Below the pieces are notes generated by a model. The model was not told the origin of the DNA. It searched no databases and saw only the letters and a list, made by a program, of their open reading frames with translations. A stretch of DNA of 64,000 bases, taken from a virus. The stretch lies in the IMG/VR virus record IMGVR_UViG_3300028845_000328; one strand, written 5' to 3'. How positions within the stretch are numbered: position 1 is the first letter of the stretch; every line of letters starts with the position of its first letter. Both the position numbers and the translations under genes were made by a program. Shown here piece by piece: positions 1 through 64,000 of this stretch.

Positions 1-92
1 AAATTAGTTTAATATATCTAAAAATAATAAGAATTGAGCTCCCATTTAAATCGCATTAAACAAGAGCTCATTTTTACTAATTACACACTATT

Positions 93-269
93 TTACTTGC
101 GGCGGAATGGCCAGGCTTTGTAACCATAGTCTTCCGCTCGCATTAACTTTCCGGTTTTGTAGTGTTTATACTCTTTAACCCAGCTGATTTTCTGGATTAC
201 CAACCGACCATTTATTTCAGCAATATTCGGTAATTCATGCTGAACCTTCTTATTTTTGTTCTCTTTCAT
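93..269 (-). CDS. Small basic protein (58 aa) downstream of ImmA
   Basis: Within track ORF 93..395; start re-called at ATG 269, preceded by GAGG; C-terminus YKHYKTGKLMRAEDYGYKAWPF. Confidence 0.5.
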   Translation of the reverse strand: MKENKNKKVQHELPNIAEINGRLVIQKISWVKEYKHYKTGKLMRAEDYGYKAWPFRRK

Positions 270-432
270 CGAGACCTCAAATATTTTATTCCAGAAGGCT
301 TTTTTTTGTTGATTTTTAGCCGGTATCTTCCGATACTTACGTTGACTAAGCGTTGGCATAAAAACCAGCAAATCCCCGCCCTGGTGTGGGGGCATTAAAA
401 CGATCCTCTATCAAATGTAATTGGTAGAGGGT

Positions 433-996
433 CTATTTCATTCCAGAGACTGCCTCATATCTATAGCTAGCTGTACTTGCTGAAACATTGAATAGATACT
501 GAATGGAATCCGATGAGCCTCCTTTGCTAATTATTCTTTTAATATGATTAAAAGGCATTTGTATCGCTGCTGAGAATTTATTTGCCTGACACTCAGGATC
601 TTCATAAGGTCTTATTAACTTTCGATCCAGCTTAACAATGTGTCCAAATTCCTCTAATCTTGTTAAAATCGATCCCGTATGAAGAACTACATGACCTACT
701 TCATGGCAAGCTGTAAAATTTGCACGAGGTTCTCCACGTTCAAGCCCCTCATATGTTTTAGAACTTAAAACCAATTTCCGATTTTGGAAATCTGTATATC
801 CTTCTATTCCTGGGGATAAATCTTCAATTGCAAACTCGAATCCATATTTATCTCTCAAGAATCCTTTTTCAAGAAGATCCATAATCGGAAATTCTTTTGG
901 TTTCATTAATAGTTCCTGTCTAAATGCTCTTATAAAATTTTCTGACTTTTTCTCAATTTCAGAATTTGAAAGTGGTTTTACTTTGCATACATCCAT
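433..996 (-). CDS. ImmA/IrrE-family Zn metallopeptidase (DUF955-like)
   Basis: HExxH motif CHEVGH plus downstream ECQANKFSA (ExxAxxFA); start overlaps the XRE gene stop. Confidence 0.85.
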   Translation of the reverse strand: MDVCKVKPLSNSEIEKKSENFIRAFRQELLMKPKEFPIMDLLEKGFLRDKYGFEFAIEDLSPGIEGYTDFQNRKLVLSSKTYEGLERGEPRANFTACHEVGHVVLHTGSILTRLEEFGHIVKLDRKLIRPYEDPECQANKFSAAIQMPFNHIKRIISKGGSSDSIQYLFNVSASTASYRYEAVSGMK

Positions 997-1340
997 TATT
1001 CCTCCTTATTTATAGCGCTAATAATTCTTTCTATATCTTTTTCCTCAAAAGCATCCCATCCACGTGCCAAGGCAAAAGCAAGATTTTCTTTCCCTTTAAT
1101 CTTCAGTTCAATCCTATCTCTCTGGTTTACGGAAGCATTCAGAAGCTCTTCATAAGGAATTCCAAGTATCTTTGAAAGTTTATGCAACATTTCCTTATCA
1201 GAAGGGATATTTCTCTTTCCAAGCTCAATATCTGAAATATAAACAGGAGAGACCCCCAGCTCCTTCGCGATTTCCCCCATACTCATTTCTTTTTCTTCAC
1301 GAGCCTTCCTGATTTTCATGCCAAAAGGTTCTATTTTCAT
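996..1340 (-). CDS. XRE-family HTH regulator (ImmR-like)
   Basis: FGMKIRKAREEKEMSMGEIAKELGVSPVYISDIELGKRNIP is a typical XRE HTH. Confidence 0.85.
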   Translation of the reverse strand: MKIEPFGMKIRKAREEKEMSMGEIAKELGVSPVYISDIELGKRNIPSDKEMLHKLSKILGIPYEELLNASVNQRDRIELKIKGKENLAFALARGWDAFEEKDIERIISAINKEE

Positions 1341-1534
1341 GGCGTATCACACCCCTATTAGCATGAAAGCATGATTGCTTATATGCTGTCAAGCTAAAAA
1401 TAATATTTCAGCAAGTTGCGGAAAAAAATAGCGAAAATATTTCGTATTCAATTACTTATCAAATGTTATGCTATTTCGTGCGATCAATTGATCAGACGCA
1501 CTTTCGTTGACTATAATATATCAGCCAATTTCGC

Positions 1535-2041
1535 CTAACGTACAATATCAGTAGGATTTATTTTTGGCTTCGGGATAAGTAATCCGGGCAACCCATTTCT
1601 CATGATCCAGAGGAAGAATCCGATTAATGCGAGCAGGATAATCCCGATCACTGCATACCACTGGAATTTCATTCCGGACGCCTGCCCTGCCCCCTCAGAT
1701 TTCCTAGCGATAATTTTATCTTTCTCTTCGTTTTTTTTTCGCTCGATGTCGAGAGCGGTTTCGAGTTCATTTATATATCTGGACTGTTCGGATATTTTCG
1801 TGGAGCATTCAGTGAGTTTGTCGGTTATCCAATTTCGTAGATTCTTATCTGGAATTTGTGAGGGGTCTTTTTTGATTTCTGTAAGAACTGGTTTCACATC
1901 TATCGTGAAATCAGGTTTGTGCGGAATCGTCGCGCAAGAAAACGCCGCAAGCAAAGCGGCAATCATCGCTAAATTCTTTATTTTTTTAAGGAGAGAAATG
2001 AATAAATAATTATTCCTGTATAAATTCTTTGAAATTCTCAT
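1535..2041 (-). CDS. Putative unimolecular spanin-like lipoprotein
   Basis: Lipobox-like LLAAFSC, coiled-coil middle, C-terminal TM segment WYAVIGIILLALIGFFLWIM; lies at the end of the lysis cassette. Confidence 0.55.
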   Translation of the reverse strand: MRISKNLYRNNYLFISLLKKIKNLAMIAALLAAFSCATIPHKPDFTIDVKPVLTEIKKDPSQIPDKNLRNWITDKLTECSTKISEQSRYINELETALDIERKKNEEKDKIIARKSEGAGQASGMKFQWYAVIGIILLALIGFFLWIMRNGLPGLLIPKPKINPTDIVR

Positions 2042-2083
2042 AAGTAAAAATCTCCTCTAAGATTTGTAAAATTTTTTTTAGCA

Positions 2084-2209
2084 TTAATTCAAATAAAATC
2101 CGTCTTCAGTATGATGCAGAATAATTCCGTCTTTTATATAAAAAGTCTTCGTATGGATTTTTTGGCAATCAGAACATTTTGATTGTAGAAATATCATTTG
2201 GACATTCAT
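2084..2209 (-). CDS. Small CxxC protein (41 aa, below track cutoff)
   Basis: Hand translation MNVQMIFLQSKCSDCQKIHTKTFYIKDG...; fills the gap between neighbouring genes. Confidence 0.3.
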   Translation of the reverse strand: MNVQMIFLQSKCSDCQKIHTKTFYIKDGIILHHTEDGFYLN

Positions 2210-2235
2210 AATTTTTATGGAATATCTCAAAACCA

Positions 2236-2433
2236 TTATCTGTTCTCCCTGTAAATTGTTTTCAAAAAATCGAATTGTTTCTCGGGGAGCCTCTCGTGCT
2301 TGATTGCAAACGCCCTGATCGAATCTATAAATTTTCCCTGCTTTTCAGGCATTATGCAATAATTCAAATGTTCCAACATTTCCATCGCACTGTTGAATGA
2401 GGCAGAGCCTTTTCTTATTTGTTTCCCATCCAT
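2236..2433 (-). CDS. Hypothetical protein
   Basis: Track ORF; GAGG-type SD upstream; collinear with the operon. Confidence 0.5.
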   Translation of the reverse strand: MDGKQIRKGSASFNSAMEMLEHLNYCIMPEKQGKFIDSIRAFAIKHERLPEKQFDFLKTIYRENR

Positions 2434-2567
2434 CGCTTGTCCTCAACCTCTTTAATTTTCCCGCAATCCCTACATTTGAATTTGTAATAGGTATGATCTG
2501 CATGAACTCGATGAGATACTAATAGATAATTATGCAAACCAATCCAGCACAGAAATTTTTCAATCAT
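2415..2567 (-). CDS. Small prophage Zn-ribbon protein (DUF1660-like, 50 aa)
   Basis: Hand translation MIEKFLCWIGLHNY...FKCRDCGKIKE; start overlaps the holin-like gene stop. Confidence 0.45.
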   Translation of the reverse strand: MIEKFLCWIGLHNYLLVSHRVHADHTYYKFKCRDCGKIKEVEDKRWMGNK

Positions 2568-2979
2568 TCTTTGCCTTCGGTTTCAAAACATTATATTTAA
2601 GGAGGATTTTTTTCACCAATCCTAAATATAGAATATTTGAGAAAATAAATGTTATCAATAGATTCAAATTATAATTGAAAAATTCAATTTGAAATCCCTT
2701 GGAAACCAAATAGAAAATATCGGCAACCCCAGCCCCTATCGTTGCAATCAGGAAAATTACCAGTCGTTTCCGTAACCTTCTTTTTTTGGGATTTTTCGGT
2801 GCGATTATTTCCGATTCGCTCCACGGGCTTTTATTCATGATATAGAATCCGATTCCCATTATAGAGATCAGATACAACCACTGGACTGTCTCGAAGAAAA
2901 AATAAGATAGTCCAATCTTGACCCAGTTCCATAGTACCGGAAGAGCAGTGTTTGTTAAAAATGTAATAATTATTTCCAT
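2560..2979 (-). CDS. Putative holin (multi-TM)
   Basis: About 3 hydrophobic segments and a basic C-tail; directly downstream of the endolysin; GGAG SD. Confidence 0.55.
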   Translation of the reverse strand: MEIIITFLTNTALPVLWNWVKIGLSYFFFETVQWLYLISIMGIGFYIMNKSPWSESEIIAPKNPKKRRLRKRLVIFLIATIGAGVADIFYLVSKGFQIEFFNYNLNLLITFIFSNILYLGLVKKILLKYNVLKPKAKND

Positions 2980-3021
2980 TTACGAACTCCAAAGTTAAAT
3001 ATAATTTTTCTTATTTAAGTT

Positions 3022-3050
3022 TAATCCGCTAAAGTAAAATTAGCGGATTA
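3022..3050 (-). terminator. 11-bp stem-loop overlapping the endolysin stop codon
   Basis: taatccgctaa / ttagcggatta inverted repeat; U-tract is weak. Confidence 0.35.
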
Positions 3051-3524
3051 AATCCGTATCCATTCCGTCCCTTCGATAAAATCTTTTAAATCATGCTTTC
3101 TTAGGCATTCCTGCCAAGTCAGCCCAAATGTTCGTTCCAGGTGCGGGTAATCCTTGAATTTTCCACCCCAGTCACCTCCAGATGAAAATCCAATAGATTT
3201 GAAGGCATCGACTACTTGTTTCCAATCCGGTAAATTATCACTGTTTAAATCTTTATTTCTGTCCCATGTTACGTCTCTACCATCAGGCAATAATAGGCAG
3301 AAATCTATAGCAAGTCCATAATTATGGAAACTTTGTCCAGCTTTAGCATTTGTAACACCTCCCTTCCTGAATAGCTCGTCTTGTTCTGCAAACGTTCTGA
3401 TTCCCTGCGCGATTCGGATTGCTATGCCAAAATCTAAAAGTTCATAATACAGTTTCTCGACATCAGACCTATTTACCGGGTGAAGTCCGGCAATTTTTGC
3501 TAAAGTGAATTTATCAGCATTCAT
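3048..3524 (-). CDS. Endolysin, peptidase M15 (L-Ala-D-Glu peptidase type)
   Basis: RTFAEQDELF, SFHNYGLAIDF and DYPHLE motifs; start re-called at MNADKF with a GGGAG SD. Confidence 0.9.
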   Translation of the reverse strand: MNADKFTLAKIAGLHPVNRSDVEKLYYELLDFGIAIRIAQGIRTFAEQDELFRKGGVTNAKAGQSFHNYGLAIDFCLLLPDGRDVTWDRNKDLNSDNLPDWKQVVDAFKSIGFSSGGDWGGKFKDYPHLERTFGLTWQECLRKHDLKDFIEGTEWIRI

Positions 3525-3525
3525 T

Positions 3526-3699
3526 TTATCTCCCATTAATTCTTTTAATCGATAAAGAATCTTTTTCCTCTTTTTCAAATTCTTCCTGCCGTCGGATTGA
3601 TCTGAGGAGTTCTTCAATTAAAAGTTTTACCGGTTCAGCAGTTTCTGGATTCTCCCGTAAAACAATTTCAGATTTCTCGAAAAAATAAACGAAACTCAC
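3526..3699 (-). CDS. Hypothetical protein (57 aa)
   Basis: Part of track ORF 3526..3780; GTG start overlaps the upstream TGA. Confidence 0.45.
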   Translation of the reverse strand: MSFVYFFEKSEIVLRENPETAEPVKLLIEELLRSIRRQEEFEKEEKDSLSIKRINGR

Positions 3700-3887
3700 G
3701 GCTTTTCCTTGCAGGTGCAGACTGACTTCCGATCCAAATCCCAGCCGAAATTGGAAAATTCTTTTCCCTGTTTTTCGCAAATTCTATAACACCTGCCAAG
3801 GCCTACATCAATCGTAAATGTCACGCAAGCAAAACCGAAAAAAGCTATCAGAAAAATCCATTCGAATGTTGAAATTAACTTAATCAC
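3696..3887 (-). CDS. Small membrane protein with Cys-rich tail
   Basis: N-terminal TM segment, CxxxC...CxC; overlapping start and stop codons. Confidence 0.5.
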   Translation of the reverse strand: MIKLISTFEWIFLIAFFGFACVTFTIDVGLGRCYRICEKQGKEFSNFGWDLDRKSVCTCKEKP

Positions 3888-4162
3888 GTTCTTATTCCAA
3901 TCGTTCGTTCTATCTCGTAAATTCTAATTCCATGACTCTGAATATTCTTACTCGTATCCTCTAATCGATTTTTCAGAATTTCATGCTCGGAATCATTGTG
4001 TGTTGTAATACTCTCAATGAATTTCCTCATCGAATGAATTTCCTTTGTATTATTCTCAACTACGATTGTGATTTTATCGACCTGTGTTTTGAGTGCGAAA
4101 AACATTGAGACAGCACCTATAACAACACCCAGAATTGTAATAACATTCTCAATCCCAATCAT
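3884..4162 (-). CDS. Membrane-anchored coiled-coil protein (holin/antiholin-like)
   Basis: N-terminal TM then heptad-rich region; first gene of the lysis cassette. Confidence 0.5.
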   Translation of the reverse strand: MIGIENVITILGVVIGAVSMFFALKTQVDKITIVVENNTKEIHSMRKFIESITTHNDSEHEILKNRLEDTSKNIQSHGIRIYEIERTIGIRT

Positions 4163-4686
4163 TATGCTACTACCCCGGCAATTTCCGCAACCGTTGTTTT
4201 GGAATAAACCAAAGCCTCTTTACTATACCGATTCAATTTGATCGGCTTCACAAATGCTCGCATCGCGTTCAAAAGATTCTGTGCCTTAGTTGCATCGAGA
4301 GAAAATGCTTCCCTGGTTTTCGTGAGCCAGGTTACAGGGTATTCTCCTATTGTGATAGTCTCTTCGAGTAATCGTCGAGTGTCCCCGTCGCAATTGAAAA
4401 CCTTCCCATCATAAGTGCACCCGGCAGAAATATCCGAGTCGTGTTTTGTTACAATCTCTGCAATTTTGATTTTACGAAAATCTTCGAGATTATAGAAATT
4501 TGTCGCAATCCTTTCCGCTTGCGTCTGGTCAACAATCTGGCCAGCGCTTACTTTTTTCCCCGGTATCGGGAATTGCTCGAGTATTACCAATCTGGAATCT
4601 GCGGACGCTAGTTTTTTCAAGCCAGCCAAATCATCCGATTCCGCAACTACTGTCCCTGTGTTATTTTCTAGTCTTACGAGTTTCAT
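4162..4686 (-). CDS. Tail fibre assembly protein (DUF4376-like)
   Basis: YDGKVFNCDGDTR ... VTWLTK ... pattern; directly downstream of the fibre gene. Confidence 0.6.
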   Translation of the reverse strand: MKLVRLENNTGTVVAESDDLAGLKKLASADSRLVILEQFPIPGKKVSAGQIVDQTQAERIATNFYNLEDFRKIKIAEIVTKHDSDISAGCTYDGKVFNCDGDTRRLLEETITIGEYPVTWLTKTREAFSLDATKAQNLLNAMRAFVKPIKLNRYSKEALVYSKTTVAEIAGVVA

Positions 4687-4694
4687 AATTTCTC

Positions 4695-6224
4695 CTATGG
4701 ATTGTATTCTTTGGCGTTGAGATACAGTTTTACTCCCAATGATCTATCGCGCGTTCTAATCCCGGTACGTGGGTTGCCATTGGTTCCGTCGGTGACCGGG
4801 CCATGAATCTCGATGTAGCCTGGCGAGCTTTCTGGTGTTTGTGAACCAACCAGGAATTCCGGATCACCGAGTTCATCCCATCCTCTACCTAACATAATTT
4901 GATTAGTTTCAACGCCCGGATATTGAGAATACATACTATGGTAATGGCCCTGAAGGCGATCTCGTACGCGCAGTCCAGTAATCCCTGACCGCAGCACAGA
5001 ATCGTCTACCCGTCTCCATCTAGCTGTTGTTGCACTTGATGTCCCACCGGAAACATCTCGCCGGAATGGATAGATTTCTATTTTTGCGCCGGAAATTGTT
5101 CCAATTGGATTCGAACCCCCGGAATATTGGACTCCGAGTTTCAGGCTAACAGAATTTAGAGTATTAAGTATATCATTATTTGTAAGTTTGATATACATTT
5201 CAGTTCCGGCTGCAATCTTTCCAGCCCCGTCTCCAATATCTGTAACGGCCTTAACAACGAATCCCCAGTTGTCAACTAACGCACCATTGACAGCCGCCGA
5301 ATCAGTGTCATACAATAAATCCTCCAGTAGTGATTCCAGAAGGGTTGTTGCCTCCGTTCCTGACAACTCTAATTCAACTGTTGAGTTTGCGTCGTATTTT
5401 GTGGCAGCGATTACATCAAACTGCGATACCGAATTTATTTCCATTTTAGACGCTCGTAGAAACGGAACGAGTTGTGTCCAATTTGCTAGAGCAAGAGATG
5501 TGTGGTCAACTGATATATCCAGAAATGGTTTTGTCTGTGATGGGAGAATTTTTTCAAGAGAAGCGAAAATGAAATAGTTGCCATTTAGCATTTCATTTAC
5601 ATCCTCAATGAGCGCTACAGTTCCTGATTTATTCTTTGGCATAACCATTGAGTTGAGGGACGGTCTAGTTACCTCAATGATATTTCCGAATGCTGCATCT
5701 TTCTTAAATCGTAGCCACTCTATTCTTCCAACTGTAGGTGTTGGGTAGTTTGCTGTTGTATCATATTTTTCGAAAACCTTGATATTGTAAGATCGTCTTT
5801 GGGTAGCCGTTGCCTGATATTTGTTCCCAGCCGAGACATCAAAAAATTGCAAAGATGCTGAATCTGAAAGAGCCTGCTCCAATTCAATTTCAATTATTCC
5901 CCAGTACCCGGCAGGAGTCGGATTAATCGTGAGTGGTTCTAAACTGTATATTTTGTTATTATCAACCAAGGCTCCACGTCTTGTATTGATGGCAGAACTG
6001 GTGAACGATAATACTGTCCCGCCGAAAAAGATTTTTTCAGTCGCGCTTGAATCAAATAGTTCTCGAAGGAGCATCGTGAGCGATTCAGGATAAGAATGTA
6101 TATCATCTTCAAGCCCGTAAACATTACCGATAGTTTTTGAGTTTAGTCTTTGATTAGCGTTATATACTACACGCTTCTGCGTAGAGTCGGCTGTCATTGT
6201 AATTGTTTGCGTTCCGGTTGCCAT
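4695..6224 (-). CDS. Tail fibre / receptor-binding protein
   Basis: Position after the baseplate genes; C-terminal RDRLQGHYH...GNPRTG collar/tip-like motif. Confidence 0.65.
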   Translation of the reverse strand: MATGTQTITMTADSTQKRVVYNANQRLNSKTIGNVYGLEDDIHSYPESLTMLLRELFDSSATEKIFFGGTVLSFTSSAINTRRGALVDNNKIYSLEPLTINPTPAGYWGIIEIELEQALSDSASLQFFDVSAGNKYQATATQRRSYNIKVFEKYDTTANYPTPTVGRIEWLRFKKDAAFGNIIEVTRPSLNSMVMPKNKSGTVALIEDVNEMLNGNYFIFASLEKILPSQTKPFLDISVDHTSLALANWTQLVPFLRASKMEINSVSQFDVIAATKYDANSTVELELSGTEATTLLESLLEDLLYDTDSAAVNGALVDNWGFVVKAVTDIGDGAGKIAAGTEMYIKLTNNDILNTLNSVSLKLGVQYSGGSNPIGTISGAKIEIYPFRRDVSGGTSSATTARWRRVDDSVLRSGITGLRVRDRLQGHYHSMYSQYPGVETNQIMLGRGWDELGDPEFLVGSQTPESSPGYIEIHGPVTDGTNGNPRTGIRTRDRSLGVKLYLNAKEYNP

Positions 6225-6226
6225 TG

Positions 6227-6868
6227 TTAATCTCCCAAAAAGTCCTTATCTAAATAATCTAAATCCAAGTGTAAAATATCGGCAGAATTTGTATCGGTTA
6301 TCACACCGGCATAAACCCCTACACCGGCAGCTTTCAATTCATAAATAGTTCGCATTAAAATTGGGTTCAAATCTTCTGAAGAATTGAAAATTATGTAAAG
6401 AGCGTTAGTTTTGTGAGTCATAACAGCGCCAACGATTTTATTTTTCATTGCCGGAACATCCAGGTGACACACGTCAAGAAAGCATCCCAAATCTGCTGCT
6501 TCCTTAATAACTGTGCTTCCTCCTGGAGGTAATAGTGAACGAATAATTGGAATTGTTCCTATGATACTCAGGATTTTTGCAAAGATTTTTGCCCTATAAT
6601 CTTCATCGGTGAGGGATGTATCGTTTTGGATCCCGACGAATTCTCCCCAATCACGGAGTAAAAATCCTGTAGCCATTGTCAATGGAAACTCCTCTACAAT
6701 CCTTTGCATGAGCCGGTTATGCCATTCAACCGAATTATGAATCGCTCCTTTATTTATATCGTTGATGTTTTTTATTTCAGTTTTTTCTACAGAATCATTG
6801 TCATATACAATTGCTTTGAATTTTTCTCCAAACCTGCCAAATAAACTCAAATGTTGAAATAGACTCAT
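6227..6868 (-). CDS. Baseplate wedge subunit (gpI / Mu gp48-like)
   Basis: LRDWGEFVGI...LTDEDYRAKI motif; follows baseplate J. Confidence 0.7.
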   Translation of the reverse strand: MSLFQHLSLFGRFGEKFKAIVYDNDSVEKTEIKNINDINKGAIHNSVEWHNRLMQRIVEEFPLTMATGFLLRDWGEFVGIQNDTSLTDEDYRAKIFAKILSIIGTIPIIRSLLPPGGSTVIKEAADLGCFLDVCHLDVPAMKNKIVGAVMTHKTNALYIIFNSSEDLNPILMRTIYELKAAGVGVYAGVITDTNSADILHLDLDYLDKDFLGD

Positions 6869-8019
6869 GGCCGTGGAATCCTCGCAATTAGGCTATTCGT
6901 AATTGTCCCGCCACCGGTACCGCCGATCTTCGGGACGCTACCGTCTGGAACAGAAATGTCCGAGACTAATCCAATCAATCGAATTCTTAAGAAATCAGGA
7001 TGGGCGCTTACACCGGCAGCTTTCACTAAATCCAGTAGAACGTCACCGCCATTTGGCTGGCGGTTAACATATTTCATTATTGCATCATCTGCAAACGCTG
7101 TGATTTGCGGGTCTGTCAATAACGTAGAATCAAGAACATCTAGCTCATAAGTAATATTTACTGGCTGAACAAGTATTGAAGATACATATAATCTCGTACC
7201 ACCTGCCCTATAACCGAGTTCCTCGGTTCCGAGTATCCCTGAAATTCTGTTTTCTACCGCTGTTAGGATGGTAGGATTTACGATTGCGGTACCATCAGAC
7301 ACATAGATATTTATCCAGCCTGTTTCCGGGTCGCCTGTATATGGATTGATATTCTCAGTAACATAGGATTCTACAACTCCTGGAACCGTTTTCACTCCAG
7401 AACGAATTCCCGATAGTGTTGAGCGGGCTAAATTATTGATGAAGTCTTTCCACCGTGCTTGCCTGGATTGCTCCGATTCTATTTCGGTCCCGCCAGAAAT
7501 CTCGAACGGATTAAATATTCGTTCAAATGTTAGCTCTTCACCTGTTTCAGAAAAAATATCGCCATTTCCTGCGTCTGTATCTATTGCGAGAGGATCAAGA
7601 TTATAGTTCGTTCCGGATTCTTCTGCAATAATATCAATGTCTATTTCGGTATCGCCAATATTCAGAACTGTTGTATTTGCAGTTTTGTATGATAACCCAA
7701 AAAGAGTAATTGTCAATACTGGAATGGGTATGTTTGACAGATGGCCCGTATTCTGGTACCGGATGAATCCGGACGCCTTATTCCCTGGTAGTAAGCCGAA
7801 ACCAAACGAATCGTAACAGTTGTAATTACGAGCATACTGATACCCAGCGAAAAATTCTGCTGAACTCCTTGCCAAAGTTAGGGCAATCGCTTCAACAAGA
7901 GTCCTTATCCGTGAGCCTGGTTTCCAGTTGGTGAGACGAATTTTTCTCCCGACAATAAAGCCAACCATTGAGGAAAAATATCCTAAAAAACTTTTCGGTG
8001 TATAGGGGGAAACGGCCAC
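6865..8019 (-). CDS. Baseplate J / gp47-like wedge protein
   Basis: PGSRIRTLVEA, GGTEIES, RSTLSGIRSGVKTVPGV and GYRAGG motifs; start re-called at GTG 8019 (track start 8052 falls inside the promoter motif). Confidence 0.85.
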   Translation of the reverse strand: MAVSPYTPKSFLGYFSSMVGFIVGRKIRLTNWKPGSRIRTLVEAIALTLARSSAEFFAGYQYARNYNCYDSFGFGLLPGNKASGFIRYQNTGHLSNIPIPVLTITLFGLSYKTANTTVLNIGDTEIDIDIIAEESGTNYNLDPLAIDTDAGNGDIFSETGEELTFERIFNPFEISGGTEIESEQSRQARWKDFINNLARSTLSGIRSGVKTVPGVVESYVTENINPYTGDPETGWINIYVSDGTAIVNPTILTAVENRISGILGTEELGYRAGGTRLYVSSILVQPVNITYELDVLDSTLLTDPQITAFADDAIMKYVNRQPNGGDVLLDLVKAAGVSAHPDFLRIRLIGLVSDISVPDGSVPKIGGTGGGTITNSLIARIPRP

Positions 8020-8027
8020 GAGTAGAG

Positions 8028-8057
8028 GACGAAATTCATACCCGACAAACAAAGCAA
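8028..8057 (-). promoter_or_regulatory. Late-promoter-like motif TTGCTT-N17-TTTCGTC
   Basis: Matches the recurrent motif; 8 nt upstream of GTG 8019. Confidence 0.65.
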
Positions 8058-8070
8058 CTATTTTTTATTG

Positions 8071-8100
8071 TTGCAATCAAATACCGATAGCCATTTCGTC
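8071..8100 (+). promoter_or_regulatory. Late-promoter-like motif TTGCAA-N17-TTTCGTC
   Basis: Matches the recurrent motif; 10 nt upstream of ATG 8111; divergent from the 8028..8057 copy. Confidence 0.7.
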
Positions 8101-8110
8101 TATTCTCGAT

Positions 8111-9967
8111 ATGGGAAAAATTGCAGACGCTGTCACACGGGCGACGGGTGGATATGCTCCTACAGGGATATATTCACTTGAATTTCTTACAAAATCAGGA
8201 ATATTTTCAGGGATCCCGCTTGGTGAATATTTCTTTCTTCTCGGCCTGGAAAGAATGGAACAATCTTATAATTATAACATATCCGTTAAACCGACATACG
8301 GTGGGACAGCGATTGTAGATAACGGGAATTCAACCTCTGACATCAATTTATCAGGTCAATTCTGGGGTCATTATCAAGGTGCACCTGTCAGAAAACCAAT
8401 GGGTGGATTACTAGGGATTGCAGGGGCTGCTTTGGGAGAATTGGAAAAACTTAATCCGTTCAAAAAATCCGGATTTCTGGATTTCCTCGATTTAGTCTAT
8501 CTCATGCAAGAAATTCGGGACGATGAAAAGACATTTTCAAGAGTCCCCAGTTTCTCTCCATTCTACCCAACTGCGTTTGACATATACCTCAAAGGGAATT
8601 TCTACTCCCCTTTCAATTTTGAAGATGTTCAAATGGTTTTTCATGATTATGATAGAGACGCCCATTGGGAAGTTGTATTTTCTCCAAAAGGCGGGTTCAA
8701 AATATCTCAGTCAAAAGATGACCCATTCACATATTATTTTTCACTTAGCCTGATCGGGGTAAAGGATGTTTCATCAATAGCTCCATTCAGAAGAATGCCA
8801 CTACCAGACCCTAAATCAATGGTCAGAAATGTTCTAACTGGAATAAATGATCTTTTTTCGGATTTATCTGAACCGTTAAAATATCTAGCAAGCGTAGCTG
8901 ACCTATACCACGATATTGCAGGCTTGGCAGAGAATCTAAAAAAGGATTTGAGGGCGTTCGAAGCTACAAATAAGGAATCTATCCGGACGCTTCAAAAAGC
9001 AGGAGGCCCACTAAGGAAAAAGTGTAATCAATTTCAAGAATTGGTTACGCAACTATTTTTCGCTGGTCAGACTACCCCATCGCTTGCAGGAATAGACCAA
9101 CCCTCTAGTCCATTGACGACCTCATCGTCACCAGATGAAATTGCTGCAGGAGACAAAGGAGTTCCTACGAATCTTACCGACAATGTCCTCACCGATGCAA
9201 ATGGAAACGGGAATTTAATAGAAACAGATATTGCATTAGACCAAACAGTCCAGGATGTAACTTCTTTACAGATTGAACTCGAAAATCTAAATGCAGCTTT
9301 AATTCTTCTCGATAATGCAAATCTTTCCGCAAATTACTCATACGAAACTTTCTCTCCGGGTATGACTTTAGAAAATCTTGCAATTAAATATTATGGATCA
9401 ATAGGCGGAATAACTCAACTAATTCAGGATAACGGAAAATTATTTATAGGGAAGAAAATTGAGGATATTTATGGATTGCAAATCAGAGTCCCTTCCAAAA
9501 AATCTTATAATTCTATCGATACCGGGGTAATTACGGAACAACGGATTCTTAATGATTCGGATTCCAAGAAAACGCAAGAAATATTAGAATCATGGTTTTT
9601 CGGCGAAGATATTGCTTTCGATAGGGAACGCGATATTGAGGTTTCAAACGGGGACTTAGGTACTACCGTAGGTCTTGATTGCTTGGTAGACAACACTCTC
9701 GACAAAATGCGAATTATGCCCGGACAAATTCCTGCCCATCCGGATTTAGGAGCAATGGTCAGACCTGGCTCTGTCCCAGACAATTTTTTAAATCTTGTTA
9801 TTCCAAAGAAGATTCTAGCAAATATTGAAACTGATCTTGGAATACAGTCAGCAAGTATTATATCTCTTGAAATTAATGCTGATAAGGTTGAATATGTCGT
9901 TCAAATTACGCCGATAGGAGGGTTCAAATCATTCACATTGAGGCGTGTCAGGGGAATTGAAGAGTGA
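8111..9967 (+). CDS. Tail tube-initiator-like / LysM-like / gp25-like baseplate fusion protein
   Basis: LysM/gpX-like PGMTLENLAIKYYGS; C-terminal GDLGTTVGLDCL...AHPDLG...DLGIQS gp25-like segment. Confidence 0.6.
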   Translation: MGKIADAVTRATGGYAPTGIYSLEFLTKSGIFSGIPLGEYFFLLGLERMEQSYNYNISVKPTYGGTAIVDNGNSTSDINLSGQFWGHYQGAPVRKPMGGLLGIAGAALGELEKLNPFKKSGFLDFLDLVYLMQEIRDDEKTFSRVPSFSPFYPTAFDIYLKGNFYSPFNFEDVQMVFHDYDRDAHWEVVFSPKGGFKISQSKDDPFTYYFSLSLIGVKDVSSIAPFRRMPLPDPKSMVRNVLTGINDLFSDLSEPLKYLASVADLYHDIAGLAENLKKDLRAFEATNKESIRTLQKAGGPLRKKCNQFQELVTQLFFAGQTTPSLAGIDQPSSPLTTSSSPDEIAAGDKGVPTNLTDNVLTDANGNGNLIETDIALDQTVQDVTSLQIELENLNAALILLDNANLSANYSYETFSPGMTLENLAIKYYGSIGGITQLIQDNGKLFIGKKIEDIYGLQIRVPSKKSYNSIDTGVITEQRILNDSDSKKTQEILESWFFGEDIAFDRERDIEVSNGDLGTTVGLDCLVDNTLDKMRIMPGQIPAHPDLGAMVRPGSVPDNFLNLVIPKKILANIETDLGIQSASIISLEINADKVEYVVQITPIGGFKSFTLRRVRGIEE

Positions 9968-11454
9968 ACGAAGTTTATTCCACGAAGTCTCATTTTGATG
10001 TAATTGTTCTCCAATTCAAACCGGATAATCCTGCAAATTTAAGTAGTCGTTTCAAGACGGATGAAATTCAGGAGATCGGATCAGGAATCAAGATTCCTAC
10101 CGAGTTCATAAACTCACTTTCCTATTCTGACCATATCGAAAATAGCTCATTCTCAATTTCAATTTCTGATGGCGGAATGAAATGGATTGAAACACTAACC
10201 GGGAAAATCCGATTAAGGGAAATTTTAGACGAAGGGACAATCATCGTAATTACAGAGAACGGAAATAAGAAATTTGCAGGTAGGGTTAATTCAATTACTG
10301 ATTTAGGAAGCATTGAGGGTGAGGAAAACTATAAAGTTTCTGGAGGCGGTCTGGAGACTGCAATTAGTGAACAAACAATTTTTATAGATTATTCAGACGA
10401 AACAAAATCTACACTCGAAAAAACACCCGGAGTTGCGACGAATCTATCGGGAAAGATAAAAGCAGTTCTGAAAGAAATTGTAAAAGTAATCACAAATGCA
10501 AAAAACCCTACACTAATGCTCAAGAGTTTGTGCGATGCTGCAATCAATCAGTTATTGTCAAACGGGAAATACGGAGGATACCTTTTTAAACATATTTTAG
10601 ATTATGCCAATGGAACTTTGTCAAATGACACATACTCCAATAATTTTCTACATACACTTCAATGGCTAAACCAAGTTGGTTTTGGGAATACAATTTCATT
10701 CTGGAACTTAATGACTTCAATTGCCAAACCTCCATTATACGAGCTATTTGTTCATTATGATTCTGCAAGTGATTTGCATATAGATTCAGAGAAGACATTG
10801 GGAAAAAATGGGGAACTAACAGGGATAGATACAAGTATTTCAGCGCCTTTTGGTTACCTGGTTTTCCGGAAAACTCCACTAGACAAAATAAGAAATGAAT
10901 CCACGGATACCGGATTTGCGGTGAAAGTCCCTTGCAATATTTTAAGTTCCTTTGATTTTTCGTCTTCAACAAATAATATCTTTTCAGGAGTTCATATAAA
11001 TCTTGGTATTCTTGACAATATGACTTCTCTTGTCCTTAACCCTGTTACCTACAACCCAGTTTTACTTGGGAAATTCGGGCAGAGAGTTTTTAATGTAACG
11101 TTGGACGGGATCGGTTTTCCCAAGGACGCAACGACTGAAGCAGACAAAAAATCATTCAAGGATAAGATTGCTTCAATTCAGGATTTGCTTTATTCTGTTT
11201 TTGGTCAGGGTGACAGAATTGTGTCAGGATCAATTCACGGAACCTATATGAGAGGGATTTGCAAGGGACAATACATGGAAATTGTTTCCCCAAATGAAAT
11301 GGATTCTTTACCCAAACGATTGAGGCGGTATGACCCGCACTTTTATATCACAGGAGTCGATGTTACTTGGTCTCCTGGTTCAGGAATGGCAGATATGACA
11401 CTATCGGTAAAATGGGGAAGGAAATCTAACAGGAAAGAGGATTCAAGCTTTTAG
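9964..11454 (+). CDS. Baseplate hub protein (gp27/gpD-like)
   Basis: Size, position and beta-rich C-terminal fold pattern (FYITGVDVTW...MTLSVKWG); translationally coupled to the upstream gene. Confidence 0.55.
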   Translation: MNEVYSTKSHFDVIVLQFKPDNPANLSSRFKTDEIQEIGSGIKIPTEFINSLSYSDHIENSSFSISISDGGMKWIETLTGKIRLREILDEGTIIVITENGNKKFAGRVNSITDLGSIEGEENYKVSGGGLETAISEQTIFIDYSDETKSTLEKTPGVATNLSGKIKAVLKEIVKVITNAKNPTLMLKSLCDAAINQLLSNGKYGGYLFKHILDYANGTLSNDTYSNNFLHTLQWLNQVGFGNTISFWNLMTSIAKPPLYELFVHYDSASDLHIDSEKTLGKNGELTGIDTSISAPFGYLVFRKTPLDKIRNESTDTGFAVKVPCNILSSFDFSSSTNNIFSGVHINLGILDNMTSLVLNPVTYNPVLLGKFGQRVFNVTLDGIGFPKDATTEADKKSFKDKIASIQDLLYSVFGQGDRIVSGSIHGTYMRGICKGQYMEIVSPNEMDSLPKRLRRYDPHFYITGVDVTWSPGSGMADMTLSVKWGRKSNRKEDSSF

Positions 11455-11816
11455 AATTCCAACTTAGAATACCAATCCTCAAGTTCTTCATCTGAAGAAG
11501 TTTTCCGGAAAGCATGGTTTGTAAAATTGCATCCACAATTGGGGTGAGATGTGGCACATAGCCAATAGTCCTCCGGGGAACGGCCTACATTATTCTTTCC
11601 GGGCCATACTGCAATTGTTACACCATTTGGGTCATTAATTACAGAGTCATCCCCTCCATAATAATCAGACGATTCGAAGTCATCCCTACTTTTGAAAACT
11701 CTAGCAACAGTCCCCCAATGGCTAGAGCAAAAAACACAGGAAACCCTTTTTTTTCCCTTCAAAAATTCGTGCGTATGCGTTTCCGGTTCGTCTTTATAAT
11801 TATCCCAAAAGTTCAA
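11451..11816 (-). CDS. Stand-alone MuF-like C-terminal Cys/His module
   Basis: CVFC ... WPGKNNVGR ... HPNCGC; N-terminal EFLKG tag. Confidence 0.55.
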   Translation of the reverse strand: MNFWDNYKDEPETHTHEFLKGKKRVSCVFCSSHWGTVARVFKSRDDFESSDYYGGDDSVINDPNGVTIAVWPGKNNVGRSPEDYWLCATSHPNCGCNFTNHAFRKTSSDEELEDWYSKLEF

Positions 11817-12544
11817 TAGTGTTTCACCATTTCCGATAATATTTTTGAAAGATTATTTTTTGATGTAGTTAAATCTGAGTTCAATGAGGTGAAGGTGGCT
11901 GCGTTATTCGGAACTCCCGATGGATTTCCTGGAGCGCTACATGTCACGGTTATCAGTTTTATGGCATCATTCATAGCTTTGATTGTGTCAATCAACTGTT
12001 CTAACTGTGTTTTCAAGGTCTCTCCCTGCACTGCCTTTTCGAGTGAATTTATTGCTGGAGGGGAATTGACATTGATTTGAAATCGTATGGCTCCGGTTTT
12101 ATCTACGTGCTTCAAAATACCCTGATCCGCCCAAATCGTTTTATGGCCTGACTCATGACCGGCAGAGGTTTCATCCGGCTTATAATCGGTATTCGCATTT
12201 AGGTGCGCTTTTGTTGCCCGTCCTCCGTCAAACGGATAGACCTTTGTTATGATAGGATTGTCTCGCCTGTTTTGCAGGAATTCGACAAGAACAAATTGTC
12301 CAACGTAAAATCCATTTTTGAATCCAGATTGAAATCCTTTTTTACCATAATAAGGACCAGGTAAACGCAGCTTTTCGATCACTTGCCCATTGTGTAATTT
12401 CACATCGCAGCGATATTTAAGCTTAGGATATAATTTCCAGATTTGTCCAGGCTCCGGCCCGTTTAGAGCTGATGGCATTGACGGATTGCGTGCGTCCCAC
12501 TGAACAACTTGCCGTGGTCTGAATGATTCAAATAAATCCGACAT
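11813..12544 (-). CDS. Baseplate central spike (gpV-like)
   Basis: OB-fold-like N-terminus GQFVLVEFLQNRRDNPII; HESGH motif; AVQGETLK pattern. Confidence 0.7.
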   Translation of the reverse strand: MSDLFESFRPRQVVQWDARNPSMPSALNGPEPGQIWKLYPKLKYRCDVKLHNGQVIEKLRLPGPYYGKKGFQSGFKNGFYVGQFVLVEFLQNRRDNPIITKVYPFDGGRATKAHLNANTDYKPDETSAGHESGHKTIWADQGILKHVDKTGAIRFQINVNSPPAINSLEKAVQGETLKTQLEQLIDTIKAMNDAIKLITVTCSAPGNPSGVPNNAATFTSLNSDLTTSKNNLSKILSEMVKHY

Positions 12545-12551
12545 AGATTGT

Positions 12552-12582
12552 GACTGTATTCATGCTTTATTCGGGCAATCAA
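12552..12582 (-). promoter_or_regulatory. Degenerate promoter TTGATT-N18-TACAGTC ahead of the spike gene
   Basis: 7 nt upstream of an SD-less ATG at 12544; only a partial match to the late motif and could be sigma70-type. Confidence 0.35.
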
Positions 12583-12608
12583 GCAAAATTCTGTTTGTAC
12601 TTTTAATA

Positions 12609-12637
12609 TTGAAATAAAATTATTGGTAAATTACAGT
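12609..12637 (+). promoter_or_regulatory. sigma70-like promoter TTGAAA-N17-TACAGT
   Basis: Canonical spacing, upstream of ATG 12656. Confidence 0.5.
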
Positions 12638-12655
12638 AGAAGTTGAGACGATTAT

Positions 12656-12919
12656 ATGAACATGAAATTGAATAGGTACGATATTAGTAAGATTCAAAAA
12701 TTACGGTATAAAACTGGAAAGAAAATTTTAGAACTGGAAATCAAAGAAGAACTTCCTTTTTTTGCATTCAAAATAGATCACCCACACAATCTCGAAGGCG
12801 AGAATCACCCGGTTCATGTTTTGAATAATTTAAGAGAAGCAATTCTGAAGGTACAGCAACTTAGCCTATTTAATGTCTCCATTGAAATAGACTTTGATGA
12901 GTCCCTTGAAAAGGATTGA
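12656..12919 (+). CDS. Island paralog 1 (unknown function)
   Basis: MKLNRYDISKIQKLRY ... VSIEIDF, shared with paralogs 2 and 3. Confidence 0.7.
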   Translation: MNMKLNRYDISKIQKLRYKTGKKILELEIKEELPFFAFKIDHPHNLEGENHPVHVLNNLREAILKVQQLSLFNVSIEIDFDESLEKD

Positions 12920-13357
12920 TCAAAATCCGAATACTTTGAACTTTTGCATTACTCCAAGCAAAATCAGAATAATACTCAAGCTCATTAAAAGATAAACCAA
13001 AATCAGATAAAATCTCTTTCTTGCATATATTTTCGCAATAGCTTCTTTTATATCTAATGGCTTATGCTTACTTACCTTACTTTCAATCGGCATAATTGAA
13101 ATGAATGAAAGAGTCATCGTGAGAAATAATATCAAAAGGGTTGTTACATATAAAGACGAAGGGAATCCTTCCATCTTATCGTTAATTGCAAACATGATCG
13201 AAAAGAGAGCAACCGAAAATGTAAATAGCCTGTTCAGGCTATCATTCAATACAAGAAGACTTTCTTTCGGGAACTGCAACGCCCATTCAGAATAAAAAGC
13301 ATTTTCAGGGGATGGTGGTGTCGATAGAAATATCTTTTCCTTAATTTTCTTTTTCAT
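12920..13357 (-). CDS. 3-TM membrane protein
   Basis: Three hydrophobic helices; its stop abuts the stop of paralog 1. Confidence 0.6.
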   Translation of the reverse strand: MKKKIKEKIFLSTPPSPENAFYSEWALQFPKESLLVLNDSLNRLFTFSVALFSIMFAINDKMEGFPSSLYVTTLLILFLTMTLSFISIMPIESKVSKHKPLDIKEAIAKIYARKRFYLILVYLLMSLSIILILLGVMQKFKVFGF

Positions 13358-13538
13358 TTATAACCTCAATGAATTGAATAGGATTTCCGCACTTATTACA
13401 CTGTCCAGTACAAATTCTTTGTCTTGGTATTTCAAGAGATTTTTTTGTTTTCATGAAAGTTTCCATCACTTCAAGCTCATCAATGTTATATTCCCCTACG
13501 TTTTGACAATTCCAGCATGTTATTTTAATAGATTTCAT
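13341..13538 (-). CDS. Small Zn-finger protein
   Basis: CWNC ... CNKC; overlaps the start of the 3-TM gene. Confidence 0.55.
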   Translation of the reverse strand: MKSIKITCWNCQNVGEYNIDELEVMETFMKTKKSLEIPRQRICTGQCNKCGNPIQFIEVINEKEN

Positions 13539-13652
13539 TTTCTGATTATCGGATATTTCTGGAAGAGAGACAGATTGTTTTTCATTTCCAAAAAAGGATT
13601 TGTACTTCCATCCGGAAAAATATTACTGTTTTATTTCATTGGAGACGAAAAT

Positions 13653-13937
13653 ATGAAAGTGAGAGTAAACCGCTACAAAATTGCAGATATTGAAAAAATC
13701 CGTTATGTAATCAAGGGGAAAGAATTTGACAAGACAGTCGAATTGCCACTTAAAAGGAAATTATCACAATTTGACTTAGATAACCGAGAGGCTCAGGAGT
13801 CTTTGTCAATGATCCTGAAAATAAACAATTTCATAGACGCACTAAAAGAACTTACCAAAGTTACTGAAATTGAGCTTGAGGTAGAATTCCCGGACGAGGA
13901 AAAGTATCACAAAGAAAGAGGATCCCGAAATGAATGA
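13653..13937 (+). CDS. Island paralog 2 (unknown function, 94 aa)
   Basis: Start re-called at ATG 13653 with a GGAG SD; MKVRVNRYKIADIEKIRY ... IELEVEF. Confidence 0.7.
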   Translation: MKVRVNRYKIADIEKIRYVIKGKEFDKTVELPLKRKLSQFDLDNREAQESLSMILKINNFIDALKELTKVTEIELEVEFPDEEKYHKERGSRNE

Positions 13938-14121
13938 GAAATTAGAAAAAGAAATGAATGAATGCCACTCATGGATTTTACCAAAAGGGACACTCATTCA
14001 TTATGAAGGGATTCCTTATCGCTTAGGGATGGATACCGATGTGTTCGGGAATACTCCGATTCAACCGGATATGACTTATCCATCTGATGACGAGATAAAG
14101 AAATTTTTTAAAGATTTATAG
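13930..14121 (+). CDS. Hypothetical protein
   Basis: Track ORF overlapping the paralog 2 stop. Confidence 0.5.
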   Translation: MNEKLEKEMNECHSWILPKGTLIHYEGIPYRLGMDTDVFGNTPIQPDMTYPSDDEIKKFFKDL

Positions 14122-14198
14122 GTTTTTCTTTACCCATTCAGATAACCTCATCCGGAATTAAGCCTCTAATATCTGATAAAAATATAGCAGAAAAATGG

Positions 14199-15182
14199 TT
14201 ATTCTTTTTTTTCTGGAGAATGCCCTAATAATTTTTGTTCGCTATTTTTTAATAATTTATTTTTGTCTTTGAAGTTAGGAATATCGAAAATTGGATCATT
14301 ATCTTTATCATCTTCAATAGCTTTATATATTTCTAACCCTTTATCAATAAGTTTACTCATTTCCTCTATAGAAAATTTCAGATTATTTTTGTAATCATTG
14401 ATTTCAGTATCACTTTTTTTATTAATAGTATCTGGATATTTTTTTTCAATTTCAGACAATGCCGTGTTAGTTCGCTCAAGTAAACTAGCCTCGTAATTTG
14501 TCTTTATTATTTTTAAAAATTCTTCTTGTGCTGCATGACTGGCATTATAAGATTTTATCATTACCTCCATAGTTTTAGCCTGATGATAATCTTTAATATA
14601 TAAATCGAAACTTTGCCTTACTACTTGAGTGAAAATAAAAATACCAACAGCAGTTGATACATAAATATTAATCCACTTTGAACCCACATCAAAGCCTGTT
14701 ATCTCTATTTCGGATTCTCCAAACAATGGAAGTAAAACTATTTTGTCCATTGTATTAAAGAAATTAGAATAGTCGGAAAAGCCTTTTAACTGAGGAAGTA
14801 AAATACTGAAAGAATCCAAATCACTTTTAATAATTTGATCTTCTAAAATTTCTTTAAGGAGAGTTGCATTTGTAACAATACTGCTAATAGAATTTTGGAT
14901 AGAGTTAGCAGTCCCGGTATCAATATTTATTGCATCTAATTTGAGATTATTAAATGGTTCAAATTTAAAAATAGATTCAATCTTCCCTGTAAAAGAGGAT
15001 ATATTTGATAATTCCTTAAATGATTCGAAAGCTTTTTCTAAATTAGAGATACGAGTAATTTGACTATTTATTGTTTTGTATTCTATTTTCTGTATAGGTG
15101 GAATGTTATTATTAAGTAAATCTAAAGTATCTTTTAATCTCATATTTCCACGTAAAACTTTTAAAATTGATTTGTCAAGCAC
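14199..15182 (-). CDS. AT-rich accessory protein of unknown function
   Basis: 327-aa ORF, visibly lower GC than its flanks; no motif recognised. Confidence 0.65.
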   Translation of the reverse strand: MLDKSILKVLRGNMRLKDTLDLLNNNIPPIQKIEYKTINSQITRISNLEKAFESFKELSNISSFTGKIESIFKFEPFNNLKLDAINIDTGTANSIQNSISSIVTNATLLKEILEDQIIKSDLDSFSILLPQLKGFSDYSNFFNTMDKIVLLPLFGESEIEITGFDVGSKWINIYVSTAVGIFIFTQVVRQSFDLYIKDYHQAKTMEVMIKSYNASHAAQEEFLKIIKTNYEASLLERTNTALSEIEKKYPDTINKKSDTEINDYKNNLKFSIEEMSKLIDKGLEIYKAIEDDKDNDPIFDIPNFKDKNKLLKNSEQKLLGHSPEKKE

Positions 15183-15327
15183 ATCAAAAAATTACTTGAA
15201 TCCTAAAACTAACCTCTCAAATTCTGGTCATTATGAAAAAAATCATCCTATTCCTGATTTCTTTCTTGTACAATTCTAACTGCATCCAAGAAATTGTCTT
15301 ATTCAATAATCAGAGGATACCGTTAAT

Positions 15328-15621
15328 ATGAAAATGAAACTACACCGATACAACCTAAAAGAAATCAAAAAGTTAAGATATACACTAAAGCAAGATGGGA
15401 AAATCATAGAATTAGATTTGGATAAAAGAATAGAAGTCCGGGATTTATATAATCCGCCATATCCGCCACCTGAGTTTATAGGGCATACACATCGACTTCT
15501 GAATGAACTTAAAGCAATTCAAGAAAGCAATCAAGTTGAAATCGAAATAGAATTTCAGGAAAATAATTTTGAATTTTTACAAGAACTATTTAATGATAAT
15601 ATAAAATCCAAAGAGGCATGA
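15328..15621 (+). CDS. Island paralog 3 (unknown function)
   Basis: MKMKLHRYNLKEIKKLRY ... VEIEIEF; GAGG SD. Confidence 0.7.
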   Translation: MKMKLHRYNLKEIKKLRYTLKQDGKIIELDLDKRIEVRDLYNPPYPPPEFIGHTHRLLNELKAIQESNQVEIEIEFQENNFEFLQELFNDNIKSKEA

Positions 15622-15622
15622 A

Positions 15623-16501
15623 ATGAAAATATTAATCCTAGCACTCACACTCCTACTAACCCTCCACCTCTTCCCGCAGTCAGAAGCTCCGAAAACACAG
15701 CCTGAGAAAGAACAGAGTCCCCAGGAAACCGAAAACCAAGAGCCTGCCAAAAGCGCAGAGGAACTCGCCGAGGAAAAACGCAAGGCAGAGTTTGAAGCCG
15801 AAAAGAAAAAAATTGTCTCAATCTGGGAAAGGGATTCCCAAACAATTCTTGGTATCATTGGAGAGTTTTTATTAGCGAGTCGAGAAAATATGAACGCTAC
15901 TGAATTGCAAAAAATTGAAAATAAAAAACAATTTAAGCAAAAACTAAAAGAGTTAAATAAGAAATATTATGGAGCTACTATAAAACTGGAACGTGTTATT
16001 CTCAGTGAAGTAAACGAAGAAACAAGATTTACTGATTATGGGAAAAAGTATATTAAAAAGATAATATCAGAACTCAAGGGCGACCCATCCAAAAACAGTA
16101 TTTTGCTATTAGGTGAAGATATATCAAAGAATATTGTTTTAGGCTTTTATTTAATGTCACAAATAAAAGCCTGCCAGAAATGTGAAGAAAAAACTGGTTA
16201 TTTTGAGGCAATATATGAGATACCAATGCCCACATTTAATGAATTGGAAAATAGAATTTCATATTCCAACACTGGAATTAAACTTAAAATTTGCGATACA
16301 AAATACTGTTATATAAATAGCAGCGATAGAAATTATTGTGAAGGCGTAACCGATGATTACTGTGGACTTCTTTCCGTAAAAATAAAGAAAACAATAAAAA
16401 CAAAACAGAAAGCCCTCTCTTTAGAAAAGGGCAAAATTTACCATCTCAATTCTAAGATAAGCTATTTTAATGAAAATATGGAAATGATCATAGACGATTA
16501 A
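15623..16501 (+). CDS. Exported protein with signal peptide
   Basis: MKILILALTLLLTLHLFPQS signal-like N-terminus, Q/E/P linker, several Cys in the C-terminal half. Confidence 0.6.
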   Translation: MKILILALTLLLTLHLFPQSEAPKTQPEKEQSPQETENQEPAKSAEELAEEKRKAEFEAEKKKIVSIWERDSQTILGIIGEFLLASRENMNATELQKIENKKQFKQKLKELNKKYYGATIKLERVILSEVNEETRFTDYGKKYIKKIISELKGDPSKNSILLLGEDISKNIVLGFYLMSQIKACQKCEEKTGYFEAIYEIPMPTFNELENRISYSNTGIKLKICDTKYCYINSSDRNYCEGVTDDYCGLLSVKIKKTIKTKQKALSLEKGKIYHLNSKISYFNENMEMIIDD

Positions 16502-16573
16502 CTCTTCTGTGATCATTGCTTTCGAGATATACAGTAAAATTTTTCTTTTTTTAGACCTGTATGACCAATTCTT

Positions 16574-18502
16574 TTATTTAGATTTAATTCCAAATTTTTC
16601 TTTCATACTTTTATATTCCCCGTTCAACCACTTCAAAGCACCCAAAAATTCTTTTGCTATCGCCTGCTGTTGCGCAAACGCATCCCGAAAAACATCAAGT
16701 GTCGCCGCTGCTGTATCAGTTGCATTTTGTGTTCCGCGATAGCTTTGACCACTAACGCTTTCAACTTTGTTAGAAGCCGAATCCGCTCCGGTAGCTTTTT
16801 TGTTTATCTGTTCGTTAATTTCCCAAATATTTTTCCCGGTTTTAGCCCTCTCGTTAGCTTCGGTCGCTGTAGATATTCCCAATTGTTTTTCGAGAATGCC
16901 TCTAGTTTCAGGGTCAAGGTCTTTCATCAAATCTTTCATGAAGCCCATATTTGCTTTACTCGTTATCCCTTCTTCTGCACCAGCCATAGCGCCTAAAAGA
17001 CTTTTTCCCGAATTCAAATGTCCTGCCATAGCGATTGAGTTCATGAGGCTGCCTGATTTTTTGAATCCCTGATCAATACCCGAATATACAGAACTCAGTC
17101 TGGCATCCCTGACACCAGTCATTGCAAGACCGCCAAGCACGTTCGATACATCGGATGTTTTCTGAATTCCCATTCCGGATGTGTATGCGTTTTCGGAGAG
17201 TCCGGAAACAGTCTGAAAAAACTCGGCCTGTCGTAGACCGGAAAATCCTGAATGAATTGCATCTGACATAATTTTTTTCATGTCATCTTTATTTCCACTG
17301 AAATTTCCATACTTTTCCATTTTGGCAAAAAGTTCAGCTCCTTGAGTCCCGCCAATTCCTTGGGATAAACCGAATTTCATACCTCGCGTAACGCTATTAT
17401 CCTTATTATATATGTAACGCTGCTGTTCATCCTCCTCCCATTTTTTCCATTTCATTTTTCCATCTTCATTTAGGAATTGGATTTCCCCTTTTTTGTGCAG
17501 ATATGTTTGTGTTGGGTCTTTTTTTAGTATTGAATTATAAACATCTGCGTCACCGCCTATAATTCTAGAACGGGATATTCCAATTTTAGCCAGCTCTGCA
17601 TTTGAAACTAAACTACCACCACCGGAAATATATTTGCCATAAACATCAAGAGTTGAATCCTGAGACTGCATAGATTGCTGGTGCATCCCAGCCATTGATG
17701 AAACCATTGATAGATATGCTCCAGCAGCAACACCTAATCCCAGTGGGATAGCATTTGCAGCGTTTCCAATTTTAGTTAACATTCCACTTTTTCCAGATTC
17801 TGGGTTAATATTAGTCTGTATCGGATTTGTAGGCATTGCTGGGGACCCTGTCAATTTCCGGATGGTTTCCTCTGAAGCCGGACGTAGCGGAGACATCCCA
17901 GGAATACCTGAGTGTCCGGGAAAGCCGGGAATCAGTGGAGAGCTGCCACGTCCTGGCGAACCAGGCATACCACCCTGAAACCCCGGAAATCCTCCCATAC
18001 CCGGCATCCCGGGAATACCTGAGATTTTACCAAACGTCGCGCTTTTGAAAATCGCATTTGCAAATGTTACACCTTTTTTACCGATAGTACCTACACCATC
18101 AATGTGCGTACCCTTGAACTTATCAGCGTCGGCTTTCATCGACTTCTGGATCATTTGCATAATTTCTTTCGGTGGAGCTTCAGCTTTTTGCTGTTTCTTG
18201 TATGCCTTTGTAAAGCCATCGCTAACTTTCTTGAAAGATTCGATTTTCCTTGTAACCACACCGGAAAATTCTCCGGACTTTAACTCAGCCGCGTCCTGCT
18301 TAAGCTGCCCTCCTATTGATTGTCCAGTCTGGTTGCCTTCGCTGATAGCCTGTGTCGCACTTCGTTCATCCCTTCTTAGGATTGAGTCTTTCGGTGGTTT
18401 TCTGCCACTGTGTTGCTCCATAGCAAACCGTCTTTTCATCTCATCGCTCATAAGAGCATACAACCTGTCTGCTGATAATTTAACCGATTTGTCTATGGCC
18501 AT
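16574..18502 (-). CDS. Tape measure protein
   Basis: Follows tube and chaperone genes; Gly/Ala/Met-rich helical composition. Confidence 0.75.
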   Translation of the reverse strand: MAIDKSVKLSADRLYALMSDEMKRRFAMEQHSGRKPPKDSILRRDERSATQAISEGNQTGQSIGGQLKQDAAELKSGEFSGVVTRKIESFKKVSDGFTKAYKKQQKAEAPPKEIMQMIQKSMKADADKFKGTHIDGVGTIGKKGVTFANAIFKSATFGKISGIPGMPGMGGFPGFQGGMPGSPGRGSSPLIPGFPGHSGIPGMSPLRPASEETIRKLTGSPAMPTNPIQTNINPESGKSGMLTKIGNAANAIPLGLGVAAGAYLSMVSSMAGMHQQSMQSQDSTLDVYGKYISGGGSLVSNAELAKIGISRSRIIGGDADVYNSILKKDPTQTYLHKKGEIQFLNEDGKMKWKKWEEDEQQRYIYNKDNSVTRGMKFGLSQGIGGTQGAELFAKMEKYGNFSGNKDDMKKIMSDAIHSGFSGLRQAEFFQTVSGLSENAYTSGMGIQKTSDVSNVLGGLAMTGVRDARLSSVYSGIDQGFKKSGSLMNSIAMAGHLNSGKSLLGAMAGAEEGITSKANMGFMKDLMKDLDPETRGILEKQLGISTATEANERAKTGKNIWEINEQINKKATGADSASNKVESVSGQSYRGTQNATDTAAATLDVFRDAFAQQQAIAKEFLGALKWLNGEYKSMKEKFGIKSK

Positions 18503-18503
18503 T

Positions 18504-18869
18504 TCATTCCCCTCTTTCGTCTTTCAGTAATTTTTCCAACTGACTGATATAGTCTGCTTTTTTCGATTCTGCAATTTTTACCCGAACATCCTCGAAACCA
18601 ACCGCGTCGCCGGCTCCGATGAATTCGAGAGGGTCTGCATTTCTTGCCCTTTCAAGTTTTCTGGAAATGTCGATAAAATTCTTGATACTCTTGAAATCTT
18701 TGAATAACGAGTCGGCAAGGAAAATTCCATATTTTTCTTCCGGTTCGAAGTCTCCTAGATCACTGTATCCTTTCGGCAATATCCTGTACTCTCGCAGGAG
18801 GTACAGGTTCATTAGCAGGTCTTGATTCTGGAGTAGTTTCTCTATTTCCGCCTCTATCGTTATTTTTTT
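18504..18869 (-). CDS. Tail assembly chaperone, frameshift (GT-like) portion
   Basis: Frame of track ORF 18504..18812 stays open up to 18869, bounded by a TAA immediately 5' of an A9 run. Confidence 0.65.
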   Translation of the reverse strand, partial: KKITIEAEIEKLLQNQDLLMNLYLLREYRILPKGYSDLGDFEPEEKYGIFLADSLFKDFKSIKNFIDISRKLERARNADPLEFIGAGDAVGFEDVRVKIAESKKADYISQLEKLLKDERGE

Positions 18870-19188
18870 TTAACGATTCTTTGAAGGCATTGAATCGTTT
18901 CACGTACTCAGTAAAGACCTGCAAAACAAGCTCTTCGTCTTCGCATTCCGCAAAATCGATTTTTTTGAATTGCTCTGGCCGATCAGAGATTACATAATTC
19001 AGCGTTTCCGCCATCATTGCAGAAGAGTAAACATGTTCTGGTATAGATACGACTGGCACGCCTCCAAGCCTCATGGCCACTCTGACGGATATATTGGTTC
19101 TATCGGAAGGCTTTGGAAAAGTTCCTCCAAAGCGTAGTCCGTTTACAACGAAAGTGAAATTTCTTTCTAAATCAGGAAACAAGGACAT
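18760..19188 (-). CDS. Tail assembly chaperone (G-like)
   Basis: Lies between tube and tape measure; contains the slippery TTA AAA AAA AAT. Confidence 0.7.
   Translation of the reverse strand: MSLFPDLERNFTFVVNGLRFGGTFPKPSDRTNISVRVAMRLGGVPVVSIPEHVYSSAMMAETLNYVISDRPEQFKKIDFAECEDEELVLQVFTEYVKRFNAFKESLKKNNDRGGNRETTPESRPANEPVPPARVQDIAERIQ
18863..18871 (-). other. Putative programmed frameshift / slippage site (A9)
   Basis: A9 run where the +1(-2) frame opens. Confidence 0.6.
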
Positions 19189-19190
19189 AT

Positions 19191-19634
19191 TTAGTTATAC
19201 GCCTCCATGTGCTGAATCTTCACAATCTTAAACGAACAATTCCGGCTGGACGGCTGCGTAGAGCCAATGTTTGTTTTTTGTGTGTTCAACTTGGCAATTA
19301 CCCGCATGATTCTTTTCCCAGTAGACTTCTCCCGGAATTCTACCAAATGGCCTTTGGTTGTAAGAATATTCTGCATGTCCGGGAGTTTTATTTTCCCCGG
19401 GTCTTTGTTGTCCGTAATGATCCAGAGCTTGCATGAAAACGAACCTTCGAAAAACAAAGCCTTTATGTCCTTTGGGTTGAAGTCACCGATTGCCCGAATA
19501 TCCGTCTGGTTATAGTTCTCATCGATGTCCACATCGTCCATATAGGCTACTGCCTTATCGTCCACGTAAACGAGAGCGTTTGACCCTACGAGAATCGAAG
19601 TATCAGGAATTTGCCCTATTGAAATATCTTCCAT
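19191..19634 (-). CDS. Tail tube protein
   Basis: 147 aa directly after the sheath; DIRAIGDF motif typical of myovirus tubes. Confidence 0.8.
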   Translation of the reverse strand: MEDISIGQIPDTSILVGSNALVYVDDKAVAYMDDVDIDENYNQTDIRAIGDFNPKDIKALFFEGSFSCKLWIITDNKDPGKIKLPDMQNILTTKGHLVEFREKSTGKRIMRVIAKLNTQKTNIGSTQPSSRNCSFKIVKIQHMEAYN

Positions 19635-19645
19635 TTATTCTCTCC

Positions 19646-21430
19646 TTACGCCTTGCCCTGCAAAGGATAAAGGCTTAAAATATAAAAGATGAAATTGATC
19701 GGCAATACGACATTCCCTTGCAAATCAGTAAATGACCATGTGTCACCATCAATCCGGATTCCGATTTCTTCCTTGAAAGCTTTTATACCAAGCTCTGCGG
19801 ATCCCATGAGAAAGCCTTCTTCAACAAATGTCTGGAGTGAACGCTCCACGTATCCGATCACATCGGATACCCGAACACCCTGAACAAGTGCTTGATCGTC
19901 GACCGGAGCTCGTCCAGTGAACCGGCTATTGAATCCTTCCCGAAGTCGTCTTACCATCGTTAAGGCAACAGCGACAGATGATTTCTCATTAAGTACGATA
20001 TTGTCCTTTAGTTCAGTTGTTACCGACCTCTCGATTATCCACGCTAGATTTGATGGGTCCTGACGAATTACAAGACCACCGTCACGAATACATTGGTCGC
20101 CAATAAGCCCATGAAGGTTTTCCATCGAACGAAGGATATTCAGTTGCTTCCACGTAGGAGAATGTCTCGGAGAATTTGAGGCAGAGATCGCATTGTCAAT
20201 CACTGACAACATGAATCCGGGATAGGTTTTTTTATTTCCGTCAAGTCCAAAGAACTCAAACTTTTCAATCCCATAGTTCATCCAATAAACGCCCATTGTT
20301 CTAGCTTCTGAACGTCTTTCGTCAACTGTCTGAACAAGATCGCCACCACAACCACAAATAGTTTCTTTCTGGCCGTCTGGAGAAATCATGTCGTATCCGG
20401 CTGTTTTCCAGGCCACTTTGTCTGAAAGAGTAGATGTGAGGAGGTTCCTGTATAGTCCGGAAACCTTTTTACTGAAAGTGATTGCATCTTTTACTGCGGT
20501 GCCACTGGGGGTTCCGGTTACGCCACCTTGCGTTAGAAAAATTGGACTGGTTGTTCCAGCAAGTGCCTTCCTTGTAGCTCCAACTGAAATTTCAGCGAGT
20601 CCTGAATTCAAGAGAAAGATTTCCTCTTCATACAAGTCTGCATAGATTGTGGCGGCAGTTGTTTTTACAGAGATATTATCTGCTGCTTTGATATGGTCAA
20701 GTTTTCCACAAGCAAATTCCGGAGCGTCAATGAGATTTGCTACATATCCTGTCTTGGAATTGATAAAATCGACGGCCTCTCCTATAGTCGGATAGTCTGC
20801 ATAAAGGACGTCGAGACTCGTTGAACCATCAGTAGGAGGAGTTCCAGAAAGAGTCACGTTGATTTTAGTTGCATCAATTGTGATCTTTGCCACTGCCCCG
20901 TCACCGGTATATGTAATATCAAATACTTTCCGTTCAAGTTTTGGAGATGTTTGACTACCGGAAGCATCACCGATCTCAATCGTTTTCGAAGCCGAATTCT
21001 TCTTTACTCTTACTTTTTTCCCGTTTGGGCCGGGTATCGGATAAGAAATCCGATGAGTTTCTCCAGTTTCAAGAGATAAAAAATCAGAATAGGCTTTCGT
21101 ATTCGGACAAATATTCAAAATCTTGAATAGCTGCGGGCCACCAGCAAAATCGTCTTCGCTGGATGGAGAATCTGCTAAATAAATAGCCTCAAGTAGCTCC
21201 CCGCCACCGAGAACTTTCTTGGCATCTTCGAAATTCGTGAATAGCATATAGCGTTCATCATCAGTAAGAGTAGCATCATTACAATTAACGCCATTGTTTG
21301 CTTTCCCTATAATGACCTGAGTGAATTCATCTTGTGAAACCCCTTGACTTACGCTTGGTGCGCGAAACTTTCCTCTTGCCCCAGGCCCCACATACGATCG
21401 GCCTTCGAATACTTTTCCTTTTACGCCCAT
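19646..21430 (-). CDS. Contractile tail sheath protein (Twort/K-like)
   Basis: N-terminal FEGRSYVGPG, GGGELLEAI and C-terminal sheath pattern (LRRLREGFNSRFTG-like, INFI). Confidence 0.9.
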   Translation of the reverse strand: MGVKGKVFEGRSYVGPGARGKFRAPSVSQGVSQDEFTQVIIGKANNGVNCNDATLTDDERYMLFTNFEDAKKVLGGGELLEAIYLADSPSSEDDFAGGPQLFKILNICPNTKAYSDFLSLETGETHRISYPIPGPNGKKVRVKKNSASKTIEIGDASGSQTSPKLERKVFDITYTGDGAVAKITIDATKINVTLSGTPPTDGSTSLDVLYADYPTIGEAVDFINSKTGYVANLIDAPEFACGKLDHIKAADNISVKTTAATIYADLYEEEIFLLNSGLAEISVGATRKALAGTTSPIFLTQGGVTGTPSGTAVKDAITFSKKVSGLYRNLLTSTLSDKVAWKTAGYDMISPDGQKETICGCGGDLVQTVDERRSEARTMGVYWMNYGIEKFEFFGLDGNKKTYPGFMLSVIDNAISASNSPRHSPTWKQLNILRSMENLHGLIGDQCIRDGGLVIRQDPSNLAWIIERSVTTELKDNIVLNEKSSVAVALTMVRRLREGFNSRFTGRAPVDDQALVQGVRVSDVIGYVERSLQTFVEEGFLMGSAELGIKAFKEEIGIRIDGDTWSFTDLQGNVVLPINFIFYILSLYPLQGKA

Positions 21431-21446
21431 CTATGACTCCTTTTTC

Positions 21447-21719
21447 TTATTTCCCGTAAAACTCCTGAAATGCCTTCTCGAAATCTGATTCAGCTTTGAA
21501 TTCATTGAACCGTGGTCTATTTTTTATGCAGAAATTCTTAAACGCGTGAGTCATTGAATACCTCTCCAATTCCGGTTTCGAGGATATGAATTTCTCAAGA
21601 GGATTTACTTGTGCAGCATCCGGTAATTTCTTTTCCTCGGTAGGTTCTGACTGATTGCTTCCATTTTCCGGTAGTTTTTGTTCGTCAGCTTGGTTGTTTC
21701 TTTTATCGCCTAATGCCAT
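21447..21719 (-). CDS. Small protein preceding the sheath
   Basis: Track ORF; first gene after a promoter motif. Confidence 0.6.
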   Translation of the reverse strand: MALGDKRNNQADEQKLPENGSNQSEPTEEKKLPDAAQVNPLEKFISSKPELERYSMTHAFKNFCIKNRPRFNEFKAESDFEKAFQEFYGK

Positions 21720-21747
21720 TTGTCACCGTCCGATTTCGATAGAGAGG

Positions 21748-21777
21748 GACGAAAAACATAGGCTGAAAAAAATGCAA
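21748..21777 (-). promoter_or_regulatory. Late-promoter-like motif TTGCAT-N17-TTTCGTC
   Basis: Matches the recurrent motif; heads the tail operon. Confidence 0.7.
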
Positions 21778-21800
21778 TAAAAAATTAAAAGATTTTGTTT

Positions 21801-22595
21801 TTAAATTAGAGCTGGGTTCGTGCCAAATCCTTTCAAGCCTGATAAATTCGATTTTGACCTATCCGACAGGGAAACATCTGCCTTCCTGATAAGAGGTTCT
21901 TCAGACAGCATAAAGATTCTTCTGATCTGGCGAACTTGTAATTTTACTTCAAAACCAAATGCGCCTCGCCCTATCTGTGGAGCTTCAATATTCAATTGAG
22001 GACTCCCGTTTAACAATACCGTAACTTTGAATCGTTTATGCAAATCCGTCTTAATAAATGGCAAAACAGCATCGACGCCTTTATAAATGTCCTGTGCAGA
22101 TTTTCTAGCTGAAGACCCTAATGGCCCTGACCAACCTGAAATCATCACATTCGATACAATGTGGCCCGTAACAGATTCAACCTGCTTAAATGCCCTGGAT
22201 TCTAATGATTTCTTGTATAGGGCATACGAGATGTTTTCGTATTCTGAATCTTTCTTGTTTTCACGCTCCATGTATGCCTGAATCTTATTTTTTATCCTTG
22301 AATCGAATCCGAAGTAGTCAGTATTTCCTCCGAGATCGTCTGCGTTCTCATCGTTCTCCCATTCAACACCGATTTTCGGGAAAAAGTTGTCTCCTTCATT
22401 ATTTTTTCCATAATCAGAACTGTTATTTTGTGCAAATGTATAGACAGGATGTCCGTATGTGACAAGGCTCTTTGTTTTTATACCGCGTTCATCCAATCCA
22501 GTCATTGGAAGAAATTTATTCAGAGCTTCGATAATCCTGAATTCAGGATCGCATTGCCACATTGATAGAATTAAGCCATTTTGATAATTATCCAT
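21801..22595 (-). CDS. Tail terminator / head-tail joining protein
   Basis: Position before the sheath; FFPKIGVE pattern. Confidence 0.5.
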   Translation of the reverse strand: MDNYQNGLILSMWQCDPEFRIIEALNKFLPMTGLDERGIKTKSLVTYGHPVYTFAQNNSSDYGKNNEGDNFFPKIGVEWENDENADDLGGNTDYFGFDSRIKNKIQAYMERENKKDSEYENISYALYKKSLESRAFKQVESVTGHIVSNVMISGWSGPLGSSARKSAQDIYKGVDAVLPFIKTDLHKRFKVTVLLNGSPQLNIEAPQIGRGAFGFEVKLQVRQIRRIFMLSEEPLIRKADVSLSDRSKSNLSGLKGFGTNPALI

Positions 22596-23388
22596 TTCGT
22601 TTCCTCTTCCTTTTATTCACATAATCCAAAATGTCTGCAAATAAAGCTTCTGCCAATTTGTTGCGAACTTCTGAATTTGCCATGACTGTATCTGCAACTT
22701 TCTGAAGTGTTTCCACAAATTTCTGTGGTTTGACGGCCGGATATGGCTTCCAATTTGATTCGGACGTAACCATAACAAGATTTTTCGTGACAGAACTTGA
22801 CCCGCCTTTTTCATTTTGTTGTCTAAAAATAACTGTGTTCTTTCCACCAATATATTTATCCCTTACCTGAACAGTAGAAGAAGCATATTTATTTCTGAGA
22901 ATAGTTTGCCCATCCTCCCCTTTCTCGCGATAAGTCCCTGTTATAGTAAGAACTGTCCTAAGCGACTCTTGTGGTTCAGTACCTCCTCCGGTTCCTGAAC
23001 TATTTTCTCTTGGGTTCATCGGTACAATTAAATATTTCTTCCCGTTGGCGCTGATTCGAACTTTTCGGGATTTCATCAGGCTGGCAACTATATCAAATTG
23101 CGGTCTCCCATCTTCTACTACCTTTTCGTAATTTTTGTTTCCCTTCGTCGGCTGATAGTAAATTTGGAAACCCAGCCTATTACGTTTGACTACGATTTGA
23201 CCATTTTTCAGATATTGAGCGCCCCACCAACCAAGACCGCCATCGTGAACCCTAACTCCGGATCGCTTTCCTGCCAAAAACTCCCATTTGTTTTTTATTC
23301 CTACAGCTTCTGAAAAAAGAAGTCCCCAGAACCGTCTGAAATCGTTCGGATTTGTGCTTACCCTTGGGAGAATATCAGCTATGTTCAT
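22588..23388 (-). CDS. Neck / tail completion protein
   Basis: Position and basic composition; KYLIVPM pattern seen in Twort-like neck proteins. Confidence 0.5.
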   Translation of the reverse strand: MNIADILPRVSTNPNDFRRFWGLLFSEAVGIKNKWEFLAGKRSGVRVHDGGLGWWGAQYLKNGQIVVKRNRLGFQIYYQPTKGNKNYEKVVEDGRPQFDIVASLMKSRKVRISANGKKYLIVPMNPRENSSGTGGGTEPQESLRTVLTITGTYREKGEDGQTILRNKYASSTVQVRDKYIGGKNTVIFRQQNEKGGSSSVTKNLVMVTSESNWKPYPAVKPQKFVETLQKVADTVMANSEVRNKLAEALFADILDYVNKRKRKRNG

Positions 23389-26126
23389 GTTTTTTTCTTA
23401 TATTTTGCGCTAAATTCTTTGATCGCCTGAGATGTTTTTGCTTGACTTGTTTTTTCCTTTGTGGTATTTTCAGAAATAGAGGAAGGGGAAGTCGTCTTGG
23501 ACGTTGAGTTTCGGGGGGAATTTCCCACTGTTACGTCCCCAACCTCGCCTTTTTGCTTGAACATTGTCTTTGGAACAAAGTCATTTCCTTTATTTCTAAC
23601 TTCTTCCACATAGAAAAATAGGTCTTTAATTGCCTTTTCATATCTTATCGTTTCAAGCCCCTGATGGGATTTTCCAACAGAATAAATTCTATTAGGATTT
23701 CCAATTATTTCAGGAATTTTTTGGAAATCTTCCTTTTTGACAGGTAACTGTCCTCTTAATTTTTCACGTCTTTCATTGCCATGCGAATTAAGAATATGTA
23801 TAACTTCATATTTAGTCAATAAATGCGATCCATCGGTTACAATTATTCCAAATTTTTCTTTTAGAAAGTCAGCCTCTTTTTTATCTATTTTTTTGATTAC
23901 TATTTCCTTAGCTGTGTTATCGCTAGAGGAAAAGCATTCATCAACAAAGTTTCTAATTTTTTCCTCAACCTGCCCTACGTTATCTTTTTTTGCGGTAATT
24001 TCAGATACTTCTGACCAACCATCAGCATTCTTCTTGTGTTTTTTCCCATCCGACCATGTATGGATTTCTCCGATATTAGCCTTAGAACGTTTTCTGCCTT
24101 TCAAAAATTCTAAGATGAATATTGCATTCTTGGATTTGAATAATAGCTCCGGTGTCATTGAATCAACTTTCAACTCGCTGAATTTTTTTTTCAGTGAATC
24201 CCTAAAAGCGGAAATCGAATTTATCACTACAGATAGCTTTTCCAGTTCCGTTTCGAGTGACGACTCTCCCTTGGTCGCTATAATCGAGGCTGCGAGTTTC
24301 TTAGCGCTATTTTCATTCAAACTTGTTACTGTGTCCCCAAGATATTTCTGGATAGGTTGTTGAATTTTCTTCAATAGATTTTCAAAGCCAACGGTTGCAG
24401 CTTTTGCAGAATCCTCACCTCCTGAGTATTTTATCGCCTCTCTTTCTACATCACTTTTTCCGGATGAATCTACAGAACCGAAATTGAAAGTTTGCGATTT
24501 GAGAGAAGAAATATACAACTTTACCTGAGAAGGAGTTATTCCTTTTGATTTATTCTGAGAATACCAATTAAATGCTTTTCTTTGAATCGTGCCGTTTTGG
24601 GTGCCGTCATCGTTCAAGCCATATCTTCCTAATACAATGGCAATTGTTTCATTAAGCGATTCTTTTTTCTCTTTTGACCCGTCATTTGAATCATCCTTCT
24701 TACGGATATTGTATTTAGCGTCCGTTCTGAGTAGGTCTTTCAATTCCGGAATAAGATTGTTTAGAGCAATAGTTCCTTTTACATATTCCTGAGATTCTCC
24801 GGTTCTTTGTGCAATTTCCTGTATAGTTTTACCCTGTTTGACCAGTGAGTCGTAAGCCTTTGCATCATCCAACCGTTCGACCTCGCGCCGATTTTTGTTA
24901 GCCGATACCTGTGCCAAAAGCCTGTCTGCTTCAGAATTATATTTTTCTTCAACAACTGGTACAGAAAAGTCGTTCGGGAGCAACCCATCTTTGATTAACT
25001 GTGATACTGCTTCAAACCTATGGTGTCCATCGACTACCCTATATTTCCCATCCGGTCCTTTATCGACCTTGAGTGGTTCCGCAACGTCATAACCATTTGC
25101 AAGAATGGAGTCTTTTATTCCGGAAATTATTTTTTCGTTGAAGTGCTTCTTGTCGGTATATTGCTCAATGGTCGTAATTTCAGAAGCTGGAGCATTTTTA
25201 ACTCTTTTTGAAACTTGCTCTTTCTTTTTTTCTTCGATTTTCTCCTTAATCTTCCTTATTTCATTAGATTTTTTTGTATTTTCGTCTTGACTTGTTTTTT
25301 CTTTTGTGATATTTTTGAATTTAGGGAGAGGGGGAACGTTTCCGGACGAAGGAGAGGGGTTGTTCTCAGGGACAACATCATTAGCTCGCCCCCCGACCCT
25401 TCTTTTATACATCGTCTTAACCGCTAATTCCTTACTTCCTGTCCTTACTTCTTCAACAACAATTAATATATCATCAATCCTTTTTTCATAACGAATTAAA
25501 TTGAGACCTGTTTTACTAAACCCACTTAGAAGTTCTATTTTATCAGGCAATATTAAAATTTCAGGTATTTTTTCAATATCTTCAGATGTTACTGGTAGCT
25601 GACCTCTTGGAATTTCAGTAGAAGCATTCCCATGATCTTTTATTATTTTTCTAACAGTATCATGGTCTATTGAATGTTTATACAATTTTACTTCATTGGC
25701 ATTGACGCCAATCTTTTCTAATATATCCTCTTCTTCTTTTGATATTTTTTTTATATATCTCCGTTTAAATCCACTTTTTACAGATAGTGCATTCTTTATA
25801 AAATCTTCGAATGATTCTCTATCATTAGATTCACTTGCGCTGCCGGAAATAACGGGAGGTTTTTCAGGTGGTTCTTCATTTCTACCACCACGATTAGAAA
25901 GTGCTAAGTTCTCTTTCGGAACGTTTAAAGAAGATACTATTTCATCATCTTTTTTGTTATTTACTACACTGAATTTTGTAGGATGAGATTTGTCATAAGC
26001 AGCTTTCGAATACCAGTATTTCCAGCGTCCATTACCCCACTCACGCTTATAGTATTTTGATCCTTCTACTTGCTGGCCTTTTCGGGCCTTTAGGAATTCT
26101 TTTATTATTTGGAGAGATTCGCCCAT
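23385..26126 (-). CDS. Polyvalent protein: tag - PBECR3-like - ParB-like - TWxDG - PBECR3-like
   Basis: Two HG...RGQLPV..ED..KIPEI...IRYEK...VEEVR...KTM.K domains flank a ParB core VVDGHHRFEA. Confidence 0.75.
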   Translation of the reverse strand: MGESLQIIKEFLKARKGQQVEGSKYYKREWGNGRWKYWYSKAAYDKSHPTKFSVVNNKKDDEIVSSLNVPKENLALSNRGGRNEEPPEKPPVISGSASESNDRESFEDFIKNALSVKSGFKRRYIKKISKEEEDILEKIGVNANEVKLYKHSIDHDTVRKIIKDHGNASTEIPRGQLPVTSEDIEKIPEILILPDKIELLSGFSKTGLNLIRYEKRIDDILIVVEEVRTGSKELAVKTMYKRRVGGRANDVVPENNPSPSSGNVPPLPKFKNITKEKTSQDENTKKSNEIRKIKEKIEEKKKEQVSKRVKNAPASEITTIEQYTDKKHFNEKIISGIKDSILANGYDVAEPLKVDKGPDGKYRVVDGHHRFEAVSQLIKDGLLPNDFSVPVVEEKYNSEADRLLAQVSANKNRREVERLDDAKAYDSLVKQGKTIQEIAQRTGESQEYVKGTIALNNLIPELKDLLRTDAKYNIRKKDDSNDGSKEKKESLNETIAIVLGRYGLNDDGTQNGTIQRKAFNWYSQNKSKGITPSQVKLYISSLKSQTFNFGSVDSSGKSDVEREAIKYSGGEDSAKAATVGFENLLKKIQQPIQKYLGDTVTSLNENSAKKLAASIIATKGESSLETELEKLSVVINSISAFRDSLKKKFSELKVDSMTPELLFKSKNAIFILEFLKGRKRSKANIGEIHTWSDGKKHKKNADGWSEVSEITAKKDNVGQVEEKIRNFVDECFSSSDNTAKEIVIKKIDKKEADFLKEKFGIIVTDGSHLLTKYEVIHILNSHGNERREKLRGQLPVKKEDFQKIPEIIGNPNRIYSVGKSHQGLETIRYEKAIKDLFFYVEEVRNKGNDFVPKTMFKQKGEVGDVTVGNSPRNSTSKTTSPSSISENTTKEKTSQAKTSQAIKEFSAKYKKKT
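23441..23470. repeat. 30-bp direct repeat, copy 1 (28/30 identical to 25286..25315)
   Basis: cttgacttgttttttc[c/t]tttgtg[g/a]tatttt, encoding N(T/I)TKEKTSQ after each PBECR3-like domain. Confidence 0.8.
25286..25315. repeat. 30-bp direct repeat, copy 2
   Basis: See copy 1 at 23441..23470. Confidence 0.8.
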
Positions 26127-26135
26127 TGAGGTATG

Positions 26136-26165
26136 GACGGAAATAGGAAATGTTTACAAAGTCAA
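26136..26165 (-). promoter_or_regulatory. Late-promoter-like motif TTGACT-N17-TTCCGTC
   Basis: 9 nt upstream of an SD-less ATG at 26126. Confidence 0.65.
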
Positions 26166-26331
26166 TGATTTTACGGTTCGTTGATAATCATTTCAACACC
26201 CTCTTTTTTCTTTGGGTCAAAATTTCTAGGGAGTTTTCCGTATTTAGCCTCTTCCTCTTCCATTACTCTATTCCAGTTCTTATCAATCAGTTCAACAACG
26301 TCGATTCTTCCAGGGATTTTTTTTTCTTCGC

Positions 26332-29265
26332 TCATTGAATATTCCTCTTAACCCATTCTGAGTCATGTTCTTGGACGTGTCCATCCTTTTTAGAATAGAG
26401 AATTTTCGGTTTTTCGCCCAATTTTGAATTTCCAGTATCAAATACATGGAATTCATCTACGAGATGAGATACATTGCTAAAAGAATCCGGAATCTTAGGG
26501 TATGAATCCACAATGAAGTTTTCTGGAACATATCGCCCTACTTTTTCCGCTCTTTCGATGGCTCTCGGGATAGCGACTTCTACTGGACAATCCGCGAAAA
26601 GAAGTTGAATATGATAATCCTGTTTTCTGAGTTCAGGGATAATATCAATATATGATTTAGCTTTAGCACCTGTTCCGTCTATTACCAGATTCTTTCTTTC
26701 AGCAATAGCTTGAGCACGGATTTTCTTAACTAAATATGATGATTCCTCATGTGCCATCATGGCTGCCGATCTTACTCTGTCTCTCACAGCAACCCGATAT
26801 TCTGGAATTCGTTCCTTTACTGAATCAGCATCAGCATTCACAAATTTTGTCTTATCAAATCCGATTGAATTAACCATAGAAGATTTTCCTGATGCAGTTC
26901 CCCCCATCATCATTATAACCGTTGGGGTTTCATCTTGAGCAACCGGTTGAACCCTTGAAAGATAACTCTCCATGATTTTATCATGGAGTTTCCTTCTTTC
27001 CGGATTAGGCTCTCCTCCTCCGGATGGGTTACTTGAAAAGTAGGTTTCCCATGTTTCATTTGATAGACCAGCCACTGAGTCATTCCATACCCCTTTCCTG
27101 GGAATGATTTCTGGTGGATTTTCCATCATTGCTTCGGCTTTTGCCACTTCGATTTTTGATTTCATTAAGGAATTACTTTTAATAGATGCTACTGCTTCGA
27201 TCGCTGATGATAATTGCTTTTCAGGAAGTTCTCCGCGTTTTAACGCTTTGAGTGAATTGATCGCTGCGTTTGCCAAGTTCTGACCTGTTTTTAATCCGGA
27301 ATCCAGAGATTCAAGCGCGCTTTTCTTTTCCGCTCTCCCTTTTCTCAAAAGATCCCCGATTTTGTGCTGGAATTCTTTTAGCTTTTTATTTTTATTTATT
27401 GCAAACTGTTTTCTTTCCTTGTCCATACCAACTTTTTTTATCGACTGAGGGATAGATTTTCTTTTTAGATTCTGGACTTTGGCTTTCAATTCAGCAAGTT
27501 TCGAATCTAAATTCCAAAGTTTTTTGAAAGTTGCTGTTGGAAAACCTTTCGGAGTTTGCCCGAAATTCAAGGTCCGCAATGTTTCGGTTAATCGTTCAAC
27601 CTGGTTTTCCTTTTTTGTTTTCTGGTTTTCTGATTTATTCTGTTTCAGTGAGCGGATTGCTTCGACTGCCGGGTTCTGATTTAATAGTTCACTCTCTTGT
27701 AATTTTTCTTTCGGTTTGGCAGTTTTCTTTTTTGCATAGACTGCATCAATTGCCAATACTCTTGCTTTGTAATCAGGATATTTATCCAAAAGACTTGGGT
27801 ATTCCCTCAATACTTTTACTGGGATCGGTGTGCTGTTTTGCATTGCCTTTTCGACCGCTGCCCTATGCTCCGAACGATTCCCACCTGTTTTCTTCGTATA
27901 TTCATTCAAATCAGCTTGATGTGCCGCTTTTAGGTCTGATCCTCCAGGTAACTGCTGCCATGCGTTTTCTGAGACTTTTTTGTACCGATTCCCGTCTGCC
28001 CAAGTCCGAATTTCACCGATCGCTCCCTTTTTCCCCTTTAGGAAATAAATCAAGTGAGTGCCATCATTTATAGGATTGCTTGCTGACTTTGATTTTGCAA
28101 ATGCAAGGTCAGCGGCAAGGAAAAGGAATACACTGCCGGACGGAAGCATGACTTTGATATGATCCTCTACCTTCTCAAGAACTTTTGCGATATGGCCTCG
28201 ATTTACTCGTCCCTCAAGCGGACGTTCTATTCTTACAATATCGCCGGATGTGGCATTTTCTACATTCCACATGTCTTTTCTTTTATCTGGAGGAGTATTT
28301 TGTATCCTTGATCTGGCACGTTCTTTTGCCTGAGATTCGAATTCCTTCCATCTCCCCAATGCTTCAGCCGCTTTTTGTTCGTATGTTTTAGTACTATTCC
28401 CGGAACCAGATTTTTCATCTTTTTTTACTTGTTCATTCTGTTGTGGCGATGATTCGCCTGCTTGTTTTCCTTCAGACACAAGAACCCAGCCAGTAGCTGT
28501 CTTTCTGTGTTTTGACCCGTCTGACCAAGTATGGACTTCGCCAACACCGGCAACTGAAGCAGATTTGTGGAAGAATTTTTTAACTCTTTTAGTTGTATCT
28601 GAATCACTTAACCATTTCTTGAATTGGTCAATCGTCATAGGAATCAGTTCTCCTAAACCTTCCCAGCCATTTTGATAATTTTCTAAGTAGGCATTTTCAG
28701 CTTCATCTTCGGTATTGTAACCGATCATAACCTTATGTTCATCGAATTCACCAGATGAAGGGTTCATTTGGTTTATAACAAATACGATTTCTGATTTTGA
28801 ATTAGGCCCTATGAAACAATCTACATGGTCTCCATCATTGCCAGTAGTTCCCTTGATATACCCATAATGTGAATACATCTTACTTTTCCATTTAATCCCT
28901 TTTGAATCAATGCCGGATCGGAATGAGCCTTTTGGGTTTTCTATTGTAATGTCAAGTCCATGAATTCTGGTATGAGCTTTTTTGTAGTTACCGGCTTCCT
29001 TTTGTCCCTGTGTTGGTGAATGATTTACTTCTGACTTATCGATTATAATTTTTGACTTCATCATTTTCGGGAGTTTTCCAAAATAGTCGTTTAGTTTTGA
29101 TTTAAACTTTTTGTATTTTAAATAACTATTTTTTTGAGATGGGAATCCACCTGGATTTTGTAGTGCCCCACCGTTTGTTACCGTCGCTACATCCGTATTT
29201 CCTAGATTCGCAGTCAGCATAAAATAAAAACCCCGGATTTTACGCCGGGGTTCTCCTTTTTTCAA
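26332..29265 (-). CDS. Polyvalent protein: InPase-like - TWxDG x2 - Zeta-toxin-like P-loop kinase (start uncertain)
   Basis: GNYKKAH...IENPKGS...HYGYIKGT..NDGDHVD...FDEHKV; C-terminal MGGTASGKS...DADSVK...AHEES...VIDGT; the annotated start overlaps the MCP terminator, so the true start may be ATG 29220 or later. Confidence 0.8.
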   Translation of the reverse strand: MKKGEPRRKIRGFYFMLTANLGNTDVATVTNGGALQNPGGFPSQKNSYLKYKKFKSKLNDYFGKLPKMMKSKIIIDKSEVNHSPTQGQKEAGNYKKAHTRIHGLDITIENPKGSFRSGIDSKGIKWKSKMYSHYGYIKGTTGNDGDHVDCFIGPNSKSEIVFVINQMNPSSGEFDEHKVMIGYNTEDEAENAYLENYQNGWEGLGELIPMTIDQFKKWLSDSDTTKRVKKFFHKSASVAGVGEVHTWSDGSKHRKTATGWVLVSEGKQAGESSPQQNEQVKKDEKSGSGNSTKTYEQKAAEALGRWKEFESQAKERARSRIQNTPPDKRKDMWNVENATSGDIVRIERPLEGRVNRGHIAKVLEKVEDHIKVMLPSGSVFLFLAADLAFAKSKSASNPINDGTHLIYFLKGKKGAIGEIRTWADGNRYKKVSENAWQQLPGGSDLKAAHQADLNEYTKKTGGNRSEHRAAVEKAMQNSTPIPVKVLREYPSLLDKYPDYKARVLAIDAVYAKKKTAKPKEKLQESELLNQNPAVEAIRSLKQNKSENQKTKKENQVERLTETLRTLNFGQTPKGFPTATFKKLWNLDSKLAELKAKVQNLKRKSIPQSIKKVGMDKERKQFAINKNKKLKEFQHKIGDLLRKGRAEKKSALESLDSGLKTGQNLANAAINSLKALKRGELPEKQLSSAIEAVASIKSNSLMKSKIEVAKAEAMMENPPEIIPRKGVWNDSVAGLSNETWETYFSSNPSGGGEPNPERRKLHDKIMESYLSRVQPVAQDETPTVIMMMGGTASGKSSMVNSIGFDKTKFVNADADSVKERIPEYRVAVRDRVRSAAMMAHEESSYLVKKIRAQAIAERKNLVIDGTGAKAKSYIDIIPELRKQDYHIQLLFADCPVEVAIPRAIERAEKVGRYVPENFIVDSYPKIPDSFSNVSHLVDEFHVFDTGNSKLGEKPKILYSKKDGHVQEHDSEWVKRNIQ
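29221..29252 (-). terminator. Rho-independent terminator after the MCP gene
   Basis: aaccccgg-N8-ccggggtt stem followed on the minus strand by TTTATTTT. Confidence 0.8.
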
Positions 29266-29279
29266 GATTCAAAAACATC

Positions 29280-30821
29280 CTAAGACAGTGTCGTAGGTAG
29301 ATTTTTGATGAGATAGAATCTCATTGGTTGCAATACGGCCAGACCACCGTACCACTCAACCATACCAGCAAGCTTTCTCTGATAAACTGCGTTCGGAGTA
29401 AACTTAGTCTGAATGAGAGGTAATAGTCTCAACATATGGTATGTCCTCTTCTGGTCAACGGCTGATCTTGAATTGTAATCTCCGATAACTCCTTCCGTGC
29501 ATCCAGGAACCCATTCATTTAGGTCTTGGTATGCTGTTGTAGGTGTTGCGGCTTTTAAAATCCTTTCAGTGAGATGGAACTTACCGCTTCCAGGGTATGA
29601 TTCACGGAAAATCTGGAAATATGTGCATGGTTCTCCGGTCCCGGCTGGAGTTATCACAAGATTAATTGCTTTCCCCTTGCTCATTACGCCAGCAGTTGTT
29701 ACAGTTGCTGACTGAGCAGAACGTCCGAACCTGTTGCAGGCAACAACGATGTAGGAGACAACCGCATCAGCTCCATTAATATCCTTGGAATCCTTATCCT
29801 TCCATTTTGATCCACTCACAGTTCCACCGGTTACCGCTGCGGTAAAGGTTGGAGCATCTGGAGCTTTCGAATTTGTTTTTCCTGGCTGAAGAACGTTATT
29901 TGCGTCTCTGTACGAAGGCAGTTCGACAAGATGACGATTCATCCAAAGGTCTGTTTTAAATTCTAATTTTCCGCCTTTAATCGGCGCTCCGATAAGACCT
30001 GGAATATTATATCCTACAGTCGGATTTTGAACATTCATCACAAATTCTTTTGCACCTACATAATAAGAATCGAGAACATTCTTCACGCCATCATGCAACC
30101 AGAACTCATTTGCAAGACCAAATTTTGTTCTGATATTCACGCAAAGTTCCTTGATAGAACTTATTGCGGGGAAAGTACCAGCCGAATCAAATACCTGACC
30201 GTTATTTACCAATTCCGTAACGAATCCATCGAATTCGAGCGAATTGATAGATTTGTTTCCATACCAGGTAGCATAGGCCAGAGTTCTCATTACTCTGTTA
30301 ATTGCGCCTTGAACCTGAATTGCTTCCGGGTCGTAGTTTCCTGTATCTGAAACATTCAAAACTTTAGATACTGCATAACCTTCAGCAAGAAAAGAAACCG
30401 ATTTCGCAATCCTTTTAATGATTACGTCTTTGAATTCGGCGTCATCTGTTTCACCGACGAATGAGAAATCACCGTTTCCTCCCCAGTCCAGAATTTGTCC
30501 GTAAATATTCAGAGTAGACTTAGTATCTTTATTAAACATTGAATTCAGGAAGTTGTATTCATCTGAATCCTGCGCCAATAAAACCATAGTCTCATCTACA
30601 TTGTGCATAGACAATGCAGCACCATTCTGAACACCAGTTAAGTCGGTTATCCCAGTCGTGTTCGCATTAAACGATTTTGCAAATTCCCGGACATCCTCAA
30701 GATTTGTAAACGTCGGCACGATTGCCATTGTTACAAGTACGCCACTCCCAAGCAGGAACCCTGCGAACAAGAAAAGCGCACTAATAACCCCCATAAAAAT
30801 ATTTGTTTTTTTTGTCCTCAT
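29280..30821 (-). CDS. Major capsid protein (Twort/K/A511-like) with hydrophobic leader
   Basis: KSFNANTTGITDLTGVQNGAALSMHNVDETMVLL resembles Twort-like KSF.TG.GIT...Q..AGALR; LEFDG motif; GGGAGG SD. Confidence 0.85.
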   Translation of the reverse strand: MRTKKTNIFMGVISALFLFAGFLLGSGVLVTMAIVPTFTNLEDVREFAKSFNANTTGITDLTGVQNGAALSMHNVDETMVLLAQDSDEYNFLNSMFNKDTKSTLNIYGQILDWGGNGDFSFVGETDDAEFKDVIIKRIAKSVSFLAEGYAVSKVLNVSDTGNYDPEAIQVQGAINRVMRTLAYATWYGNKSINSLEFDGFVTELVNNGQVFDSAGTFPAISSIKELCVNIRTKFGLANEFWLHDGVKNVLDSYYVGAKEFVMNVQNPTVGYNIPGLIGAPIKGGKLEFKTDLWMNRHLVELPSYRDANNVLQPGKTNSKAPDAPTFTAAVTGGTVSGSKWKDKDSKDINGADAVVSYIVVACNRFGRSAQSATVTTAGVMSKGKAINLVITPAGTGEPCTYFQIFRESYPGSGKFHLTERILKAATPTTAYQDLNEWVPGCTEGVIGDYNSRSAVDQKRTYHMLRLLPLIQTKFTPNAVYQRKLAGMVEWYGGLAVLQPMRFYLIKNLPTTLS

Positions 30822-31588
30822 TAGTTTCCTCCCTGAGACGATATTGATTTTAAAAAATATTTATTCGCTTGTTCAGTTAAAACTCCTTTACTTTCGTAAG
30901 TAGTTACATCTGACAGATTTAACTCTCTATTCCTGACCCCTTGTCCTAAAATTGATACGATTTCGTTACGACTCTTGCTGAACTGAGAAACCGGAATATC
31001 ATCAGCTTTTGTCGCAGGAACCTTTACATCCACGGGTTGGCTACCGAATTTATCAAGTTGCGATTTCATAAATTCGATTGTTTTTCCAATCCCAGTAATT
31101 GTTTCAGACATTTTTTTATTCTCTACGATGAGAGCTGCAACTGCCTCATTCTGTGTTTCAACGTCGAGCTTATAAGCCGCGAAAGATTTCTTGAATTCGA
31201 TCATTTCTTCTGATAACTGTTTCCCGTTGCCTTTTCTCATCTCTGCTTCCTCGGCTGGCCCGGAAGGCGTTTCAGGCTCTTTTTTATTCTCTACACCTGC
31301 AAGAGCGCTGGATACTACATCCCAAATCTGCGAACATTGCTCATCTGTGAGATTTTTACTCTTACAGAAAGCCTTAATTGATTCTTCGGTAGCCTGCACT
31401 TCGCCGCCTTCCAGTTTTGCCATTAGTTCGTCAAGAACTGCATCATCAATGTCCGCTTGAGCTGGCTCAGCAGGAGTTTCGTTTGTCCTTTCTTCCGGCT
31501 TTTTCTCTGGTTCAACAGGTTTTCCGTTTTCTGATTTAAAAAAATCTTTCATTTTTTCCATCAGTCCTTCTTTTTTCTCTTTATCCAT
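30821..31588 (-). CDS. Head scaffolding protein
   Basis: Acidic and coiled-coil, between protease and MCP; multiple F-x-K-S sites. Confidence 0.7.
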   Translation of the reverse strand: MDKEKKEGLMEKMKDFFKSENGKPVEPEKKPEERTNETPAEPAQADIDDAVLDELMAKLEGGEVQATEESIKAFCKSKNLTDEQCSQIWDVVSSALAGVENKKEPETPSGPAEEAEMRKGNGKQLSEEMIEFKKSFAAYKLDVETQNEAVAALIVENKKMSETITGIGKTIEFMKSQLDKFGSQPVDVKVPATKADDIPVSQFSKSRNEIVSILGQGVRNRELNLSDVTTYESKGVLTEQANKYFLKSISSQGGN

Positions 31589-32441
31589 TGCGTTCTCCGT
31601 TTTCTATAATCATTTGTGTTGCAAGTTTTTTAGCATAATCACGACCAAAGCCATAGCTCCTGAAATGGTCATAATATAATTCATAATCAACTGTCTGGCC
31701 TGGAATAATTTTTTCTAAAAGTTTTGCCGTTGCCCAGAGTTTATAATCAAGCGATGATGTTATGAATTGGAAAATTCGTTGCTCGGCCTCTTCCGAAATT
31801 TTTTCGAATGGATATTGGATAGCGACAGATTGATCCATTGGTTCTTCATCCAGGAACTCAGTTGCAATGGACGATTTCAGCATTTTAATTTCTGTTTCGC
31901 TGTTAATAGCTTCCCCGGCCGGACAAATTGCAACGTGAGAAATTCGCGCACGGTCATAAGTTTTATCGCCATATTTTGCTACTGTTTCCGGTTTTGGTGG
32001 ATAAAATCCACCTCCTGCACTCGCTTCTAAACCCTCATATCCGGCTTTAAGTAATGGGACGTACGGGGCTATGAATGGATTCTTCGCATTCCACTTGCTT
32101 TGGCAATATAGAGAGTCTCCTTCAATGAAGAATTTTTTTCCAGATGGGATCCCTATAATTGCTTCATTCCCCAACCTTTCATTATTTAATTTTTCTTGTA
32201 TGGAATTCGATTTCTGGAACGGAAGTAACCTGGAATAGTGGTTCCAATCCACAACTGCTTTTTTATTGGAGTAATCAATGTCTTTTTGATTTTTCCAGGC
32301 CTCCGGCAGAATCATTTCGCCTTGAGCGTCACGGGTTGGAGTTGACACTAACATGATAGTATTAAGATAGTCACCATCCCGCTCAACTTCTACGATTGAG
32401 GAACTCTTAATAAAAGGGATAAATTTTGCTTTATCTTGCAC
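31581..32441 (-). CDS. Prohead protease
   Basis: STPTRDAQGEMI...VDWNH...SAGG...SHVAIC pattern (herpes/HK97-like His/Ser fold). Confidence 0.75.
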   Translation of the reverse strand: MQDKAKFIPFIKSSSIVEVERDGDYLNTIMLVSTPTRDAQGEMILPEAWKNQKDIDYSNKKAVVDWNHYSRLLPFQKSNSIQEKLNNERLGNEAIIGIPSGKKFFIEGDSLYCQSKWNAKNPFIAPYVPLLKAGYEGLEASAGGGFYPPKPETVAKYGDKTYDRARISHVAICPAGEAINSETEIKMLKSSIATEFLDEEPMDQSVAIQYPFEKISEEAEQRIFQFITSSLDYKLWATAKLLEKIIPGQTVDYELYYDHFRSYGFGRDYAKKLATQMIIENGERNG

Positions 32442-32841
32442 TGATTGTCCTCCCTACCCTGATTTTTTTCGTTCCTGCTGCTTTCACATCAATTTGTGTG
32501 GGAGTAAATCCAAGGAGATCAAACTCTTCAGCTTCAAGCCAAACACCTGAATTATTAAATTGAACCTGAATTTTTGCCGGATCACCAGCTACGATGCCGT
32601 TCGCCATATCAGAATCAACAAATGTCCCGCGTATAAGAACTGCGTTTATATCCGTAAACTGTGAAATAGGAATATTTACAGGAGTGATCTGCGTATCATC
32701 GATTGTATTGTCTATGATAAAGGAATCCTCCATCTCTCCCCTTATGAATTCATAGGTATGGACTGATTCTGGGAGCGGAATTTTACTACCGTTATCCATG
32801 ATTTTTTCAGTTAGTACTGAGACTCTGATTTTATCAGACAT
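32431..32841 (-). CDS. Putative virion protein
   Basis: Beta-rich ORF in the head operon. Confidence 0.55.
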   Translation of the reverse strand: MSDKIRVSVLTEKIMDNGSKIPLPESVHTYEFIRGEMEDSFIIDNTIDDTQITPVNIPISQFTDINAVLIRGTFVDSDMANGIVAGDPAKIQVQFNNSGVWLEAEEFDLLGFTPTQIDVKAAGTKKIRVGRTISAR

Positions 32842-33126
32842 CTATCCTACCTCCATAAAAAATCCGGAGACTTCTAAAATACCTGTGAAATTGAAAGCTT
32901 CCGCCGACCAAGGAACTGTATATTGGAGATTTCCCGATCCATTCCTATTGAATGATTCACCTTTTGAGTTAATGTAATTGCAACTCCATGCACCTGAAGC
33001 TCTCACTTCTGTGATGCAGTAGAATTTTTTTGAGTCAATGAGATTCAAAATCCCTGCGGTTCCCTGCAATGTAAAATTATTTTGTAGGGAACTGCGTTTT
33101 AGGTCTTGTGGGTGAATAAATTTCAC
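32842..33126 (-). CDS. Putative virion protein
   Basis: ORF in the head operon, translationally coupled. Confidence 0.5.
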   Translation of the reverse strand: MKFIHPQDLKRSSLQNNFTLQGTAGILNLIDSKKFYCITEVRASGAWSCNYINSKGESFNRNGSGNLQYTVPWSAEAFNFTGILEVSGFFMEVG

Positions 33127-33926
33127 TATTGAATTACCGTAATCCTAACAGTATCAGTTATTGCCCAATCTACACCACCAGAGTTATCTATCGTAAGCCG
33201 GTTTCCGGAAATAGTTACAGAGCCGTCCCACGCTTTAGCGACACCAGGAGTAGATGTAACGAATACCTTGGCTTCCAGCAAAGTTGGAGGAGAGTCAAAA
33301 AGAAAGTGCATTGTACCTGTTGCTACTTCTTGAGCAGTAGGAATCCTGGAAACAGAGTGTTCAACTCCAGCCCCTGGATTTTTTCCTCCAAAGAAATTGG
33401 CAGACGCAAAAGCGTTATTTGCTCCGGCCAGTGCTTCAGAACATGCTCTACCGAATGCTCCAGGAGTTTTCCATACAATAATAACCTCATTTGCACTGAA
33501 TCGGATTGCTGAAAAATTCAGGGCAGACATTGAGTTGATTTTATTTGCAATGGCTGTAGAAGCATTTGCTGGGGTATCATCTGCATGGCCAGTGATTGCA
33601 ATATTTCCTGTATTTACACCATCAGCAGCTCTATCGAACTCAAAAACAGTCCCATCAATTGAAACCGTTTCTGTATCTGCGACATTGGAAGCAAGCCTGA
33701 GAATATTAATGTCGCAGACTCCAGGGTCATTTGTTACGAGTGTCAGCCGTTCCCCATTCCAGTAATATGCTCTTTTAGTGTCAGTTTCATAAATAAAGAA
33801 AGGATCGGTTCCTGACTTAAGAATGAGTGATTTTCTCTGGCTGGAAGTAATTTTTAGTGAATTCTTATCAAAATAACTTTGTGCAAATTGCACTGCCGAT
33901 GCAAGGTTTGAGCTGTGCGTATTCAT
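33126..33926 (-). CDS. Putative head decoration / fibre protein
   Basis: Small-residue, beta-rich; first gene of the head operon; AGGGGG SD. Confidence 0.55.
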   Translation of the reverse strand: MNTHSSNLASAVQFAQSYFDKNSLKITSSQRKSLILKSGTDPFFIYETDTKRAYYWNGERLTLVTNDPGVCDINILRLASNVADTETVSIDGTVFEFDRAADGVNTGNIAITGHADDTPANASTAIANKINSMSALNFSAIRFSANEVIIVWKTPGAFGRACSEALAGANNAFASANFFGGKNPGAGVEHSVSRIPTAQEVATGTMHFLFDSPPTLLEAKVFVTSTPGVAKAWDGSVTISGNRLTIDNSGGVDWAITDTVRITVIQ

Positions 33927-33966
33927 TTAGTCCCCCTGAAAATATTGTAAAACATTTCAAGGATGT

Positions 33967-33997
33967 GACGAACGACATGACCTATATTTTATTGCAA
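33967..33997 (-). promoter_or_regulatory. Late-promoter-like motif TTGCAA-N18-GTTCGTC
   Basis: Near-match heading the protease-scaffold-MCP operon. Confidence 0.55.
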
Positions 33998-34007
33998 GTT
34001 TTTTTTG

Positions 34008-34037
34008 TTGACATAATTATTTTTTTATGGTTTCGTC
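34008..34037 (+). promoter_or_regulatory. Late-promoter-like motif TTGACA-N17-TTTCGTC
   Basis: 9 nt upstream of GTG 34047; divergent from 33967..33997. Confidence 0.7.
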
Positions 34038-34046
34038 TTTCTGTCA

Positions 34047-34385
34047 GTGGGCAATACTCCGATACAAATACAGGATTTGGATAGCATAGATAGAGAGATT
34101 TTTAGTTATAATGTCTCTCAGGCAGAGTTTTTTATGATTCATGCAACTATAGATAGGATCGTAGAACTATCCCAATCAAATAAACTAATGGTAACTCCGT
34201 CACAGATCAGAACTTTAAAAATTATCAGAAAAAAACCTACTTACCTAACAATATCTCATAGAAATTCAATCATTGCGATCTTGAATTCAGTGATACTCCG
34301 AAATAGAGAAAAACGAGGGCAATTGTATGAGGCTTTATCCTATAAATCGAAAGCAATTATTCCGAGAAAGAAACAATCTTCGTGA
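34047..34385 (+). CDS. Hypothetical protein
   Basis: Track ORF directly after a promoter motif. Confidence 0.55.
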   Translation: MGNTPIQIQDLDSIDREIFSYNVSQAEFFMIHATIDRIVELSQSNKLMVTPSQIRTLKIIRKKPTYLTISHRNSIIAILNSVILRNREKRGQLYEALSYKSKAIIPRKKQSS

Positions 34386-34509
34386 AAAATTTTTACAAGC
34401 TTACCAGCTTTTAGACACTAACGAAAAATCCGCAGTCAAAGCTCTAAAAAAACTTGGGTTTAAAGTTGAGTGCTGGGAATTACTGGAAGATAAATGGGTT
34501 CTAAATTAG
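34327..34509 (+). CDS. Hypothetical protein
   Basis: Track ORF overlapping the previous gene. Confidence 0.4.
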   Translation: MRLYPINRKQLFRERNNLREKFLQAYQLLDTNEKSAVKALKKLGFKVECWELLEDKWVLN

Positions 34510-34568
34510 TATTCTCGGTTGATCAATTGGTCAGACGAGAATACTAACTATAAATAAGTTTTTGTGAA

Positions 34569-34823
34569 CTACAGCCTCTTTATGTCAATTGCTCTTATCT
34601 GATCAACGCCCTTTTTAGGATTAAATGAAGTTATTGTTTTGAAAGTGACGCGAATACCTTCTTTAATATTTTTCTGATGTATTGAGGAGTCTTTTCCGAA
34701 AAAGAAATAGTCCACTTGATCCTGATCGTTCGTGATGAAACCATAACCACCCTTTTTCCCGGGCTCGGCATTATGGTCATACTGAAAGTATTTTTTAATT
34801 GTTCCAGTTAAATAATTACTCAT
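34569..34823 (-). CDS. Cold-shock-domain (OB-fold) nucleic-acid-binding protein
   Basis: GTIKKYF...GYGFIT...DYFFF (RNP1/RNP2-like), EGIRVTF, AIDIKRL. Confidence 0.75.
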   Translation of the reverse strand: MSNYLTGTIKKYFQYDHNAEPGKKGGYGFITNDQDQVDYFFFGKDSSIHQKNIKEGIRVTFKTITSFNPKKGVDQIRAIDIKRL

Positions 34824-35416
34824 TTTGATTTTCTTTCCTTTAAATTTTTTATATCAACAACTTTATTTGAAAAAATAAGTTCTCTATGGTGATGTAATAT
34901 TGATTCTTCTGAATTTCCAAATGAAATTAATTTTCCAATTGAATTGAATCCCTTATTGAAGAAAAACATCGCAACGCCTCGATTCCATGAACCGTACGAG
35001 TAAACTTCTACAATAGGAGGATGGTTGGATATGATATGGATACTCAATGCTGCAAACGACTGAATAAATTGTGACAAATGGAAGAAATTAGCATACATTA
35101 CAAAAAAAACAAACCCAAACAAAAACCATGAATACACCCATTCACTATTGTAACAATATATGGACAAAGCGGAGAGGATGATTATTTTCGCAAAGAACTG
35201 AATGAATCCGTTTATCATAAATCGATTTAACAGAATAGAAAATCTTTCCTTATATCCACCCAGTCTAAAAAAAAACATCACGGTTTTTTCGTGCCATCGA
35301 TTCATGTGTTTGTTGTAAACATTCCGAATCAAACTTAATTTCTCGAAATGGTTTTTGATTATTTGCTCCCTTACTCTTTTCTTTTCAAAATTTGTTGGAC
35401 TGTATTTTTTTGACAT
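34820..35416 (-). CDS. Membrane protein
   Basis: Two central TM segments; start re-called at MSKKY with a GGAG SD. Confidence 0.55.
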   Translation of the reverse strand: MSKKYSPTNFEKKRVREQIIKNHFEKLSLIRNVYNKHMNRWHEKTVMFFFRLGGYKERFSILLNRFMINGFIQFFAKIIILSALSIYCYNSEWVYSWFLFGFVFFVMYANFFHLSQFIQSFAALSIHIISNHPPIVEVYSYGSWNRGVAMFFFNKGFNSIGKLISFGNSEESILHHHRELIFSNKVVDIKNLKERKSK

Positions 35417-35432
35417 TTTCTCTCCTTTAATT

Positions 35433-36386
35433 TTATAACATGGCCATACGGATTGGATTGTATCTTGAGCTGTGATTTTCATACCATTGTTTCAACTTAT
35501 TTTCTAATTCCAAAATCCTGGCTCCATACATTGCACTGGTTGCTGATTGAGTTGTCGAAATTGATTCAGATAGCACACCTACACCGATTGAGAACGATGC
35601 TACGCCGGCTGCTCTACCATCCCCGAAAACAGACATTACCTTAATCGCGACAATCATACCTATCACCTGCCTAAGGTCTGCGGGGACTCTGTCAGCAGAA
35701 TCATAACCGGCGATATAGTCTATATAATGTGTTGCCGGTAATTTTGTAGCCGGATAACCACCGAATACTCTAGTAGAGCGCATGGCAACATTTTTGTTGT
35801 AGGAAAACCCAAGGCCTAATGCACCAACATTTCTTAGTTCAGCAGTTTCGTATTTGATCTTTGCTCGGCTGGTCATATCCATAACAATACCGTTTGGTTC
35901 GCCATTTTCGTCTTGTGCAACCGGATTCACGAAATCCCAGTTCAATAGCCGTATTAATGGCCTGTGTCTTAGCTCAATGTAGAAGTTATTCCCTAAATCT
36001 TGATTCTCATAGTCATGCGCATCATACCATTCCGCGTGTGGCTCAATATATCTAGGTATATTCCCCTTCGGACGGTATCTGTAAACAGTAGGGTAGATTT
36101 CGTGTTGTAGCTCTCTTGATAATGCCTTTGTGGTTTCGTGAACCCAACCGCGAAGGTTTTCATCTGTTATATATGACCCGTCTACAGTTACAAGCCGTCC
36201 ATTTCCGTTCATCCATGAATACCGAATTTCATCTGGAGTTACTATTTCTCCCCAACCGATTCCTGGGCTTGGAATTTGCAATGATGGGTCAAGCGGATTC
36301 CTTCCAACATATAACCGTTCCAGTAAATTTCTATTTGCTTCACGATCCGGATTATCGAACAAGAATCCTTTCTTAATCTTAGCCAT
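35433..36386 (-). CDS. Head-tail connector / head completion protein
   Basis: YIAGYDSADRVPADLRQVIG...SIGVGVLSES adaptor-like pattern. Confidence 0.7.
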   Translation of the reverse strand: MAKIKKGFLFDNPDREANRNLLERLYVGRNPLDPSLQIPSPGIGWGEIVTPDEIRYSWMNGNGRLVTVDGSYITDENLRGWVHETTKALSRELQHEIYPTVYRYRPKGNIPRYIEPHAEWYDAHDYENQDLGNNFYIELRHRPLIRLLNWDFVNPVAQDENGEPNGIVMDMTSRAKIKYETAELRNVGALGLGFSYNKNVAMRSTRVFGGYPATKLPATHYIDYIAGYDSADRVPADLRQVIGMIVAIKVMSVFGDGRAAGVASFSIGVGVLSESISTTQSATSAMYGARILELENKLKQWYENHSSRYNPIRMAML

Positions 36387-39300
36387 TTGAGTCCGCCTTC
36401 TTCGATTTCAGAAAATTGAACATGATTATTTTGGCTCTCGCTCCTGATTTTTTAATTTCCTTTACGCCAAGCATTTCAAGAACTTCGGCAATATGATTTG
36501 TTACAATTTCACTTAGGGAAAACTTTACTCTCTTCGCCTCCGTTTCCTTCAATTCTTTTTTAAATTTCTCGATATATTCATCTTTCTTCGTAGTTTGTAA
36601 TTCTCGCGATTGCTCTAATAGCCTATCAGCTTCATCTTGAGATTTTTTGACAAATGCGCGTGCAGTCTCTACCGCATTAAAGGATTTCCTCTCCAATTGC
36701 TGAGTTTTGATACTTATTTTTGTTTTTAGAGCAGAAATATCTTTCTTAATTTTGTCAATTTCTGCTTTATTCTCTTTCAGGAAATCAGCTTCATCGTCAT
36801 AACGCCACCAACTATTTCCTACTTCCTTTCCAGATTCTTCATATTTATCAGGGTTCTTTATGTATTCCATGAATAAAGGGACTTCATCCAGTGATTCCTT
36901 TAGTGAAGTGCTTCTACTATCGAGAAGGTTTTCAGCTTCATCTAGATCATCTAAAATTCCTTGAACAGCAAACGCCCTTGACTGAGCATCCTTTGCTTGT
37001 GCTCTGATCCGCCCGCTTTCTTCCTGCAATACCAATTTTGCCTTTCTCTCAGGGTCTTTAATAATATCATATTTCAACTCGTCTGGGTTTATTTCAGATA
37101 CATCGATTGCAGGGGATCCAGTGTTTTTAAAAATATCATTAATCCGAGATATTTTTTCTCCCTGTTTTTGGTATAATTTTGAATCAATCGAATCCTCCAT
37201 GAGAACATCTACCCACATTGTTTTCTTGAGCTTATTTCCTGGTCTGTGAGCGCGTCCGCGTTTTTGAACTTCGGTTGTTGGATTCCAGTCGATCGAAGTA
37301 TTATAGGCTATCCCGGTATATTTATTGAGGGAGACACCTTCCTTGATTACATCAGTTCCAAGAATAATCCTGCATTTGCCATCCGGATTATTGAAATCTT
37401 TTGTGATTTCTGTAAACCTGGAGAGACCTTTCGCTTTCATTGAAGAATCCCTTGCAGGTGTAGTTTTGGTTTTTGTATCCATTATTTCGATAGCATCACC
37501 AGGAATTCCTTGGTCAACCAGATATTGTTTTATTTTCTGTATATGCTCCACACCCTTCGGCATGAACATGATTTGACCTGGGATAGGTTCGCCTGGTCTT
37601 AGCTCCCGATGCTTATAGTATAATCCTGCAATCGAATCTGCAATAAATTTTAGTTTTGGGGAACGCTCAACTACATCGGCAGTTCCAAGATGGTTAATAT
37701 CAGAGAATTTTTTCCAAATATCTGCTTTTCCGGGTTTCACCAATGCAGGAGATATTCCCATCATTTGTTGCGTACCAATTGAAACTAAAGGCGCTGCACC
37801 GGATGGTTTTCCAGAAGGGTCTTTTTCATCATACATTTCTTCAAGACGATCTCTCATAAGTTTCTGTTCTTCTGATAGAGGCAATACGACAGCCTTCATT
37901 TTTAATTCTGGGCGCTCTACTCCATTTTCATCCCCTTGCTGAAAATCGAAATACTCCCTTACCAAAGATTGGAAGGCGTGACCATTTTTGAAATTCCGGA
38001 CAACTTGCTTTTGCTTTATTTCCCCATTCCCCTCAATTGTATTCTCCCATGTAGTTTCAACAAATGTAGCAATGAAATCCCTGATATTGTAAATCCCCAT
38101 GTCTCGAAGACGTTTTTTTGCTACGATGGAAAGAAGAGAATATACCTGTAATGGATTATTTGTAAATGGTGTAGCTGTTAGTAAAAGTACATTTCTGTCT
38201 TGATTTTCTTTAAGTATGTGTTGAGCTGCAAGATATAGTTTTATCCCCCTTGCGGATGGGCTTCCACTTGTGATCCCACTAAACTCATTTGCCTTTACGG
38301 AGGCTTCTTCTTCATCAGAACTAAGCTTATTGACTCCTCCCAATTGGTCTTTCTTCTTTATATCAACAAAGATATTGTTAAAATTGTGAGCTTCGTCCAC
38401 TGTTATCATGTCGAATCCAGCGTCATCAAATTTCAGAGCAGCTTCAGTTCCAATAGTTGCCACGCCAACCAATTCTTGTATCTGTTCGTCGTCCTGGGCT
38501 TTACCGCGCTTCCCTTTTTCATTGTCTGGGTTGACTATCTGATCTTTTAGGTCATTTGTTAACTCATTGAATCGATTTTCAGAAAAACCAAATCTCTGGA
38601 ACGCATCATAAGACATTATCGTTACAGTGCCATCATCAACTTCGAATTTTCCAGAGTTAGATTTCAATTGGTCATTGAGTTCTGGAGTCCCGATCATTTG
38701 TGATTTTACATTCGGGAAGCGTTCCTTGAATTCAAGTGCCCATTTTTGGAGAACAGATGTAGGTACCACTATCAGAGGTTTTTTAGCTTTACCTGTTTGG
38801 ATAGAAGACACGTTGGCCATCATACCAGTCCATGTTTTCCCGAGTCCGACTTCATGGGTCGCGCATCCAACACCTTTTGTCATATATTCCCCGACAAATC
38901 GCATCTGAATACCTCTGGGGTCTTGATCCTTATCCTTATATTTTCGATTCATCCCTTCCAATACAACTGGTATTTTATTCGAATCAATCTTGGCTACTGA
39001 ATTGAACTGGTCATTCCATTTCTCTGAGAGTTCTTTTTGGTCTTCGTCGGAAAGAATTTCATTTATAAATTGTTTGAAAAGTTTCTCAGCCTGAATCTTG
39101 CGTTCTTTCCTTCTTCTCTGATTCTCCTCAGCGTCGCGACCTGTGACCTTCTCGCCCAATGTGTAGGATTTAATATCCATTGCCGAGCAATCAGTCCCCT
39201 GGAAATATTCCCTTGGCAATCCACCTTCGTAATGAGACAGACCTCTTGAATATCCATAGTCCCGATAGACAGGAGTTCCCAAAACATAATCGAAGAATTT

Positions 39301-42180
39301 TTCAGTTATTTTTTTTCCATCTTGAAAAACCAAAGATTGAACAAATGGTTCAAGTGGAGACAAAACAAGTTTTGACATGTCTATCTTCTTTGGAGTAGCC
39401 GATTCGAGAGCTTTTTTTTGCCTATGATATTGCTCTTCTCCATACTTGTTGATAATGCTATCCTTTGATTTTTCAAGCGCAAATAGCTTGTCTTTGATAT
39501 TCCCGGATTGGTAGATGTATGCCGGCACGAAATCAAACTCTCCATTTCTTCCTTCTACCAGAGCCATCCGATCCTTATCAAAAGGGAGATTTTTTATTCT
39601 ACCGATTGGATCCATGTTTCTGACAATCTCAATATCTTTTTCATCGAAAGACTTATTGAATTTCTTATTAAATTCAGCCTGTGTGTAGAGATTTCTAGGG
39701 TCTATTATTGATGAAGAGTCTTGGATTTTTTCCTTCTTAATTGCCTTAGTCGATTTCTCAGCATTTTTGTTCCCCTTAAGACCTTCTGAAATGGAATTCT
39801 TTGTTTCCTGACTCATCGGTTCTTTAGGTTTTGGCAATTCTAAAGCTATAAAATCTTCAACGTTTCCTTTGATAAATGTTTCTTCCCTTCCAAATCGATT
39901 AATCCTTTTTTCTTCAGAACCAATTATATGCTCCGGATTTTCTTGAAAATATTTCCCTCCGAAAACCAACTTATTATCCTTCTTATTAGAACTGTTTTTC
40001 CTTAAGATAATAATATCGGTTCCAATCCCAGTATTTCCGAACGAACCTTCAGGGAGACGATACGATTCCAAAAGCTCAGCCTTCTCGAAGATTTCCTTTT
40101 TCCAGTTTTCCTCTCCTGCATTCATGAAACTGGACGGTACAACGTAGGCTAAAACTCCACCTTCTTCAAGAGTATCAAGGCCCCTAGAAATGAAATAGTG
40201 TTCATATCTTTTATACCCCTTTCCTTCAATCGCTTTATATCTTCCAGTCATCGCTCCATAAGGAGGGTTTCCAGCAACTAGCCCGTATTTTTTACCAGAA
40301 TATTTATTCCCTAGTGACCGATTTTTCTTATCGATAAACATGGTTTCAAAGGCATTATCTGAAACATTTGCATCTGGGTGAAGAATTCTTGCAATCTGAT
40401 AGGCAGTGTTATCATCAGGATTGTATTCAAGCATATCCCAGCGGTAATTCGTATTTTCGGCAAATCGTCCTATTCCTGCGGCTGGCTCAAGAGCATCCAC
40501 GTCTGGTTTAACATAACGAGATACTATTTCCTGCATTTTTGAAATTACCTTCCTCGGAGTAAAGAACTGGTATAACATCCCGCGAGTAGCTTCCGCATCT
40601 TTATTTGTAGTCTGACCGCCAGAACCCTCATACCTCCGAAGGATTTCCTTTTGTTCATCAGTAATTTGGTATGGAGGCGTAGAAGATAAAATTTGCTTGC
40701 ATTTTTCGTTGATTTCGGCCTGTTTTTTTTGCGACCACTTTTGTTTCACACCAGAAACAGCGTCAATTGCAGAATCGTTTATTTTTTCAGGCAAAGAACG
40801 GTCATCTTTTTTAGCGTTCTGATTTCCTTTCATTGCCTCAGATCGAGACTCAGGATGTGGTACGAGGTAATTATTGTTGTTGACAGAATTCCACCATTGG
40901 TATAAATTACTTTTTAGGGGAGAAAGTTTCCGGCCTTGATTAGTCGGGGGAGCGCTCCCCTTATTTATTATCTCTGATTCAACGAACTCATTGTCATAAA
41001 AGTAATCACCATTATTATTTTCACGGATGATTATTCTGATAAATTCATCTTTTCCATTAATTCTTACCTTTGAACTATAATTATGATAAGCAATAATATT
41101 TTTGTCTTCATTTTTCATATTGGATTCACTCCACAAATAAGTCCCTTTTTGCAATAGTTCTGGTAATTGCGGGATGACACTTATTGTTCGGTTATCAGCA
41201 CTGTGAAAGAATATTTCCTTGAATCCCTTAGTTGAAAATTTGACTTTCCTGCCATCTTTCGTTATAGGAGTTTCGTCTCTTATTTTATCGAATTCATCTT
41301 TTGATATTTTCAGCCTGTCCTTAACATTCAAATTCGGAGGCAACCAACTGGAATCTATGATAACCGGTTCTTGACCAAGTAGTTCTTTCTTTTTTTCTTC
41401 TTTATCTTCTGGTTGCTGTAAGTAATAATTGGATTTTCCAAGCCTTATTCGTCCGTCGCCTCCAGGTTTCCCAAATCCGATTCCAGAATCCCTGCGTATG
41501 CTATCAGGTTTTCCAGCGTTACCGTTTTGTTCTCCATTTTGCAGATTCTTTCCAGTTGCGTAGATACCCACTCCTGACTGTAGTTTTTGAGTTCCAGAAA
41601 CTGGCTCTCCTGTATTTCCTTGTATAGCTGGTCCGATAATTTCTGATCCATTATTTTGCCTCTTCCCATAAATATGATAGAGCTTTCGGAAAATTGACGA
41701 TTTGTAACCACTTTCGGAAGATGTTTTCGATTCTGTTTTTGCTATAACAGCAGTGGCGTAATTTCCGGTCGTTTCGTCCATTTCTTTTGCAACCGGAGTA
41801 TTTTTGGCAACATTTGCAAGCTTTTCCTCTTCAGCAAACCTTGCATCGTATTTTTCCTTGAACTCAAAGTATTTTGTAAAATGTCTTGTCCATTCAGGCA
41901 AGCTGATTCCATCTGTACCGATATTTTTTTTCTTGTACTCATATATGGCTACATGCTCCGGACTACTCGATTCTCCTATGTTGAAATATTGAAGTAGCTT
42001 ACTAATTAATGTTTGGTGGTTTGATTGATGAGTCGCTGGGTGCTCGCTATCATATTCTGTCTTTGTATACCAGTATTTCCAACGGTTATTTTTCCATTCC
42101 CGTTTGTAATATTTGGCTCCCTGCCTTTGTTCGCCTTTGCGACTCTTCAAAAATTCTTTTATCGTCTCATTTGCATTCAT
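36379..42180 (-). CDS. DarB-like polyvalent protein: tag - LPD3-like - adenine MTase - SNF2 helicase
   Basis: LEPAAGIGRF, GNPPYG, HEVGLGKT, DEAH, EVQKRGRAHR; upstream VKFSTKGFKE...GDYFYD LPD3-like domain. Confidence 0.85.
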   Translation of the reverse strand: MNANETIKEFLKSRKGEQRQGAKYYKREWKNNRWKYWYTKTEYDSEHPATHQSNHQTLISKLLQYFNIGESSSPEHVAIYEYKKKNIGTDGISLPEWTRHFTKYFEFKEKYDARFAEEEKLANVAKNTPVAKEMDETTGNYATAVIAKTESKTSSESGYKSSIFRKLYHIYGKRQNNGSEIIGPAIQGNTGEPVSGTQKLQSGVGIYATGKNLQNGEQNGNAGKPDSIRRDSGIGFGKPGGDGRIRLGKSNYYLQQPEDKEEKKKELLGQEPVIIDSSWLPPNLNVKDRLKISKDEFDKIRDETPITKDGRKVKFSTKGFKEIFFHSADNRTISVIPQLPELLQKGTYLWSESNMKNEDKNIIAYHNYSSKVRINGKDEFIRIIIRENNNGDYFYDNEFVESEIINKGSAPPTNQGRKLSPLKSNLYQWWNSVNNNNYLVPHPESRSEAMKGNQNAKKDDRSLPEKINDSAIDAVSGVKQKWSQKKQAEINEKCKQILSSTPPYQITDEQKEILRRYEGSGGQTTNKDAEATRGMLYQFFTPRKVISKMQEIVSRYVKPDVDALEPAAGIGRFAENTNYRWDMLEYNPDDNTAYQIARILHPDANVSDNAFETMFIDKKNRSLGNKYSGKKYGLVAGNPPYGAMTGRYKAIEGKGYKRYEHYFISRGLDTLEEGGVLAYVVPSSFMNAGEENWKKEIFEKAELLESYRLPEGSFGNTGIGTDIIILRKNSSNKKDNKLVFGGKYFQENPEHIIGSEEKRINRFGREETFIKGNVEDFIALELPKPKEPMSQETKNSISEGLKGNKNAEKSTKAIKKEKIQDSSSIIDPRNLYTQAEFNKKFNKSFDEKDIEIVRNMDPIGRIKNLPFDKDRMALVEGRNGEFDFVPAYIYQSGNIKDKLFALEKSKDSIINKYGEEQYHRQKKALESATPKKIDMSKLVLSPLEPFVQSLVFQDGKKITEKFFDYVLGTPVYRDYGYSRGLSHYEGGLPREYFQGTDCSAMDIKSYTLGEKVTGRDAEENQRRRKERKIQAEKLFKQFINEILSDEDQKELSEKWNDQFNSVAKIDSNKIPVVLEGMNRKYKDKDQDPRGIQMRFVGEYMTKGVGCATHEVGLGKTWTGMMANVSSIQTGKAKKPLIVVPTSVLQKWALEFKERFPNVKSQMIGTPELNDQLKSNSGKFEVDDGTVTIMSYDAFQRFGFSENRFNELTNDLKDQIVNPDNEKGKRGKAQDDEQIQELVGVATIGTEAALKFDDAGFDMITVDEAHNFNNIFVDIKKKDQLGGVNKLSSDEEEASVKANEFSGITSGSPSARGIKLYLAAQHILKENQDRNVLLLTATPFTNNPLQVYSLLSIVAKKRLRDMGIYNIRDFIATFVETTWENTIEGNGEIKQKQVVRNFKNGHAFQSLVREYFDFQQGDENGVERPELKMKAVVLPLSEEQKLMRDRLEEMYDEKDPSGKPSGAAPLVSIGTQQMMGISPALVKPGKADIWKKFSDINHLGTADVVERSPKLKFIADSIAGLYYKHRELRPGEPIPGQIMFMPKGVEHIQKIKQYLVDQGIPGDAIEIMDTKTKTTPARDSSMKAKGLSRFTEITKDFNNPDGKCRIILGTDVIKEGVSLNKYTGIAYNTSIDWNPTTEVQKRGRAHRPGNKLKKTMWVDVLMEDSIDSKLYQKQGEKISRINDIFKNTGSPAIDVSEINPDELKYDIIKDPERKAKLVLQEESGRIRAQAKDAQSRAFAVQGILDDLDEAENLLDSRSTSLKESLDEVPLFMEYIKNPDKYEESGKEVGNSWWRYDDEADFLKENKAEIDKIKKDISALKTKISIKTQQLERKSFNAVETARAFVKKSQDEADRLLEQSRELQTTKKDEYIEKFKKELKETEAKRVKFSLSEIVTNHIAEVLEMLGVKEIKKSGARAKIIMFNFLKSKKADSNG

Positions 42181-42188
42181 TGGATTTT

Positions 42189-42218
42189 GACATATTTAAG
42201 AATTATTCGTATTTGCAA
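42189..42218 (-). promoter_or_regulatory. Degenerate late-promoter-like motif TTGCAA-N17-ATATGTC
   Basis: 8 nt upstream of an SD-less ATG at 42180. Confidence 0.5.
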
Positions 42219-42221
42219 GAA

Positions 42222-43676
42222 TTATTCCCAATAAGAATCAAAACCAATGCAAAATAGCAAGGTCTCTGTCGCTGTGGCTGTACCCTCAAGAACCTTTGAA
42301 CAAATTGCAATAAATTGTGACGGATATATTACTATTGGAGAATCGAATTTAACATAAATCCGATCTTCCGCTTTTCCACCTACAGGCGTTCCAACTGGCA
42401 AGGTTAAAAATCCTAATGGCACCTTACGTGGAGCCTTGGTTGTATTCGTTGCAAATGATCCTGATTCAGCAGTAGCTAACGATACGGCTGTATGCCCGAA
42501 TGCTAGAGCCATTGCAAAAGAGAAAGGAGTCGTTGCAACGGGGACGACCTGATTTACTACATCAATCCAAACACCTTTGACATATAGGTTTCGTCCCGTG
42601 ATATTGATAGTTGGATTTGGGTTCTGGAAAGACGAAATAATAATATCCGTCGGACTTGCAGCCATTGCATTCGCCTTAAATAACCCACCCAATCCTGTTC
42701 CCAATGCTGCTGTTGTATTGGTTGCTGTTCCAGTTGTTGGCTGTGCGGTATTTGACCATTGCGCGGTCTGTCCCATTGTATTTCCGTTCTGCCCTTGATG
42801 GCCTGAGAAACCTTTTCCGGCCTGAATATCTGAATAATGTTTCGGATTGTTGAGGTCAGCAAGCGAAATCTGAATATTGCCACACTTCATAAGTGCTGGA
42901 GTTCCCGGTACAACCCCAGTGTTAATCGCTTGTATGGAAAAAGGGAGAGACCCGGCGATGAACGGTTGTGAATTTCCAATTGGTGTCTCCATTACATCAT
43001 ATAGCACATCATCTATCCACAGCTCTGTTTCTGTATTTGTGACAGATAAAACAAAATGATAATTCTTTCCAGGAGTAATCGTAAATCCTGAGATTAGACC
43101 CGATGTTGTTTCGATACCATTGTAATTGAATACTAATTCAAGCCCGGCACTGCTTAAACGGACATAGACCCCGTCGTTTGGTATGGAAGCGGCGGAAGGA
43201 TAAAATAATCCAAATTCGAATTTTTGATTCGCTTCAATTGTCCCTGAGACTGAAACTAAGAAATCAATATACTGGGCAGAACTTCCTACAACAGAAAAGG
43301 TCTGATTGGTTTGAAGTGAACAATATGCCCCGGCAGAAGATGATAGATTATTGTTGATCTCAAGAAAACCCCCGGATTGGGCCATTGTCATTACAGAAAA
43401 GACATGCTTCCAAATAGACGTATTTTGGGCCGGAGCGTTGAAGTTATCCTCGAAAAGAATCGTATCTAATCCTACTCGCAATCTGTAATCTGTTGATACC
43501 TCTGGTGATTTGAGAATTACATTCCCTGTAATAGAACCGGGATCATTCTCGGAAAAATTTCGTATCCCTCCCATTTGTTCAGCAATGTTTGTAAGAGCAA
43601 CTTTTAGTTGATCAAATGTGTCAACCTCTGCGACTCTACCATCGGTTTTGCCCATCAATTTTGTAAACCAGCTCAT
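42222..43676 (-). CDS. Virion structural protein with lectin/LamG-like domain
   Basis: YHFVLSV...ELWIDDVL beta-sandwich pattern; start re-called at the ATGA overlap. Confidence 0.55.
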   Translation of the reverse strand: MSWFTKLMGKTDGRVAEVDTFDQLKVALTNIAEQMGGIRNFSENDPGSITGNVILKSPEVSTDYRLRVGLDTILFEDNFNAPAQNTSIWKHVFSVMTMAQSGGFLEINNNLSSSAGAYCSLQTNQTFSVVGSSAQYIDFLVSVSGTIEANQKFEFGLFYPSAASIPNDGVYVRLSSAGLELVFNYNGIETTSGLISGFTITPGKNYHFVLSVTNTETELWIDDVLYDVMETPIGNSQPFIAGSLPFSIQAINTGVVPGTPALMKCGNIQISLADLNNPKHYSDIQAGKGFSGHQGQNGNTMGQTAQWSNTAQPTTGTATNTTAALGTGLGGLFKANAMAASPTDIIISSFQNPNPTINITGRNLYVKGVWIDVVNQVVPVATTPFSFAMALAFGHTAVSLATAESGSFATNTTKAPRKVPLGFLTLPVGTPVGGKAEDRIYVKFDSPIVIYPSQFIAICSKVLEGTATATETLLFCIGFDSYWE

Positions 43677-44182
43677 GTCCACCTCCAATCTATTTTAAAA
43701 GTTCCTTTTACCAATCCGATCATATTATAAGCATTTATTTTGAATCCAACACCCGCGACTATATCTGATACTACAAATCTAAATGCAATGGCCGCGAATT
43801 TATGCGCATTCTCATCGTTATCAGGAGTCGAACGTGCGACCATAAATGCCTGTATATTGGATGTTTCCAAAATTCCAGCCTGACCAGTAATAGTAACTGA
43901 CCCTTCCTGGGTCGGGATTGCCCCGAAGTCAAGAACCGCAATCCCTGATGTGTTTACTGCTATTTTCCAGTCACTATTTGTTATCCCGCCAATAAGTTGA
44001 TATTGTTTCCCCTCCGATTGAACAAATACAGTCATCCCCTCACGCCTGCGTTGGGTTGAAATGGCATCTCTAGCTGTGAGGTCGGGAACCTCTCTATGAC
44101 CGCCAAGACCATATTTGGAGTCATGCGTCGGATAGGTGTCCGTTGGTGAGGCCGGGACTATTTGAGATGTTACTTTGGGCAT
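43673..44182 (-). CDS. Virion fibre/appendage protein
   Basis: GGHREVPDLTARDAISTQRRREGMTVFV repeat-type domain common in phage fibres. Confidence 0.55.
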   Translation of the reverse strand: MPKVTSQIVPASPTDTYPTHDSKYGLGGHREVPDLTARDAISTQRRREGMTVFVQSEGKQYQLIGGITNSDWKIAVNTSGIAVLDFGAIPTQEGSVTITGQAGILETSNIQAFMVARSTPDNDENAHKFAAIAFRFVVSDIVAGVGFKINAYNMIGLVKGTFKIDWRWT

Positions 44183-44237
44183 CTAATTTCTCTTTTTAGT
44201 TCTGAGATATGATATGATTGAATTGTCAAACATTTTA

Positions 44238-45764
44238 TTAACCAACCCTGAACCTCCAGTCACCTGCGGATGTGTCATAAATAGAACGATAGCATTTGTA
44301 GTTTTCCAGGACAGAGTATTCATTAAGTAGCGGAATCGTGATAAATGGATTGAAATCAGAGATAATTTCAAAAGAGTTATCAAGATCAAAGATGCTTGAA
44401 ATAGATTGAAAAGAGTTCGGAATGCAAATCCATAGATACATTTGTCCCGTGCTTGCACCGAACAAATAATCACCAGATGTTTTATCTTTATATGCAAAAT
44501 TCTGTAATGCAATTATTTCTGAACCATCCAGTATGTCGTCTCCGTAACCCCAATAGATTTTTTTTGTTGCCGTCGCAGGAGATACAGTTATTTTACTCCC
44601 TTCAATATCTGCGTCTGATTCCGTAAGAATGCTATCAAAAATTTCTCCAATGTCAATTGTAGTTTGAGACTGCCGTAGAATCCATTTTCTCGGCTGATTT
44701 TTTTTTGCCAATGCCGATATAGTTGATGATGGTAGAACTACGAATTTTGGATTATATCCATAAACGATAGTCAGTTTATCTGGAATGTTTTTTGTTTCTA
44801 CCTTCACAAAACGAAAATTCACTATTGAATACTCTTGATCGCTGAAGCTTTTTTTTTCTGAATGCAGGGAATAGATTTCCCTAAGCGGAGTATATTTCAC
44901 AGGGAATAGCCCATTAGAATTTCTCCTAATTACCTCTGTCTCGGTCGCAAGCGACAATGTGGAAATAACAATATCACCCTTTGATAAATTAATGTTTGAC
45001 CCAACAATTGCGTCCAAATCACCGGCCTGAATATCAAAGCTTTTATCGGCAAGCCTTTTATCCCGCGAATCAATCGTTCTATACCCTAGCTTTATTGGAG
45101 AATATGTTAGAACTGAAATGTTGAATTTTCGACCCTTTTCTGAGGGAACTGGGAGAATAATATTTTTGTAATCAGTTAGGCACTCCTTCAATTCAGTATA
45201 ACTGCCGTTAGGTTCCATTCTCCAAACAGATAGAACCTTGACAATAATATCTGGGTAAATTCCTAAGTCCAAAATTTTTCCATCTTCATTAAGACCGAAA
45301 TCCCTATAATCAATTTTCTGTACTGCATTGACCTCATAATCACAATCTACCTGCATGTAGTCCTCAAATTCCGGATTCGGTTTTATTTCGATTGTATTTC
45401 CCGAAAATCTAATAACTTCTAATTTTATATTTCCGCCAAAATCGTAATTTCTGAAAACCTCAAGCGTTCTGATTTTACTTATAGGGCCGAAACGGGTATA
45501 GAGAAGACTTCCATCCATATCTTGATTTTGGAGTGTCTCTATTGGCAGGCGCCGCGTCCTATCTACACGATATATTAATTGTTTATCACTTGGCAATGGC
45601 ATCCTATTTTCTTCTGTATTTTCTGGATTCGGAAGTGGCCTGATCCAAATAAACGATTCCCCTTGGCGTTCAATCAGATCATCTGGTGGATTTGGATTAA
45701 ATACAGAAGGTCCAGGTGAAACCTCAAACGGGTTCGATCCTCCGGTTAAATACCGCTTAGCCAT
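44238..45764 (-). CDS. Head closure-like structural protein with C-terminal extension
   Basis: IERQGESFIWIR N-terminus; GDLDAIV...KGDIV; C-terminal beta domain. Confidence 0.5.
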   Translation of the reverse strand: MAKRYLTGGSNPFEVSPGPSVFNPNPPDDLIERQGESFIWIRPLPNPENTEENRMPLPSDKQLIYRVDRTRRLPIETLQNQDMDGSLLYTRFGPISKIRTLEVFRNYDFGGNIKLEVIRFSGNTIEIKPNPEFEDYMQVDCDYEVNAVQKIDYRDFGLNEDGKILDLGIYPDIIVKVLSVWRMEPNGSYTELKECLTDYKNIILPVPSEKGRKFNISVLTYSPIKLGYRTIDSRDKRLADKSFDIQAGDLDAIVGSNINLSKGDIVISTLSLATETEVIRRNSNGLFPVKYTPLREIYSLHSEKKSFSDQEYSIVNFRFVKVETKNIPDKLTIVYGYNPKFVVLPSSTISALAKKNQPRKWILRQSQTTIDIGEIFDSILTESDADIEGSKITVSPATATKKIYWGYGDDILDGSEIIALQNFAYKDKTSGDYLFGASTGQMYLWICIPNSFQSISSIFDLDNSFEIISDFNPFITIPLLNEYSVLENYKCYRSIYDTSAGDWRFRVG

Positions 45765-45972
45765 TTGGCCCCACGCAATGCAAATTATCTTCCCTGCAAA
45801 AATTCAGACATTCATAATAATTTTCCGAATAAAAAAGAATTAATCCATCTGGAATTCTGGTTACCTGGTATCGGATTACTCTTTTAGAAATTTCATAGTT
45901 CCCAAACTTTAAAAGAGTTTTATAATATTCAACCCATACGATTCCAACCTTTACTCTATCCGAATCTGTCAT
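45757..45972 (-). CDS. Hypothetical protein
   Basis: Track ORF, translationally coupled. Confidence 0.45.
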   Translation of the reverse strand: MTDSDRVKVGIVWVEYYKTLLKFGNYEISKRVIRYQVTRIPDGLILFYSENYYECLNFCREDNLHCVGPNG

Positions 45973-46451
45973 TCCCTGAATTCCCCCAATTTTATTTTAT
46001 TTAGAAACCATTCGATATAAAGTGCTAAATCCTGATCAGATAGTTGAGCAGCATCATAATAAGGAATAGTTTCACCGTCTTGTTTCTTGACGTAAAGAAG
46101 AACGGCGCTTACTAGCTGGTATTTTTTTCTGTAAATATCGCCATAAATTTCCTCAATCATACTTTCCGGTGAACGAAAATAATCTTTTAATTTCCGGAAC
46201 GGATTTAATATAACTGAATGTGGAGGTCTTTTGGCTTTATGCAATTTAGTTGCATTTTTTTTTGCTTCTTCGATTAAGAACTCCAGTCTATCAATCAAAT
46301 CTATAAAAAGACACTTCCAATTCCAGTTTCTCCAATATTCATTATCATTGGGACTACCAGGAGAAATATTTGAAATTTTTACGGAATCCCTTCCTTTGCT
46401 TATTTCATTTCTTACCCCTTCAAATAGTTCATTTATTTCAAATTCAGTCAT
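45969..46451 (-). CDS. Hypothetical protein
   Basis: Track ORF, translationally coupled (TAATG). Confidence 0.55.
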   Translation of the reverse strand: MTEFEINELFEGVRNEISKGRDSVKISNISPGSPNDNEYWRNWNWKCLFIDLIDRLEFLIEEAKKNATKLHKAKRPPHSVILNPFRKLKDYFRSPESMIEEIYGDIYRKKYQLVSAVLLYVKKQDGETIPYYDAAQLSDQDLALYIEWFLNKIKLGEFRE

Positions 46452-47458
46452 TACAATCCTCTAATTCCACGCTGAAATACAAGATACTCAATCCCGGATT
46501 CATGTGCAGCCATTATCACACCAGCGTTATATGCCATAGCGGATTCAGTGAATGCAAATCTTTTAAAATTTCTATTCAACCTCATTGTTAATAGTTCTGA
46601 TTCCTTCCCATTAAGTATCTGTAAATACTCATCTTCAGACATTTTACCTTTTTCTACAAGCGAATAAAGGTCAGGGAAGGCCATTTCTGACTGCAATTCT
46701 TCTACCGACTTATTGTCTCTTATCGAATCAGCTATCATGTCACCCCACATTTTTCGCAGGTAAATGTAAGGCTTTCCTCCTCTCTTGGGTTGGCCGTTCT
46801 CATAAATAATATTTCCATTTTCATCTCGGTCATATACTGCTATCCAATCTGCTGAATTAGATTTTGACCATGTTTCTGCAAGATTTCGAATCCTGTTTTT
46901 GTCGAGCTTGTCCTCCATCAATTCCGGATCATCCAGGCCAACTCCAAGCTTAAACGTAAAAGCCCTATCGTAATCTTCAATTCCCATTGAATTCACTGTT
47001 TCCACTGGCAGTTTTAGCGCACCCGTCAGATAACCAGACAAATATCCCAGAAAAGTTCCAGTGTCTCCTATTTCTTTATAAACTGGATTCCAGTCATTTT
47101 CCAGATACCTAAATAGCCAGTCATCATATTCCTCTGAATCAAATGTTTTGATTTTGTTTTCAGGAGGTATGTCGCCTGAACCAGAATTATCTATTTGCAA
47201 ATCAACTTTTGGCCTACCTTCCGTACGCGGTTGTTTATCAAATAGCTTTTGTAAAAATTTAGGAAGGTGTCTCTTCCCCCAACTAAAGAGACCTTTTCTG
47301 ATGTATAAATCAGATGCCTTGATACTGATTTTATCAGGGCCAAGCGCCTGATATTCAATCCATTTCAAGTAGTCGGCAACCAATAGCTGGAATTGCCGAC
47401 CTGCTCTCGATTTTAAGAACGGACTTTCCTTAGAGTCCCAGGGATTGGAATAGATCAT
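46451..47458 (-). CDS. MuF-like minor head protein lacking the C-terminal Cys/His module
   Basis: RNFKRFAFTESAMAYNAG resembles the MuF RIAxTE...N.G motif; ends about 20 aa later; near the portal. Confidence 0.6.
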   Translation of the reverse strand: MIYSNPWDSKESPFLKSRAGRQFQLLVADYLKWIEYQALGPDKISIKASDLYIRKGLFSWGKRHLPKFLQKLFDKQPRTEGRPKVDLQIDNSGSGDIPPENKIKTFDSEEYDDWLFRYLENDWNPVYKEIGDTGTFLGYLSGYLTGALKLPVETVNSMGIEDYDRAFTFKLGVGLDDPELMEDKLDKNRIRNLAETWSKSNSADWIAVYDRDENGNIIYENGQPKRGGKPYIYLRKMWGDMIADSIRDNKSVEELQSEMAFPDLYSLVEKGKMSEDEYLQILNGKESELLTMRLNRNFKRFAFTESAMAYNAGVIMAAHESGIEYLVFQRGIRGL

Positions 47459-48056
47459 CCGTTGCCTGAGCCAATTGCGATAATTTTGTTTCTACGGAGG
47501 TCCCGACTGTTTTGTAAATTGAGTCAACCTGACCGGAATATTGGGTAAATCTTTCCGTATGTGCAATTTTTGCAACTGCTTCGGACAAATCAGAGACAAT
47601 TTTCCCTGAATCTTCCAGCCCTTCCGCGGCCTTATCCAATATAGCATTCATCACGCCGGATGACCTAACCTGCAAATTACGGTTAGGCGCATCCATAATA
47701 CCGGAAACCAAAGCGAATAATTCTGACTTTGCATTTCTGTGGATATTATCGATAGACGATTGAATAAATTGTTTCCCGTCTTGGTTAGGCTGAACCGTCG
47801 GAGAAGTCTGCGGTTCGGGTGCTGATCTCTTGTCAGCCTCATGCTTTTTTTTCTCTTTTCTTGGCTCGGATTTCTCATTTTGTTCTTCCTGTAAAGTCCC
47901 AAGAATAGAATTTGTTTCCTCATCCGACAACCCTTTATCAAGACAGTATTTTTCAACCTCGGCAAGAGTTTTAAATTCATTTGATTGAATTCTCTCTCTG
48001 ATTCCCGATAACTCATTCTCAATACTGATTTCCCGTGTTCCGTTTTGTTCTGTCAT
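47430..48056 (-). CDS. Hypothetical protein
   Basis: Track ORF with an AAGGG/GGAAGG-type SD. Confidence 0.6.
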   Translation of the reverse strand: MTEQNGTREISIENELSGIRERIQSNEFKTLAEVEKYCLDKGLSDEETNSILGTLQEEQNEKSEPRKEKKKHEADKRSAPEPQTSPTVQPNQDGKQFIQSSIDNIHRNAKSELFALVSGIMDAPNRNLQVRSSGVMNAILDKAAEGLEDSGKIVSDLSEAVAKIAHTERFTQYSGQVDSIYKTVGTSVETKLSQLAQATDDLFQSLGL

Positions 48057-48081
48057 ATTTTCTTACCTTCCCTTTTTAAAA

Positions 48082-49830
48082 TTATTGATTTTTGTGTTCC
48101 GCAATCGCTCTTGCCGCGATAGATTGCTCTGGGTCATCGTGGACTGAAGATGTTTCGTTTTCTCCACCAATAAAATCATCATCTCCCCACGGCAACTGTT
48201 GCTCATTCCCAGAATTCAATTCGTCTGGCAGTTGTTGGGTTTGCTGAGTATTCTGATCGACCGTGAAAACCTTTGATATTTCCTGCGATACATATTGATT
48301 TCCTACCAACATGCCAAGTTTTCTGAACTTTTTGGCTTCATCCTCGGTAATGATACCATTCCTGAGTGCTTCATTCGCCTGGTCTTGCATTGTTGGCAAA
48401 TCATTTTCTTTTAGAATTGAATCAATATTCCTATAAGTTCGGAATTGTTTTTCATGAAGGTCGGCTTTTTTTGATTCATCGTTTGTTTTTACTCCTACAA
48501 AAACGATTTTTGAAGGTAACTCCATCTCTGGGTCTATAATTTCATTTAAACAATCCTCATGAAATGTCATTATAGACCCGTGGATTCGATCACGAGAGAA
48601 GTTTTGCCTTCCATCCATTGAAGGCTCCGATAAAGAGCTGGATTGATTCAGACGTAAACCAAGTTGAGCTGGGTCCATTCCATGTCGAGCAATGATCAAA
48701 GAAGCTGTCATTTGCAGTAATTTATCAAATGCAAAATCATCTTCGACATCTAAATTATGAACCTGCATATCCCCAACACCGAACATCATCGGCAACCTGA
48801 AATTTGGTCTAGGGCCGTAAAATTGATTTTCCCATTGAAGTTCGAGGCGCTCTTGATCCGCTTTCGTGAGCTGGTTCTTGGTTGTTATTATTGCCCTTGG
48901 TGGATTTCGGTGATTGAAACGGTCTGCATTCCATCGCAAGGAGTTTACCAATGCCATTATCTCAGTAATGCACGATTCAATCGGAGAATATCCAAAACCA
49001 CGCATCCGAACATCCGAAAGATTATTCTTATGACGATAGATAATTCTTCCTGCTTCGAAAACTTCAGTTACCGAATTTTGAATCATTTGCACGTGAGTGA
49101 TTCTTTTGTCTCCACGGTACCCTTTTCTTGGATCGACTCTATAGATACTCCCTGGGTCGATATACCGAATATCGCAAAGTTTTCCAACCCTGTTATAGGT
49201 TTTTAGATAGGCTATCGCATCAATGGCAAGTGTGTCACGAGTAGCCATTTCAAGCACTTCTCCCATCCTGTCACGTTCTCTCCAGTCATGTGTAGATTTG
49301 TCTCCCATAATCAGCAGGATATTTGCGATATTCTCAAACTCATTCATTTGTTCTTTTGTTGGTCTCTCATCTTTCCGCTTTAGTTTTATTTCAAAGCCTG
49401 GGTCTTCCTGATATTTCGCATACATAGAGCAATCGTCTGAAACGATCTGGTGAATTGCCCCAATTAGAGAGGAAGAGTAGGAAATATTCCGCAAATCATC
49501 CGTGGTTATCCGGAAAATTGGTCTGAGTTGGATTCCTTGATTATACATAATGAGCGATTCGTCATTGTATAACGGATTTTTCCTATCCTTAGCTGATTTC
49601 AGGATTTCGTACATTTGGTTATTCAGGTCAATCGCCTGACTAAAAGCTTGCCTTGCTGGTTCATAAAATGCTGATTTCCGGAATAATTCTATCGGCATGG
49701 TTTCCGGGTCACCGGATTGTGTTTTTTCGATTGGAGTTGCATTTCCGCTTACAAGCTTTTCTCGGAATTCTTTAGGTATTCGGTTTAAGCGATTTTTTTC
49801 GTAGTTTGCACCACGCGGTCTTCCAGCCAT
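48082..49830 (-). CDS. Portal protein
   Basis: IRYIDPGSI, GFGYSPIE, FDKLLQMTASLIIARHGMDPAQLG; follows terL. Confidence 0.9.
   Translation of the reverse strand: MAGRPRGANYEKNRLNRIPKEFREKLVSGNATPIEKTQSGDPETMPIELFRKSAFYEPARQAFSQAIDLNNQMYEILKSAKDRKNPLYNDESLIMYNQGIQLRPIFRITTDDLRNISYSSSLIGAIHQIVSDDCSMYAKYQEDPGFEIKLKRKDERPTKEQMNEFENIANILLIMGDKSTHDWRERDRMGEVLEMATRDTLAIDAIAYLKTYNRVGKLCDIRYIDPGSIYRVDPRKGYRGDKRITHVQMIQNSVTEVFEAGRIIYRHKNNLSDVRMRGFGYSPIESCITEIMALVNSLRWNADRFNHRNPPRAIITTKNQLTKADQERLELQWENQFYGPRPNFRLPMMFGVGDMQVHNLDVEDDFAFDKLLQMTASLIIARHGMDPAQLGLRLNQSSSLSEPSMDGRQNFSRDRIHGSIMTFHEDCLNEIIDPEMELPSKIVFVGVKTNDESKKADLHEKQFRTYRNIDSILKENDLPTMQDQANEALRNGIITEDEAKKFRKLGMLVGNQYVSQEISKVFTVDQNTQQTQQLPDELNSGNEQQLPWGDDDFIGGENETSSVHDDPEQSIAARAIAEHKNQ
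49687..49717. repeat. 31-bp direct repeat, copy 1 (in the portal 5' end)
   Basis: ttctatcgg[c/t]atggtttccgggtcaccggat, 30/31 identical to 50006..50036; palindromic core TCCGG-N4-CCGGA. Confidence 0.85.
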
Positions 49831-49837
49831 GCAAAGT

Positions 49838-49867
49838 GACGAAAATAACAGAATACTTAATTTGCAA
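49838..49867 (-). promoter_or_regulatory. Late-promoter-like motif TTGCAA-N17-TTTCGTC
   Basis: 7 nt upstream of the SD-less portal ATG. Confidence 0.7.
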
Positions 49868-49993
49868 TCAATTTTTTTATTATTTGCAAATACAATGTTT
49901 CAATACTGATTCTATTGGTTTCTCAATTTGTATATGATTCTCAAAATATTTGCAAATTGAGGAAAAATCGGAAAACTAATGTTATAGTTAATG

Positions 49994-50347
49994 CTACGTT
50001 AGTGGTTCTATCGGTATGGTTTCCGGGTCACCGGATGGAGGACTAACATATCCAGGGAATTCAAGAAGTTTAGAGATTATATTATAATCCATAGCAAGAG
50101 TTCGTGCATGAGACCGCAAAAAATTTAGGTGTATAGAATCTACTTGGAACCTGAATCTCCTTATTAGTTTTTTTAAGATTGGAGAACCATTTTCATCAAT
50201 TTTAACAATTCCTTCATTATCTACTTCATATTCTTCACATTCACCAGTCTCATCGTCAGCTTTAAATACATTTGGGACGATATAATTTTTATCTAAATCA
50301 AAAACGTTAACATATCTTCCTATTAAGGTATCTCCTGAAATAATCAT
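49994..50347 (-). CDS. Hypothetical protein whose C-terminus copies the portal peptide SGDPET(I/M)PIE
   Basis: GGAGGAG SD; contains repeat copy 2. Confidence 0.6.
   Translation of the reverse strand: MIISGDTLIGRYVNVFDLDKNYIVPNVFKADDETGECEEYEVDNEGIVKIDENGSPILKKLIRRFRFQVDSIHLNFLRSHARTLAMDYNIISKLLEFPGYVSPPSGDPETIPIEPLT
50006..50036. repeat. 31-bp direct repeat, copy 2
   Basis: See copy 1 at 49687..49717. Confidence 0.85.
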
Positions 50348-50476
50348 ACTTATTTCTCCTCCATTTATTCAATTAATATTAACTCATTTTTAGAGTTAAT
50401 TGTTTCTCTCCTTGGAAATCTGATGTTTTTATCTATTCCAAATGAAAGCTTCCTTCATTTTCCAATCTACTCCTAA

Positions 50477-52210
50477 TTAAAATCCACGTTTTTTTGCTTG
50501 TAAACGGCGTAGTGATTCCAGAGATTTCCCTACGATATTCTGTTGTTCTATCTTGTCGCTATTTATTTGTCCTGGTATAGTTATCGTCGATTGATCAGGT
50601 GGAGAAATGAACTGAACCATTGATCCGGCGTTCTCTTTTATCAGGCGAACCGACATTTCCAAAGCGTCAGGACCGTCCTTTTTCATGTATGGGAAGGAAT
50701 CTAACTGACCGTGCAAAATGACCGAATCATCCCGAATTTTTAACTGCCCAGAAGCTATCATAGGTTGCAATTGGGATTCTATCCTTTTAATTTTGTCTCC
50801 GGAATTCGAAATCCCTACGATCGGGACTAAAATTCTATCTTTCGGCATAAGTCCATCGACTTGATTCATGCAAAGTTCATTGTAATCTTCAATTTTCTCC
50901 TTAAAATTCTCAACGAAATACTCCTGCCCTCCGTTATCTTCTATTCCGCAAACAGCCCACGGAAATATCCTCAAAGCGCTGATTAGGTCTTTCATTATCT
51001 GGTCAGGCCGGCGCCGTTGAATATCAGAATAAAGCTCCAGGAATTCTCCGTTAGGAGAAAGCCCGACTCCTTCAATGGCAGAAAAATCCGATCTTTCTGT
51101 TTTCCCCTGAGACAAATCAACCGCAAGCGCATTAACCCATCCATCAAATGAGGATGGTCTATGAAACTTCCATGTCCTTATAAGTCCTTTAAATTTCTGA
51201 CCGACCTCTGGCAGTGGTTCGTTCTGCCTCTCCTGAGCAAATGTAACAGGATCATCTTCTCGCTCCTTAAGAAGGGTGGCAAGTGGGGCTCCCGCTTGCC
51301 AGGTAGAAAATTCTTGTCCGTTTGAATCAGTTTCGAGGGCCTTGTATTTTTTCCGTATCCAAGATTTATACCTATCCGAGTTGAAAACATACTCTCCGAC
51401 GCAATTAGGTGCAATTGTTGTGTAGGAAAGGATTACATCTATTCCCCAGACAGCTCCAAGCTTCAACGCTGCCCGTTCCAGCCACCGGTATTTCCGTGTC
51501 ATGGTTGATTCAGAGGCTACATCTTTTTCCTCGTCCGGGTCGTCCAGTAAGAGCGCGTCTGGTCGTATATGCTTATATCGCTTACCACGGATTGCATTTC
51601 CCCAGCCCTTTGCGATACATCGAAAACCTCCTGAAAATACCAGATCAAAATCCGACCAGGACACATTTTGCCCTTTAATATCCTTTTTTGGGAGTAATTC
51701 AGGGAAATCATTCTGCAATTTCTGATTGTCTTCAATCTCTTCCTGTATTTTCTGAAGAAACTCTTTTGCTTGAGTGAGTGTCGAAGAAATCAGTATCGGA
51801 AATTTCCAAGTTCCAGTAAGAAGTAGCCATAATACACCGCAAAGAGTTAATATCGTGGACTTCCCAAAACCCCTTGATAGAGCGACAAGAGAACGGATAG
51901 GGTCCCTGTTTTTTGTTCCGTCCCTATTTTTCCTAGATCGGTAGGACTGAATCAGATTTATAAGTTCCATTTGCTGATCACCGAATCTGATTGAGAAATA
52001 GTTTGGGAAATAGTGCCGGCAGAAGAACAAGAAAGAACCTCTTTTTCCGGTTGCACGCCTCCTACAGATATTTTTTTCTCTATTTTCAGCAGATGTCTGC
52101 CTCTTTGAAAGCCGCGCCTTTACATTATTCACAGCTTCAGCGAGTATCGCAGGGTCAACATTCTCGTAAGGAGTTCCTTTTAGTAATTTTTTCAGAGCTA
52201 AATTACTCAT
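50477..52210 (-). CDS. terL: Terminase large subunit
   Basis: Walker A SRGFGKST, Walker B LLLDD, nuclease AVDLS...SDFSA...DGPDA. Confidence 0.95.
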   Translation of the reverse strand: MSNLALKKLLKGTPYENVDPAILAEAVNNVKARLSKRQTSAENREKNICRRRATGKRGSFLFFCRHYFPNYFSIRFGDQQMELINLIQSYRSRKNRDGTKNRDPIRSLVALSRGFGKSTILTLCGVLWLLLTGTWKFPILISSTLTQAKEFLQKIQEEIEDNQKLQNDFPELLPKKDIKGQNVSWSDFDLVFSGGFRCIAKGWGNAIRGKRYKHIRPDALLLDDPDEEKDVASESTMTRKYRWLERAALKLGAVWGIDVILSYTTIAPNCVGEYVFNSDRYKSWIRKKYKALETDSNGQEFSTWQAGAPLATLLKEREDDPVTFAQERQNEPLPEVGQKFKGLIRTWKFHRPSSFDGWVNALAVDLSQGKTERSDFSAIEGVGLSPNGEFLELYSDIQRRRPDQIMKDLISALRIFPWAVCGIEDNGGQEYFVENFKEKIEDYNELCMNQVDGLMPKDRILVPIVGISNSGDKIKRIESQLQPMIASGQLKIRDDSVILHGQLDSFPYMKKDGPDALEMSVRLIKENAGSMVQFISPPDQSTITIPGQINSDKIEQQNIVGKSLESLRRLQAKKRGF

Positions 52211-52757
52211 CCCGCACTTGAGTTTCCAGTACTTTTTCCTCTATGAATTGCTCAAGACCAGCGAGTATCTTTTCACGCGCCTTCTCCTCCTTGGCCTTGG
52301 TTTCATCCTTCATTAGATAGTGCGAATTATTCAGGTAAGAAACAACAACAGATACTTCTTTAGGAGAAAGCTTGCCTCTTCTTTTCTTCATAAACTGAAT
52401 CCAATCGATCAGGATGTCATACATATCGAACGCTATAGAATCCGATTGTATTCTGAGAGCTTCGATTCTACGTTTTGTTTCATCCTTGTAGGCATTCTGG
52501 AATTTAATTCCGACTGGTTTATCTGAATATAGCCAGTGATGAATAGTTTTGGGCGGAATATTGAGTTCTTTTGCAGTTTCTACTATTGTAAACCCGTCAA
52601 TTAGAAAACAGATAGCTCGATATTGTTGAGAAGAGACAGATGTCTTACCACCACTATCTGAACTTTCTTCTTCGGTTAGTAGGTATGAGAACTTTGAAGT
52701 CGGTTTAGCGTTTTTCTTCTTTATCCTGATTTTACCTGATTTTTTTCTCACAGCCAC
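52203..52757 (-). CDS. terS: Terminase small subunit (HTH)
   Basis: HTH TIVETAKELNIPPKTIHHWL; immediately upstream of terL. Confidence 0.7.
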   Translation of the reverse strand: MAVRKKSGKIRIKKKNAKPTSKFSYLLTEEESSDSGGKTSVSSQQYRAICFLIDGFTIVETAKELNIPPKTIHHWLYSDKPVGIKFQNAYKDETKRRIEALRIQSDSIAFDMYDILIDWIQFMKKRRGKLSPKEVSVVVSYLNNSHYLMKDETKAKEEKAREKILAGLEQFIEEKVLETQVRDE

Positions 52758-52855
52758 AGTAGCATTTCAGATTAAAGAATTTATTATGTCAAGTAATTTA
52801 ATCTTCTGTATCCAATATGCGAATTCAGCAGCTACATGCTCCAGAATTTGTTAAA

Positions 52856-53743
52856 TTATTTATGCTTTTCCAATTCATCCAGAAATTCCCGAACAACCCG
52901 CGACCGCTTGACCCATTTGAATATGTCCTGCTTGGAGTTCATTATCGCTCGTGCATATGCCTCCGGACCGCCTTTCGGGAAGCCTTTGGCAAACGATCTG
53001 GCATCTGTTAGCGCTGAATTGATTTTAGTGGAATATTTTTGAGATATTTCGGATATTTTTTCCTGCTTTTCCGCCTCAATATCTTTCGCATGTTTGAGCC
53101 GGGTGAGATAGGATTCGAGATTTGAGTTTAGTTTTTCGATAAGCTCTTCGTTGTCTGGGAGCTTATATTTTTTGCTGGAGGCATTATCGCGCCGAATCTC
53201 ATAGATATATTTACGGAGCGTATCGTATGGTTTCCAGTAAAAATCTTTTGCAATTTTTTTTATATTGCCCTCTTCCTGAAGGGCCGCAACTCCTCCAATC
53301 TTGGGATCCTCAAGAAGATAGTCCAATCCGTATTCTTTTATGAGAATGCTTTTAAAAACCTCTTTGGAAAAAGGCTTAGCGTTGTCGTTATCGCCATAAA
53401 GTACCTCAAATTTGCACTCCTCATATGGTGTCAGTAGCTGGGCGCATGGTAGTTTATAGTTTTCCGGTAGTCGTTTATTTCGTACTAGTTTTAATGATCC
53501 CTCAAATCGTCTCCGGCCCTGATATATCCAGTGCTTTCCGTGTTTATTTTTTTCCTTAGAAACAAGCAGTGCCTTATGTTTCGGTAGTTTTTTTATACCG
53601 GCCAGTCCTGCCGTAAACGCTAATCGTTCCTCTTTTTCATCCTCAGTTTCAACCGCTCCCCTAATTACCCTTTCCGGATTATCCGGGTGAACCTCTAATT
53701 GATCTAGCGATAACTCAATAATGTTTGTTGTTTCGTATGCCAT
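52856..53743 (-). CDS. ParB/Srx N-terminal-domain protein
   Basis: LDQLEVHPDNP...WIYQGRRRF. Confidence 0.65.
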   Translation of the reverse strand: MAYETTNIIELSLDQLEVHPDNPERVIRGAVETEDEKEERLAFTAGLAGIKKLPKHKALLVSKEKNKHGKHWIYQGRRRFEGSLKLVRNKRLPENYKLPCAQLLTPYEECKFEVLYGDNDNAKPFSKEVFKSILIKEYGLDYLLEDPKIGGVAALQEEGNIKKIAKDFYWKPYDTLRKYIYEIRRDNASSKKYKLPDNEELIEKLNSNLESYLTRLKHAKDIEAEKQEKISEISQKYSTKINSALTDARSFAKGFPKGGPEAYARAIMNSKQDIFKWVKRSRVVREFLDELEKHK

Positions 53744-53821
53744 TTATAACACTCCATTTTGACCGAATTTTTAAATGGGCGTTAAAATAGTAGTGTTATT
53801 TATTTCGGATTGCTAGAGACA

Positions 53822-53850
53822 TAAAAACGACTGGTCATGTGGTCAGTCGT
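53822..53850 (-). terminator. Rho-independent terminator after the Dam-like MTase
   Basis: acgactg-N10-cagtcgt stem plus a T-run on the minus strand. Confidence 0.55.
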
Positions 53851-53874
53851 AAACGATATTCGGATGATTAGTAG

Positions 53875-54360
53875 TTACCGGCAAGCGTAGGGACGCAGCA
53901 CCATAATCAAACAGGGCTGAATATCCGAACTCTTAACCGGGTTTGGTGTATTATCTTCAACGGCAAGCCACCTGATTTTACCAGCGTATCGTATTTCCGC
54001 TCCATTATCTTCAAGAAATGAAATAACCCTCACCTGATAAATTGGGAAAATCAATACGCTGGTATTGCCTTTGTCCCTTTCCGCAAGTGCTTTTCGCGCC
54101 CATGCCATCGGTCCTATTTTGCGTTTGCCAGGTTCTTTTGCCATTCCTGTAAATGGTGGATTTACCCAATTACTTTTACCCCAATCAACTTCAAGCCCAT
54201 CAAAACCTTCGGGCCGTGGAAATGGGCAAGGGTCAAAGTCAAAATTGAACTCATCATTTAATGGTTTCAATTTATCAGGTGGCATCAGCCAGTAATGTCT
54301 TTGGTCAGCCCTGTTTGACGTATCAATAAATTCAGGACCGAGAACGCCAGCCGGTAACAC
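53875..54360 (-). CDS. Phage N6-adenine DNA methyltransferase (Dam-like, PF05869 type)
   Basis: WLMPP...FDFDPCP...DGL..DWG..NWVNPPF. Confidence 0.85.
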
Positions 54361-54365
54361 AGCAC

Positions 54366-54605
54366 CTAAAACGCAAGCGGCGGACGGACAACAAACGGGC
54401 TATCAAATAAATGTTCATTTTGTATATCCATTGTTTCAACCGATGCAGAAGATGGGTTCAGAAAAATACACCTTGAAGCATATTCACCAGAAGCATCACA
54501 TCTTACAGGTATTCTAACTTTTGCAGAAGTATGAACTCCATCTCCTTTTTTGTCTACTTGCATTGATACCTCGTACCAATATGTGCAACCTTTATGTGTT
54601 TTCAT
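54366..54605 (-). CDS. Hypothetical protein
   Basis: Track ORF. Confidence 0.4.
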
Positions 54606-54716
54606 GTTTTAAATTCCCATTAATTAATTTAAAGTTTTAGCACGACTTATTTTTTTTAGGCAAATATTTTCTTGCTGTATCAAATTCAAAAAATCCTAAT
54701 TGTGGATTATGCGGCA

Positions 54717-55484
54717 TTAAAATAATCGTAACTGACCTATAAAATTATTAAATCTTTCTTCCTGCGATGAAAAGAAATACTCACCTATCTCGCATCCAAT
54801 AAAATCTAATCCGGATTCATAAGCGGCAATCCTAGAAGATCCGGAACCTAGATGAGTATCTAGGATTTTCATGCCTTTTTCAGAAAAATCTGCAAATATA
54901 TTTCTATACAATTCTACTGGCTTTTGAGTAGGATGAATTTTCTTCTCTGCATTCACACCACCCGTATTTGAAATACGGTACATTTTAGCTGGTTTATCAA
55001 ACGAAGTCCAAGCCATCTCCCATTGAGAAAAATTATCCCAAGGCTGGCATTTGTCCCAACAAATAATACATCGAGTTGCAGGCAGAGAAAAATAATTTCC
55101 TCCGAAAATAATTTGATTTTTGGATACACGGAAAAGTTCATTGAAATATTCCAGAGAAGGTTTTTCCTTATCCCACTCACAAGACATTGTATTTAATGCC
55201 CTGTTCCTAAGTTTTCCGGCTCCTTGATTTAATCGTCCTTTTCGTAATTTACATGCGGTGCTCTCACCAGGATATTGAACATGCCCCTTACGGTTCGGAT
55301 TCGAGCCCATAGACATATTCGGAGCATTAATCCCATATGGTGGATCCACAACCGCTAAATCAAAATATTTATCAGAAGTTCTTTTCAGAAGTTGCATGCA
55401 ATTCTCATTCGTGACTACTGAGATAGGGGATACAAATCTTCCGCCAAAATCATTTCGCATGCCAGGGAAAAGTTGTAATATCAT
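54717..55484 (-). CDS. Beta-class N4C/N6A DNA methyltransferase
   Basis: VDPPYG, HPTQKP, ILDTHLGSGSS. Confidence 0.9.
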   Translation of the reverse strand: MILQLFPGMRNDFGGRFVSPISVVTNENCMQLLKRTSDKYFDLAVVDPPYGINAPNMSMGSNPNRKGHVQYPGESTACKLRKGRLNQGAGKLRNRALNTMSCEWDKEKPSLEYFNELFRVSKNQIIFGGNYFSLPATRCIICWDKCQPWDNFSQWEMAWTSFDKPAKMYRISNTGGVNAEKKIHPTQKPVELYRNIFADFSEKGMKILDTHLGSGSSRIAAYESGLDFIGCEIGEYFFSSQEERFNNFIGQLRLF

Positions 55485-55879
55485 TTTTCAATTGAATTCT
55501 GTAACCTATTGAGACAGGTCTGACTGATAATAATGTCTCTCACGAGTGCCGTTACATTCACGCCCTTTTTGGATGCTTGCATTTTAAGCTCCTCGTTAAT
55601 TTTCTTTGGGATGGGGACATGCAGAACGGTAGTTGTATATTCGCGCTTCCTTCGTTCGTCGATAATGGGCTGGTATTTCCCAGATTTTCCAGGTTCATTG
55701 CTGATTTCCGAAACCAATATATTTTTTCTGCGTATATATTGCCTGAAGGCAGGATAGCTCGGTATAAAATCCCGAAGGTCATCTGCCCAAATATTATCGA
55801 GCGAGCGCCCATTGGCAATCCCAGTTTTTACTAGGTCTTCCATCCAATTCGGATATTGATTTACTGATTTTCTTGACAT
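55481..55879 (-). CDS. Putative transcription regulator (C-terminal ribbon-helix-helix-like)
   Basis: VLHVPIPKKINEELKMQASKKGVNVTALVRDII. Confidence 0.5.
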   Translation of the reverse strand: MSRKSVNQYPNWMEDLVKTGIANGRSLDNIWADDLRDFIPSYPAFRQYIRRKNILVSEISNEPGKSGKYQPIIDERRKREYTTTVLHVPIPKKINEELKMQASKKGVNVTALVRDIIISQTCLNRLQNSIEK

Positions 55880-56526
55880 CTACTAACCTCCAATTTCCGT
55901 TTCCGCTCCCTTGATTGCCTGGAAAATCTTTTCTGCAATTTGTGGAACAATTGAGTTTCCCAGGGATTTAAAACGGTGTGTTCGATTGGGTATCCCATCA
56001 TATATTCGACAAAATTCGGTTGCAACCTCAGGCCAGTCTTGGTCCCACCTGACATATCTCGCAATATTGTCTCTACGTTTTTCTGCCCTGGCTTTTTTCT
56101 CCTGTCCTGATACCCTGTTCGAGCATCCCGCGCGCAGGGTGTCGGTATTAATTCTAAAGCCATTAATAGTGATTTTCCGAAATCGTTTCTTCTTCCGTTC
56201 TCGTTGTTTTGAGTTACTGTTGGCAATAATCCATACCCTATCTCGCCTATGGGGAGCGTTGACGGCAAGAGCCGGTATAATAAACGATTCGACTTCGTAA
56301 CCAGCACTTTCCAGGTCAATAATCGTTTGCTCGAAAACCACTCCGTTCTCGATATTAACAAATCCCGGAACATTTTCAGCGACGATCCATTTTGGTTTAA
56401 TTTCGGATATGACTCTAAACATCTCTCCCCAGAGATAACGGTCATCTGACGAGCCTCTCCGCTTCCCGGCAACGGAAAATGGCTGACACGGGAATCCTCC
56501 TGAAATAATGTCAACTGATCCTGCAT
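55861..56526 (-). CDS. C5 methyltransferase beta-subunit-like overlapping ORF (motif IX)
   Basis: GAGGAG SD 6 nt before the ATG; LQPNFVEYMMGYP motif IX-like; +1 frame inside the alpha gene. Confidence 0.7.
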   Translation of the reverse strand: MQDQLTLFQEDSRVSHFPLPGSGEARQMTVISGERCLESYPKLNQNGSSLKMFRDLLISRTEWFSSKRLLTWKVLVTKSNRLLYRLLPSTLPIGEIGYGLLPTVTQNNENGRRNDFGKSLLMALELIPTPCARDARTGYQDRRKKPGQKNVETILRDMSGGTKTGLRLQPNFVEYMMGYPIEHTVLNPWETQLFHKLQKRFSRQSRERKRKLEVSRCQENQ

Positions 56527-56701
56527 ATATCTCTCCTCTGAATTTTTTTATATCAAAATATCTTTTTGTTTCCGGGAAATGTTTTTTTAAAATCATATTG
56601 CAAAACAAATCCTTCTCGACCGAAAATATATTCTTAAATCCTACCCTCTGCGCTGCAAGGTCAAAACCTCCGATCCCTGAAAATAGTGAGGCATGATTCA
56701 T
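55883..56701 (-). CDS. C5-cytosine DNA methyltransferase alpha chain (motif IX absent)
   Basis: LFSGIGG, GGFPCQ, ENV, HRRDRVW, LGNSIVPQ. Confidence 0.9.
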   Translation of the reverse strand: MNHASLFSGIGGFDLAAQRVGFKNIFSVEKDLFCNMILKKHFPETKRYFDIKKFRGEIYAGSVDIISGGFPCQPFSVAGKRRGSSDDRYLWGEMFRVISEIKPKWIVAENVPGFVNIENGVVFEQTIIDLESAGYEVESFIIPALAVNAPHRRDRVWIIANSNSKQRERKKKRFRKITINGFRINTDTLRAGCSNRVSGQEKKARAEKRRDNIARYVRWDQDWPEVATEFCRIYDGIPNRTHRFKSLGNSIVPQIAEKIFQAIKGAETEIGG

Positions 56702-57006
56702 CCACGTAACTCCTTGAAAACCATCTCTGTCAATACCGGGTCTCGCTCTGTAATCATGTGGCTATTCAGGCAGGACAAAACAACTTCGTTGAAATCAGAT
56801 AGCTCTTCCACTGTTTTATAATGCCTGCGTTTTTTACGGTGAGAGAAAGTGAGGCCGAGCAATTGAGAGCAATCCTTAAATATAGAACGGTCAGTCCTGC
56901 ATACCTCACAATAATCAATATTCCTTTCCCTGAATAAATCAGATAGAATTGCATTGGATATGACATTCATTTCCTGTCGTGATAATTTAGTTTTTTTCAT
57001 AATCAT
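56698..57006 (-). CDS. HNH-like small protein
   Basis: CEVC...TFSH...LSCLNSH (degenerate). Confidence 0.45.
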   Translation of the reverse strand: MIMKKTKLSRQEMNVISNAILSDLFRERNIDYCEVCRTDRSIFKDCSQLLGLTFSHRKKRRHYKTVEELSDFNEVVLSCLNSHMITERDPVLTEMVFKELRG

Positions 57007-57095
57007 AAAAATCTTCTATAAATTTTATAGTGCTTTTCCTATTTCCGTATATGTATTTATAAGAATATTTGTTGCTCTAGTTGACGCGTATTTTC

Positions 57096-57575
57096 TTATC
57101 GCGTGTGACAATAAAGCATTTTCTGCAAAAACATTCGCCTTAAAATTTGCTGATTTTTTTTTTTGTAAAATTTTCCGTTACTATAATAATACAAACCGAA
57201 GCCATTCTCGATTTCGTTTGGTTTGATCAAATTAACGGGGCAAACATAATAGCGCTCTCTGCCAAGATGTGGATGTTGTTTTATAAATTCTTTCAGAATT
57301 GGGTTTCCGAAAAACAATTTCGTATAAGTATCTTTTACAAATTCTATTCTTCCAAAATATTTAACATCAAATTCTTTTCTGCAATATTTTTTTGAATCTT
57401 TTTTAAAATCCTGATAATCAACTTTTATCTCGAATAGAATCGAGCCACCACCTTTGAATGCAATAACATCTGGAAATTCGAATGTAGCAAACGATTGATA
57501 CTCGTATAGCACCACCTCATTTTTTGGGCATTGCCATTGAGCTGTTTTTTTGCAAAGATCGTAATGTAAATCCAT
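57096..57575 (-). CDS. PD-(D/E)xK nuclease-like protein (MmcB-like)
   Basis: FPDVIAF...FEIKVDYQDFKKD. Confidence 0.65.
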   Translation of the reverse strand: MDLHYDLCKKTAQWQCPKNEVVLYEYQSFATFEFPDVIAFKGGGSILFEIKVDYQDFKKDSKKYCRKEFDVKYFGRIEFVKDTYTKLFFGNPILKEFIKQHPHLGRERYYVCPVNLIKPNEIENGFGLYYYSNGKFYKKKNQQILRRMFLQKMLYCHTR

Positions 57576-57926
57576 CTATTTTTTATTTTCTCTCAATTTC
57601 AATTCAAGCCGCGAAAGTGCATTCCAGGCCAAGTGCGGCGCATGTAATAATCCAGAATCCCTATCATTATCACTACCATTTATCTCAGAAAAATAGTGGC
57701 GTAATAATGCTCTCGTATAACGCTTCTCTCCCTCAGGTACTTCCAACCATGAATTTTCAGCATATTTTTTAGCACCAAACTCAGCTACCTCTACGACTGC
57801 CCTGATTGCATTGCTCATCGAATCAAGAACTAAATCATAACGAAGTTTCCCGTAATCAAGTTTGGCTCCTAAATCGTGCGCACCTCTGCCAGTAGGATCA
57901 ATTTCATTGCTGTCATTTTTTCCCAT
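57576..57926 (-). CDS. dATP/dGTP diphosphohydrolase-domain protein (DUF5664-like)
   Basis: KLDYGKLRYDL...FGAKKYAENSW...ALLRH...DSGLLHAPHLAWNAL. Confidence 0.85.
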   Translation of the reverse strand: MGKNDSNEIDPTGRGAHDLGAKLDYGKLRYDLVLDSMSNAIRAVVEVAEFGAKKYAENSWLEVPEGEKRYTRALLRHYFSEINGSDNDRDSGLLHAPHLAWNALSRLELKLRENKK

Positions 57927-57927
57927 T

Positions 57928-58521
57928 TTATATCCTCTCCAATATTGTCGCTAACCGCGCCCTGTGATTTGTGCTGATTACAATTCCGATCATTCCAACC
58001 AGCTTCCAATCTCTTTTAGAAAACATCGGAAACACCTGATCCAACCATACCAAGTGACCTCCGGTTTGTAAAACTTTATGGCATTCTTTTACGACTGTAT
58101 TTCGTTTGATTAAACAAGTCCCATAATGTTCAGCGTCTTCCTGAGAATATGGTGGATCGGCAAATATTGTTTCGAATGATTGGCTGAAAAATTCAGAGAG
58201 TTTTTCGGCTTCCCCTATTATTTGGGCATTTGAATTTATTCTGTCCCGATCAAATGTAATATCTGAACTTGTTGCCTCTAGTTTCCCAGAAAATACTAGT
58301 TTCCCAGAAAATAAATGCAGGCGAATTCCTTTTTCAGTTGCCGGAAACAAAACATTCATGCGTTTCAAATATCCTTTAGGATAAGCCCCATAATAGTTGC
58401 TTGTATTAGTATAATCGTTTCCCATAAACCAAATATCCTCAATACGATCGTTGAATATCCTGAGAGGGGGAAATTTTGGGAAGGTTTTTTGGTACAGTTC
58501 AGCGCGATCTTGTAATATCAT
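57928..58521 (-). CDS. SAM-dependent DNA methyltransferase-like protein
   Basis: HLFSG, FADPPY, LQTGGHL. Confidence 0.7.
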   Translation of the reverse strand: MILQDRAELYQKTFPKFPPLRIFNDRIEDIWFMGNDYTNTSNYYGAYPKGYLKRMNVLFPATEKGIRLHLFSGKLVFSGKLEATSSDITFDRDRINSNAQIIGEAEKLSEFFSQSFETIFADPPYSQEDAEHYGTCLIKRNTVVKECHKVLQTGGHLVWLDQVFPMFSKRDWKLVGMIGIVISTNHRARLATILERI

Positions 58522-58687
58522 TCAGCAATCCCTCATTTTCTTCGTTTATTTTTAGGGCTTCCTGACCATTGCAAAGATCAAACCAGCTAGTCCCGTCATA
58601 ATTAACTTTGAACAAATCCTCGGTTAATTTGGTTAGTGTTCTTTTATATTTTCTCATATTTATTTTTATTCTGCACCACAGCAGCAA
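58499..58687 (-). CDS. Hypothetical protein
   Basis: Track ORF; real start may be MRKYK. Confidence 0.4.
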   Translation of the reverse strand: MLLWCRIKINMRKYKRTLTKLTEDLFKVNYDGTSWFDLCNGQEALKINEENEGLLNDITRSR

Positions 58688-58860
58688 TCTGCTATATTAA
58701 TAATTTCTCCACTATTATCAACACCCCAAGCTCCACAGGTGCAATCTCCTACTATTTGTTGTAATCTACGGATTTCCATATCTTCGATTTCATCGTCATC
58801 TAATTCTGGCTCATCATCAGGATAATTAAAACAATTACAATTATTACAACAATGCTCCAT
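58666..58860 (-). CDS. Small Cys-rich acidic protein (64 aa)
   Basis: MEHCCNNCNC...CTCG...CCCG portion of track ORF 58666..58989. Confidence 0.45.
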   Translation of the reverse strand: MEHCCNNCNCFNYPDDEPELDDDEIEDMEIRRLQQIVGDCTCGAWGVDNSGEIINIADCCCGAE

Positions 58861-58861
58861 G

Positions 58862-59218
58862 TTAATATACCAGCCCGTGTGTTTTCCACTGCTTCGGTAT
58901 TTTTGAACACGCCCAGGGAGTGCCGTTCGACAACTCACCCTCCCTATCGTTATATGACATGCAAAAGCAATCGTCGGATTTCGGCTCATCCGGTTTTATT
59001 CGGAAACAAAATGTCCGCGAAATTATCGCTACCATTCTGTGCATGGAGTCTATGCGAGATTCCGGATTGTCCAGTGATCTACGACTGACTGTTATTCTGA
59101 TACTCGAATTGTATTGGAAAACAACAGCGCAAACTGCAATTACAGATAATAGTAAGACCAAGATAAAACTCGTCACCAATTGAACTTTAAATATTTTTGA
59201 TTCACTCATCATAAGCAC
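58862..59218 (-). CDS. Membrane-anchored hypothetical protein
   Basis: N-terminal TM; fills the gap between neighbouring genes. Confidence 0.4.
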   Translation of the reverse strand: MLMMSESKIFKVQLVTSFILVLLLSVIAVCAVVFQYNSSIRITVSRRSLDNPESRIDSMHRMVAIISRTFCFRIKPDEPKSDDCFCMSYNDREGELSNGTPWACSKIPKQWKTHGLVY

Positions 59219-59613
59219 CTATCAATTATATTTTTTGCTTCTTCAAAACCAACTGCAAATTCCGCGTTAAAAAAATTTAACCTGAAGGATTTGATTTGCT
59301 CGTATTGCTCCACAACATGATTGTTCGAAATCAGGTTGCCATCTTTCTTCCAGATATTTTTCGCTTTGAGTTCCAATGCCAGAAATTTTCCAGCATGGAA
59401 TATCAGCAAATCCGGAATAGCTCTTACAACACCCATCTTTTTCGCCCTTGCCCGAACCTTGAAAGACTTTTGTCTTGCACCGTTATGATACGTCGAGACT
59501 ATGATTGCTTTTGGGTAACGCAACCTGATATATTCAACTACTGCTATTTGCAACCGATCCTCTGGGTTGTCTCGCAGATTTCGTCTAACGTTCATTTCTT
59601 GAATTAATCTCAT
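59209..59613 (-). CDS. VRR-NUC-family nuclease / resolvase
   Basis: EDRLQ...GVVRAIPDLL...ALELKA. Confidence 0.85.
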   Translation of the reverse strand: MRLIQEMNVRRNLRDNPEDRLQIAVVEYIRLRYPKAIIVSTYHNGARQKSFKVRARAKKMGVVRAIPDLLIFHAGKFLALELKAKNIWKKDGNLISNNHVVEQYEQIKSFRLNFFNAEFAVGFEEAKNIIDRCL

Positions 59614-60134
59614 ATTTTTCTGAACTCCACGACATTAACAATAGGGTTTAAAACCCAAGACTCTTTCCCGTTGATAGACCACCAAAACTCTTTAAATGCC
59701 TCTCGCTGGGATGTCTTCAAATTCCGTAATTCAGTTTCTTGCGTTCCGTAATATGCTGTACCTCTAGCAATATAATGCAGAAAAATCCCTTCCAGCATAA
59801 TGTCTGAATCTGAAATATCCTGTAATCTTTCCTGCCGAATGCAGGTAATTTCCAGCGTGATTCGCGATGCCTCTCGCGGCATGAAAAATGACGGTTTCCA
59901 TTTGCTAACCCCAATGGCATTTTTTGTGCCGGGATGATCAGAATAATCGGCTTTATACAAATATTTAGGCTGAGACTGGTCTTCCCTGCATTCATCTATT
60001 GCAAAAGCCTCCCTAACCCATAACATATCGCCAATCTGATAATTTTCGTGTTGCACACGGCGAGTCATTGTTTTATTTCCGCTTTGGATTGCGCGAATCA
60101 TTTCGGTAGAAAATATAATTGGATGTTCTTTCAT
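59610..60134 (-). CDS. ASCH/PUA-like phage protein
   Basis: PIIFSTEMIRAI..GNKTMTRR...GDMLWVREAF...WKPSFFMPREASRI. Confidence 0.8.
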   Translation of the reverse strand: MKEHPIIFSTEMIRAIQSGNKTMTRRVQHENYQIGDMLWVREAFAIDECREDQSQPKYLYKADYSDHPGTKNAIGVSKWKPSFFMPREASRITLEITCIRQERLQDISDSDIMLEGIFLHYIARGTAYYGTQETELRNLKTSQREAFKEFWWSINGKESWVLNPIVNVVEFRKI

Positions 60135-60595
60135 TTCCCTACCGCGCTTTTATCTGGAAAATTGAATAGATTTCCTTGCGCACGTTCCCCAGATATATAT
60201 TCGTTGGCGCGCATTGCCAAATTATTTAGTCGTTTAATACAAGCGTCAGTCAAGATGCTTTTTGGGTCATCGCCTTCAAAGAATTTATGTGGGGTGTTTA
60301 ATACAAGAGGTGCATTAGAATTGTCCAATGTTTTTAGTGCTGTAATAGTGGCGCCTTCTCTGTTGCCATGACTAAACGAAACACCGGAAACAAAATATTT
60401 ATCCAGACATTCCTGGTCATCTAATTCGCACATATCCAGAACATCCTCTAACAGAAACTGTAATGCCTGAATAAACTCAGGCTTAGCAGGATCAATAGAA
60501 TTTATTTCATACTCGTCACCACTGACCGGCTCTGTATACCTGATAGTAGTTCTTCCATCTTTGAACTTTACTTTGTCGATTTGAAATTCTTTCAT
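60131..60595 (-). CDS. Conserved phage hypothetical protein
   Basis: Track ORF with a GGAG SD. Confidence 0.6.
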   Translation of the reverse strand: MKEFQIDKVKFKDGRTTIRYTEPVSGDEYEINSIDPAKPEFIQALQFLLEDVLDMCELDDQECLDKYFVSGVSFSHGNREGATITALKTLDNSNAPLVLNTPHKFFEGDDPKSILTDACIKRLNNLAMRANEYISGERAQGNLFNFPDKSAVGK

Positions 60596-60607
60596 TTTTA
60601 TACTCCT

Positions 60608-61087
60608 TTAATTTATTTCTAAAACAGATGTAAAAACTTCGTCTATTCTCCGCAAAAAACTATCCTCTATATCAGGATAAATCTTTGTGATTTTATGGTT
60701 TGAGTTTCCAATAACTTTTATTTCTCTGTGACAATACAAAAAATCAAAAAACGCATAGTATCGGGATAAAATGTAATCTTGTTTTTTTATATTGTTCCAA
60801 TTATACAAATTGAATAACTCATCAATTAATAGAACATCGAGGCAAAGAACTTTTCTTAGGAGACCTTCAAAATCTTCTGATTTCGAGAAGTATAAAATTA
60901 AATCATGTTCTGTAAAAAAACCTATTCTGTATTTATCTTTTTGCGTATAAAAAGAATGTCCAATTGAATATGGTTCCTTCGATCCATTAGATAAAATCCA
61001 ATCAAGAAATAGTTTCGTTTTTCCTGATCCTGATTTTCCGATTATCAATGTCGATCTTTCTGGAATAGATGAGTTTTCAATTTTCAT
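60608..61087 (-). CDS. DnaC/IstB-like ATPase (helicase loader)
   Basis: GKSGSGKT, LLIDEL; directly after the initiator. Confidence 0.75.
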   Translation of the reverse strand: MKIENSSIPERSTLIIGKSGSGKTKLFLDWILSNGSKEPYSIGHSFYTQKDKYRIGFFTEHDLILYFSKSEDFEGLLRKVLCLDVLLIDELFNLYNWNNIKKQDYILSRYYAFFDFLYCHREIKVIGNSNHKITKIYPDIEDSFLRRIDEVFTSVLEIN

Positions 61088-61968
61088 ATATTGTTCCTTG
61101 GCACATAGCCACCTTTGTTATCGCGTCTCGGTTCTGATACAAGTTCGTTCCACAGCTTCACCAAATAAAATGCTGTCGGTTGTGATTTTTTCCAAAAAGG
61201 GTTATCGATGGAGTTCTTTTTGAGTTTCCATATTTCCATTTTTTTGCGCACCTGCTCGAAATCTTCGGCAACCAAATCTACCAGTTTATAAATCCACGGA
61301 TCATCGATTACATCGTTGTAAGTGCTATGAGTCTCCTCCCTGAAAAAGCCGGCTATGATATTTTTTATTTCCGAATATCGTTTTTTCCTCAAATCAAATT
61401 CATCAGGTGGGTCAGGAGGTGGAGGAGGAGAGTTCTTTATTTCTTCAAATTCTCTCTTCTCTCTTCTCTCCCTAGTACTTATATTAGTATTTGTTGTTTT
61501 AGTACTTATTACCGTTCGGTTTACCGCGTCGGTGGAACCGCGTCCCGTCAACCGCGTCGGTAAATCAAACGCGGTCTCATAAAATGGTAACGTTAGGTTG
61601 TTATCCGTGTCTATTTCTGGAGCCTTGGTAATCGTTGTGGGTTCTGTTGCTGGTTTGTGGTTTGGGTTAAGCTCTGGGTTTTCGTAAATAACGTAATCGG
61701 TTTTGTATTTCCCGTCTGATAGCCGATAGGATATTTTCTCTATGTATCCCTGCTCTACCAACTGGTTGTACGCCTTCCTGTGCGAACACAGACCGTTAGA
61801 ACTGTGTTTTGCCATCTCTGATAAAATCGGGTTAAAATTATCTGGCCTGGACAAAATCAGAGTAAAGAGTCCTTTAGCCTCAAGAGATAAATTTTTATTA
61901 AACAGATACCGATTATCGATAACGGTATAATTTTTGTTTTTTTGGACGCGGAAATATCTTTGTCTCAT
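61084..61968 (-). CDS. Phage replication initiator (N-terminal HTH)
   Basis: NYTVIDNRYLFNKNLSLEAKGLFTLILSRPD...ELVEQGYI-like pattern. Confidence 0.85.
   Translation of the reverse strand: MRQRYFRVQKNKNYTVIDNRYLFNKNLSLEAKGLFTLILSRPDNFNPILSEMAKHSSNGLCSHRKAYNQLVEQGYIEKISYRLSDGKYKTDYVIYENPELNPNHKPATEPTTITKAPEIDTDNNLTLPFYETAFDLPTRLTGRGSTDAVNRTVISTKTTNTNISTRERREKREFEEIKNSPPPPPDPPDEFDLRKKRYSEIKNIIAGFFREETHSTYNDVIDDPWIYKLVDLVAEDFEQVRKKMEIWKLKKNSIDNPFWKKSQPTAFYLVKLWNELVSEPRRDNKGGYVPRNNI
61441..61575. promoter_or_regulatory. Putative replication origin inside the initiator gene (iterons plus AT-rich tract)
   Basis: ACCGCGTC at 61523, 61537 and 61551 (14-bp period), inverted copy at 61568; adjacent TAGTACTTAT x2 AT-rich stretch. 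Confidence 0.6.
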
Positions 61969-62198
61969 GCGGCTACCCTCAGCATATCGTCTAAATATTT
62001 CTCTGCCCGATCAAATCCGTAATCATCACAATCAAGCTGAAATACTTTTGTATTTCCGGAATAGATTGTGATTTTGTCGTCGATCCATAGTTTTATTCTT
62101 CTGTGGTCGCTGATAAATCGCAGATAGCAGTTCGGATGATCCGTGGAGGAGAATCCGAATTTCTCCACAAGATTTTTTTCTTTTTCTTCATGTATCAT
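61965..62198 (-). CDS. Hypothetical protein
   Basis: Track ORF, coupled to the initiator start. Confidence 0.55.
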   Translation of the reverse strand: MIHEEKEKNLVEKFGFSSTDHPNCYLRFISDHRRIKLWIDDKITIYSGNTKVFQLDCDDYGFDRAEKYLDDMLRVAA

Positions 62199-62251
62199 TT
62201 TTTATTTGTCCTTATAATTGTTTAATATGTCGCATTTTGATTTAAAAAAAA

Positions 62252-62854
62252 TTATTCTCTTATTTCGAAAAATTTTTTAACAAATTTTATTGTCTCAAAA
62301 TATAATTTTGCGTTTTTATTCTTTCCGTGAGTCTCTTTTATTTTCTCTCGGAATTCATTCTCCGTCCCATTAAAACAACCTGTGGAAAAATTCAAAAATC
62401 CGTTAGAATCTAAACAAACTGTTAACGTTGATAACCTTGATCCCAAACAAGATACAGTAATATAATCGTTTGTTTTTTTTATGAGACAATTTGAAACCCG
62501 CGCGTTGCCGTAAACCAACGCATCGCCGTAAACCCGCGCATTGTCTGAGACCCACGCATCGCCTGAGACCTGCGCATCGCCGTAAACCCGCGCGTTGTCG
62601 TAAACCCGCGCATTGCCGTAAACCCGCGCATTGTCTGAGACCCACGCATCGCCTGAGACCTGCGCATCGCCGTAAACCCGCGCGTTGCCGTAAACCCACG
62701 CATCGCCGTAAAGATTTTTTTTATTCTCGACGTATCCTCCGAGATCACCAGTTTTTACTCCATTTTTTAAATTTTTTAGAGCACGTATCCTGAATAACAC
62801 GATACCGAATTTCTCAATTTTATCTTCTGTTACAAATTCATAATATTCATCCAT
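62252..62854 (-). CDS. Hexapeptide-repeat (left-handed beta-helix) phage protein
   Basis: GDLGGYVE..KNL then about 12 x (Y/S)G(N/D)A(R/W/Q)V; start re-called at MDEYY with a GAGGAG SD. Confidence 0.8.
   Translation of the reverse strand: MDEYYEFVTEDKIEKFGIVLFRIRALKNLKNGVKTGDLGGYVENKKNLYGDAWVYGNARVYGDAQVSGDAWVSDNARVYGNARVYDNARVYGDAQVSGDAWVSDNARVYGDALVYGNARVSNCLIKKTNDYITVSCLGSRLSTLTVCLDSNGFLNFSTGCFNGTENEFREKIKETHGKNKNAKLYFETIKFVKKFFEIRE
62495..62712. repeat. 18-bp coding tandem repeats with an exact 73-bp duplication (62525..62597 = 62615..62687)
   Basis: GC-rich units such as ccgtaaacccgcgcattg; 90-bp super-period. Confidence 0.85.
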
Positions 62855-62903
62855 AATATCAATTCTCCTCATGTAAAACCGGATATTTCTATCCGGATAA
62901 AAT

Positions 62904-63077
62904 CTACTTCCCAAGTGCCTCTGTATATTCAGATGGCAAACCAAGCTTTTTATTGATCGCATCGATTTTCTTTTCCAAAGCTTTAATCGTCTTATAGCTC
63001 TTGTCGTTAATCGATTCGACTTCTTTTTCCAGCTTTCTTTTTTGCTTAATTAACTCTTTTTCGTTTTTCGCTGCCAT
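62904..63077 (-). CDS. Small coiled-coil protein (57 aa, below track cutoff)
   Basis: AAGGAG SD; MAAKNEKELIKQKRKLEKEVE... Confidence 0.55.
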   Translation of the reverse strand: MAAKNEKELIKQKRKLEKEVESINDKSYKTIKALEKKIDAINKKLGLPSEYTEALGK

Positions 63078-63188
63078 TTGTTTTCTCCTTTAATAAATCC
63101 TCTCCTATCTCATTCGCCTAACGGCTGAATATGGGTCAGTGGTCACAATCAATACGTGATTGCCCTGAGAGATAGCGAGAGTATTGCG

Positions 63189-63929
63189 CTAATTTCGGTT
63201 CTGCCTGAACGTTCCCTGAATTTCCTCTGATATACTAAGTCCTGGAAACTTTTTCAAGCCCATGGACTCCACCCACTTCTTAATTGTATTCAACTCAAAG
63301 GATACAAAATTAAGCGAGGCCCTTTTATTCAGAATCTCTTTCAAGAAAACTTCGGGATCAGTAACCTGAACAACTATTTTCTTTTTCTGTGAAACCGAAC
63401 CCGTTGAGCTTCGCGTAATTTTATCAATTGCAGGCTCGGCAATTTCTGTAGGAATAGAAAGTGTTTCGAGTTTTTCCTGAAGTTCTTCCGCTTTTTCCTC
63501 TTTACCATTTAAAGCCGCTTTTTCAATTTTCTCTTCGAGTTTTTTTCTTTCGGCTTCTTCTCTGGCTCTACGTTCGTCATCCAGTCGTTTCTGTTCTGCA
63601 ATCCGGATTCGTTCTTGCTCTGTGAGGTATACGGAAATCTTTTTCTTTACGATTTTTTCAGCTTCTTCAATCGGAGAAATCATTTCGTTTTCTCTCGCCA
63701 CGATAGATTTCCATGCCTTGTGAGCGTTGGATTTCATATCTGCCCAAAATACTGTGACCTTATCCCGTTGACGTTTACACTCCAACACAAATTCAGAGGC
63801 GTTTTTCAACGTGTCCTCTGAATCGACAACAATCGACTCAACTGTCTGGGTTGTAAGCTCAATTTCTTGGGATAGCTCGACCTCCTGGTCTATTTCAATC
63901 CCTGCCTCTTCTTTAGTTACCGCACTCAT
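63189..63929 (-). CDS. Conserved phage coiled-coil protein (recombination-region type)
   Basis: GGAGAG SD; VDSEDTLKNASEF...KSNAHKAWK pattern. Confidence 0.65.
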   Translation of the reverse strand: MSAVTKEEAGIEIDQEVELSQEIELTTQTVESIVVDSEDTLKNASEFVLECKRQRDKVTVFWADMKSNAHKAWKSIVARENEMISPIEEAEKIVKKKISVYLTEQERIRIAEQKRLDDERRAREEAERKKLEEKIEKAALNGKEEKAEELQEKLETLSIPTEIAEPAIDKITRSSTGSVSQKKKIVVQVTDPEVFLKEILNKRASLNFVSFELNTIKKWVESMGLKKFPGLSISEEIQGTFRQNRN

Positions 63930-64000
63930 ATTTTTCTCTCCTTAAAATGATTTTAAATACTTTTCAAACTGCTTTTCAATGTGCCACTTGTTGACAAGAT

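Follow-up and report, generated by a model that had tools for sequence, protein, structure and literature searches.

The window, by which we mean the whole 64,000-nt stretch of DNA analysed here, comes from a bioreactor metagenome and belongs to a myophage, or a prophage, in the clade of Leptospira phage LE1. Among its genes are those for baseplate J, a tube-initiator/baseplate protein, a small protein preceding the sheath, a ParB/PBECR3 polyvalent protein, the first protein of the head operon, a giant methylase-helicase and the portal, and each of these is faced by a copy of a two-block motif in which TTG precedes TTTCGTC or a variant of it (Table 1). Eight copies had been listed in a first-pass annotation, which placed them between genes or at gene starts, pointing into late genes. 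All eight, including the three variants, read as described, and every copy falls within the ∼4% of the window that is without long-ORF coverage. The two divergent pairs that it recorded are borne out, with −35 blocks 13 and 10 nt apart. A ninth, degenerate copy is added here, upstream of the 243-aa gene.

Table 1. Copies of the motif in the window and the genes that they face; distances to the start codon are counted from the GTC
Position (strand)	Signal	Match	Downstream gene	Start codon or leader	Related sites
8028..8057 (−)	TTGCTT-N17-TTTCGTC	strict	baseplate J gene	GTG at 8019, 8 nt	orthologous sites in LE1, C27, L073, L074, G002:C3
8071..8100 (+)	TTGCAA-N17-TTTCGTC	strict	618-aa tube-initiator/baseplate gene	ATG at 8111, 10 nt	back-to-back with 8028..8057 (−)
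12552..12582 (−)	TTGATT-N18-TACAGTC	degenerate	243-aa gene	ATG at 12544, 7 nt	full sites at orthologues (LE1 gp40, C27, L073, L074)
21748..21777 (−)	TTGCAT-N17-TTTCGTC	strict	90-aa gene, then sheath operon	leader of 28 nt	orthologues in LE1 (gp29), C27, G002:C3 have ATG at 7–10 nt
26136..26165 (−)	TTGACT-N17-TTCCGTC	variant	913-aa PBECR3/ParB-domain polyvalent protein	ATG at 26126, 9 nt	orthologous site at LE1 gp26
33967..33997 (−)	TTGCAA-N18-GTTCGTC	variant	head operon: first gene 33926–33126, then protease/scaffold-like genes and major capsid gene	leader of ∼40 nt with GGGGGA ribosome-binding site	also leadered in LE1 (gp19), C27, G002:C3
34008..34037 (+)	TTGACA-N17-TTTCGTC	strict	conserved 112-aa helical protein gene, 34047–34385	GTG, 9 nt	back-to-back with 33967..33997 (−)
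42189..42218 (−)	TTGCAA-N17-ATATGTC	variant, degenerate	1933-aa methylase-helicase polyvalent protein	ATG at 42180, 8 nt	full-consensus counterpart at LE1 gp15
49838..49867 (−)	TTGCAA-N17-TTTCGTC	strict	portal gene	ATG at 49830, 7 nt	
52764..52792 (−)	TTGACA-N17-TGAAAT	different signal	small-terminase-like gene	GTG 6 nt later	TYGTC-type signal in LE1, C27, G002:C3

The strict pattern, TTG-N20-TTTCGTC, occurs five times (Table 1), against 0.35 occurrences expected, and none of 100 dinucleotide shuffles reached five. The TTTCGTC heptamer alone is not enriched in the window (17 occurrences, 12.9 expected), so the signal resides in its pairing with TTG at a fixed spacing and in its position. A weight matrix built from the relatives only ranked three of the window sites at the top, yet shuffled sequence sometimes equalled the score. 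The significance of the motif therefore rests on the strict pattern, together with position and orthology, rather than on the matrix alone.

Two features can be added to the earlier description: an A/T tract lies 3–4 nt upstream of the TTG, and the run of 7–10 nt from the GTC to the start codon is pyrimidine-rich. The complete architecture (A/T tract, TTGmhw, 17–18 nt, yTTYGTC, 7–10 pyrimidine-rich nt, ATG or GTG) is found at orthologous places in LE1, the plasmid-prophage of L. ainazelensis, an 83-kb replicon of Leptospira sp. GIMC2001 and two further contigs. The orthologous sites are carried by the portal gene, the divergent pairs of the baseplate and of the head operon, the sheath operon, the giant protein gene and the gp40-like gene. 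An alignment of 28 sites, drawn from the window, from LE1 and from the L. ainazelensis replicon, gives the order A/T tract, TTG, N17, TYGTC, C/T-rich run and ATG, which L073, L074 (L. adleri) and G002:C3 also follow. TTG and GTC alone are invariant; the TTG is present at 26 of the 28 sites as placed, and at all 28 if the spacer is allowed to be 1 nt longer. TTTCGTC, which had been taken as the motif word, is the form preferred by this phage but not the conserved one, the core being T-Y-G-T-C. TCGTC is favoured in the window and TTGTC in the relatives; seven of eight window sites have CGTC, where the relatives have TGTC. A co-variation of these forms with a cognate factor was considered and dropped, since L073 has TCGTC as well as TTGTC and since TAGTC occurs too in G002:C3.

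Members of the clade have almost nothing in common in their early regions. The motif was not found in the more distant LE1-like prophages of Leptospira. The L. ainazelensis replicon was found with a portal alignment that included LE1. Single-protein portal scans of genomes and viral contigs gave no match, nor did exact-word searches of viral and metagenome contigs from the window end; an adjoining 10-kb extension was obtained from a search for encoding contigs. Among public runs, no RNA data set is listed for the DNA of the window, which occurs only in metagenome assemblies; two wastewater RNA-Seq entries contain only small shares of it, as contigs.

In the two host genomes searched, the pattern is in essence restricted to the phage replicon. 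Of 19 sites in the 4.9-Mb L. ainazelensis genome that fit the pattern and are followed by a start codon, eight are on the 72.8-kb phage contig. With the start codon disregarded, this contig has 8 of 61, and the chromosome then gives as many matches as a control pattern with altered spacing. The six best chromosomal look-alikes in Leptospira sp. GIMC2001 lead only into ORFs of no more than 30 aa. This class of site is not enriched in the host chromosomes. One L. ainazelensis chromosomal match near a sigma gene (C38) was rejected; it lies inside an upstream ORF and has a chance probability of ∼0.1. A scan of the 49.8–64 kb region of the window with a sigma-70-type consensus gave no more matches than shuffles did, and is therefore uninformative about early promoters.

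The promoter-like reading put forward in the first-pass annotation is strongly supported by the occurrence of the motif at the heads of orthologous operons in six related phage replicons, its strict orientation towards the gene, its sigma-70-like −35 block, preceded by an A/T tract, and its fixed distance from the start codon. As regards known classes, TTGmhw stands 17–18 nt before TTYGT(C), within the 16–18 nt that separate the two elements of housekeeping sigma-70 promoters. The annotation had also set the −10 block apart from TATAAT, and this holds throughout: the second position of the hexamer is not A and the last is not T, all 28 sites reading TT(T/C)GTC or T(T/C)GTCn in place of TAnnnT. 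Sigma-54 promoters (GG at −24 and GC at −12, TGGCAC-N5-TTGCA) do not fit either; TTGCA does occur, but many sites read TTGACT or TTGATT, and an A/T tract with no GG occupies the 10–12 nt upstream. T4-type late promoters consist of a single TATAAATA box with no −35 element; the phage sites have two blocks and no TATAAATA. The unconserved 17-nt spacer does not match the contiguous promoter word of a phage RNA polymerase, whether T7-like or N4/crAss-like, and no such polymerase is among the large proteins, which are the methylase-helicase, an InPase/Zeta-kinase protein and the PBECR3/ParB polyvalent protein.

The position of the motif relative to the start codon bears on how these genes are translated. 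The GTC lies 7–10 nt before the start codon at 23 of 27 aligned operon-head sites, and at six of the eight earlier-listed window sites. None of the six promoter-adjacent genes has a Shine-Dalgarno core, compared with 38 of 72 other genes, and in the portal protein conservation begins at residue 1. Taken together, this geometry, the missing Shine-Dalgarno sequences and the lack of purines ahead of the start codon point to late mRNAs that are predicted to be leaderless. Two window sites have GTG starts, which we counted against this reading; GTG is a poor leaderless start in E. coli and is reportedly functional in mycobacteria. In L. interrogans, ∼440 leaderless mRNAs have been mapped (PMC5243855).

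The explanation that we favour, with a probability of about 0.6, is that the copies are the late promoters of an LE1-clade Leptospira phage. We suggest that the A/T tract, resembling an UP element, would position the bacterial RNA polymerase, and that sigma region 4 would read the TTGmhw block much as it reads TTGACA. The −10-like yTTYGTC, 17–18 bases further on, would be read through its invariant GTC by a factor other than the housekeeping one. Because the 7–10 bases after the GTC are nearly purine-free, the polymerase would have to initiate at the A or G of the start codon, or one or two bases earlier, and most late operons would have their first gene translated from a leaderless mRNA. A leader with a ribosome-binding site would be retained by the head operon and, in the window, by the sheath operon.

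An alternative or phage-modified sigma factor, as the first-pass annotation proposed, is a plausible reader of such sites. Its remark that the window holds no obvious sigma gene was confirmed by Pfam and PHROGs scans, which found no sigma family among the ∼60 proteins of the window and extension. A sigma gene elsewhere in the genome, to which it had looked instead, is now less likely, with none recognizable in the adjoining 10 kb or in three complete relatives. Six-frame searches of LE1 and the two host genomes for Sigma70_r2 and r4_2 found neither domain on the phage replicons LE1, C27 and G002:C3, where the sole matches were weak helix-turn-helix ones in CI repressor and small-terminase-like proteins. 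No sigma-70-family domain was found in the window, the extension or the three complete relatives. The gp19-like first gene of the head operon was considered as an autoregulated sigma and rejected, its look-alikes being capsid or tail accessory proteins.

Our tentative preference, at less than even odds, is for a phage-encoded reader of a family that is unrecognizable by sequence, either a sigma-like protein or a protein that remodels sigma. Given that the early regions are nearly unshared, a conserved phage factor would be a structural-module protein or a member of one of three non-sigma-like families. These three families, conserved in all members of the clade, are a Ner-like helix-turn-helix protein, a ParB/KorB-like protein of the CTP type encoded beside the terminase genes, and the 112-aa helical protein; their LE1 genes are an 85-aa Ner-like gene, gp04 and an unannotated minus-strand gene at about 20743–21063. 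The 112-aa protein was modelled with moderate confidence (pLDDT 70, core 83–90); it had no Foldseek match at E ≤ 0.001, and its VIA matches were generic helical bundles (Z ≤ 7.1). The Ner-like protein is encoded in the immunity region, where a Cro analogue would lie. The fuller proposal, that a specificity factor of a new family redirects RNA polymerase to a private TTG-N17-TYGTC class and makes nearly the whole late programme leaderless, is on the doubtful side; its candidates would be these same three proteins.

It is rather unlikely that the reader is instead a host alternative sigma factor, likeliest one of the many Leptospira ECF sigmas, which the phage would switch on late, for instance by removal of an anti-sigma. 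Such a reader would suit a motif that is kept in phages whose early regions are unrelated, whose hosts are different Leptospira species and in which no sigma of their own can be detected. In addition, the GTC that never varies (CGTC in the window) resembles the CGT/GTC of ECF −10 elements and the TCGTT of the sole mapped Leptospira ECF promoter, that of L. interrogans sigma-X, TG(A/G)CAC-N15/16-TCGTT (PMC7708080). However, the −35 block reads TTGCAA, TTGACA or TTGATT, without the ECF AAC, and the spacer, ∼18 nt when measured as for sigma-X, exceeds the 14–17 nt usual in ECF promoters. A host regulon is not apparent, as chromosomal matches stay at the level of the off-spacing control, and the more distant LE1-like prophages do not use the motif. 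ECF sigmas usually autoregulate, but at none of the 15 loci around sigma-family matches in L. ainazelensis is the sigma gene preceded by a convincing copy, and LE1, C27 and G002:C3 gave no Sigma70_r2 match.

The sigma-70-like −35 block and 17-nt spacer, and the A/T tract at the position of a proximal UP subsite, would also suit the housekeeping sigma-70 itself, with a phage activator bound to the TYGTC block or the melted strand in place of a proper −10. The three small or DNA-binding families conserved across the clade could supply such an activator, but the 112-aa protein matches only generic helical bundles and the Ner-like protein has the placement of a Cro analogue. We know of no activator that substitutes for the recognition of A−11 and T−7 in strand opening, and we consider this arrangement improbable. 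That the blocks serve a phage repressor or silencer as operator half-sites, holding the late operons off in the lysogen, and that the true promoters are something else, is very improbable. In favour of this reading, TTGCAA is self-complementary, TGACA and TGTCA are reverse complements that give some sites partial dyad symmetry, and the ParB/KorB-like protein could be the repressor. Against it, GAC is present in only 7 of 28 first blocks, so the dyad is not general; all sites face their gene with GTC fixed 7–10 nt before the start codon; a 24-bp separation of half-sites would be unusual; and the first block is conserved as a −35 hexamer would be, most strongly at TTG and only loosely after it.

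Promoters of Leptospira are poorly defined. Genome-wide mapping of start sites gave no general promoter consensus (PMC5243855), and the literature that could be searched describes no alternative Leptospira promoter class besides the one ECF promoter and sigma-54 sites, and nothing relevant on leptophage late promoters, the LE1 genome paper being outside that search. Read as a promoter, the motif would be the first defined leptophage transcription signal. A promoter private to phages over at least six replicons would provide a handle on its reader, which might be a specificity factor of a new kind. Such a promoter could also serve as a tightly controlled expression tool in a genus with few genetic tools; LE1 was the source of the first Leptospira shuttle vector.

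Compared with known systems, the motif resembles ECF promoters (group 4; E. coli sigma-E and L. interrogans sigma-X) in having two short blocks at a rigid spacing, a small private regulon and a −10 built on (C/T)GT(C/T) rather than TATAAT, GTC being present in the E. coli sigma-E −10. It differs in its TTGACA-like −35 without AAC, in a spacer 2–3 bp longer and in the lack of a sigma/anti-sigma gene pair beside any phage copy or of a recognizable phage sigma gene. With housekeeping sigma-70 promoters that have an UP element it shares the TTGACA-like −35, the 17-nt spacer to a hexamer and the A/T tract just upstream; unlike theirs, its hexamer, TT(T/C)GTC, has neither A in second nor T in sixth place, and the class is absent from the host chromosomes.

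Sigma-like late factors are encoded by the B. subtilis prophage PBSX (Xpf) and by the phages SPO1 (gp28 and gp33/34) and T4 (gp55). As in those systems, a word private to the phage and distinct from host promoters stands at the heads of the structural operons. Those phages, however, have a recognizable sigma-family gene and no tie to leaderless starts, and T4 late promoters have no −35 element, unlike the two-block motif. The cI mRNA that phage lambda makes from PRM is leaderless. In common with it and with the leaderless mRNAs of Leptospira, the genes described here have the start codon at the expected transcription start and no Shine-Dalgarno sequence; in contrast to them, both this arrangement and one specialized promoter type appear to be common to a whole temporal class of operons, and such a coupling of a single promoter type to leaderless translation would be unusual.

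The strict form of the motif, TTG-N20-TTTCGTC, occurred five times in the window compared with 0.35 expected, and none of the shuffled sequences reached five copies; the TTTCGTC heptamer alone was not enriched. All eight copies listed in the first-pass annotation, including three variants that were as described there, fell in the ∼4% of the window outside long ORFs, and each was directed into a structural gene. A ninth, degenerate copy can be added (see table). The small-terminase-like gene departs from this pattern, its signal being TTGACA-N17-TGAAAT-N6-GTG. We conclude that the motif is real, conserved and specific to the phage; the best reading of it is a class of late promoters coupled with leaderless translation. 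No description of it was found in the literature searched, the original LE1 genome paper being outside that search.

The portal protein encoded in the window shares 61% identity with its counterpart in Leptospira phage LE1, and the other good matches were all LE1-like Leptospira prophages. The DNA (38.8% G+C) originates from bioreactor metagenomes. Family searches recognised genes for baseplate J, a tube-initiator/baseplate protein, sheath, portal and a T7-type large terminase, as well as three large polyvalent proteins. The element runs ∼10 kb past the right end of the window (JGI contig), and this extension, L067, carries two CI-like/Ner-like pairs, an anti-repressor, Bro-N, HicAB and exonuclease genes, after which come the host-like genes for YhhN and glutathione peroxidase. 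In each of its two tandem immunity-like modules, a CI-like HTH gene and a Ner-like gene diverge. Neither ParA nor Rep was seen in the stretch holding these modules, so that, unlike the plasmid prophage LE1, the window's member of the clade may be an integrated element. Within the window itself, DNA-modification genes are densely clustered, with an extra N6 methylase domain in the largest polyvalent protein, which is of virion type, and a long inverted repeat between two convergent units is positioned like a two-way terminator. The palindrome ATTTGCAAAT occurs four times, and its 9-mer had 10 strand-matches where 2.5 were expected. The portal promoter, with TTGCAAAT as its −35, has two of the copies just upstream; the palindrome may be a regulator binding site.

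Coordinates of features in the window and in related loci (window positions carry no prefix)
Feature	Position	Strand	Size	Remark
Ninth motif copy, degenerate	12552-12582	−		ahead of 243-aa gene
Palindrome ATTTGCAAAT	18056-18065		10 bp	
Palindrome ATTTGCAAAT	47193-47202		10 bp	
Palindrome ATTTGCAAAT	49882-49891		10 bp	near portal promoter
Palindrome ATTTGCAAAT	49948-49957		10 bp	near portal promoter
Portal protein	48082-49830	−		
Polyvalent protein			1933 aa	methylase-helicase
Polyvalent protein			977 aa	InPase/Zeta-kinase
Polyvalent protein			913 aa	PBECR3/ParB
ParB-like protein	52856-53743	−		
DNA-modification cluster	53875-58521			Dam-like, N4/N6 and C5 methyltransferases
Diphosphohydrolase N-domain protein	57576-57926			dATP/dGTP
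Further methyltransferase	57928-58521			
Convergent unit	34047-34509	+		
Inverted repeat	34510-34568			
Convergent unit	34569-42180	−		
Helical protein	34047-34385	+	∼115 aa	
Helical protein	L028:9678-10037		∼115 aa	
Helical protein	L082:4273-4614	−	∼115 aa	
Helical protein, LE1 homologue	L001:20743-21063	−		unannotated
LE1 gp18	L001:21028-21219	+		annotated
Immunity-like modules	L067:1-4600			then YhhN, glutathione peroxidase
Divergent baseplate region with palindrome CCAATATCGGGAATTTCCCGATATTGG, CZ214	L066:2279-2325		27 bp (palindrome)	
Tandem repeats	L076:17950-18220		117 bp	three copies

LE1 has no TTTCGTC-type site. The heads of its orthologous operons carry TTGcaa-N17-CCTTGTC followed by ACTTCCC-ATG, with sites of this type at gp08, gp10, gp15, gp19, gp26, gp29, gp40, gp43 and gp44, and a 72.8-kb plasmid-prophage contig of L. 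ainazelensis (C27) has ten such sites, reading tTTTGTCC. We aligned 28 sites from the window, LE1 and the L. ainazelensis replicon on GTC. Their architecture is an A/T tract, a gap of 3–4 nt, TTG-m-h-w, 17 nt (occasionally 18), y-T-T-Y-G-T-C, a nearly purine-free run of 7–10 nt, and ATG or GTG. The same arrangement was found at the baseplate pair and the gp40-like gene in further clade members (a 77.7-kb Logan contig, an L. adleri contig and the 83-kb replicon of Leptospira sp. GIMC2001). Among clade members the base before GTC is T, C or A, and TCGTC and TTGTC both occur in one phage. Therefore, the exact TTTCGTC proposed initially as the motif word is only the preference of the window phage.

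The motif is absent at these places in the more distant LE1-like prophages L. noguchii CZ214 and locus L076 (portal identity about 30%). In CZ214, a palindrome replaces the back-to-back TYGTC sites between the divergent baseplate genes, which suggests different control of the same operons. The tandem repeats of L076, each with TTGCAA-N18-TTT(T/C)GTC, lie inside or adjoin a DnaD/HTH_36 replication-type gene; they look iteron-like, and their likeness to the motif may be due to chance.

The distance from GTC to the start codon was 7–10 nt at six of the eight listed window sites and at most sites in relatives. Start-codon position is conserved among orthologues, with some ATG/GTG swaps, and conservation in the portal alignment begins at residue 1. 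A Shine-Dalgarno core was present at none of the six promoter-adjacent genes, compared with 38 of the 72 other genes. After the purine-free stretch, the first good initiating base is the A or G of the start codon. In Escherichia coli σE promoters, GTC has its C at −10; by analogy, +1 would be at the start codon or within two bases of it. The head operon is a consistent exception, with a 28–40 nt leader and a ribosome-binding site in all four genomes. Leaderless transcripts are frequent in Leptospira; mapping in L. interrogans gave about 440 (PMC5243855).

The motif is specific to the phage. TTG-N22-TTGTCC had 61 matches in the 4.9-Mb L. ainazelensis genome, eight of them on the phage contig (1.5% of the genome), and the chromosomal rate equalled that of an off-spacing control. 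Where a start codon 7–10 nt downstream was required, 8 of 19 matches were on the phage contig. For the complete GIMC2001 genome, the 83-kb replicon held 3 of 32 matches, and the six most phage-like chromosomal matches open ORFs of ≤30 aa. At none of the 15 loci inspected around sigma-family hits in L. ainazelensis did a convincing copy lie upstream of the sigma gene; one match near a sigma gene was rejected, as it falls within another ORF.

The −35 block, spacer and A/T tract fit a bacterial holoenzyme. As first noted, the −10-like block is not of the TATAAT type; it cannot be a housekeeping −10. In line with the first-pass annotation, which saw no obvious sigma gene in the window, family scans of the window and extension proteins found no sigma family, and family searches of the window found no phage RNA polymerase. 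The idea of a sigma gene in another part of the genome was not borne out in complete relatives: six-frame searches of LE1, C27 and the GIMC2001 replicon found no sigma-70 region 2.

Protein clustering gave only two non-structural families common to all four replicons, a ParB-like protein and the Ner-like HTH protein encoded in the immunity region. The former has a CTP-type arginine box (GxRRxR) and a likeness to KorB/ParB clamps, and it may act in packaging or in silencing. In the window and C27 its gene is directly upstream of the small-terminase-like gene, whereas in LE1 and GIMC2001 it lies kilobases away, within the plasmid maintenance region. A third shared family, found by synteny, is a helical protein with records only from Leptospira and Leptospiraceae. 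It is back-to-back with the head operon, always divergent and under its own late-type site, and is modelled as a helical bundle with no informative fold match. Its LE1 homologue (49% identity, E 2.5e-30) overlaps gp18 on the opposite strand, so gp18 may have been called on the wrong strand.

None of these three families resembles a sigma factor, and the choice of reader therefore stays among a phage protein whose family is not recognised, sigma-70 with a helper, and a host alternative sigma, for which no host regulon is visible. The alternative sigma put forward in the first-pass annotation is reasonable but unproven; a new kind of specificity factor would make the motif of greater interest. 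While the motif differs from ECF promoters in its −35, which is without AAC, and in its longer spacer, its −10-like block resembles ECF −10 elements and TG(A/G)CAC-N15/16-TCGTT, the only mapped Leptospira ECF promoter (PMC7708080).

Follow-up and report, generated by a model that had tools for sequence, protein, structure and literature searches.

An LE1-type Leptospira phage encodes a MuF-like minor head protein that is cut inside its domain into two polypeptides, the genes of which lie about 35 kb apart, whereas related phages carry the same protein as one gene or as two neighbouring genes. We describe this arrangement in the window, i.e. the whole 64,000-nucleotide stretch of IMG/VR virus record IMGVR_UViG_3300028845_000328 that was analysed, in which a 335-aa ORF (N-half) and a 121-aa ORF (C-half) are, as shown by comparison with single-chain relatives, pieces of one ancestral protein that arose by fission. 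The fuller explanation, in which the MuF protein was split, the gene for its C-terminal part was relocated and the two halves reassemble near the portal, appears to us reasonably probable.

Both ORFs are present at the positions and on the strand given in Table 1. The N-half ends in LNRNFKRFAFTESAMAYNAGVIMAAHESGIEYLVFQRGIRGL followed by its stop codon and is covered over its full length by phrog_3759 (E 1e-72). The C-half contains the motifs EFLKG, CVFC, WPGKNNVGR and HPNCGC, starts at a TTG that overlaps the upstream stop codon as TTGA, and matches phrog_24695 over its full length (E 6e-44) and also phrog_4610. The two families comprise 13 and 16 close relatives with invariant Cys/His residues, and both ORFs are intact with invariant cores. 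A search of the window for second copies of either half returned none, each being present once.

Table 1. Features of the split MuF-like protein and its genomic surroundings in the window
Feature	Position	Strand	Basis
N-half of the split MuF-like minor head protein, 335 aa	46451..47458	-	full-length phrog_3759 and profile matches
NRNFKRFAFTESAMAYNAG, N-half residues 295-313, apparent counterpart of the MuF 'ARTE' helix	46520..46576	-	invariant residues and hhalign
Terminal strand IEYLVFQRG, N-half residues 323-331	46466..46492	-	predicted partner of the first C-half strand
Portal protein, expected MuF docking partner	48082..49830	-	Pfam Phage_portal 5e-10 and phrog_12
160-aa and 71-aa ORFs, slot that holds the C-half gene in adjacent-type relatives	45757..46451	-	
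508-aa gene, conserved downstream neighbour of the MuF-like gene(s)	44238..45764	-	homologues follow the C-half in LinZ_10, L014, L015 and L010
C-half of the split MuF-like protein, 121 aa: tagged N-terminal extension and CxxC...HPxC module	11451..11816	-	
F-L-K-G, residues 18-21 in the N-terminal extension of the C-half; putative prohead-protease site or capsid-targeting tag	11754..11765	-	
CVFC (C27, C30), first putative zinc-ligand pair	11727..11738	-	invariant in close relatives
HPNCGC (H91, C94, C96), second putative zinc-ligand pair; counterpart of the MuF C-terminal NCRC	11529..11546	-	
243-aa baseplate spike/hub-like gene, translationally coupled to the C-half	11813..12544	-	phrog_33385 and weaker matches to baseplate PHROGs
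Hub block, a 618-aa gene (tail-tube-initiator-like) followed by a 496-aa gene, both convergent with the C-half gene on the other strand	8111..11454	+	

The two ORFs match the front and the back of single proteins of 412-481 aa, in order and without overlap. An exhaustive search with the C-half profile yielded 115 matches, many of them at the C-terminal part of 350-480-aa proteins, with E-values down to 1e-28 against the 412-481-aa proteins and to about 1e-25 (whole library) against those that the N-half profile matches as well. The N-half profile (A2) reaches the same single-chain proteins with E-values down to about 1e-32 (Z set to 1e6), its match directly preceding that of the C-half profile and ending at the break. 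The N-half and C-half profiles align, respectively, to residues 3-288 and 294-392 of P0045, 2-302 and 314-402 of P0049, 62-284 and 293-391 of P0063, and 85-296 and 299-387 of P0047; further single-chain proteins that cover both ORFs in order are P0040, P0055, P0051 and P0033. As both profiles match the same proteins in this way, fission is shown by comparison, which bears out the preliminary description of one protein split into two distant genes. The fused form exists in relatives, among them a Leptospira andrefontaineae protein (P0063), the alignment of the 121-aa ORF falls in the C-terminal part of single-chain MuF-like proteins, and the 335-aa ORF is not already a complete MuF, since its profile stops at the break.

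Intermediates between the fused and the distant arrangement are found in LinZ_10, LalZ, LnoZ, L014, L015 and L016, in which the halves are adjacent genes. The adjacent pairs in more distant LE1-like prophages are translationally coupled, and in LalZ one in-frame stop parts the two halves. The order in LinZ_10, L014 and L015 is N-half, C-half, (a small ORF) and a homologue of the 508-aa gene. In the window, the N-half ends at a point identical to that of these adjacent-type relatives and has no replacement C-module; a decayed C-half was sought beside it, and the 160-aa and 71-aa ORFs occupying the slot do not resemble C-half modules. A programmed frameshift or readthrough was considered for the adjacent-type relatives and is needless, because in each of them a GTG or TTG start lies a few bases from the N-half stop; the internal-Met start annotated in KF114877 is probably wrong. 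Trans-splicing by a split intein was likewise rejected because intein blocks could not be accommodated at the break, the N-half ending 7 residues past its last strand and the C-half having only a 26-residue tagged lead before CxxC, and because the inteins of relatives are located elsewhere, at the HPN|C site.

Neither ORF contains a Pfam domain and their PHROGs are separate families of unknown function, as would be expected if the likeness were convergent or confined to the domain level, i.e. if two unrelated proteins had never been one gene or if a pseudogene remnant were involved. We consider this scarcely credible in view of the ordered profile matches to the same single-chain proteins, the adjacent-gene intermediates and the intact, conserved state of both ORFs. 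Furthermore, phylogenetic analysis places the fused P0063 as sister to the standalone C-half P0066 (support 97/94).

The assignment to the MuF superfamily, as made in the preliminary description, is upheld by profile-profile comparison of the fused relatives, but not by Pfam searches with each ORF. Neither ORF gave a Pfam match at E<=1, Pfam searches with the adjacent-type relatives gave no MuF match, and PF04233 gave no match in six frames of four LE1-like phage records. PF04233 is the commonest Pfam family among the 61 fused relatives, 14 of which match at E<=1 (best 1.4e-6); the scores that were read individually all fall below the Pfam gathering cut-off of 29.6 bits (P0105 24.6, P0079 20.9), the match in P0105 spanning both sides of the break. 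Alignment by hhalign of the core of the fused relatives with the SPP1 gp7 family gave a Prob of 81% and E-values of 1.2e-5 (local) and 1.4e-6 (global) over 195 columns, in a register that aligns the ARTE motif, the CxxC with the RTRxxH position and the NCRC with the HPxCxC position. Either half alone aligns to gp7 without significance (E 0.36 and 0.068), yet at the right motifs. Because the ORFs themselves have no Pfam match, the link to MuF is one of remote homology and, given the weak alignments of the single halves, membership is argued transitively from sub-threshold matches.

Structure prediction points in the same direction. The model of the fused P0045 (pLDDT 75, pTM 0.73) matches BFVD models labelled 'minor capsid protein / head morphogenesis domain' and ESM-Atlas clusters that are 90-100% PF04233 (TM 0.42-0.51), while a Foldseek search of this model against the PDB returned nothing at E<=0.001. 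The AlphaFold2 model of the 335-aa ORF, built with 16 close relatives, had a pLDDT of 51 and was too poor for a structure search. Judged by these comparisons, the family represents a divergent branch within the MuF/SPP1-gp7 superfamily, and the break interrupts the MuF domain itself, between the final strand of the front half (EYLVF) and the CxxC of the C-module.

In SPP1 gp7 and Mu gpF (MuF1, PF04233, TIGR01641), as in the present phage, the gene that carries the N-terminal part lies shortly downstream of the portal gene; in the window the order is portal, a 208-aa gene and then the N-half, a portal adjacency that is a feature of MuF head modules. According to published work summarised in PMC5576092, gp7 is bound to the portal in 1-2 copies per capsid. 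Another shared trait is the ARTE-type helix, after which comes a small C-terminal module with a Cys motif at its end. The N-half has a helical body and stops just past the last beta-strand before the break. Residues L294, N295, R296, R300 and A302 are invariant in the N-half set, and hhalign places NRNFKRFAFTESAMAYNAG onto the ARTE motif of the gp7 family. The C-module differs from that of gp7 in having CxxC...HPxC with an inserted WPGKNNVGR block instead of DxRTRxxHxxLDG...NCRC. Across 53 C-modules, the C27/C30 pair is nearly invariant and H91 and C94, which both align to the gp7 NCRC motif, are invariant; the module is probably zinc-binding. The remaining differences from gp7 and gpF are that PF04233 scores neither ORF and that the domain consists of two polypeptides with distant genes.

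Since related phages carry the protein as one gene or as two neighbours, the halves probably rejoin as proteins. A predicted complex of the N-half and the C-half scored 0.67, compared to 0.00 for the best of 3 controls; 58 of 80 solved complexes attain this mark, as do 2 of 110 mismatched pairs, counts that apply here only roughly because alignments of our own were used. The runs share at least 56% of contacts, the partner pLDDT is at least 62, and the lowest-error contacts pair N-half strand 324-328 with C-half residues 34-40. In this strand, Y325 is nearly invariant in the deeper N-half set, and Y325, F328 and G331 are invariant in the close relatives. The alignments included pieces cut from single-chain relatives, so that the model may replay intramolecular contacts. 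Complementation in trans, as proposed earlier, is suggested by modelling.

Unlike the N-half gene, the C-half gene does not lie next to the portal gene. All tagged genomes examined have it embedded among baseplate hub genes: the order of 243-aa spike gene and C-half is common to the window, LE1, L017 and L018, and in L013 the C-half is part of an operon, flanked by the 496 and 243 homologues. The hub block, which matches Pfam Phage_tail_tube_init below threshold (23.6 bits, cut-off 27), has the same layout in LE1 as in the window, and in LinZ_10 the 618, 243 and 496 genes are all co-directional. The proposed link between the split and a rearrangement of the hub genes holds in part, insofar as the spike and C-half genes converge on the 618 and 496 genes in the window and in the three genome-scale LE1-type relatives examined. 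However, the inverted block differs between genomes, and one 1-kb contig has another layout.

The cassette of spike gene and C-half is both conserved and coupled in the window, LE1, L017 and L018. Together with the L013 operon, and with the tagged C-halves forming one clade, which is consistent with a single relocation followed by long retention, it would fit a C-module that took on a role in the baseplate hub or spike of the LE1 clade (e.g. as a small zinc protein), with the N-half alone sufficing at the portal. We hold this to be unlikely, as conservation of the strand, of the Cys/His ligands and of the WPGKNNVGR block equals that seen in fused forms, and the end of the N-half is unchanged and has gained no substitute for the module. 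Position alone says little, since the adjacent pair of L016 also lies among baseplate genes.

The N-terminal tag speaks against a baseplate role as well. The F-x-K-[GSA] motif, noted previously as EFLKG, is real and conserved, being present in 11 of 11 close relatives with a full N-terminus; untagged standalone C-halves do not have it and, among C-halves, it is limited to the LE1 type. At the termini of head and cargo proteins it was observed 7 times (0.51 expected), a number reached in 0 of 2000 shuffles. All other carriers are encoded in the head and cargo regions, including protease-like and scaffold-like head-module proteins and polyvalent cargo proteins, while the number of tail or baseplate proteins among them is 0. 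The tag positions are conserved in LE1. By contrast, the PFLKS of the N-half, also proposed as a head tag, was rejected because it is not conserved: relatives have FLQY, FLRG or FLSY, and ESPF occurs in fused relatives too. T4 internal proteins carry a capsid-targeting sequence and prohead-protease sites. The resemblance lies in a short motif that presumed head-packed proteins, large enzymes included, have in common about 10-18 residues from their N-terminus; the motif here is F-x-K-[GSA], and the likeness is one of analogy, with no homology implied. From the tag we infer a capsid location for the C-half.

MuF proteins have been described as polymorphic toxins (Jamet et al. 2017, PMC5576092) and as linked to polyvalent proteins (Iyer et al. 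2017, PMC5512222). In keeping with this, single-chain relatives bear the C-terminal effectors InPase, Top1B, NUDIX and DUF5662, and the window encodes three polyvalent proteins (LPD3+MTase+SNF2, PBECR3+ParB and InPase+Zeta toxin). Neither half in the window bears an effector, however, cargo and MuF being separate genes. In L011 cargo lies at the break itself, with an N-half followed by PBECR1+C-half. The C-half profile search revealed numerous standalone C-modules, and C-modules joined to LPD3 or PBECR1 that have no N-half in the same polypeptide, so the module can function in other settings. Such modules, some of them fused to nuclease or LPD3 domains characteristic of conflict proteins, would agree with the C-half being an accessory 'moron' for phage-phage or phage-host conflict instead of a structural partner of the N-half. 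This is very unlikely, because every LE1-type relative examined has the gene, with 46-74% identity and an invariant core, so that the gene behaves as a core gene; moreover, the phage has no complete MuF domain, and the C-half sequence has no visible membrane anchor.

The favoured explanation, a split and relocated MuF protein, may be outlined as follows. The ancestral state would be a single-chain minor head protein of the SPP1 gp7 / Mu gpF kind. In one branch the chain would have been split into two adjacent, translationally coupled genes and, in the LE1 clade to which the window belongs, the C-module gene would have been relocated behind the baseplate spike gene, gaining an N-terminal extension of roughly 20 residues with F-x-K-[GSA]. 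Both polypeptides would be produced late, the C-half docking on the N-half by strand complementation to rebuild the MuF fold, and the heterodimer would take its place within the procapsid, on or close to the portal; there the tag may be recognised or cleaved. The assembly of the halves, the binding of zinc, the role of the tag and the place in the virion are inferred.

A literature search for split MuF proteins found nothing relevant. The closest precedent is Saintgironsvirus LE1 (BX571876), in which LE1-0012 (N-half) and LE1-0041 (C-half) are orthologues with 52-54% identity, in the same locations and with the same neighbours. In that record the genes are labelled as unknown or misleadingly ('thymidylate synthase') and are linked neither to each other nor to MuF; the present analysis corrects these labels and assigns a function to two families of 'hypothetical' genes found in LE1-like Leptospira phages and plasmids.

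MuF/gp7 proteins rank with the most widespread head proteins of phages and anchor many injected toxins and enzymes, and the PDB search yielded no solved structure for them. Their domain has been cut at one point more than once, with the pieces encoded adjacent or far apart, and this repeated cutting identifies a domain boundary that is probably also an interface for strand complementation. The split suggests a route for cargo proteins to join the portal complex. The break might even be a functional docking joint, in which the portal-bound N-half is a socket and CxxC...HPxC a portable plug whose strand insertion completes the fold, a reading that we regard as unlikely. Unless it is true, the effect on phage biology is probably modest. 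If it is, different passengers could be loaded into the capsid via the plug, as the PBECR1+C-half and LPD3+C-half proteins of relatives would illustrate, and a plug encoded with the baseplate genes could time or limit completion of the portal complex.

A sequence check placed both open reading frames of the putative MuF-like minor head protein, hereafter the N-half and the C-half, at the positions given in the preliminary description and with the motifs quoted there. The C-half starts with a TTG codon overlapping, as TTGA, the stop codon of the 243-aa gene before it; GGTGA lies 7 nt ahead of this TTG. The window comes from a Leptospira phage or plasmid of the LE1 type. Its two ORFs have LE1 orthologues (LE1-0012 for the N-half, LE1-0041 for the C-half; 52–54% identity) at 10493..11461 and 44228..44605, so that the LE1 pair is likewise about 33 kb apart. 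In the LE1 record (BX571876; L004, L008) the products of LE1-0012 ('thymidylate synthase'), LE1-0040 ('bZIP transcription factor') and LE1-0042 ('NADH-ubiquinone oxidoreductase') look like spurious motif matches. In PHROGs, the N-half falls over its full length into phrog_3759 (1e-72), a family of unknown function, and the C-half over its full length into phrog_24695 (6e-44) as well as into phrog_4610, again of unknown function.

Coordinates of the two halves, of motif-bearing and neighboring head genes, and of profile matches in single-chain relatives
Feature	Length (aa)	Position in window	Strand	N-half match (residues)	C-half match (residues)	Content
C-half ORF	121	11451..11816	-			quoted motifs present
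N-half ORF	335	46451..47458	-			quoted motifs present
Motif-bearing (F-x-K-[GSA]) genes		23385..42180 plus 11754..11765 (C-half)				
Polyvalent protein	913	23385..26126	-			PBECR3 + ParB HTH
Polyvalent protein	977	26332..29265	-			InPase + Zeta-toxin kinase
Polyvalent protein	1933	36379..42180	-			LPD3 + N6-methylase (MTase) + SNF2 helicase
Major-capsid-like protein	513	29280..30821	-			
P0045	436			3-288	294-392	
P0049	481			2-302	314-402	
P0063	475			62-284	293-391	
P0047	471			85-296	299-387	

Sequence comparison shows that the two ORFs are pieces of one protein. An exhaustive search with the C-half family profile matched 115 proteins, many of them 350–480 aa long with the match near the C-terminus, in agreement with the proposed MuF-like C-terminal nature of the 121-aa family. 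The N-half profile matches the same single-chain proteins directly before the C-half match, and relatives indeed encode the halves fused: P0045, P0049, P0063 and P0047 (see table) match both profiles in order, as do P0040, P0055, P0051 and P0033. P0063 originates from Leptospira andrefontaineae, and P0045 directly follows a terminase closely related to that of the window (5e-152). It is hardly credible that the halves were never one gene, or that one of them is a remnant, since both profiles match the same single-chain proteins. In the more distant LE1-like prophages LinZ_10, LbrZ_5399, Lin_34, LalZ_80412 and LnoZ_CZ214, the homologues are adjacent on the same strand with the N-part first. The GTG start of the second gene overlaps the stop of the first in LinZ_10, while in LalZ_80412 (L003:4112-5647, KF114876) the halves share a frame, and one TAA stop and two further codons lie between the end of the N-half and a TTG. 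In LnoZ_CZ214 (L001:5134-5685, KF114877), the annotated C-half start, an internal Met that would omit the CxxC, is probably wrong; a TTG 6 nt past the N-half stop fits better. All forms share the pattern ...LNRDWxRIAxTE...NNG...Y(V/F)xF...C-x-x-C...G..(V/A)R(L/V)F...AVWPGKNNVGR...WW.C.P.HPxC; in the Leptospira genes the cut falls after the Y.xF strand and before the CxxC.

Some relatives carry additional sequence in or next to this module. In L011:4103-6596 (GCA_020440925.1), the gene after the N-half encodes a 531-aa protein in which a PBECR1 nuclease domain precedes the C-half module, placing cargo at the break. L010:293-1591 encodes a 432-aa protein in which LPD3 is joined to the C-half without N-half sequence, in the slot before the homologue of the 508-aa gene. 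Eight C-half homologues (P0031, P0037, P0038, P0050, P0068, P0086, P0090 and P0099), all from relatives and not from the window, contain intein-like sequence (C-[YLF]-S-x-D-T-x-V-L-T type) directly after HPN, the insertion point being the invariant putative zinc-ligand Cys; P0031, P0037 and P0068 have HINT or LAGLIDADG Pfam matches.

The MuF assignment held in part. Neither ORF has any Pfam match at E<=1, PF04233 included, and six-frame translations of four LE1-like records gave no PF04233 match, but PF04233 is by far the commonest Pfam family in the 61 fused relatives (14/61 at E<=1, best 1.4e-6). In P0105, it covers residues 251–394 (profile 3–110 of 112) with 24.6 bits, below the Pfam cut-off of 29.6 bits. 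This span includes the ARTE motif as well as the C-half match, which puts the break inside the Pfam MuF domain. Profile-profile comparison of the fused-relative core with 19 members of the SPP1-gp7 family, all PF04233, gave a probability of 81% and E-values of 1.2e-5 (local) and 1.4e-6 (global, over 195 columns), with ARTE aligned to ARTE, CxxC..G to DxRTRxxHxxLDG and HPxCxC to NCRC; each half alone matched weakly (E 0.36 and 0.068). A structure model of P0045 (pLDDT 75, pTM 0.73) had no match in the PDB; its best BFVD matches were models of a 'minor capsid protein' and a 'phage head morphogenesis domain', and its ESM Atlas matches (TM 0.42–0.51) belonged to clusters that are 90–100% PF04233. 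We class the family within the MuF superfamily, as a divergent branch, but outside PF04233.

The two halves are also predicted to fit together. A complex model of N-half residues 105–335 with the C-half scored 0.67 against 0.00 for the best of three controls, although it may replay intramolecular contacts because fragments of single-chain proteins were among the aligned sequences. The score mark was reached by 58/80 solved complexes and 2/110 mismatched pairs, counts that calibrate it only roughly because our own alignments were used, and the model is silent on affinity. At least 56% of contacts are shared between runs, and the partner has a pLDDT of at least 62. The tightest predicted contacts join N-half residues 324–328 (EYLVF) to C-half residues 34–40, and the N-half helix 300–319 is predicted to pack on C-half residues 70–75 and 86–103. 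In single-chain relatives, these two paired strands lie on either side of the break (E282-286 and E311-315 in P0045).

In genomes with an untagged standalone C-half (LinZ_10, L014, L015), the gene order is TerL, small genes, N-half, C-half, a small ORF (absent from LinZ_10) and the 508-aa homologue. Between its N-half and 508-aa genes, the window has unrelated ORFs of 160 and 71 aa. In the LE1 type, the 243-aa spike-like gene precedes the C-half, which converges on the hub block (618 -> 496); this layout is seen in the window, LE1, Leptospira sp. GIMC2001 (L018) and a metagenomic relative (L017). An accessory conflict gene is a very improbable identity for the C-half, as this phage has no complete MuF and all LE1-type relatives examined carry the gene. 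The proposed link between relocation and hub rearrangement is plausible in either direction: convergence on the hub block recurs in these four genomes, but the block inverted relative to the other tail genes is not the same in the window and L017. The 1-kb contig L013 has 496 -> C-half -> 243 on one strand, the LinZ_10 hub genes 618, 243 and 496 are co-directional, and in L016 an adjacent N- and C-half pair sits among baseplate genes.

In a tree of 53 C-modules, the tagged type forms one clade of 15 rows (support 94/87; placement of P0035 uncertain). Fused and untagged standalone forms are interleaved, forcing at least 2–3 changes; fused P0063, for example, is sister to standalone P0066 (support 97/94). 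Only fused forms occur among the more distant, PF04233-like rows. The likely course of events is thus that the ancestor was a single chain, that it was split (or fused again) repeatedly at the same joint, and that the C-half moved once, in the LE1 clade. MuF proteins and their fusions to effectors are already known, as is gene fission; a literature search of incomplete coverage turned up no account of MuF domains split at this position or encoded as dispersed halves.

The F-x-K-[GSA] tag is probably a prohead-protease site or a packaging signal; capsid-targeting and protease sites are known in other phages. The 69 genes of the window contain F[LIV]K[GSA] 10 times against 3.2 in residue shuffles, and seven times terminally (within 25 residues of the N-terminus or 16 of the C-terminus) against 0.51 expected, a count reached in 0/2000 shuffles. 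Since the pattern was picked after the data were seen, conservation of its positions in the LE1 orthologues (L008, L004) is the better test. All 10 occurrences lie in the protease-like 286-aa protein, the scaffold-like 255-aa protein, three polyvalent proteins and the two MuF halves. In the protease-like, scaffold-like and polyvalent proteins the motif, often E/N-F-L-K-[GS]-[KR]-K, stands 10–18 residues after the N-terminus or about 7 before the C-terminus. The three polyvalent genes sit among the head genes, and the 1933-aa and 913-aa proteins share an N-terminal lead (...KEFLK[SA]RKG...YYKREW...). The major-capsid-like protein, like LE1-0024, starts with a basic stretch followed by about 25 hydrophobic residues, which is unusual for a capsid protein.

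The tags proposed for the two halves fared differently. PFLKS on the N-half did not stand, its K and S not being conserved and ESPF being part of the family's own N-terminus. In the C-half, the motif (EFLKG) is part of an N-terminal extension at least about 20 residues long and is kept in 11/11 close relatives with a complete N-terminus; untagged standalone C-halves start 2–13 residues before the CxxC and are without it. The conserved coupling to the spike gene could mean that the C-half took on a baseplate role in the LE1 clade, which is unlikely given the retained interface, the head-type tag and the N-half end, which has not been replaced. By analogy with capsid-targeting and protease sites in other phages, the conserved tag suggests that the relocated C-half may still be delivered to the procapsid.

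What the first reader, a model, noticed from the sequence alone, without database searches (positions are those of the whole stretch)
12656..15621. Accessory island built from three paralogous small genes, each beside a different cargo gene
Seen: three plus-strand ORFs of 87-97 aa share M.(M/V)(K/R)(L/V)xRYxIxxIxK(L/I)RY at the N-terminus and (L/I)NxL...(I/L)E(I/V)(D/E)F near the C-terminus (12656, 13653, 15328). They alternate with unrelated genes: a Zn-finger plus 3-TM operon, an AT-rich 327-aa ORF, a 63-aa ORF and an exported protein. The island sits between tape measure and spike, and at least paralog 1 has a sigma70-type promoter. Inference: a repeated moron unit (antitoxin/immunity, anti-defence or cassette-capture module) expressed in the lysogen or early phase. 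I do not recognise the family.
Basis: partly seen in the sequence, partly recalled or inferred. Interest (0 to 1): 0.65.

Follow-up and report, generated by a model that had tools for sequence, protein, structure and literature searches.

The report
Three paralogs of orphan phage protein
An uncultured Leptospira-type phage carries three old, diverged copies of a tiny, previously undescribed phage protein in a variable "extras" slot between its tail genes; the copies are real but are not tied to the neighbouring genes as first thought, and their most likely (unproven) job is to counter host defences.

Summary
Three plus-strand ORFs (12656-12919, 13653-13937, 15328-15621) are significant paralogs (BLASTP E 2e-6 to 2e-9), there are exactly three in the window, and they are under purifying selection.

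They belong to a very rare orphan family of about 15 proteins of 75-97 aa, all on phage or prophage DNA. No Pfam, PHROG, NCBIfam, PADLOC or PDB match was found, and no fused forms. The models give a beta-beta-beta-alpha-beta fold with no clear structural relative, and a homodimer whose interface holds all the conserved residues.

The island is a low-GC accessory hot spot between the tape measure and the LE1 gp40-like baseplate gene, and its content differs in every LE1-like relative examined.

The "paralog plus cargo unit" reading is not supported:
- In a related phage the three orthologs lie in tandem at another site, with no cargo between them.
- Related prophages keep one copy beside entirely different cargo.
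- The exported protein occurs without any paralog.
- No cassette repeats flank the genes.

Distant members sit just before the head-protease gene, where flanks are known. In two lineages an HTH gene follows. This is the slot and layout of anti-CRISPR loci in Mu-like phages.

Best guess: diversified anti-defence proteins (about 0.4), untested.

The parts
11813..12544 (-). Left flank: baseplate/spike-like protein, homologue of LE1 gp40
   Evidence: tblastn 46.5% identity over 98% to LE1 gp40. phrog_33385 E 6e-75, plus a weak baseplate PHROG hit.
12594..12602 (+). Conserved upstream motif TTTGTACTT, 62 nt before the par1 start codon
   Evidence: One of only two copies in the 64-kb window. The same 9-mer lies 53-56 nt upstream of family genes in L002 (twice) and L007-L010.
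12656..12919 (+). Paralog 1 (87 aa), the lineage that relatives keep next to the gp40-like gene
   Evidence: Orthologs are 61-64% identical in L002 and L007. The par1 clade has support 94/92.
12920..13357 (-). 145-aa membrane protein with hydrophobic segments, convergent with par1
   Evidence: Hydropathy windows. Ortholog is 63% identical next to the tandem trio in L002. No family hit.
13341..13538 (-). 65-aa CxxC...CxxC zinc-ribbon protein, first gene of the TM/Zn operon
   Evidence: Sub-threshold Zn-ribbon Pfam hits. Ortholog is 47% identical in L002.
13599..13607 (+). Second copy of TTTGTACTT, 54 nt before the par2 start codon
13653..13937 (+). Paralog 2 (94 aa)
   Evidence: Ortholog is 51% identical in L002.
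13930..14121 (+). 63-aa ORF overlapping the end of par2 by 8 nt; an orphan absent from the L002 module
   Evidence: No family hit. Absent between the tandem paralogs of L002.
14199..15182 (-). 327-aa very AT-rich ORF (GC 0.27), window-specific cargo of unknown function
   Evidence: Only sub-threshold Pfam hits. The language-model search gives unnamed phage/bacterial clusters. No plasmid match.
15328..15621 (+). Paralog 3 (97 aa; gene callers used Met3, giving 95 aa)
   Evidence: Ortholog P0008 is 82-83% identical. Clade support is 93/87.
15623..16501 (+). 292-aa signal-peptide protein, a conserved resident next to the tape measure and not paralog-specific cargo
   Evidence: Homologues lie next to the tape measure in L007 (33% identity, E 1e-32) and L005 (E 4e-6) without an adjacent family member.
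16574..18502 (-). Right flank: tape measure protein
   Evidence: 38-48% identity to the tape measure proteins of LE1, L005, L006 and L007. Synteny with LE1 gp34.

Best explanation
The three ORFs are ancient, diverged paralogs of a rare, phage-restricted family of small proteins (75-97 aa) with no previous description. Each copy is a small beta-beta-beta-alpha-beta domain that is predicted to form a symmetric dimer. The conserved N-terminal (R-Y ... R) and C-terminal (I-E-I-D/E-F-E) motifs make the dimer interface. The middle third of the protein is unconserved and differs between the paralogs. Par1 and par2 each carry a conserved motif (TTTGTACTT) about 55-60 nt upstream, and par3 has a weaker version; I read these as copies of a promoter-plus-gene unit. 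The genes sit in a low-GC accessory hot spot between the tape-measure gene and the gp40-like baseplate gene of an uncultured LE1-like Leptospiraceae phage. They are not functionally tied to the genes between them. What is conserved is the trio together with the TM/Zn-ribbon operon. The 63-aa and 327-aa ORFs are later insertions, and the exported protein is a resident of the site. Inferred, not shown: the proteins act as dimers that bind and neutralise host targets, and are most likely anti-defence (anti-CRISPR-like) proteins. Three copies would then give three specificities on one scaffold.
For: Paralogy and coding status are shown. The family is rare and confined to phage DNA: about 15 proteins among 1.8 billion representatives and 5.8 billion clusters, all on phage or prophage DNA where the flanks are informative, and no longer fused forms. 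The fold models have pLDDT 72 and 84. The homodimer test gave ipSAE 0.65 (runs 0.64-0.67) against a best control of 0.00; partner pLDDT was at least 78 and at least 93% of contacts agreed between runs. That mark was reached by 20 of 30 proteins solved as pairs and by 1 of 23 solved as single chains. All eight invariant or near-invariant non-Met columns (R7, Y8, I13, R17, E28, E73, F76, E78) fall in the 39 interface residues out of 80; by my own hypergeometric estimate that is p about 0.002. Hot-spot evidence: GC is 0.31 against 0.42-0.44, and the tape measure-gp40 gap has different content in LE1, L005, L006, L007 and pLiSL40. Independence from cargo: the trio is tandem in L002-L004 at another site, and a single par1 ortholog lies beside BrnTA, R-M, IS and DUF4747 in L007-L010. 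Anti-defence lead: in L020, L028 and L017 the member lies directly upstream of the head maturation protease gene (phrog_8158 in L020 and L017), and in L020 and L028 also downstream of the MuF-like gene. In L017 and in L021-L023 an HTH_17 gene above Pfam's cut-off follows it at once. In Pseudomonas Mu-like phages the anti-CRISPR operon occupies the slot between Mu G and the protease/scaffold gene, has a conserved 5' promoter region and ends with an HTH gene (PMC3993853; PMC4378225). HTH_17 genes have been reported beside AcrVA1 homologues (PMC6739104). The conserved upstream motif is shown.
Against: There is no sequence or fold similarity to any known anti-CRISPR or other anti-defence protein. 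The best structural scores are Foldseek E above 0.3 and VIA Z 4.0, which is within noise. No HTH gene lies next to the paralogs in the window, L002 or L007. The repeated placement just before the head protease in several lineages could instead reflect a head-related role. Basic N-terminal halves and dimerisation also fit a DNA-binding regulator. The host and its defence systems are unknown because the window is metagenomic. The positional argument is guilt by association from few contigs.
Confidence: 0.4

Rival explanations
1. The proteins are small dimeric DNA-binding regulators that control their own transcription units and the neighbouring accessory genes, for example by acting at the conserved TTTGTACTT motif.
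For: The N-terminal 30 residues are basic (net +3 to +6 in most members) and the C-terminal part is acidic. A dimer is predicted. A conserved motif lies at a fixed distance upstream of five of seven family genes in LE1-like phages. Each paralog heads a short plus-strand unit.
Against: No HTH, RHH or AbrB signature appears in Pfam or NCBIfam. No fold match to DNA-binding proteins was found. Apart from GTAC the motif is not palindromic, which is odd for a symmetric dimer. In L017 and L021 a separate HTH protein is encoded right behind the member, so the DNA-binding role may be supplied by that partner. Distant members lie inside head operons without the motif.
Confidence: 0.2
2. The trio and the TM/Zn-ribbon operon form one five-gene module. 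The membrane protein is the effector (superinfection exclusion or abortive infection) and the small proteins modulate or neutralise it.
For: The trio and the TM/Zn operon are adjacent in both phages that have three copies, although the module sits at different genome sites and in a different internal order. Prophages with a single copy lack TM/Zn.
Against: Only two related phages are available, so linkage by descent is not excluded. Single-copy members in six or more other lineages have no such neighbour. TM/Zn matches no known defence or exclusion family.
Confidence: 0.12
3. The proteins are accessory factors of head assembly, since distant members sit between the MuF-like gene and the prohead protease/scaffold gene.
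For: The same slot is used in L020 and L028, where both flanks are seen. L017 shows the protease side, and L014 has a MuF-like gene and a capsid gene on either side.
Against: The family is far too rare to be a core part of MuF/protease head modules. In LE1-like phages the genes lie outside the head module, on the opposite strand, in low-GC DNA, in one or three copies. They are absent from the stretches examined in LE1, L005, L006 and pLiSL40. That same slot is a known accessory site (PMC3993853).
Confidence: 0.1
4. One reading: each paralog is the antitoxin, immunity or adaptor partner of the different cargo gene beside it, forming a repeated moron or cassette-capture unit.
For: In this window par2 overlaps the 63-aa ORF by 8 nt and par3 is separated from the exported-protein gene by 1 nt. 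Toxin-antitoxin genes occur near members elsewhere: BrnTA in L007 and a HicB-like gene in L011.
Against: The orthologs are tandem with no cargo in L002-L004. Par1 has no co-directional partner. The exported protein occurs without a paralog in L005 and L007. BrnTA is a complete pair on its own. No cargo gene matches a toxin family. No flanking direct or inverted repeats exist.
Confidence: 0.07

Closest known systems
Anti-CRISPR (acr-aca) loci of Pseudomonas Mu-like phages (JBD30/D3112 group)
   Same: Both involve small phage-only proteins that are patchy and fast-evolving, with several unrelated or diverged small genes per locus. Distant members of this family occupy the slot directly upstream of the head protease/scaffold gene. 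In two lineages an HTH gene follows the member. A conserved 5' motif is present. Sources: PMC3993853.
   Different: No sequence or fold similarity to any solved Acr was found. There is no HTH neighbour in the window. In LE1-like phages the site lies between tail genes, not head genes. Activity is untested.
Phage morons / regions of genomic plasticity (accessory hot spots between conserved late genes)
   Same: The island has low GC, runs on the opposite strand between conserved structural genes, and differs in content in every relative. PMC4378225 describes such regions in Mu-like phages.
   Different: A resident gene family has expanded to three old paralogs here, and the module has moved between two sites of related genomes.
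Type II toxin-antitoxin antitoxins (e.g. BrnA, HicB)
   Same: The proteins are small and predicted to be dimeric, and they occur near toxin-antitoxin genes in two contexts.
   Different: There is no conserved toxin partner, no recognised antitoxin DNA-binding domain, and the neighbouring toxin-antitoxin pairs are complete without this protein.

Membership tests
Anti-CRISPR / anti-defence protein (Acr-type locus) | Small protein encoded on a phage or mobile element, in an accessory slot, with patchy distribution | tested here: met
   75-97 aa. All informative contexts are phage or prophage DNA. About 15 members in 1.8 billion representatives.
Anti-CRISPR / anti-defence protein (Acr-type locus) | Operon partner with an HTH domain (aca-like) directly downstream | tested here: inconclusive
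   Met for distant members in L017 and L021-L023 (HTH_17, 45.2 and 38.4 bits against a cut-off of 27). Not met in the window, L002, L007, L020 or L028.
Anti-CRISPR / anti-defence protein (Acr-type locus) | Sequence or structural similarity to a characterised anti-defence protein | tested here: inconclusive
   No hit in the PDB by sequence. No clear hit by fold with two models: Foldseek E above 0.3, best VIA Z 4.0. Most Acr families are unrelated to one another, so this does not exclude the function.
Anti-CRISPR / anti-defence protein (Acr-type locus) | Inhibits a host defence system | not testable with these tools
   This needs plaque or transformation assays. The host genome is not held.
Type II toxin-antitoxin pair | Conserved adjacent partner gene (toxin) across homologues | tested here: not met
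   Neighbours differ in every context, and the three orthologs are tandem without partners in L002-L004.
Type II toxin-antitoxin pair | Recognisable toxin or antitoxin domain | tested here: inconclusive
   No Pfam, NCBIfam or PADLOC hit above cut-off for the paralogs or their neighbours.
Integron-like / cassette-capture array | Repeated recombination sites flanking each unit | tested here: not met
   Only short chance-level repeats occur in 12400-16700. The only recurring element is the 9-mer upstream of par1 and par2.
Phage moron / accessory hot spot | Composition unlike the flanks, insertion between conserved genes, and variable content among relatives | tested here: met
   GC 0.31 against 0.42-0.44. 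Five different contents of the tape measure-gp40 gap.
Phage moron / accessory hot spot | Own promoter and terminator | tested here: inconclusive
   Sigma70-like sites are not above shuffles (17 against 19.8). Terminator-like sites are 6 against 1.8, but all lie on the minus strand. A conserved upstream motif is present.
Core head-morphogenesis protein of MuF/protease modules | Present in all related phages within the head module | tested here: not met
   No member was found in the stretches examined of LE1 (18.7 kb), L005, L006 and pLiSL40. In LE1-like phages the genes lie between tail genes on the opposite strand.

The most novel reading that the evidence does not exclude
The KINRY...IEIDFEE proteins are a new family of dimeric anti-defence proteins. 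A conserved strand-swapped dimer core displays a hypervariable surface. The three paralogs, possibly also as heterodimers since the interface residues are shared, would then neutralise three different host immune targets of Leptospiraceae. The TTTGTACTT element would be their shared early promoter or operator.
Probability: 0.3. Interest if true: 0.6.

Novelty: new member of a known kind. Interest (0 to 1): 0.4.

Why it matters
Leptospira phages are barely explored, and no anti-defence or host-takeover protein is known for them. Genetic tools for Leptospira are limited by poor transformability. A phage-borne inhibitor of leptospiral CRISPR-Cas or restriction systems would be of practical use. 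More generally, this is a clean small case of an orphan family with a conserved dimer core and a variable surface, expanded to three copies and moved between two hot spots of related phages. It gives three natural variants to test side by side.

Tried and rejected
- Family libraries: Pfam, PHROGs, NCBIfam and PADLOC gave nothing above cut-off for the paralogs or the cargo genes.
- PDB by sequence profile: no hit at E up to 10.
- Fold searches with two models (pLDDT 72 and 84) against PDB, BFVD, the ESM Atlas and the wide VIA search gave only noise-level rows. The best was Z 4.0 to a YlxR homologue, with WNK CCT-like at Z 3.7 and Foldseek E above 0.3. The language-model atlas search gave scores of 0.80, at chance level.
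- Fused or longer forms: none found.
- The 617-aa hit P0012 in the representative search is a repeat protein matching only 37 profile positions. I treated it as spurious.
- Phage and plasmid collections hold no DNA match to the region and no protein match to par1, par3, the TM protein, the 327-aa ORF (plasmids only) or the exported protein (phages only).
- IMG/VR scans found one further member (L028). The metagenome scan found none. The genome-collection scan with the sheath protein gave two Leptospira prophages without family members.
- Cassette or attC-like repeats: none. Rfam and tRNA scans: nothing.
- I could not define -35/-10 elements around the TTTGTACTT motif. It is not an inverted repeat beyond GTAC.
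- The deep order of the three paralog lineages relative to other phages' members is unresolved, with supports of 61-82.
- No whole genome is held for the window. Earlier scan notes on this window concern other genes and did not bear on this finding.
Full report
**1. What is in the sequence**

Between the minus-strand gene 11813-12544 and the minus-strand tape-measure gene 16574-18502 lies a 4.0-kb stretch. The left-hand gene is 46.5% identical to gp40 of Leptospira phage LE1 and matches phrog_33385 at E 6e-75.

The stretch has GC 0.31, against 0.42-0.44 for the flanking tail genes and 0.39 for the window. The gene order is:
- par1 (12656-12919, +)
- a 145-aa membrane protein and a 65-aa zinc-ribbon protein forming a minus-strand operon (12920-13538)
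- par2 (13653-13937, +), overlapped by 8 nt by a 63-aa ORF (13930-14121, +)
- a 327-aa ORF with GC 0.27 (14199-15182, -)
- par3 (15328-15621, +), followed 1 nt later by a 292-aa protein with a signal peptide (15623-16501, +)

**2.

- The three small proteins are significantly similar: BLASTP E 2e-6, 2e-7 and 2e-9.
- A family HMM finds exactly three copies in the window.
- Orthologous pairs in related phages show far fewer non-synonymous than synonymous differences. pN is 0.10-0.29 and pS is 0.64-0.89; dN/dS is about 0.07 where dS can be estimated. These are therefore real genes.
- The sigma70 promoter claim is weak: 17 consensus-like sites occur in the island and 19.8 are expected in shuffles.
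- A sharper upstream signal exists. The 9-mer TTTGTACTT occurs only twice in 64 kb, 62 and 54 nt upstream of the par1 and par2 start codons. The same 9-mer lies 53-56 nt upstream of family genes in related phages: twice in L002 and once each in L007-L010. Par3 has a degenerate version, TTCTTGTAC.

**3. The element and its relatives**

The window is a metagenomic contig, seen in Logan SRR10823756 and JGI 3300028898 with the same island in other samples. It comes from a contractile-tailed phage related to LE1: the sheath, tube, chaperones, tape measure, gp40, gp41 and baseplate genes are syntenic. No genome is held for it.

The gap between the tape measure and gp40 is a hot spot. Its content in each relative is:

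| Element | Gap content |
|---|---|
| LE1 | 5.9 kb with gp35-gp39 |
| L. ainazelensis and L. adleri prophages | about 1 kb; a homologue of the exported protein was detected in L. ainazelensis only |
| L. interrogans plasmid pLiSL40 | four hypothetical genes |
| Leptospiraceae MAG prophage (L007, 79% identical gp40-like protein) | a 67-aa ORF, a par1 ortholog, BrnT/BrnA, an NspV-type endonuclease with an NPPW methyltransferase, an IS, DUF4747, then the exported-protein homologue |

The exported protein is therefore a resident of the site rather than cargo of par3. The par1 lineage is a second resident, at the gp40 end.

**4. The paralogs are not coupled to cargo**

A related phage was recovered in three independent assemblies (L002, L003, L004). 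Its structural proteins are 78-81% identical to those of the window.

- It carries orthologs of all three paralogs head-to-tail in the order par2, par1, par3, with spacers of 41-55 nt and nothing between them.
- The trio is followed by the convergent TM/Zn-ribbon operon.
- This five-gene module is inserted between the orthologues of window genes 21447-21719 and 21801-22595, next to the sheath gene. In the window those two genes are only 81 nt apart.

Three conclusions follow. The triplication predates the split of these phages; the par1 clade has support 94/92 and the par3 clade 93/87. The trio and TM/Zn travel together. The 63-aa and 327-aa ORFs are additions specific to this window. No direct or inverted repeats bound the units. 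This removes the basis for a "paralog plus own cargo" unit, for an antitoxin reading and for cassette capture.

**5. The family**

- Exhaustive profile search of 1.8 billion representatives, plus two word-indexed searches of 5.8 billion clusters, give only about 15 proteins of 75-97 aa. One more came from IMG/VR. No longer fused forms exist.
- There is no hit in Pfam, PHROGs, NCBIfam, PADLOC or PDB sequences.
- The invariant columns are R7, Y8, R17, E28, E73 and F76. I13 and E78 are nearly invariant.
- The N-terminal 30 residues are basic in most members, the C-terminal 30 are acidic, and pI is 5.1-6.6.
- AlphaFold models (pLDDT 72 for par3, 84 for the 75-aa member P0016) agree on three short strands, a long helix and a C-terminal strand.
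- Neither model has a convincing structural relative. Best values are VIA Z 4.0 and Foldseek E above 0.3, which is at noise level.

The homodimer test passed:
- ipSAE was 0.65 (three runs, 0.64-0.67) and the best of three controls was 0.00.
- Partner pLDDT was at least 78, and at least 93% of contacts were shared between runs.
- The mark was reached by 20 of 30 proteins solved as pairs and by 1 of 23 solved as single chains.
- The counts hold only roughly because my own alignment was used. This supports binding but does not show it.

In the model the C-terminal strand (70-76) pairs with strand 15-20 of the other copy, and the helices pack together. All eight conserved non-Met columns lie in the 39 interface residues out of 80; my own estimate is p about 0.002. 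The conserved motifs are thus best read as the dimer core. The unconserved middle third is what differs among the paralogs. This last step is inference.

**6. Contexts of distant members**

- L020: terminase, portal, MuF, a 99-aa gene, the member, head maturation protease (phrog_8158, E 3e-160), a virion structural protein, capsid.
- L028: portal, MuF-like, a 62-aa gene, the member, a 413-aa protease/scaffold-like protein by position (not scanned against families), capsid.
- L017: the member, HTH_17, protease (phrog_8158, E 2e-104), capsid.
- L021-L023: the member, then HTH_17.
- L014: a MuF-like gene, small genes, the member, capsid.
- L011: an RHH-like fragment, a HicB-like gene, the member.

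In Pseudomonas Mu-like phages the anti-CRISPR operon sits between the Mu G homologue and the protease/scaffold gene. It has a conserved promoter region at its 5' end and ends with an HTH gene, and its gene combinations are reshuffled between phages (PMC3993853; PMC4378225). HTH_17 genes have been seen beside AcrVA1 homologues (PMC6739104). The slot and layout of the distant members therefore match an acr-aca locus. This is guilt by association, not a test.

**7. Mechanism and odds**

Shown:
- three real, old paralogs of an orphan phage family
- a low-GC accessory hot spot
- independence from the intervening genes
- a conserved upstream motif

Supported by models only: the dimer, with the conserved motifs as its interface.

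Inferred: the proteins bind host targets through their variable surface and act as anti-defence proteins, with three copies giving three specificities. I put this at about 0.4.

Rivals:
- a dimeric DNA-binding regulator acting at the motif (0.2)
- a five-gene module in which the membrane protein is the effector of exclusion or abortive infection (0.12)
- a head-assembly accessory factor (0.1)

**8. Novelty and verdict**

The family is undescribed, but the kind of thing is familiar: small accessory genes in a phage plasticity region. It is a new member of a known kind, with a testable anti-defence lead in a poorly studied phage group. I score interest at 0.4.

Noticed in passing
window 15233-15328 (+): A 31-aa ORF (MKKIILFLISFLYNSNC...) resembles a lipoprotein signal peptide followed by a stop. 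Its stop overlaps the par3 ATG (ATATGA). It may be the remnant of a truncated lipoprotein gene left by rearrangement of the island.
   Followed up: no
L007 10342-13267 and 15006-16028: The related Leptospiraceae MAG prophage carries defence-type cargo in the same tape measure-gp40 gap: BrnT/BrnA, an NspV-family endonuclease with an adjacent NPPW-motif methyltransferase, a DDE transposase and a DUF4747 protein.
   Followed up: partly
window 21720-21800, compared with L002 1003-2735: The 81-nt spacer between the 90-aa and 264-aa genes upstream of the sheath gene is a second insertion site. The related phage L002 holds the whole trio plus the TM/Zn module there.
   Followed up: yes
L029 9112-10593 (L. 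interrogans plasmid pLiSL40): This LE1-like plasmid-prophage has a further insertion, a 313-aa protein and an ImmA/IrrE metallopeptidase, between the gp41-like gene and the baseplate genes. That is a third variable site in this tail module.
   Followed up: no
L001 5336-5866 and 6088-8871 (LE1 gp38, gp39): LE1 fills the same gap with five unrelated genes, including two small exported proteins (gp35, gp36) and a 927-aa protein. None of them is a member of the paralog family.
   Followed up: partly
L014 6651-6896 and L017 3-110: A small Cys-rich protein (CGNCIHC ... DH..PY.GD.GI.FE) recurs just upstream of family members in two unrelated phage contigs. It has no family assignment.
   Followed up: no
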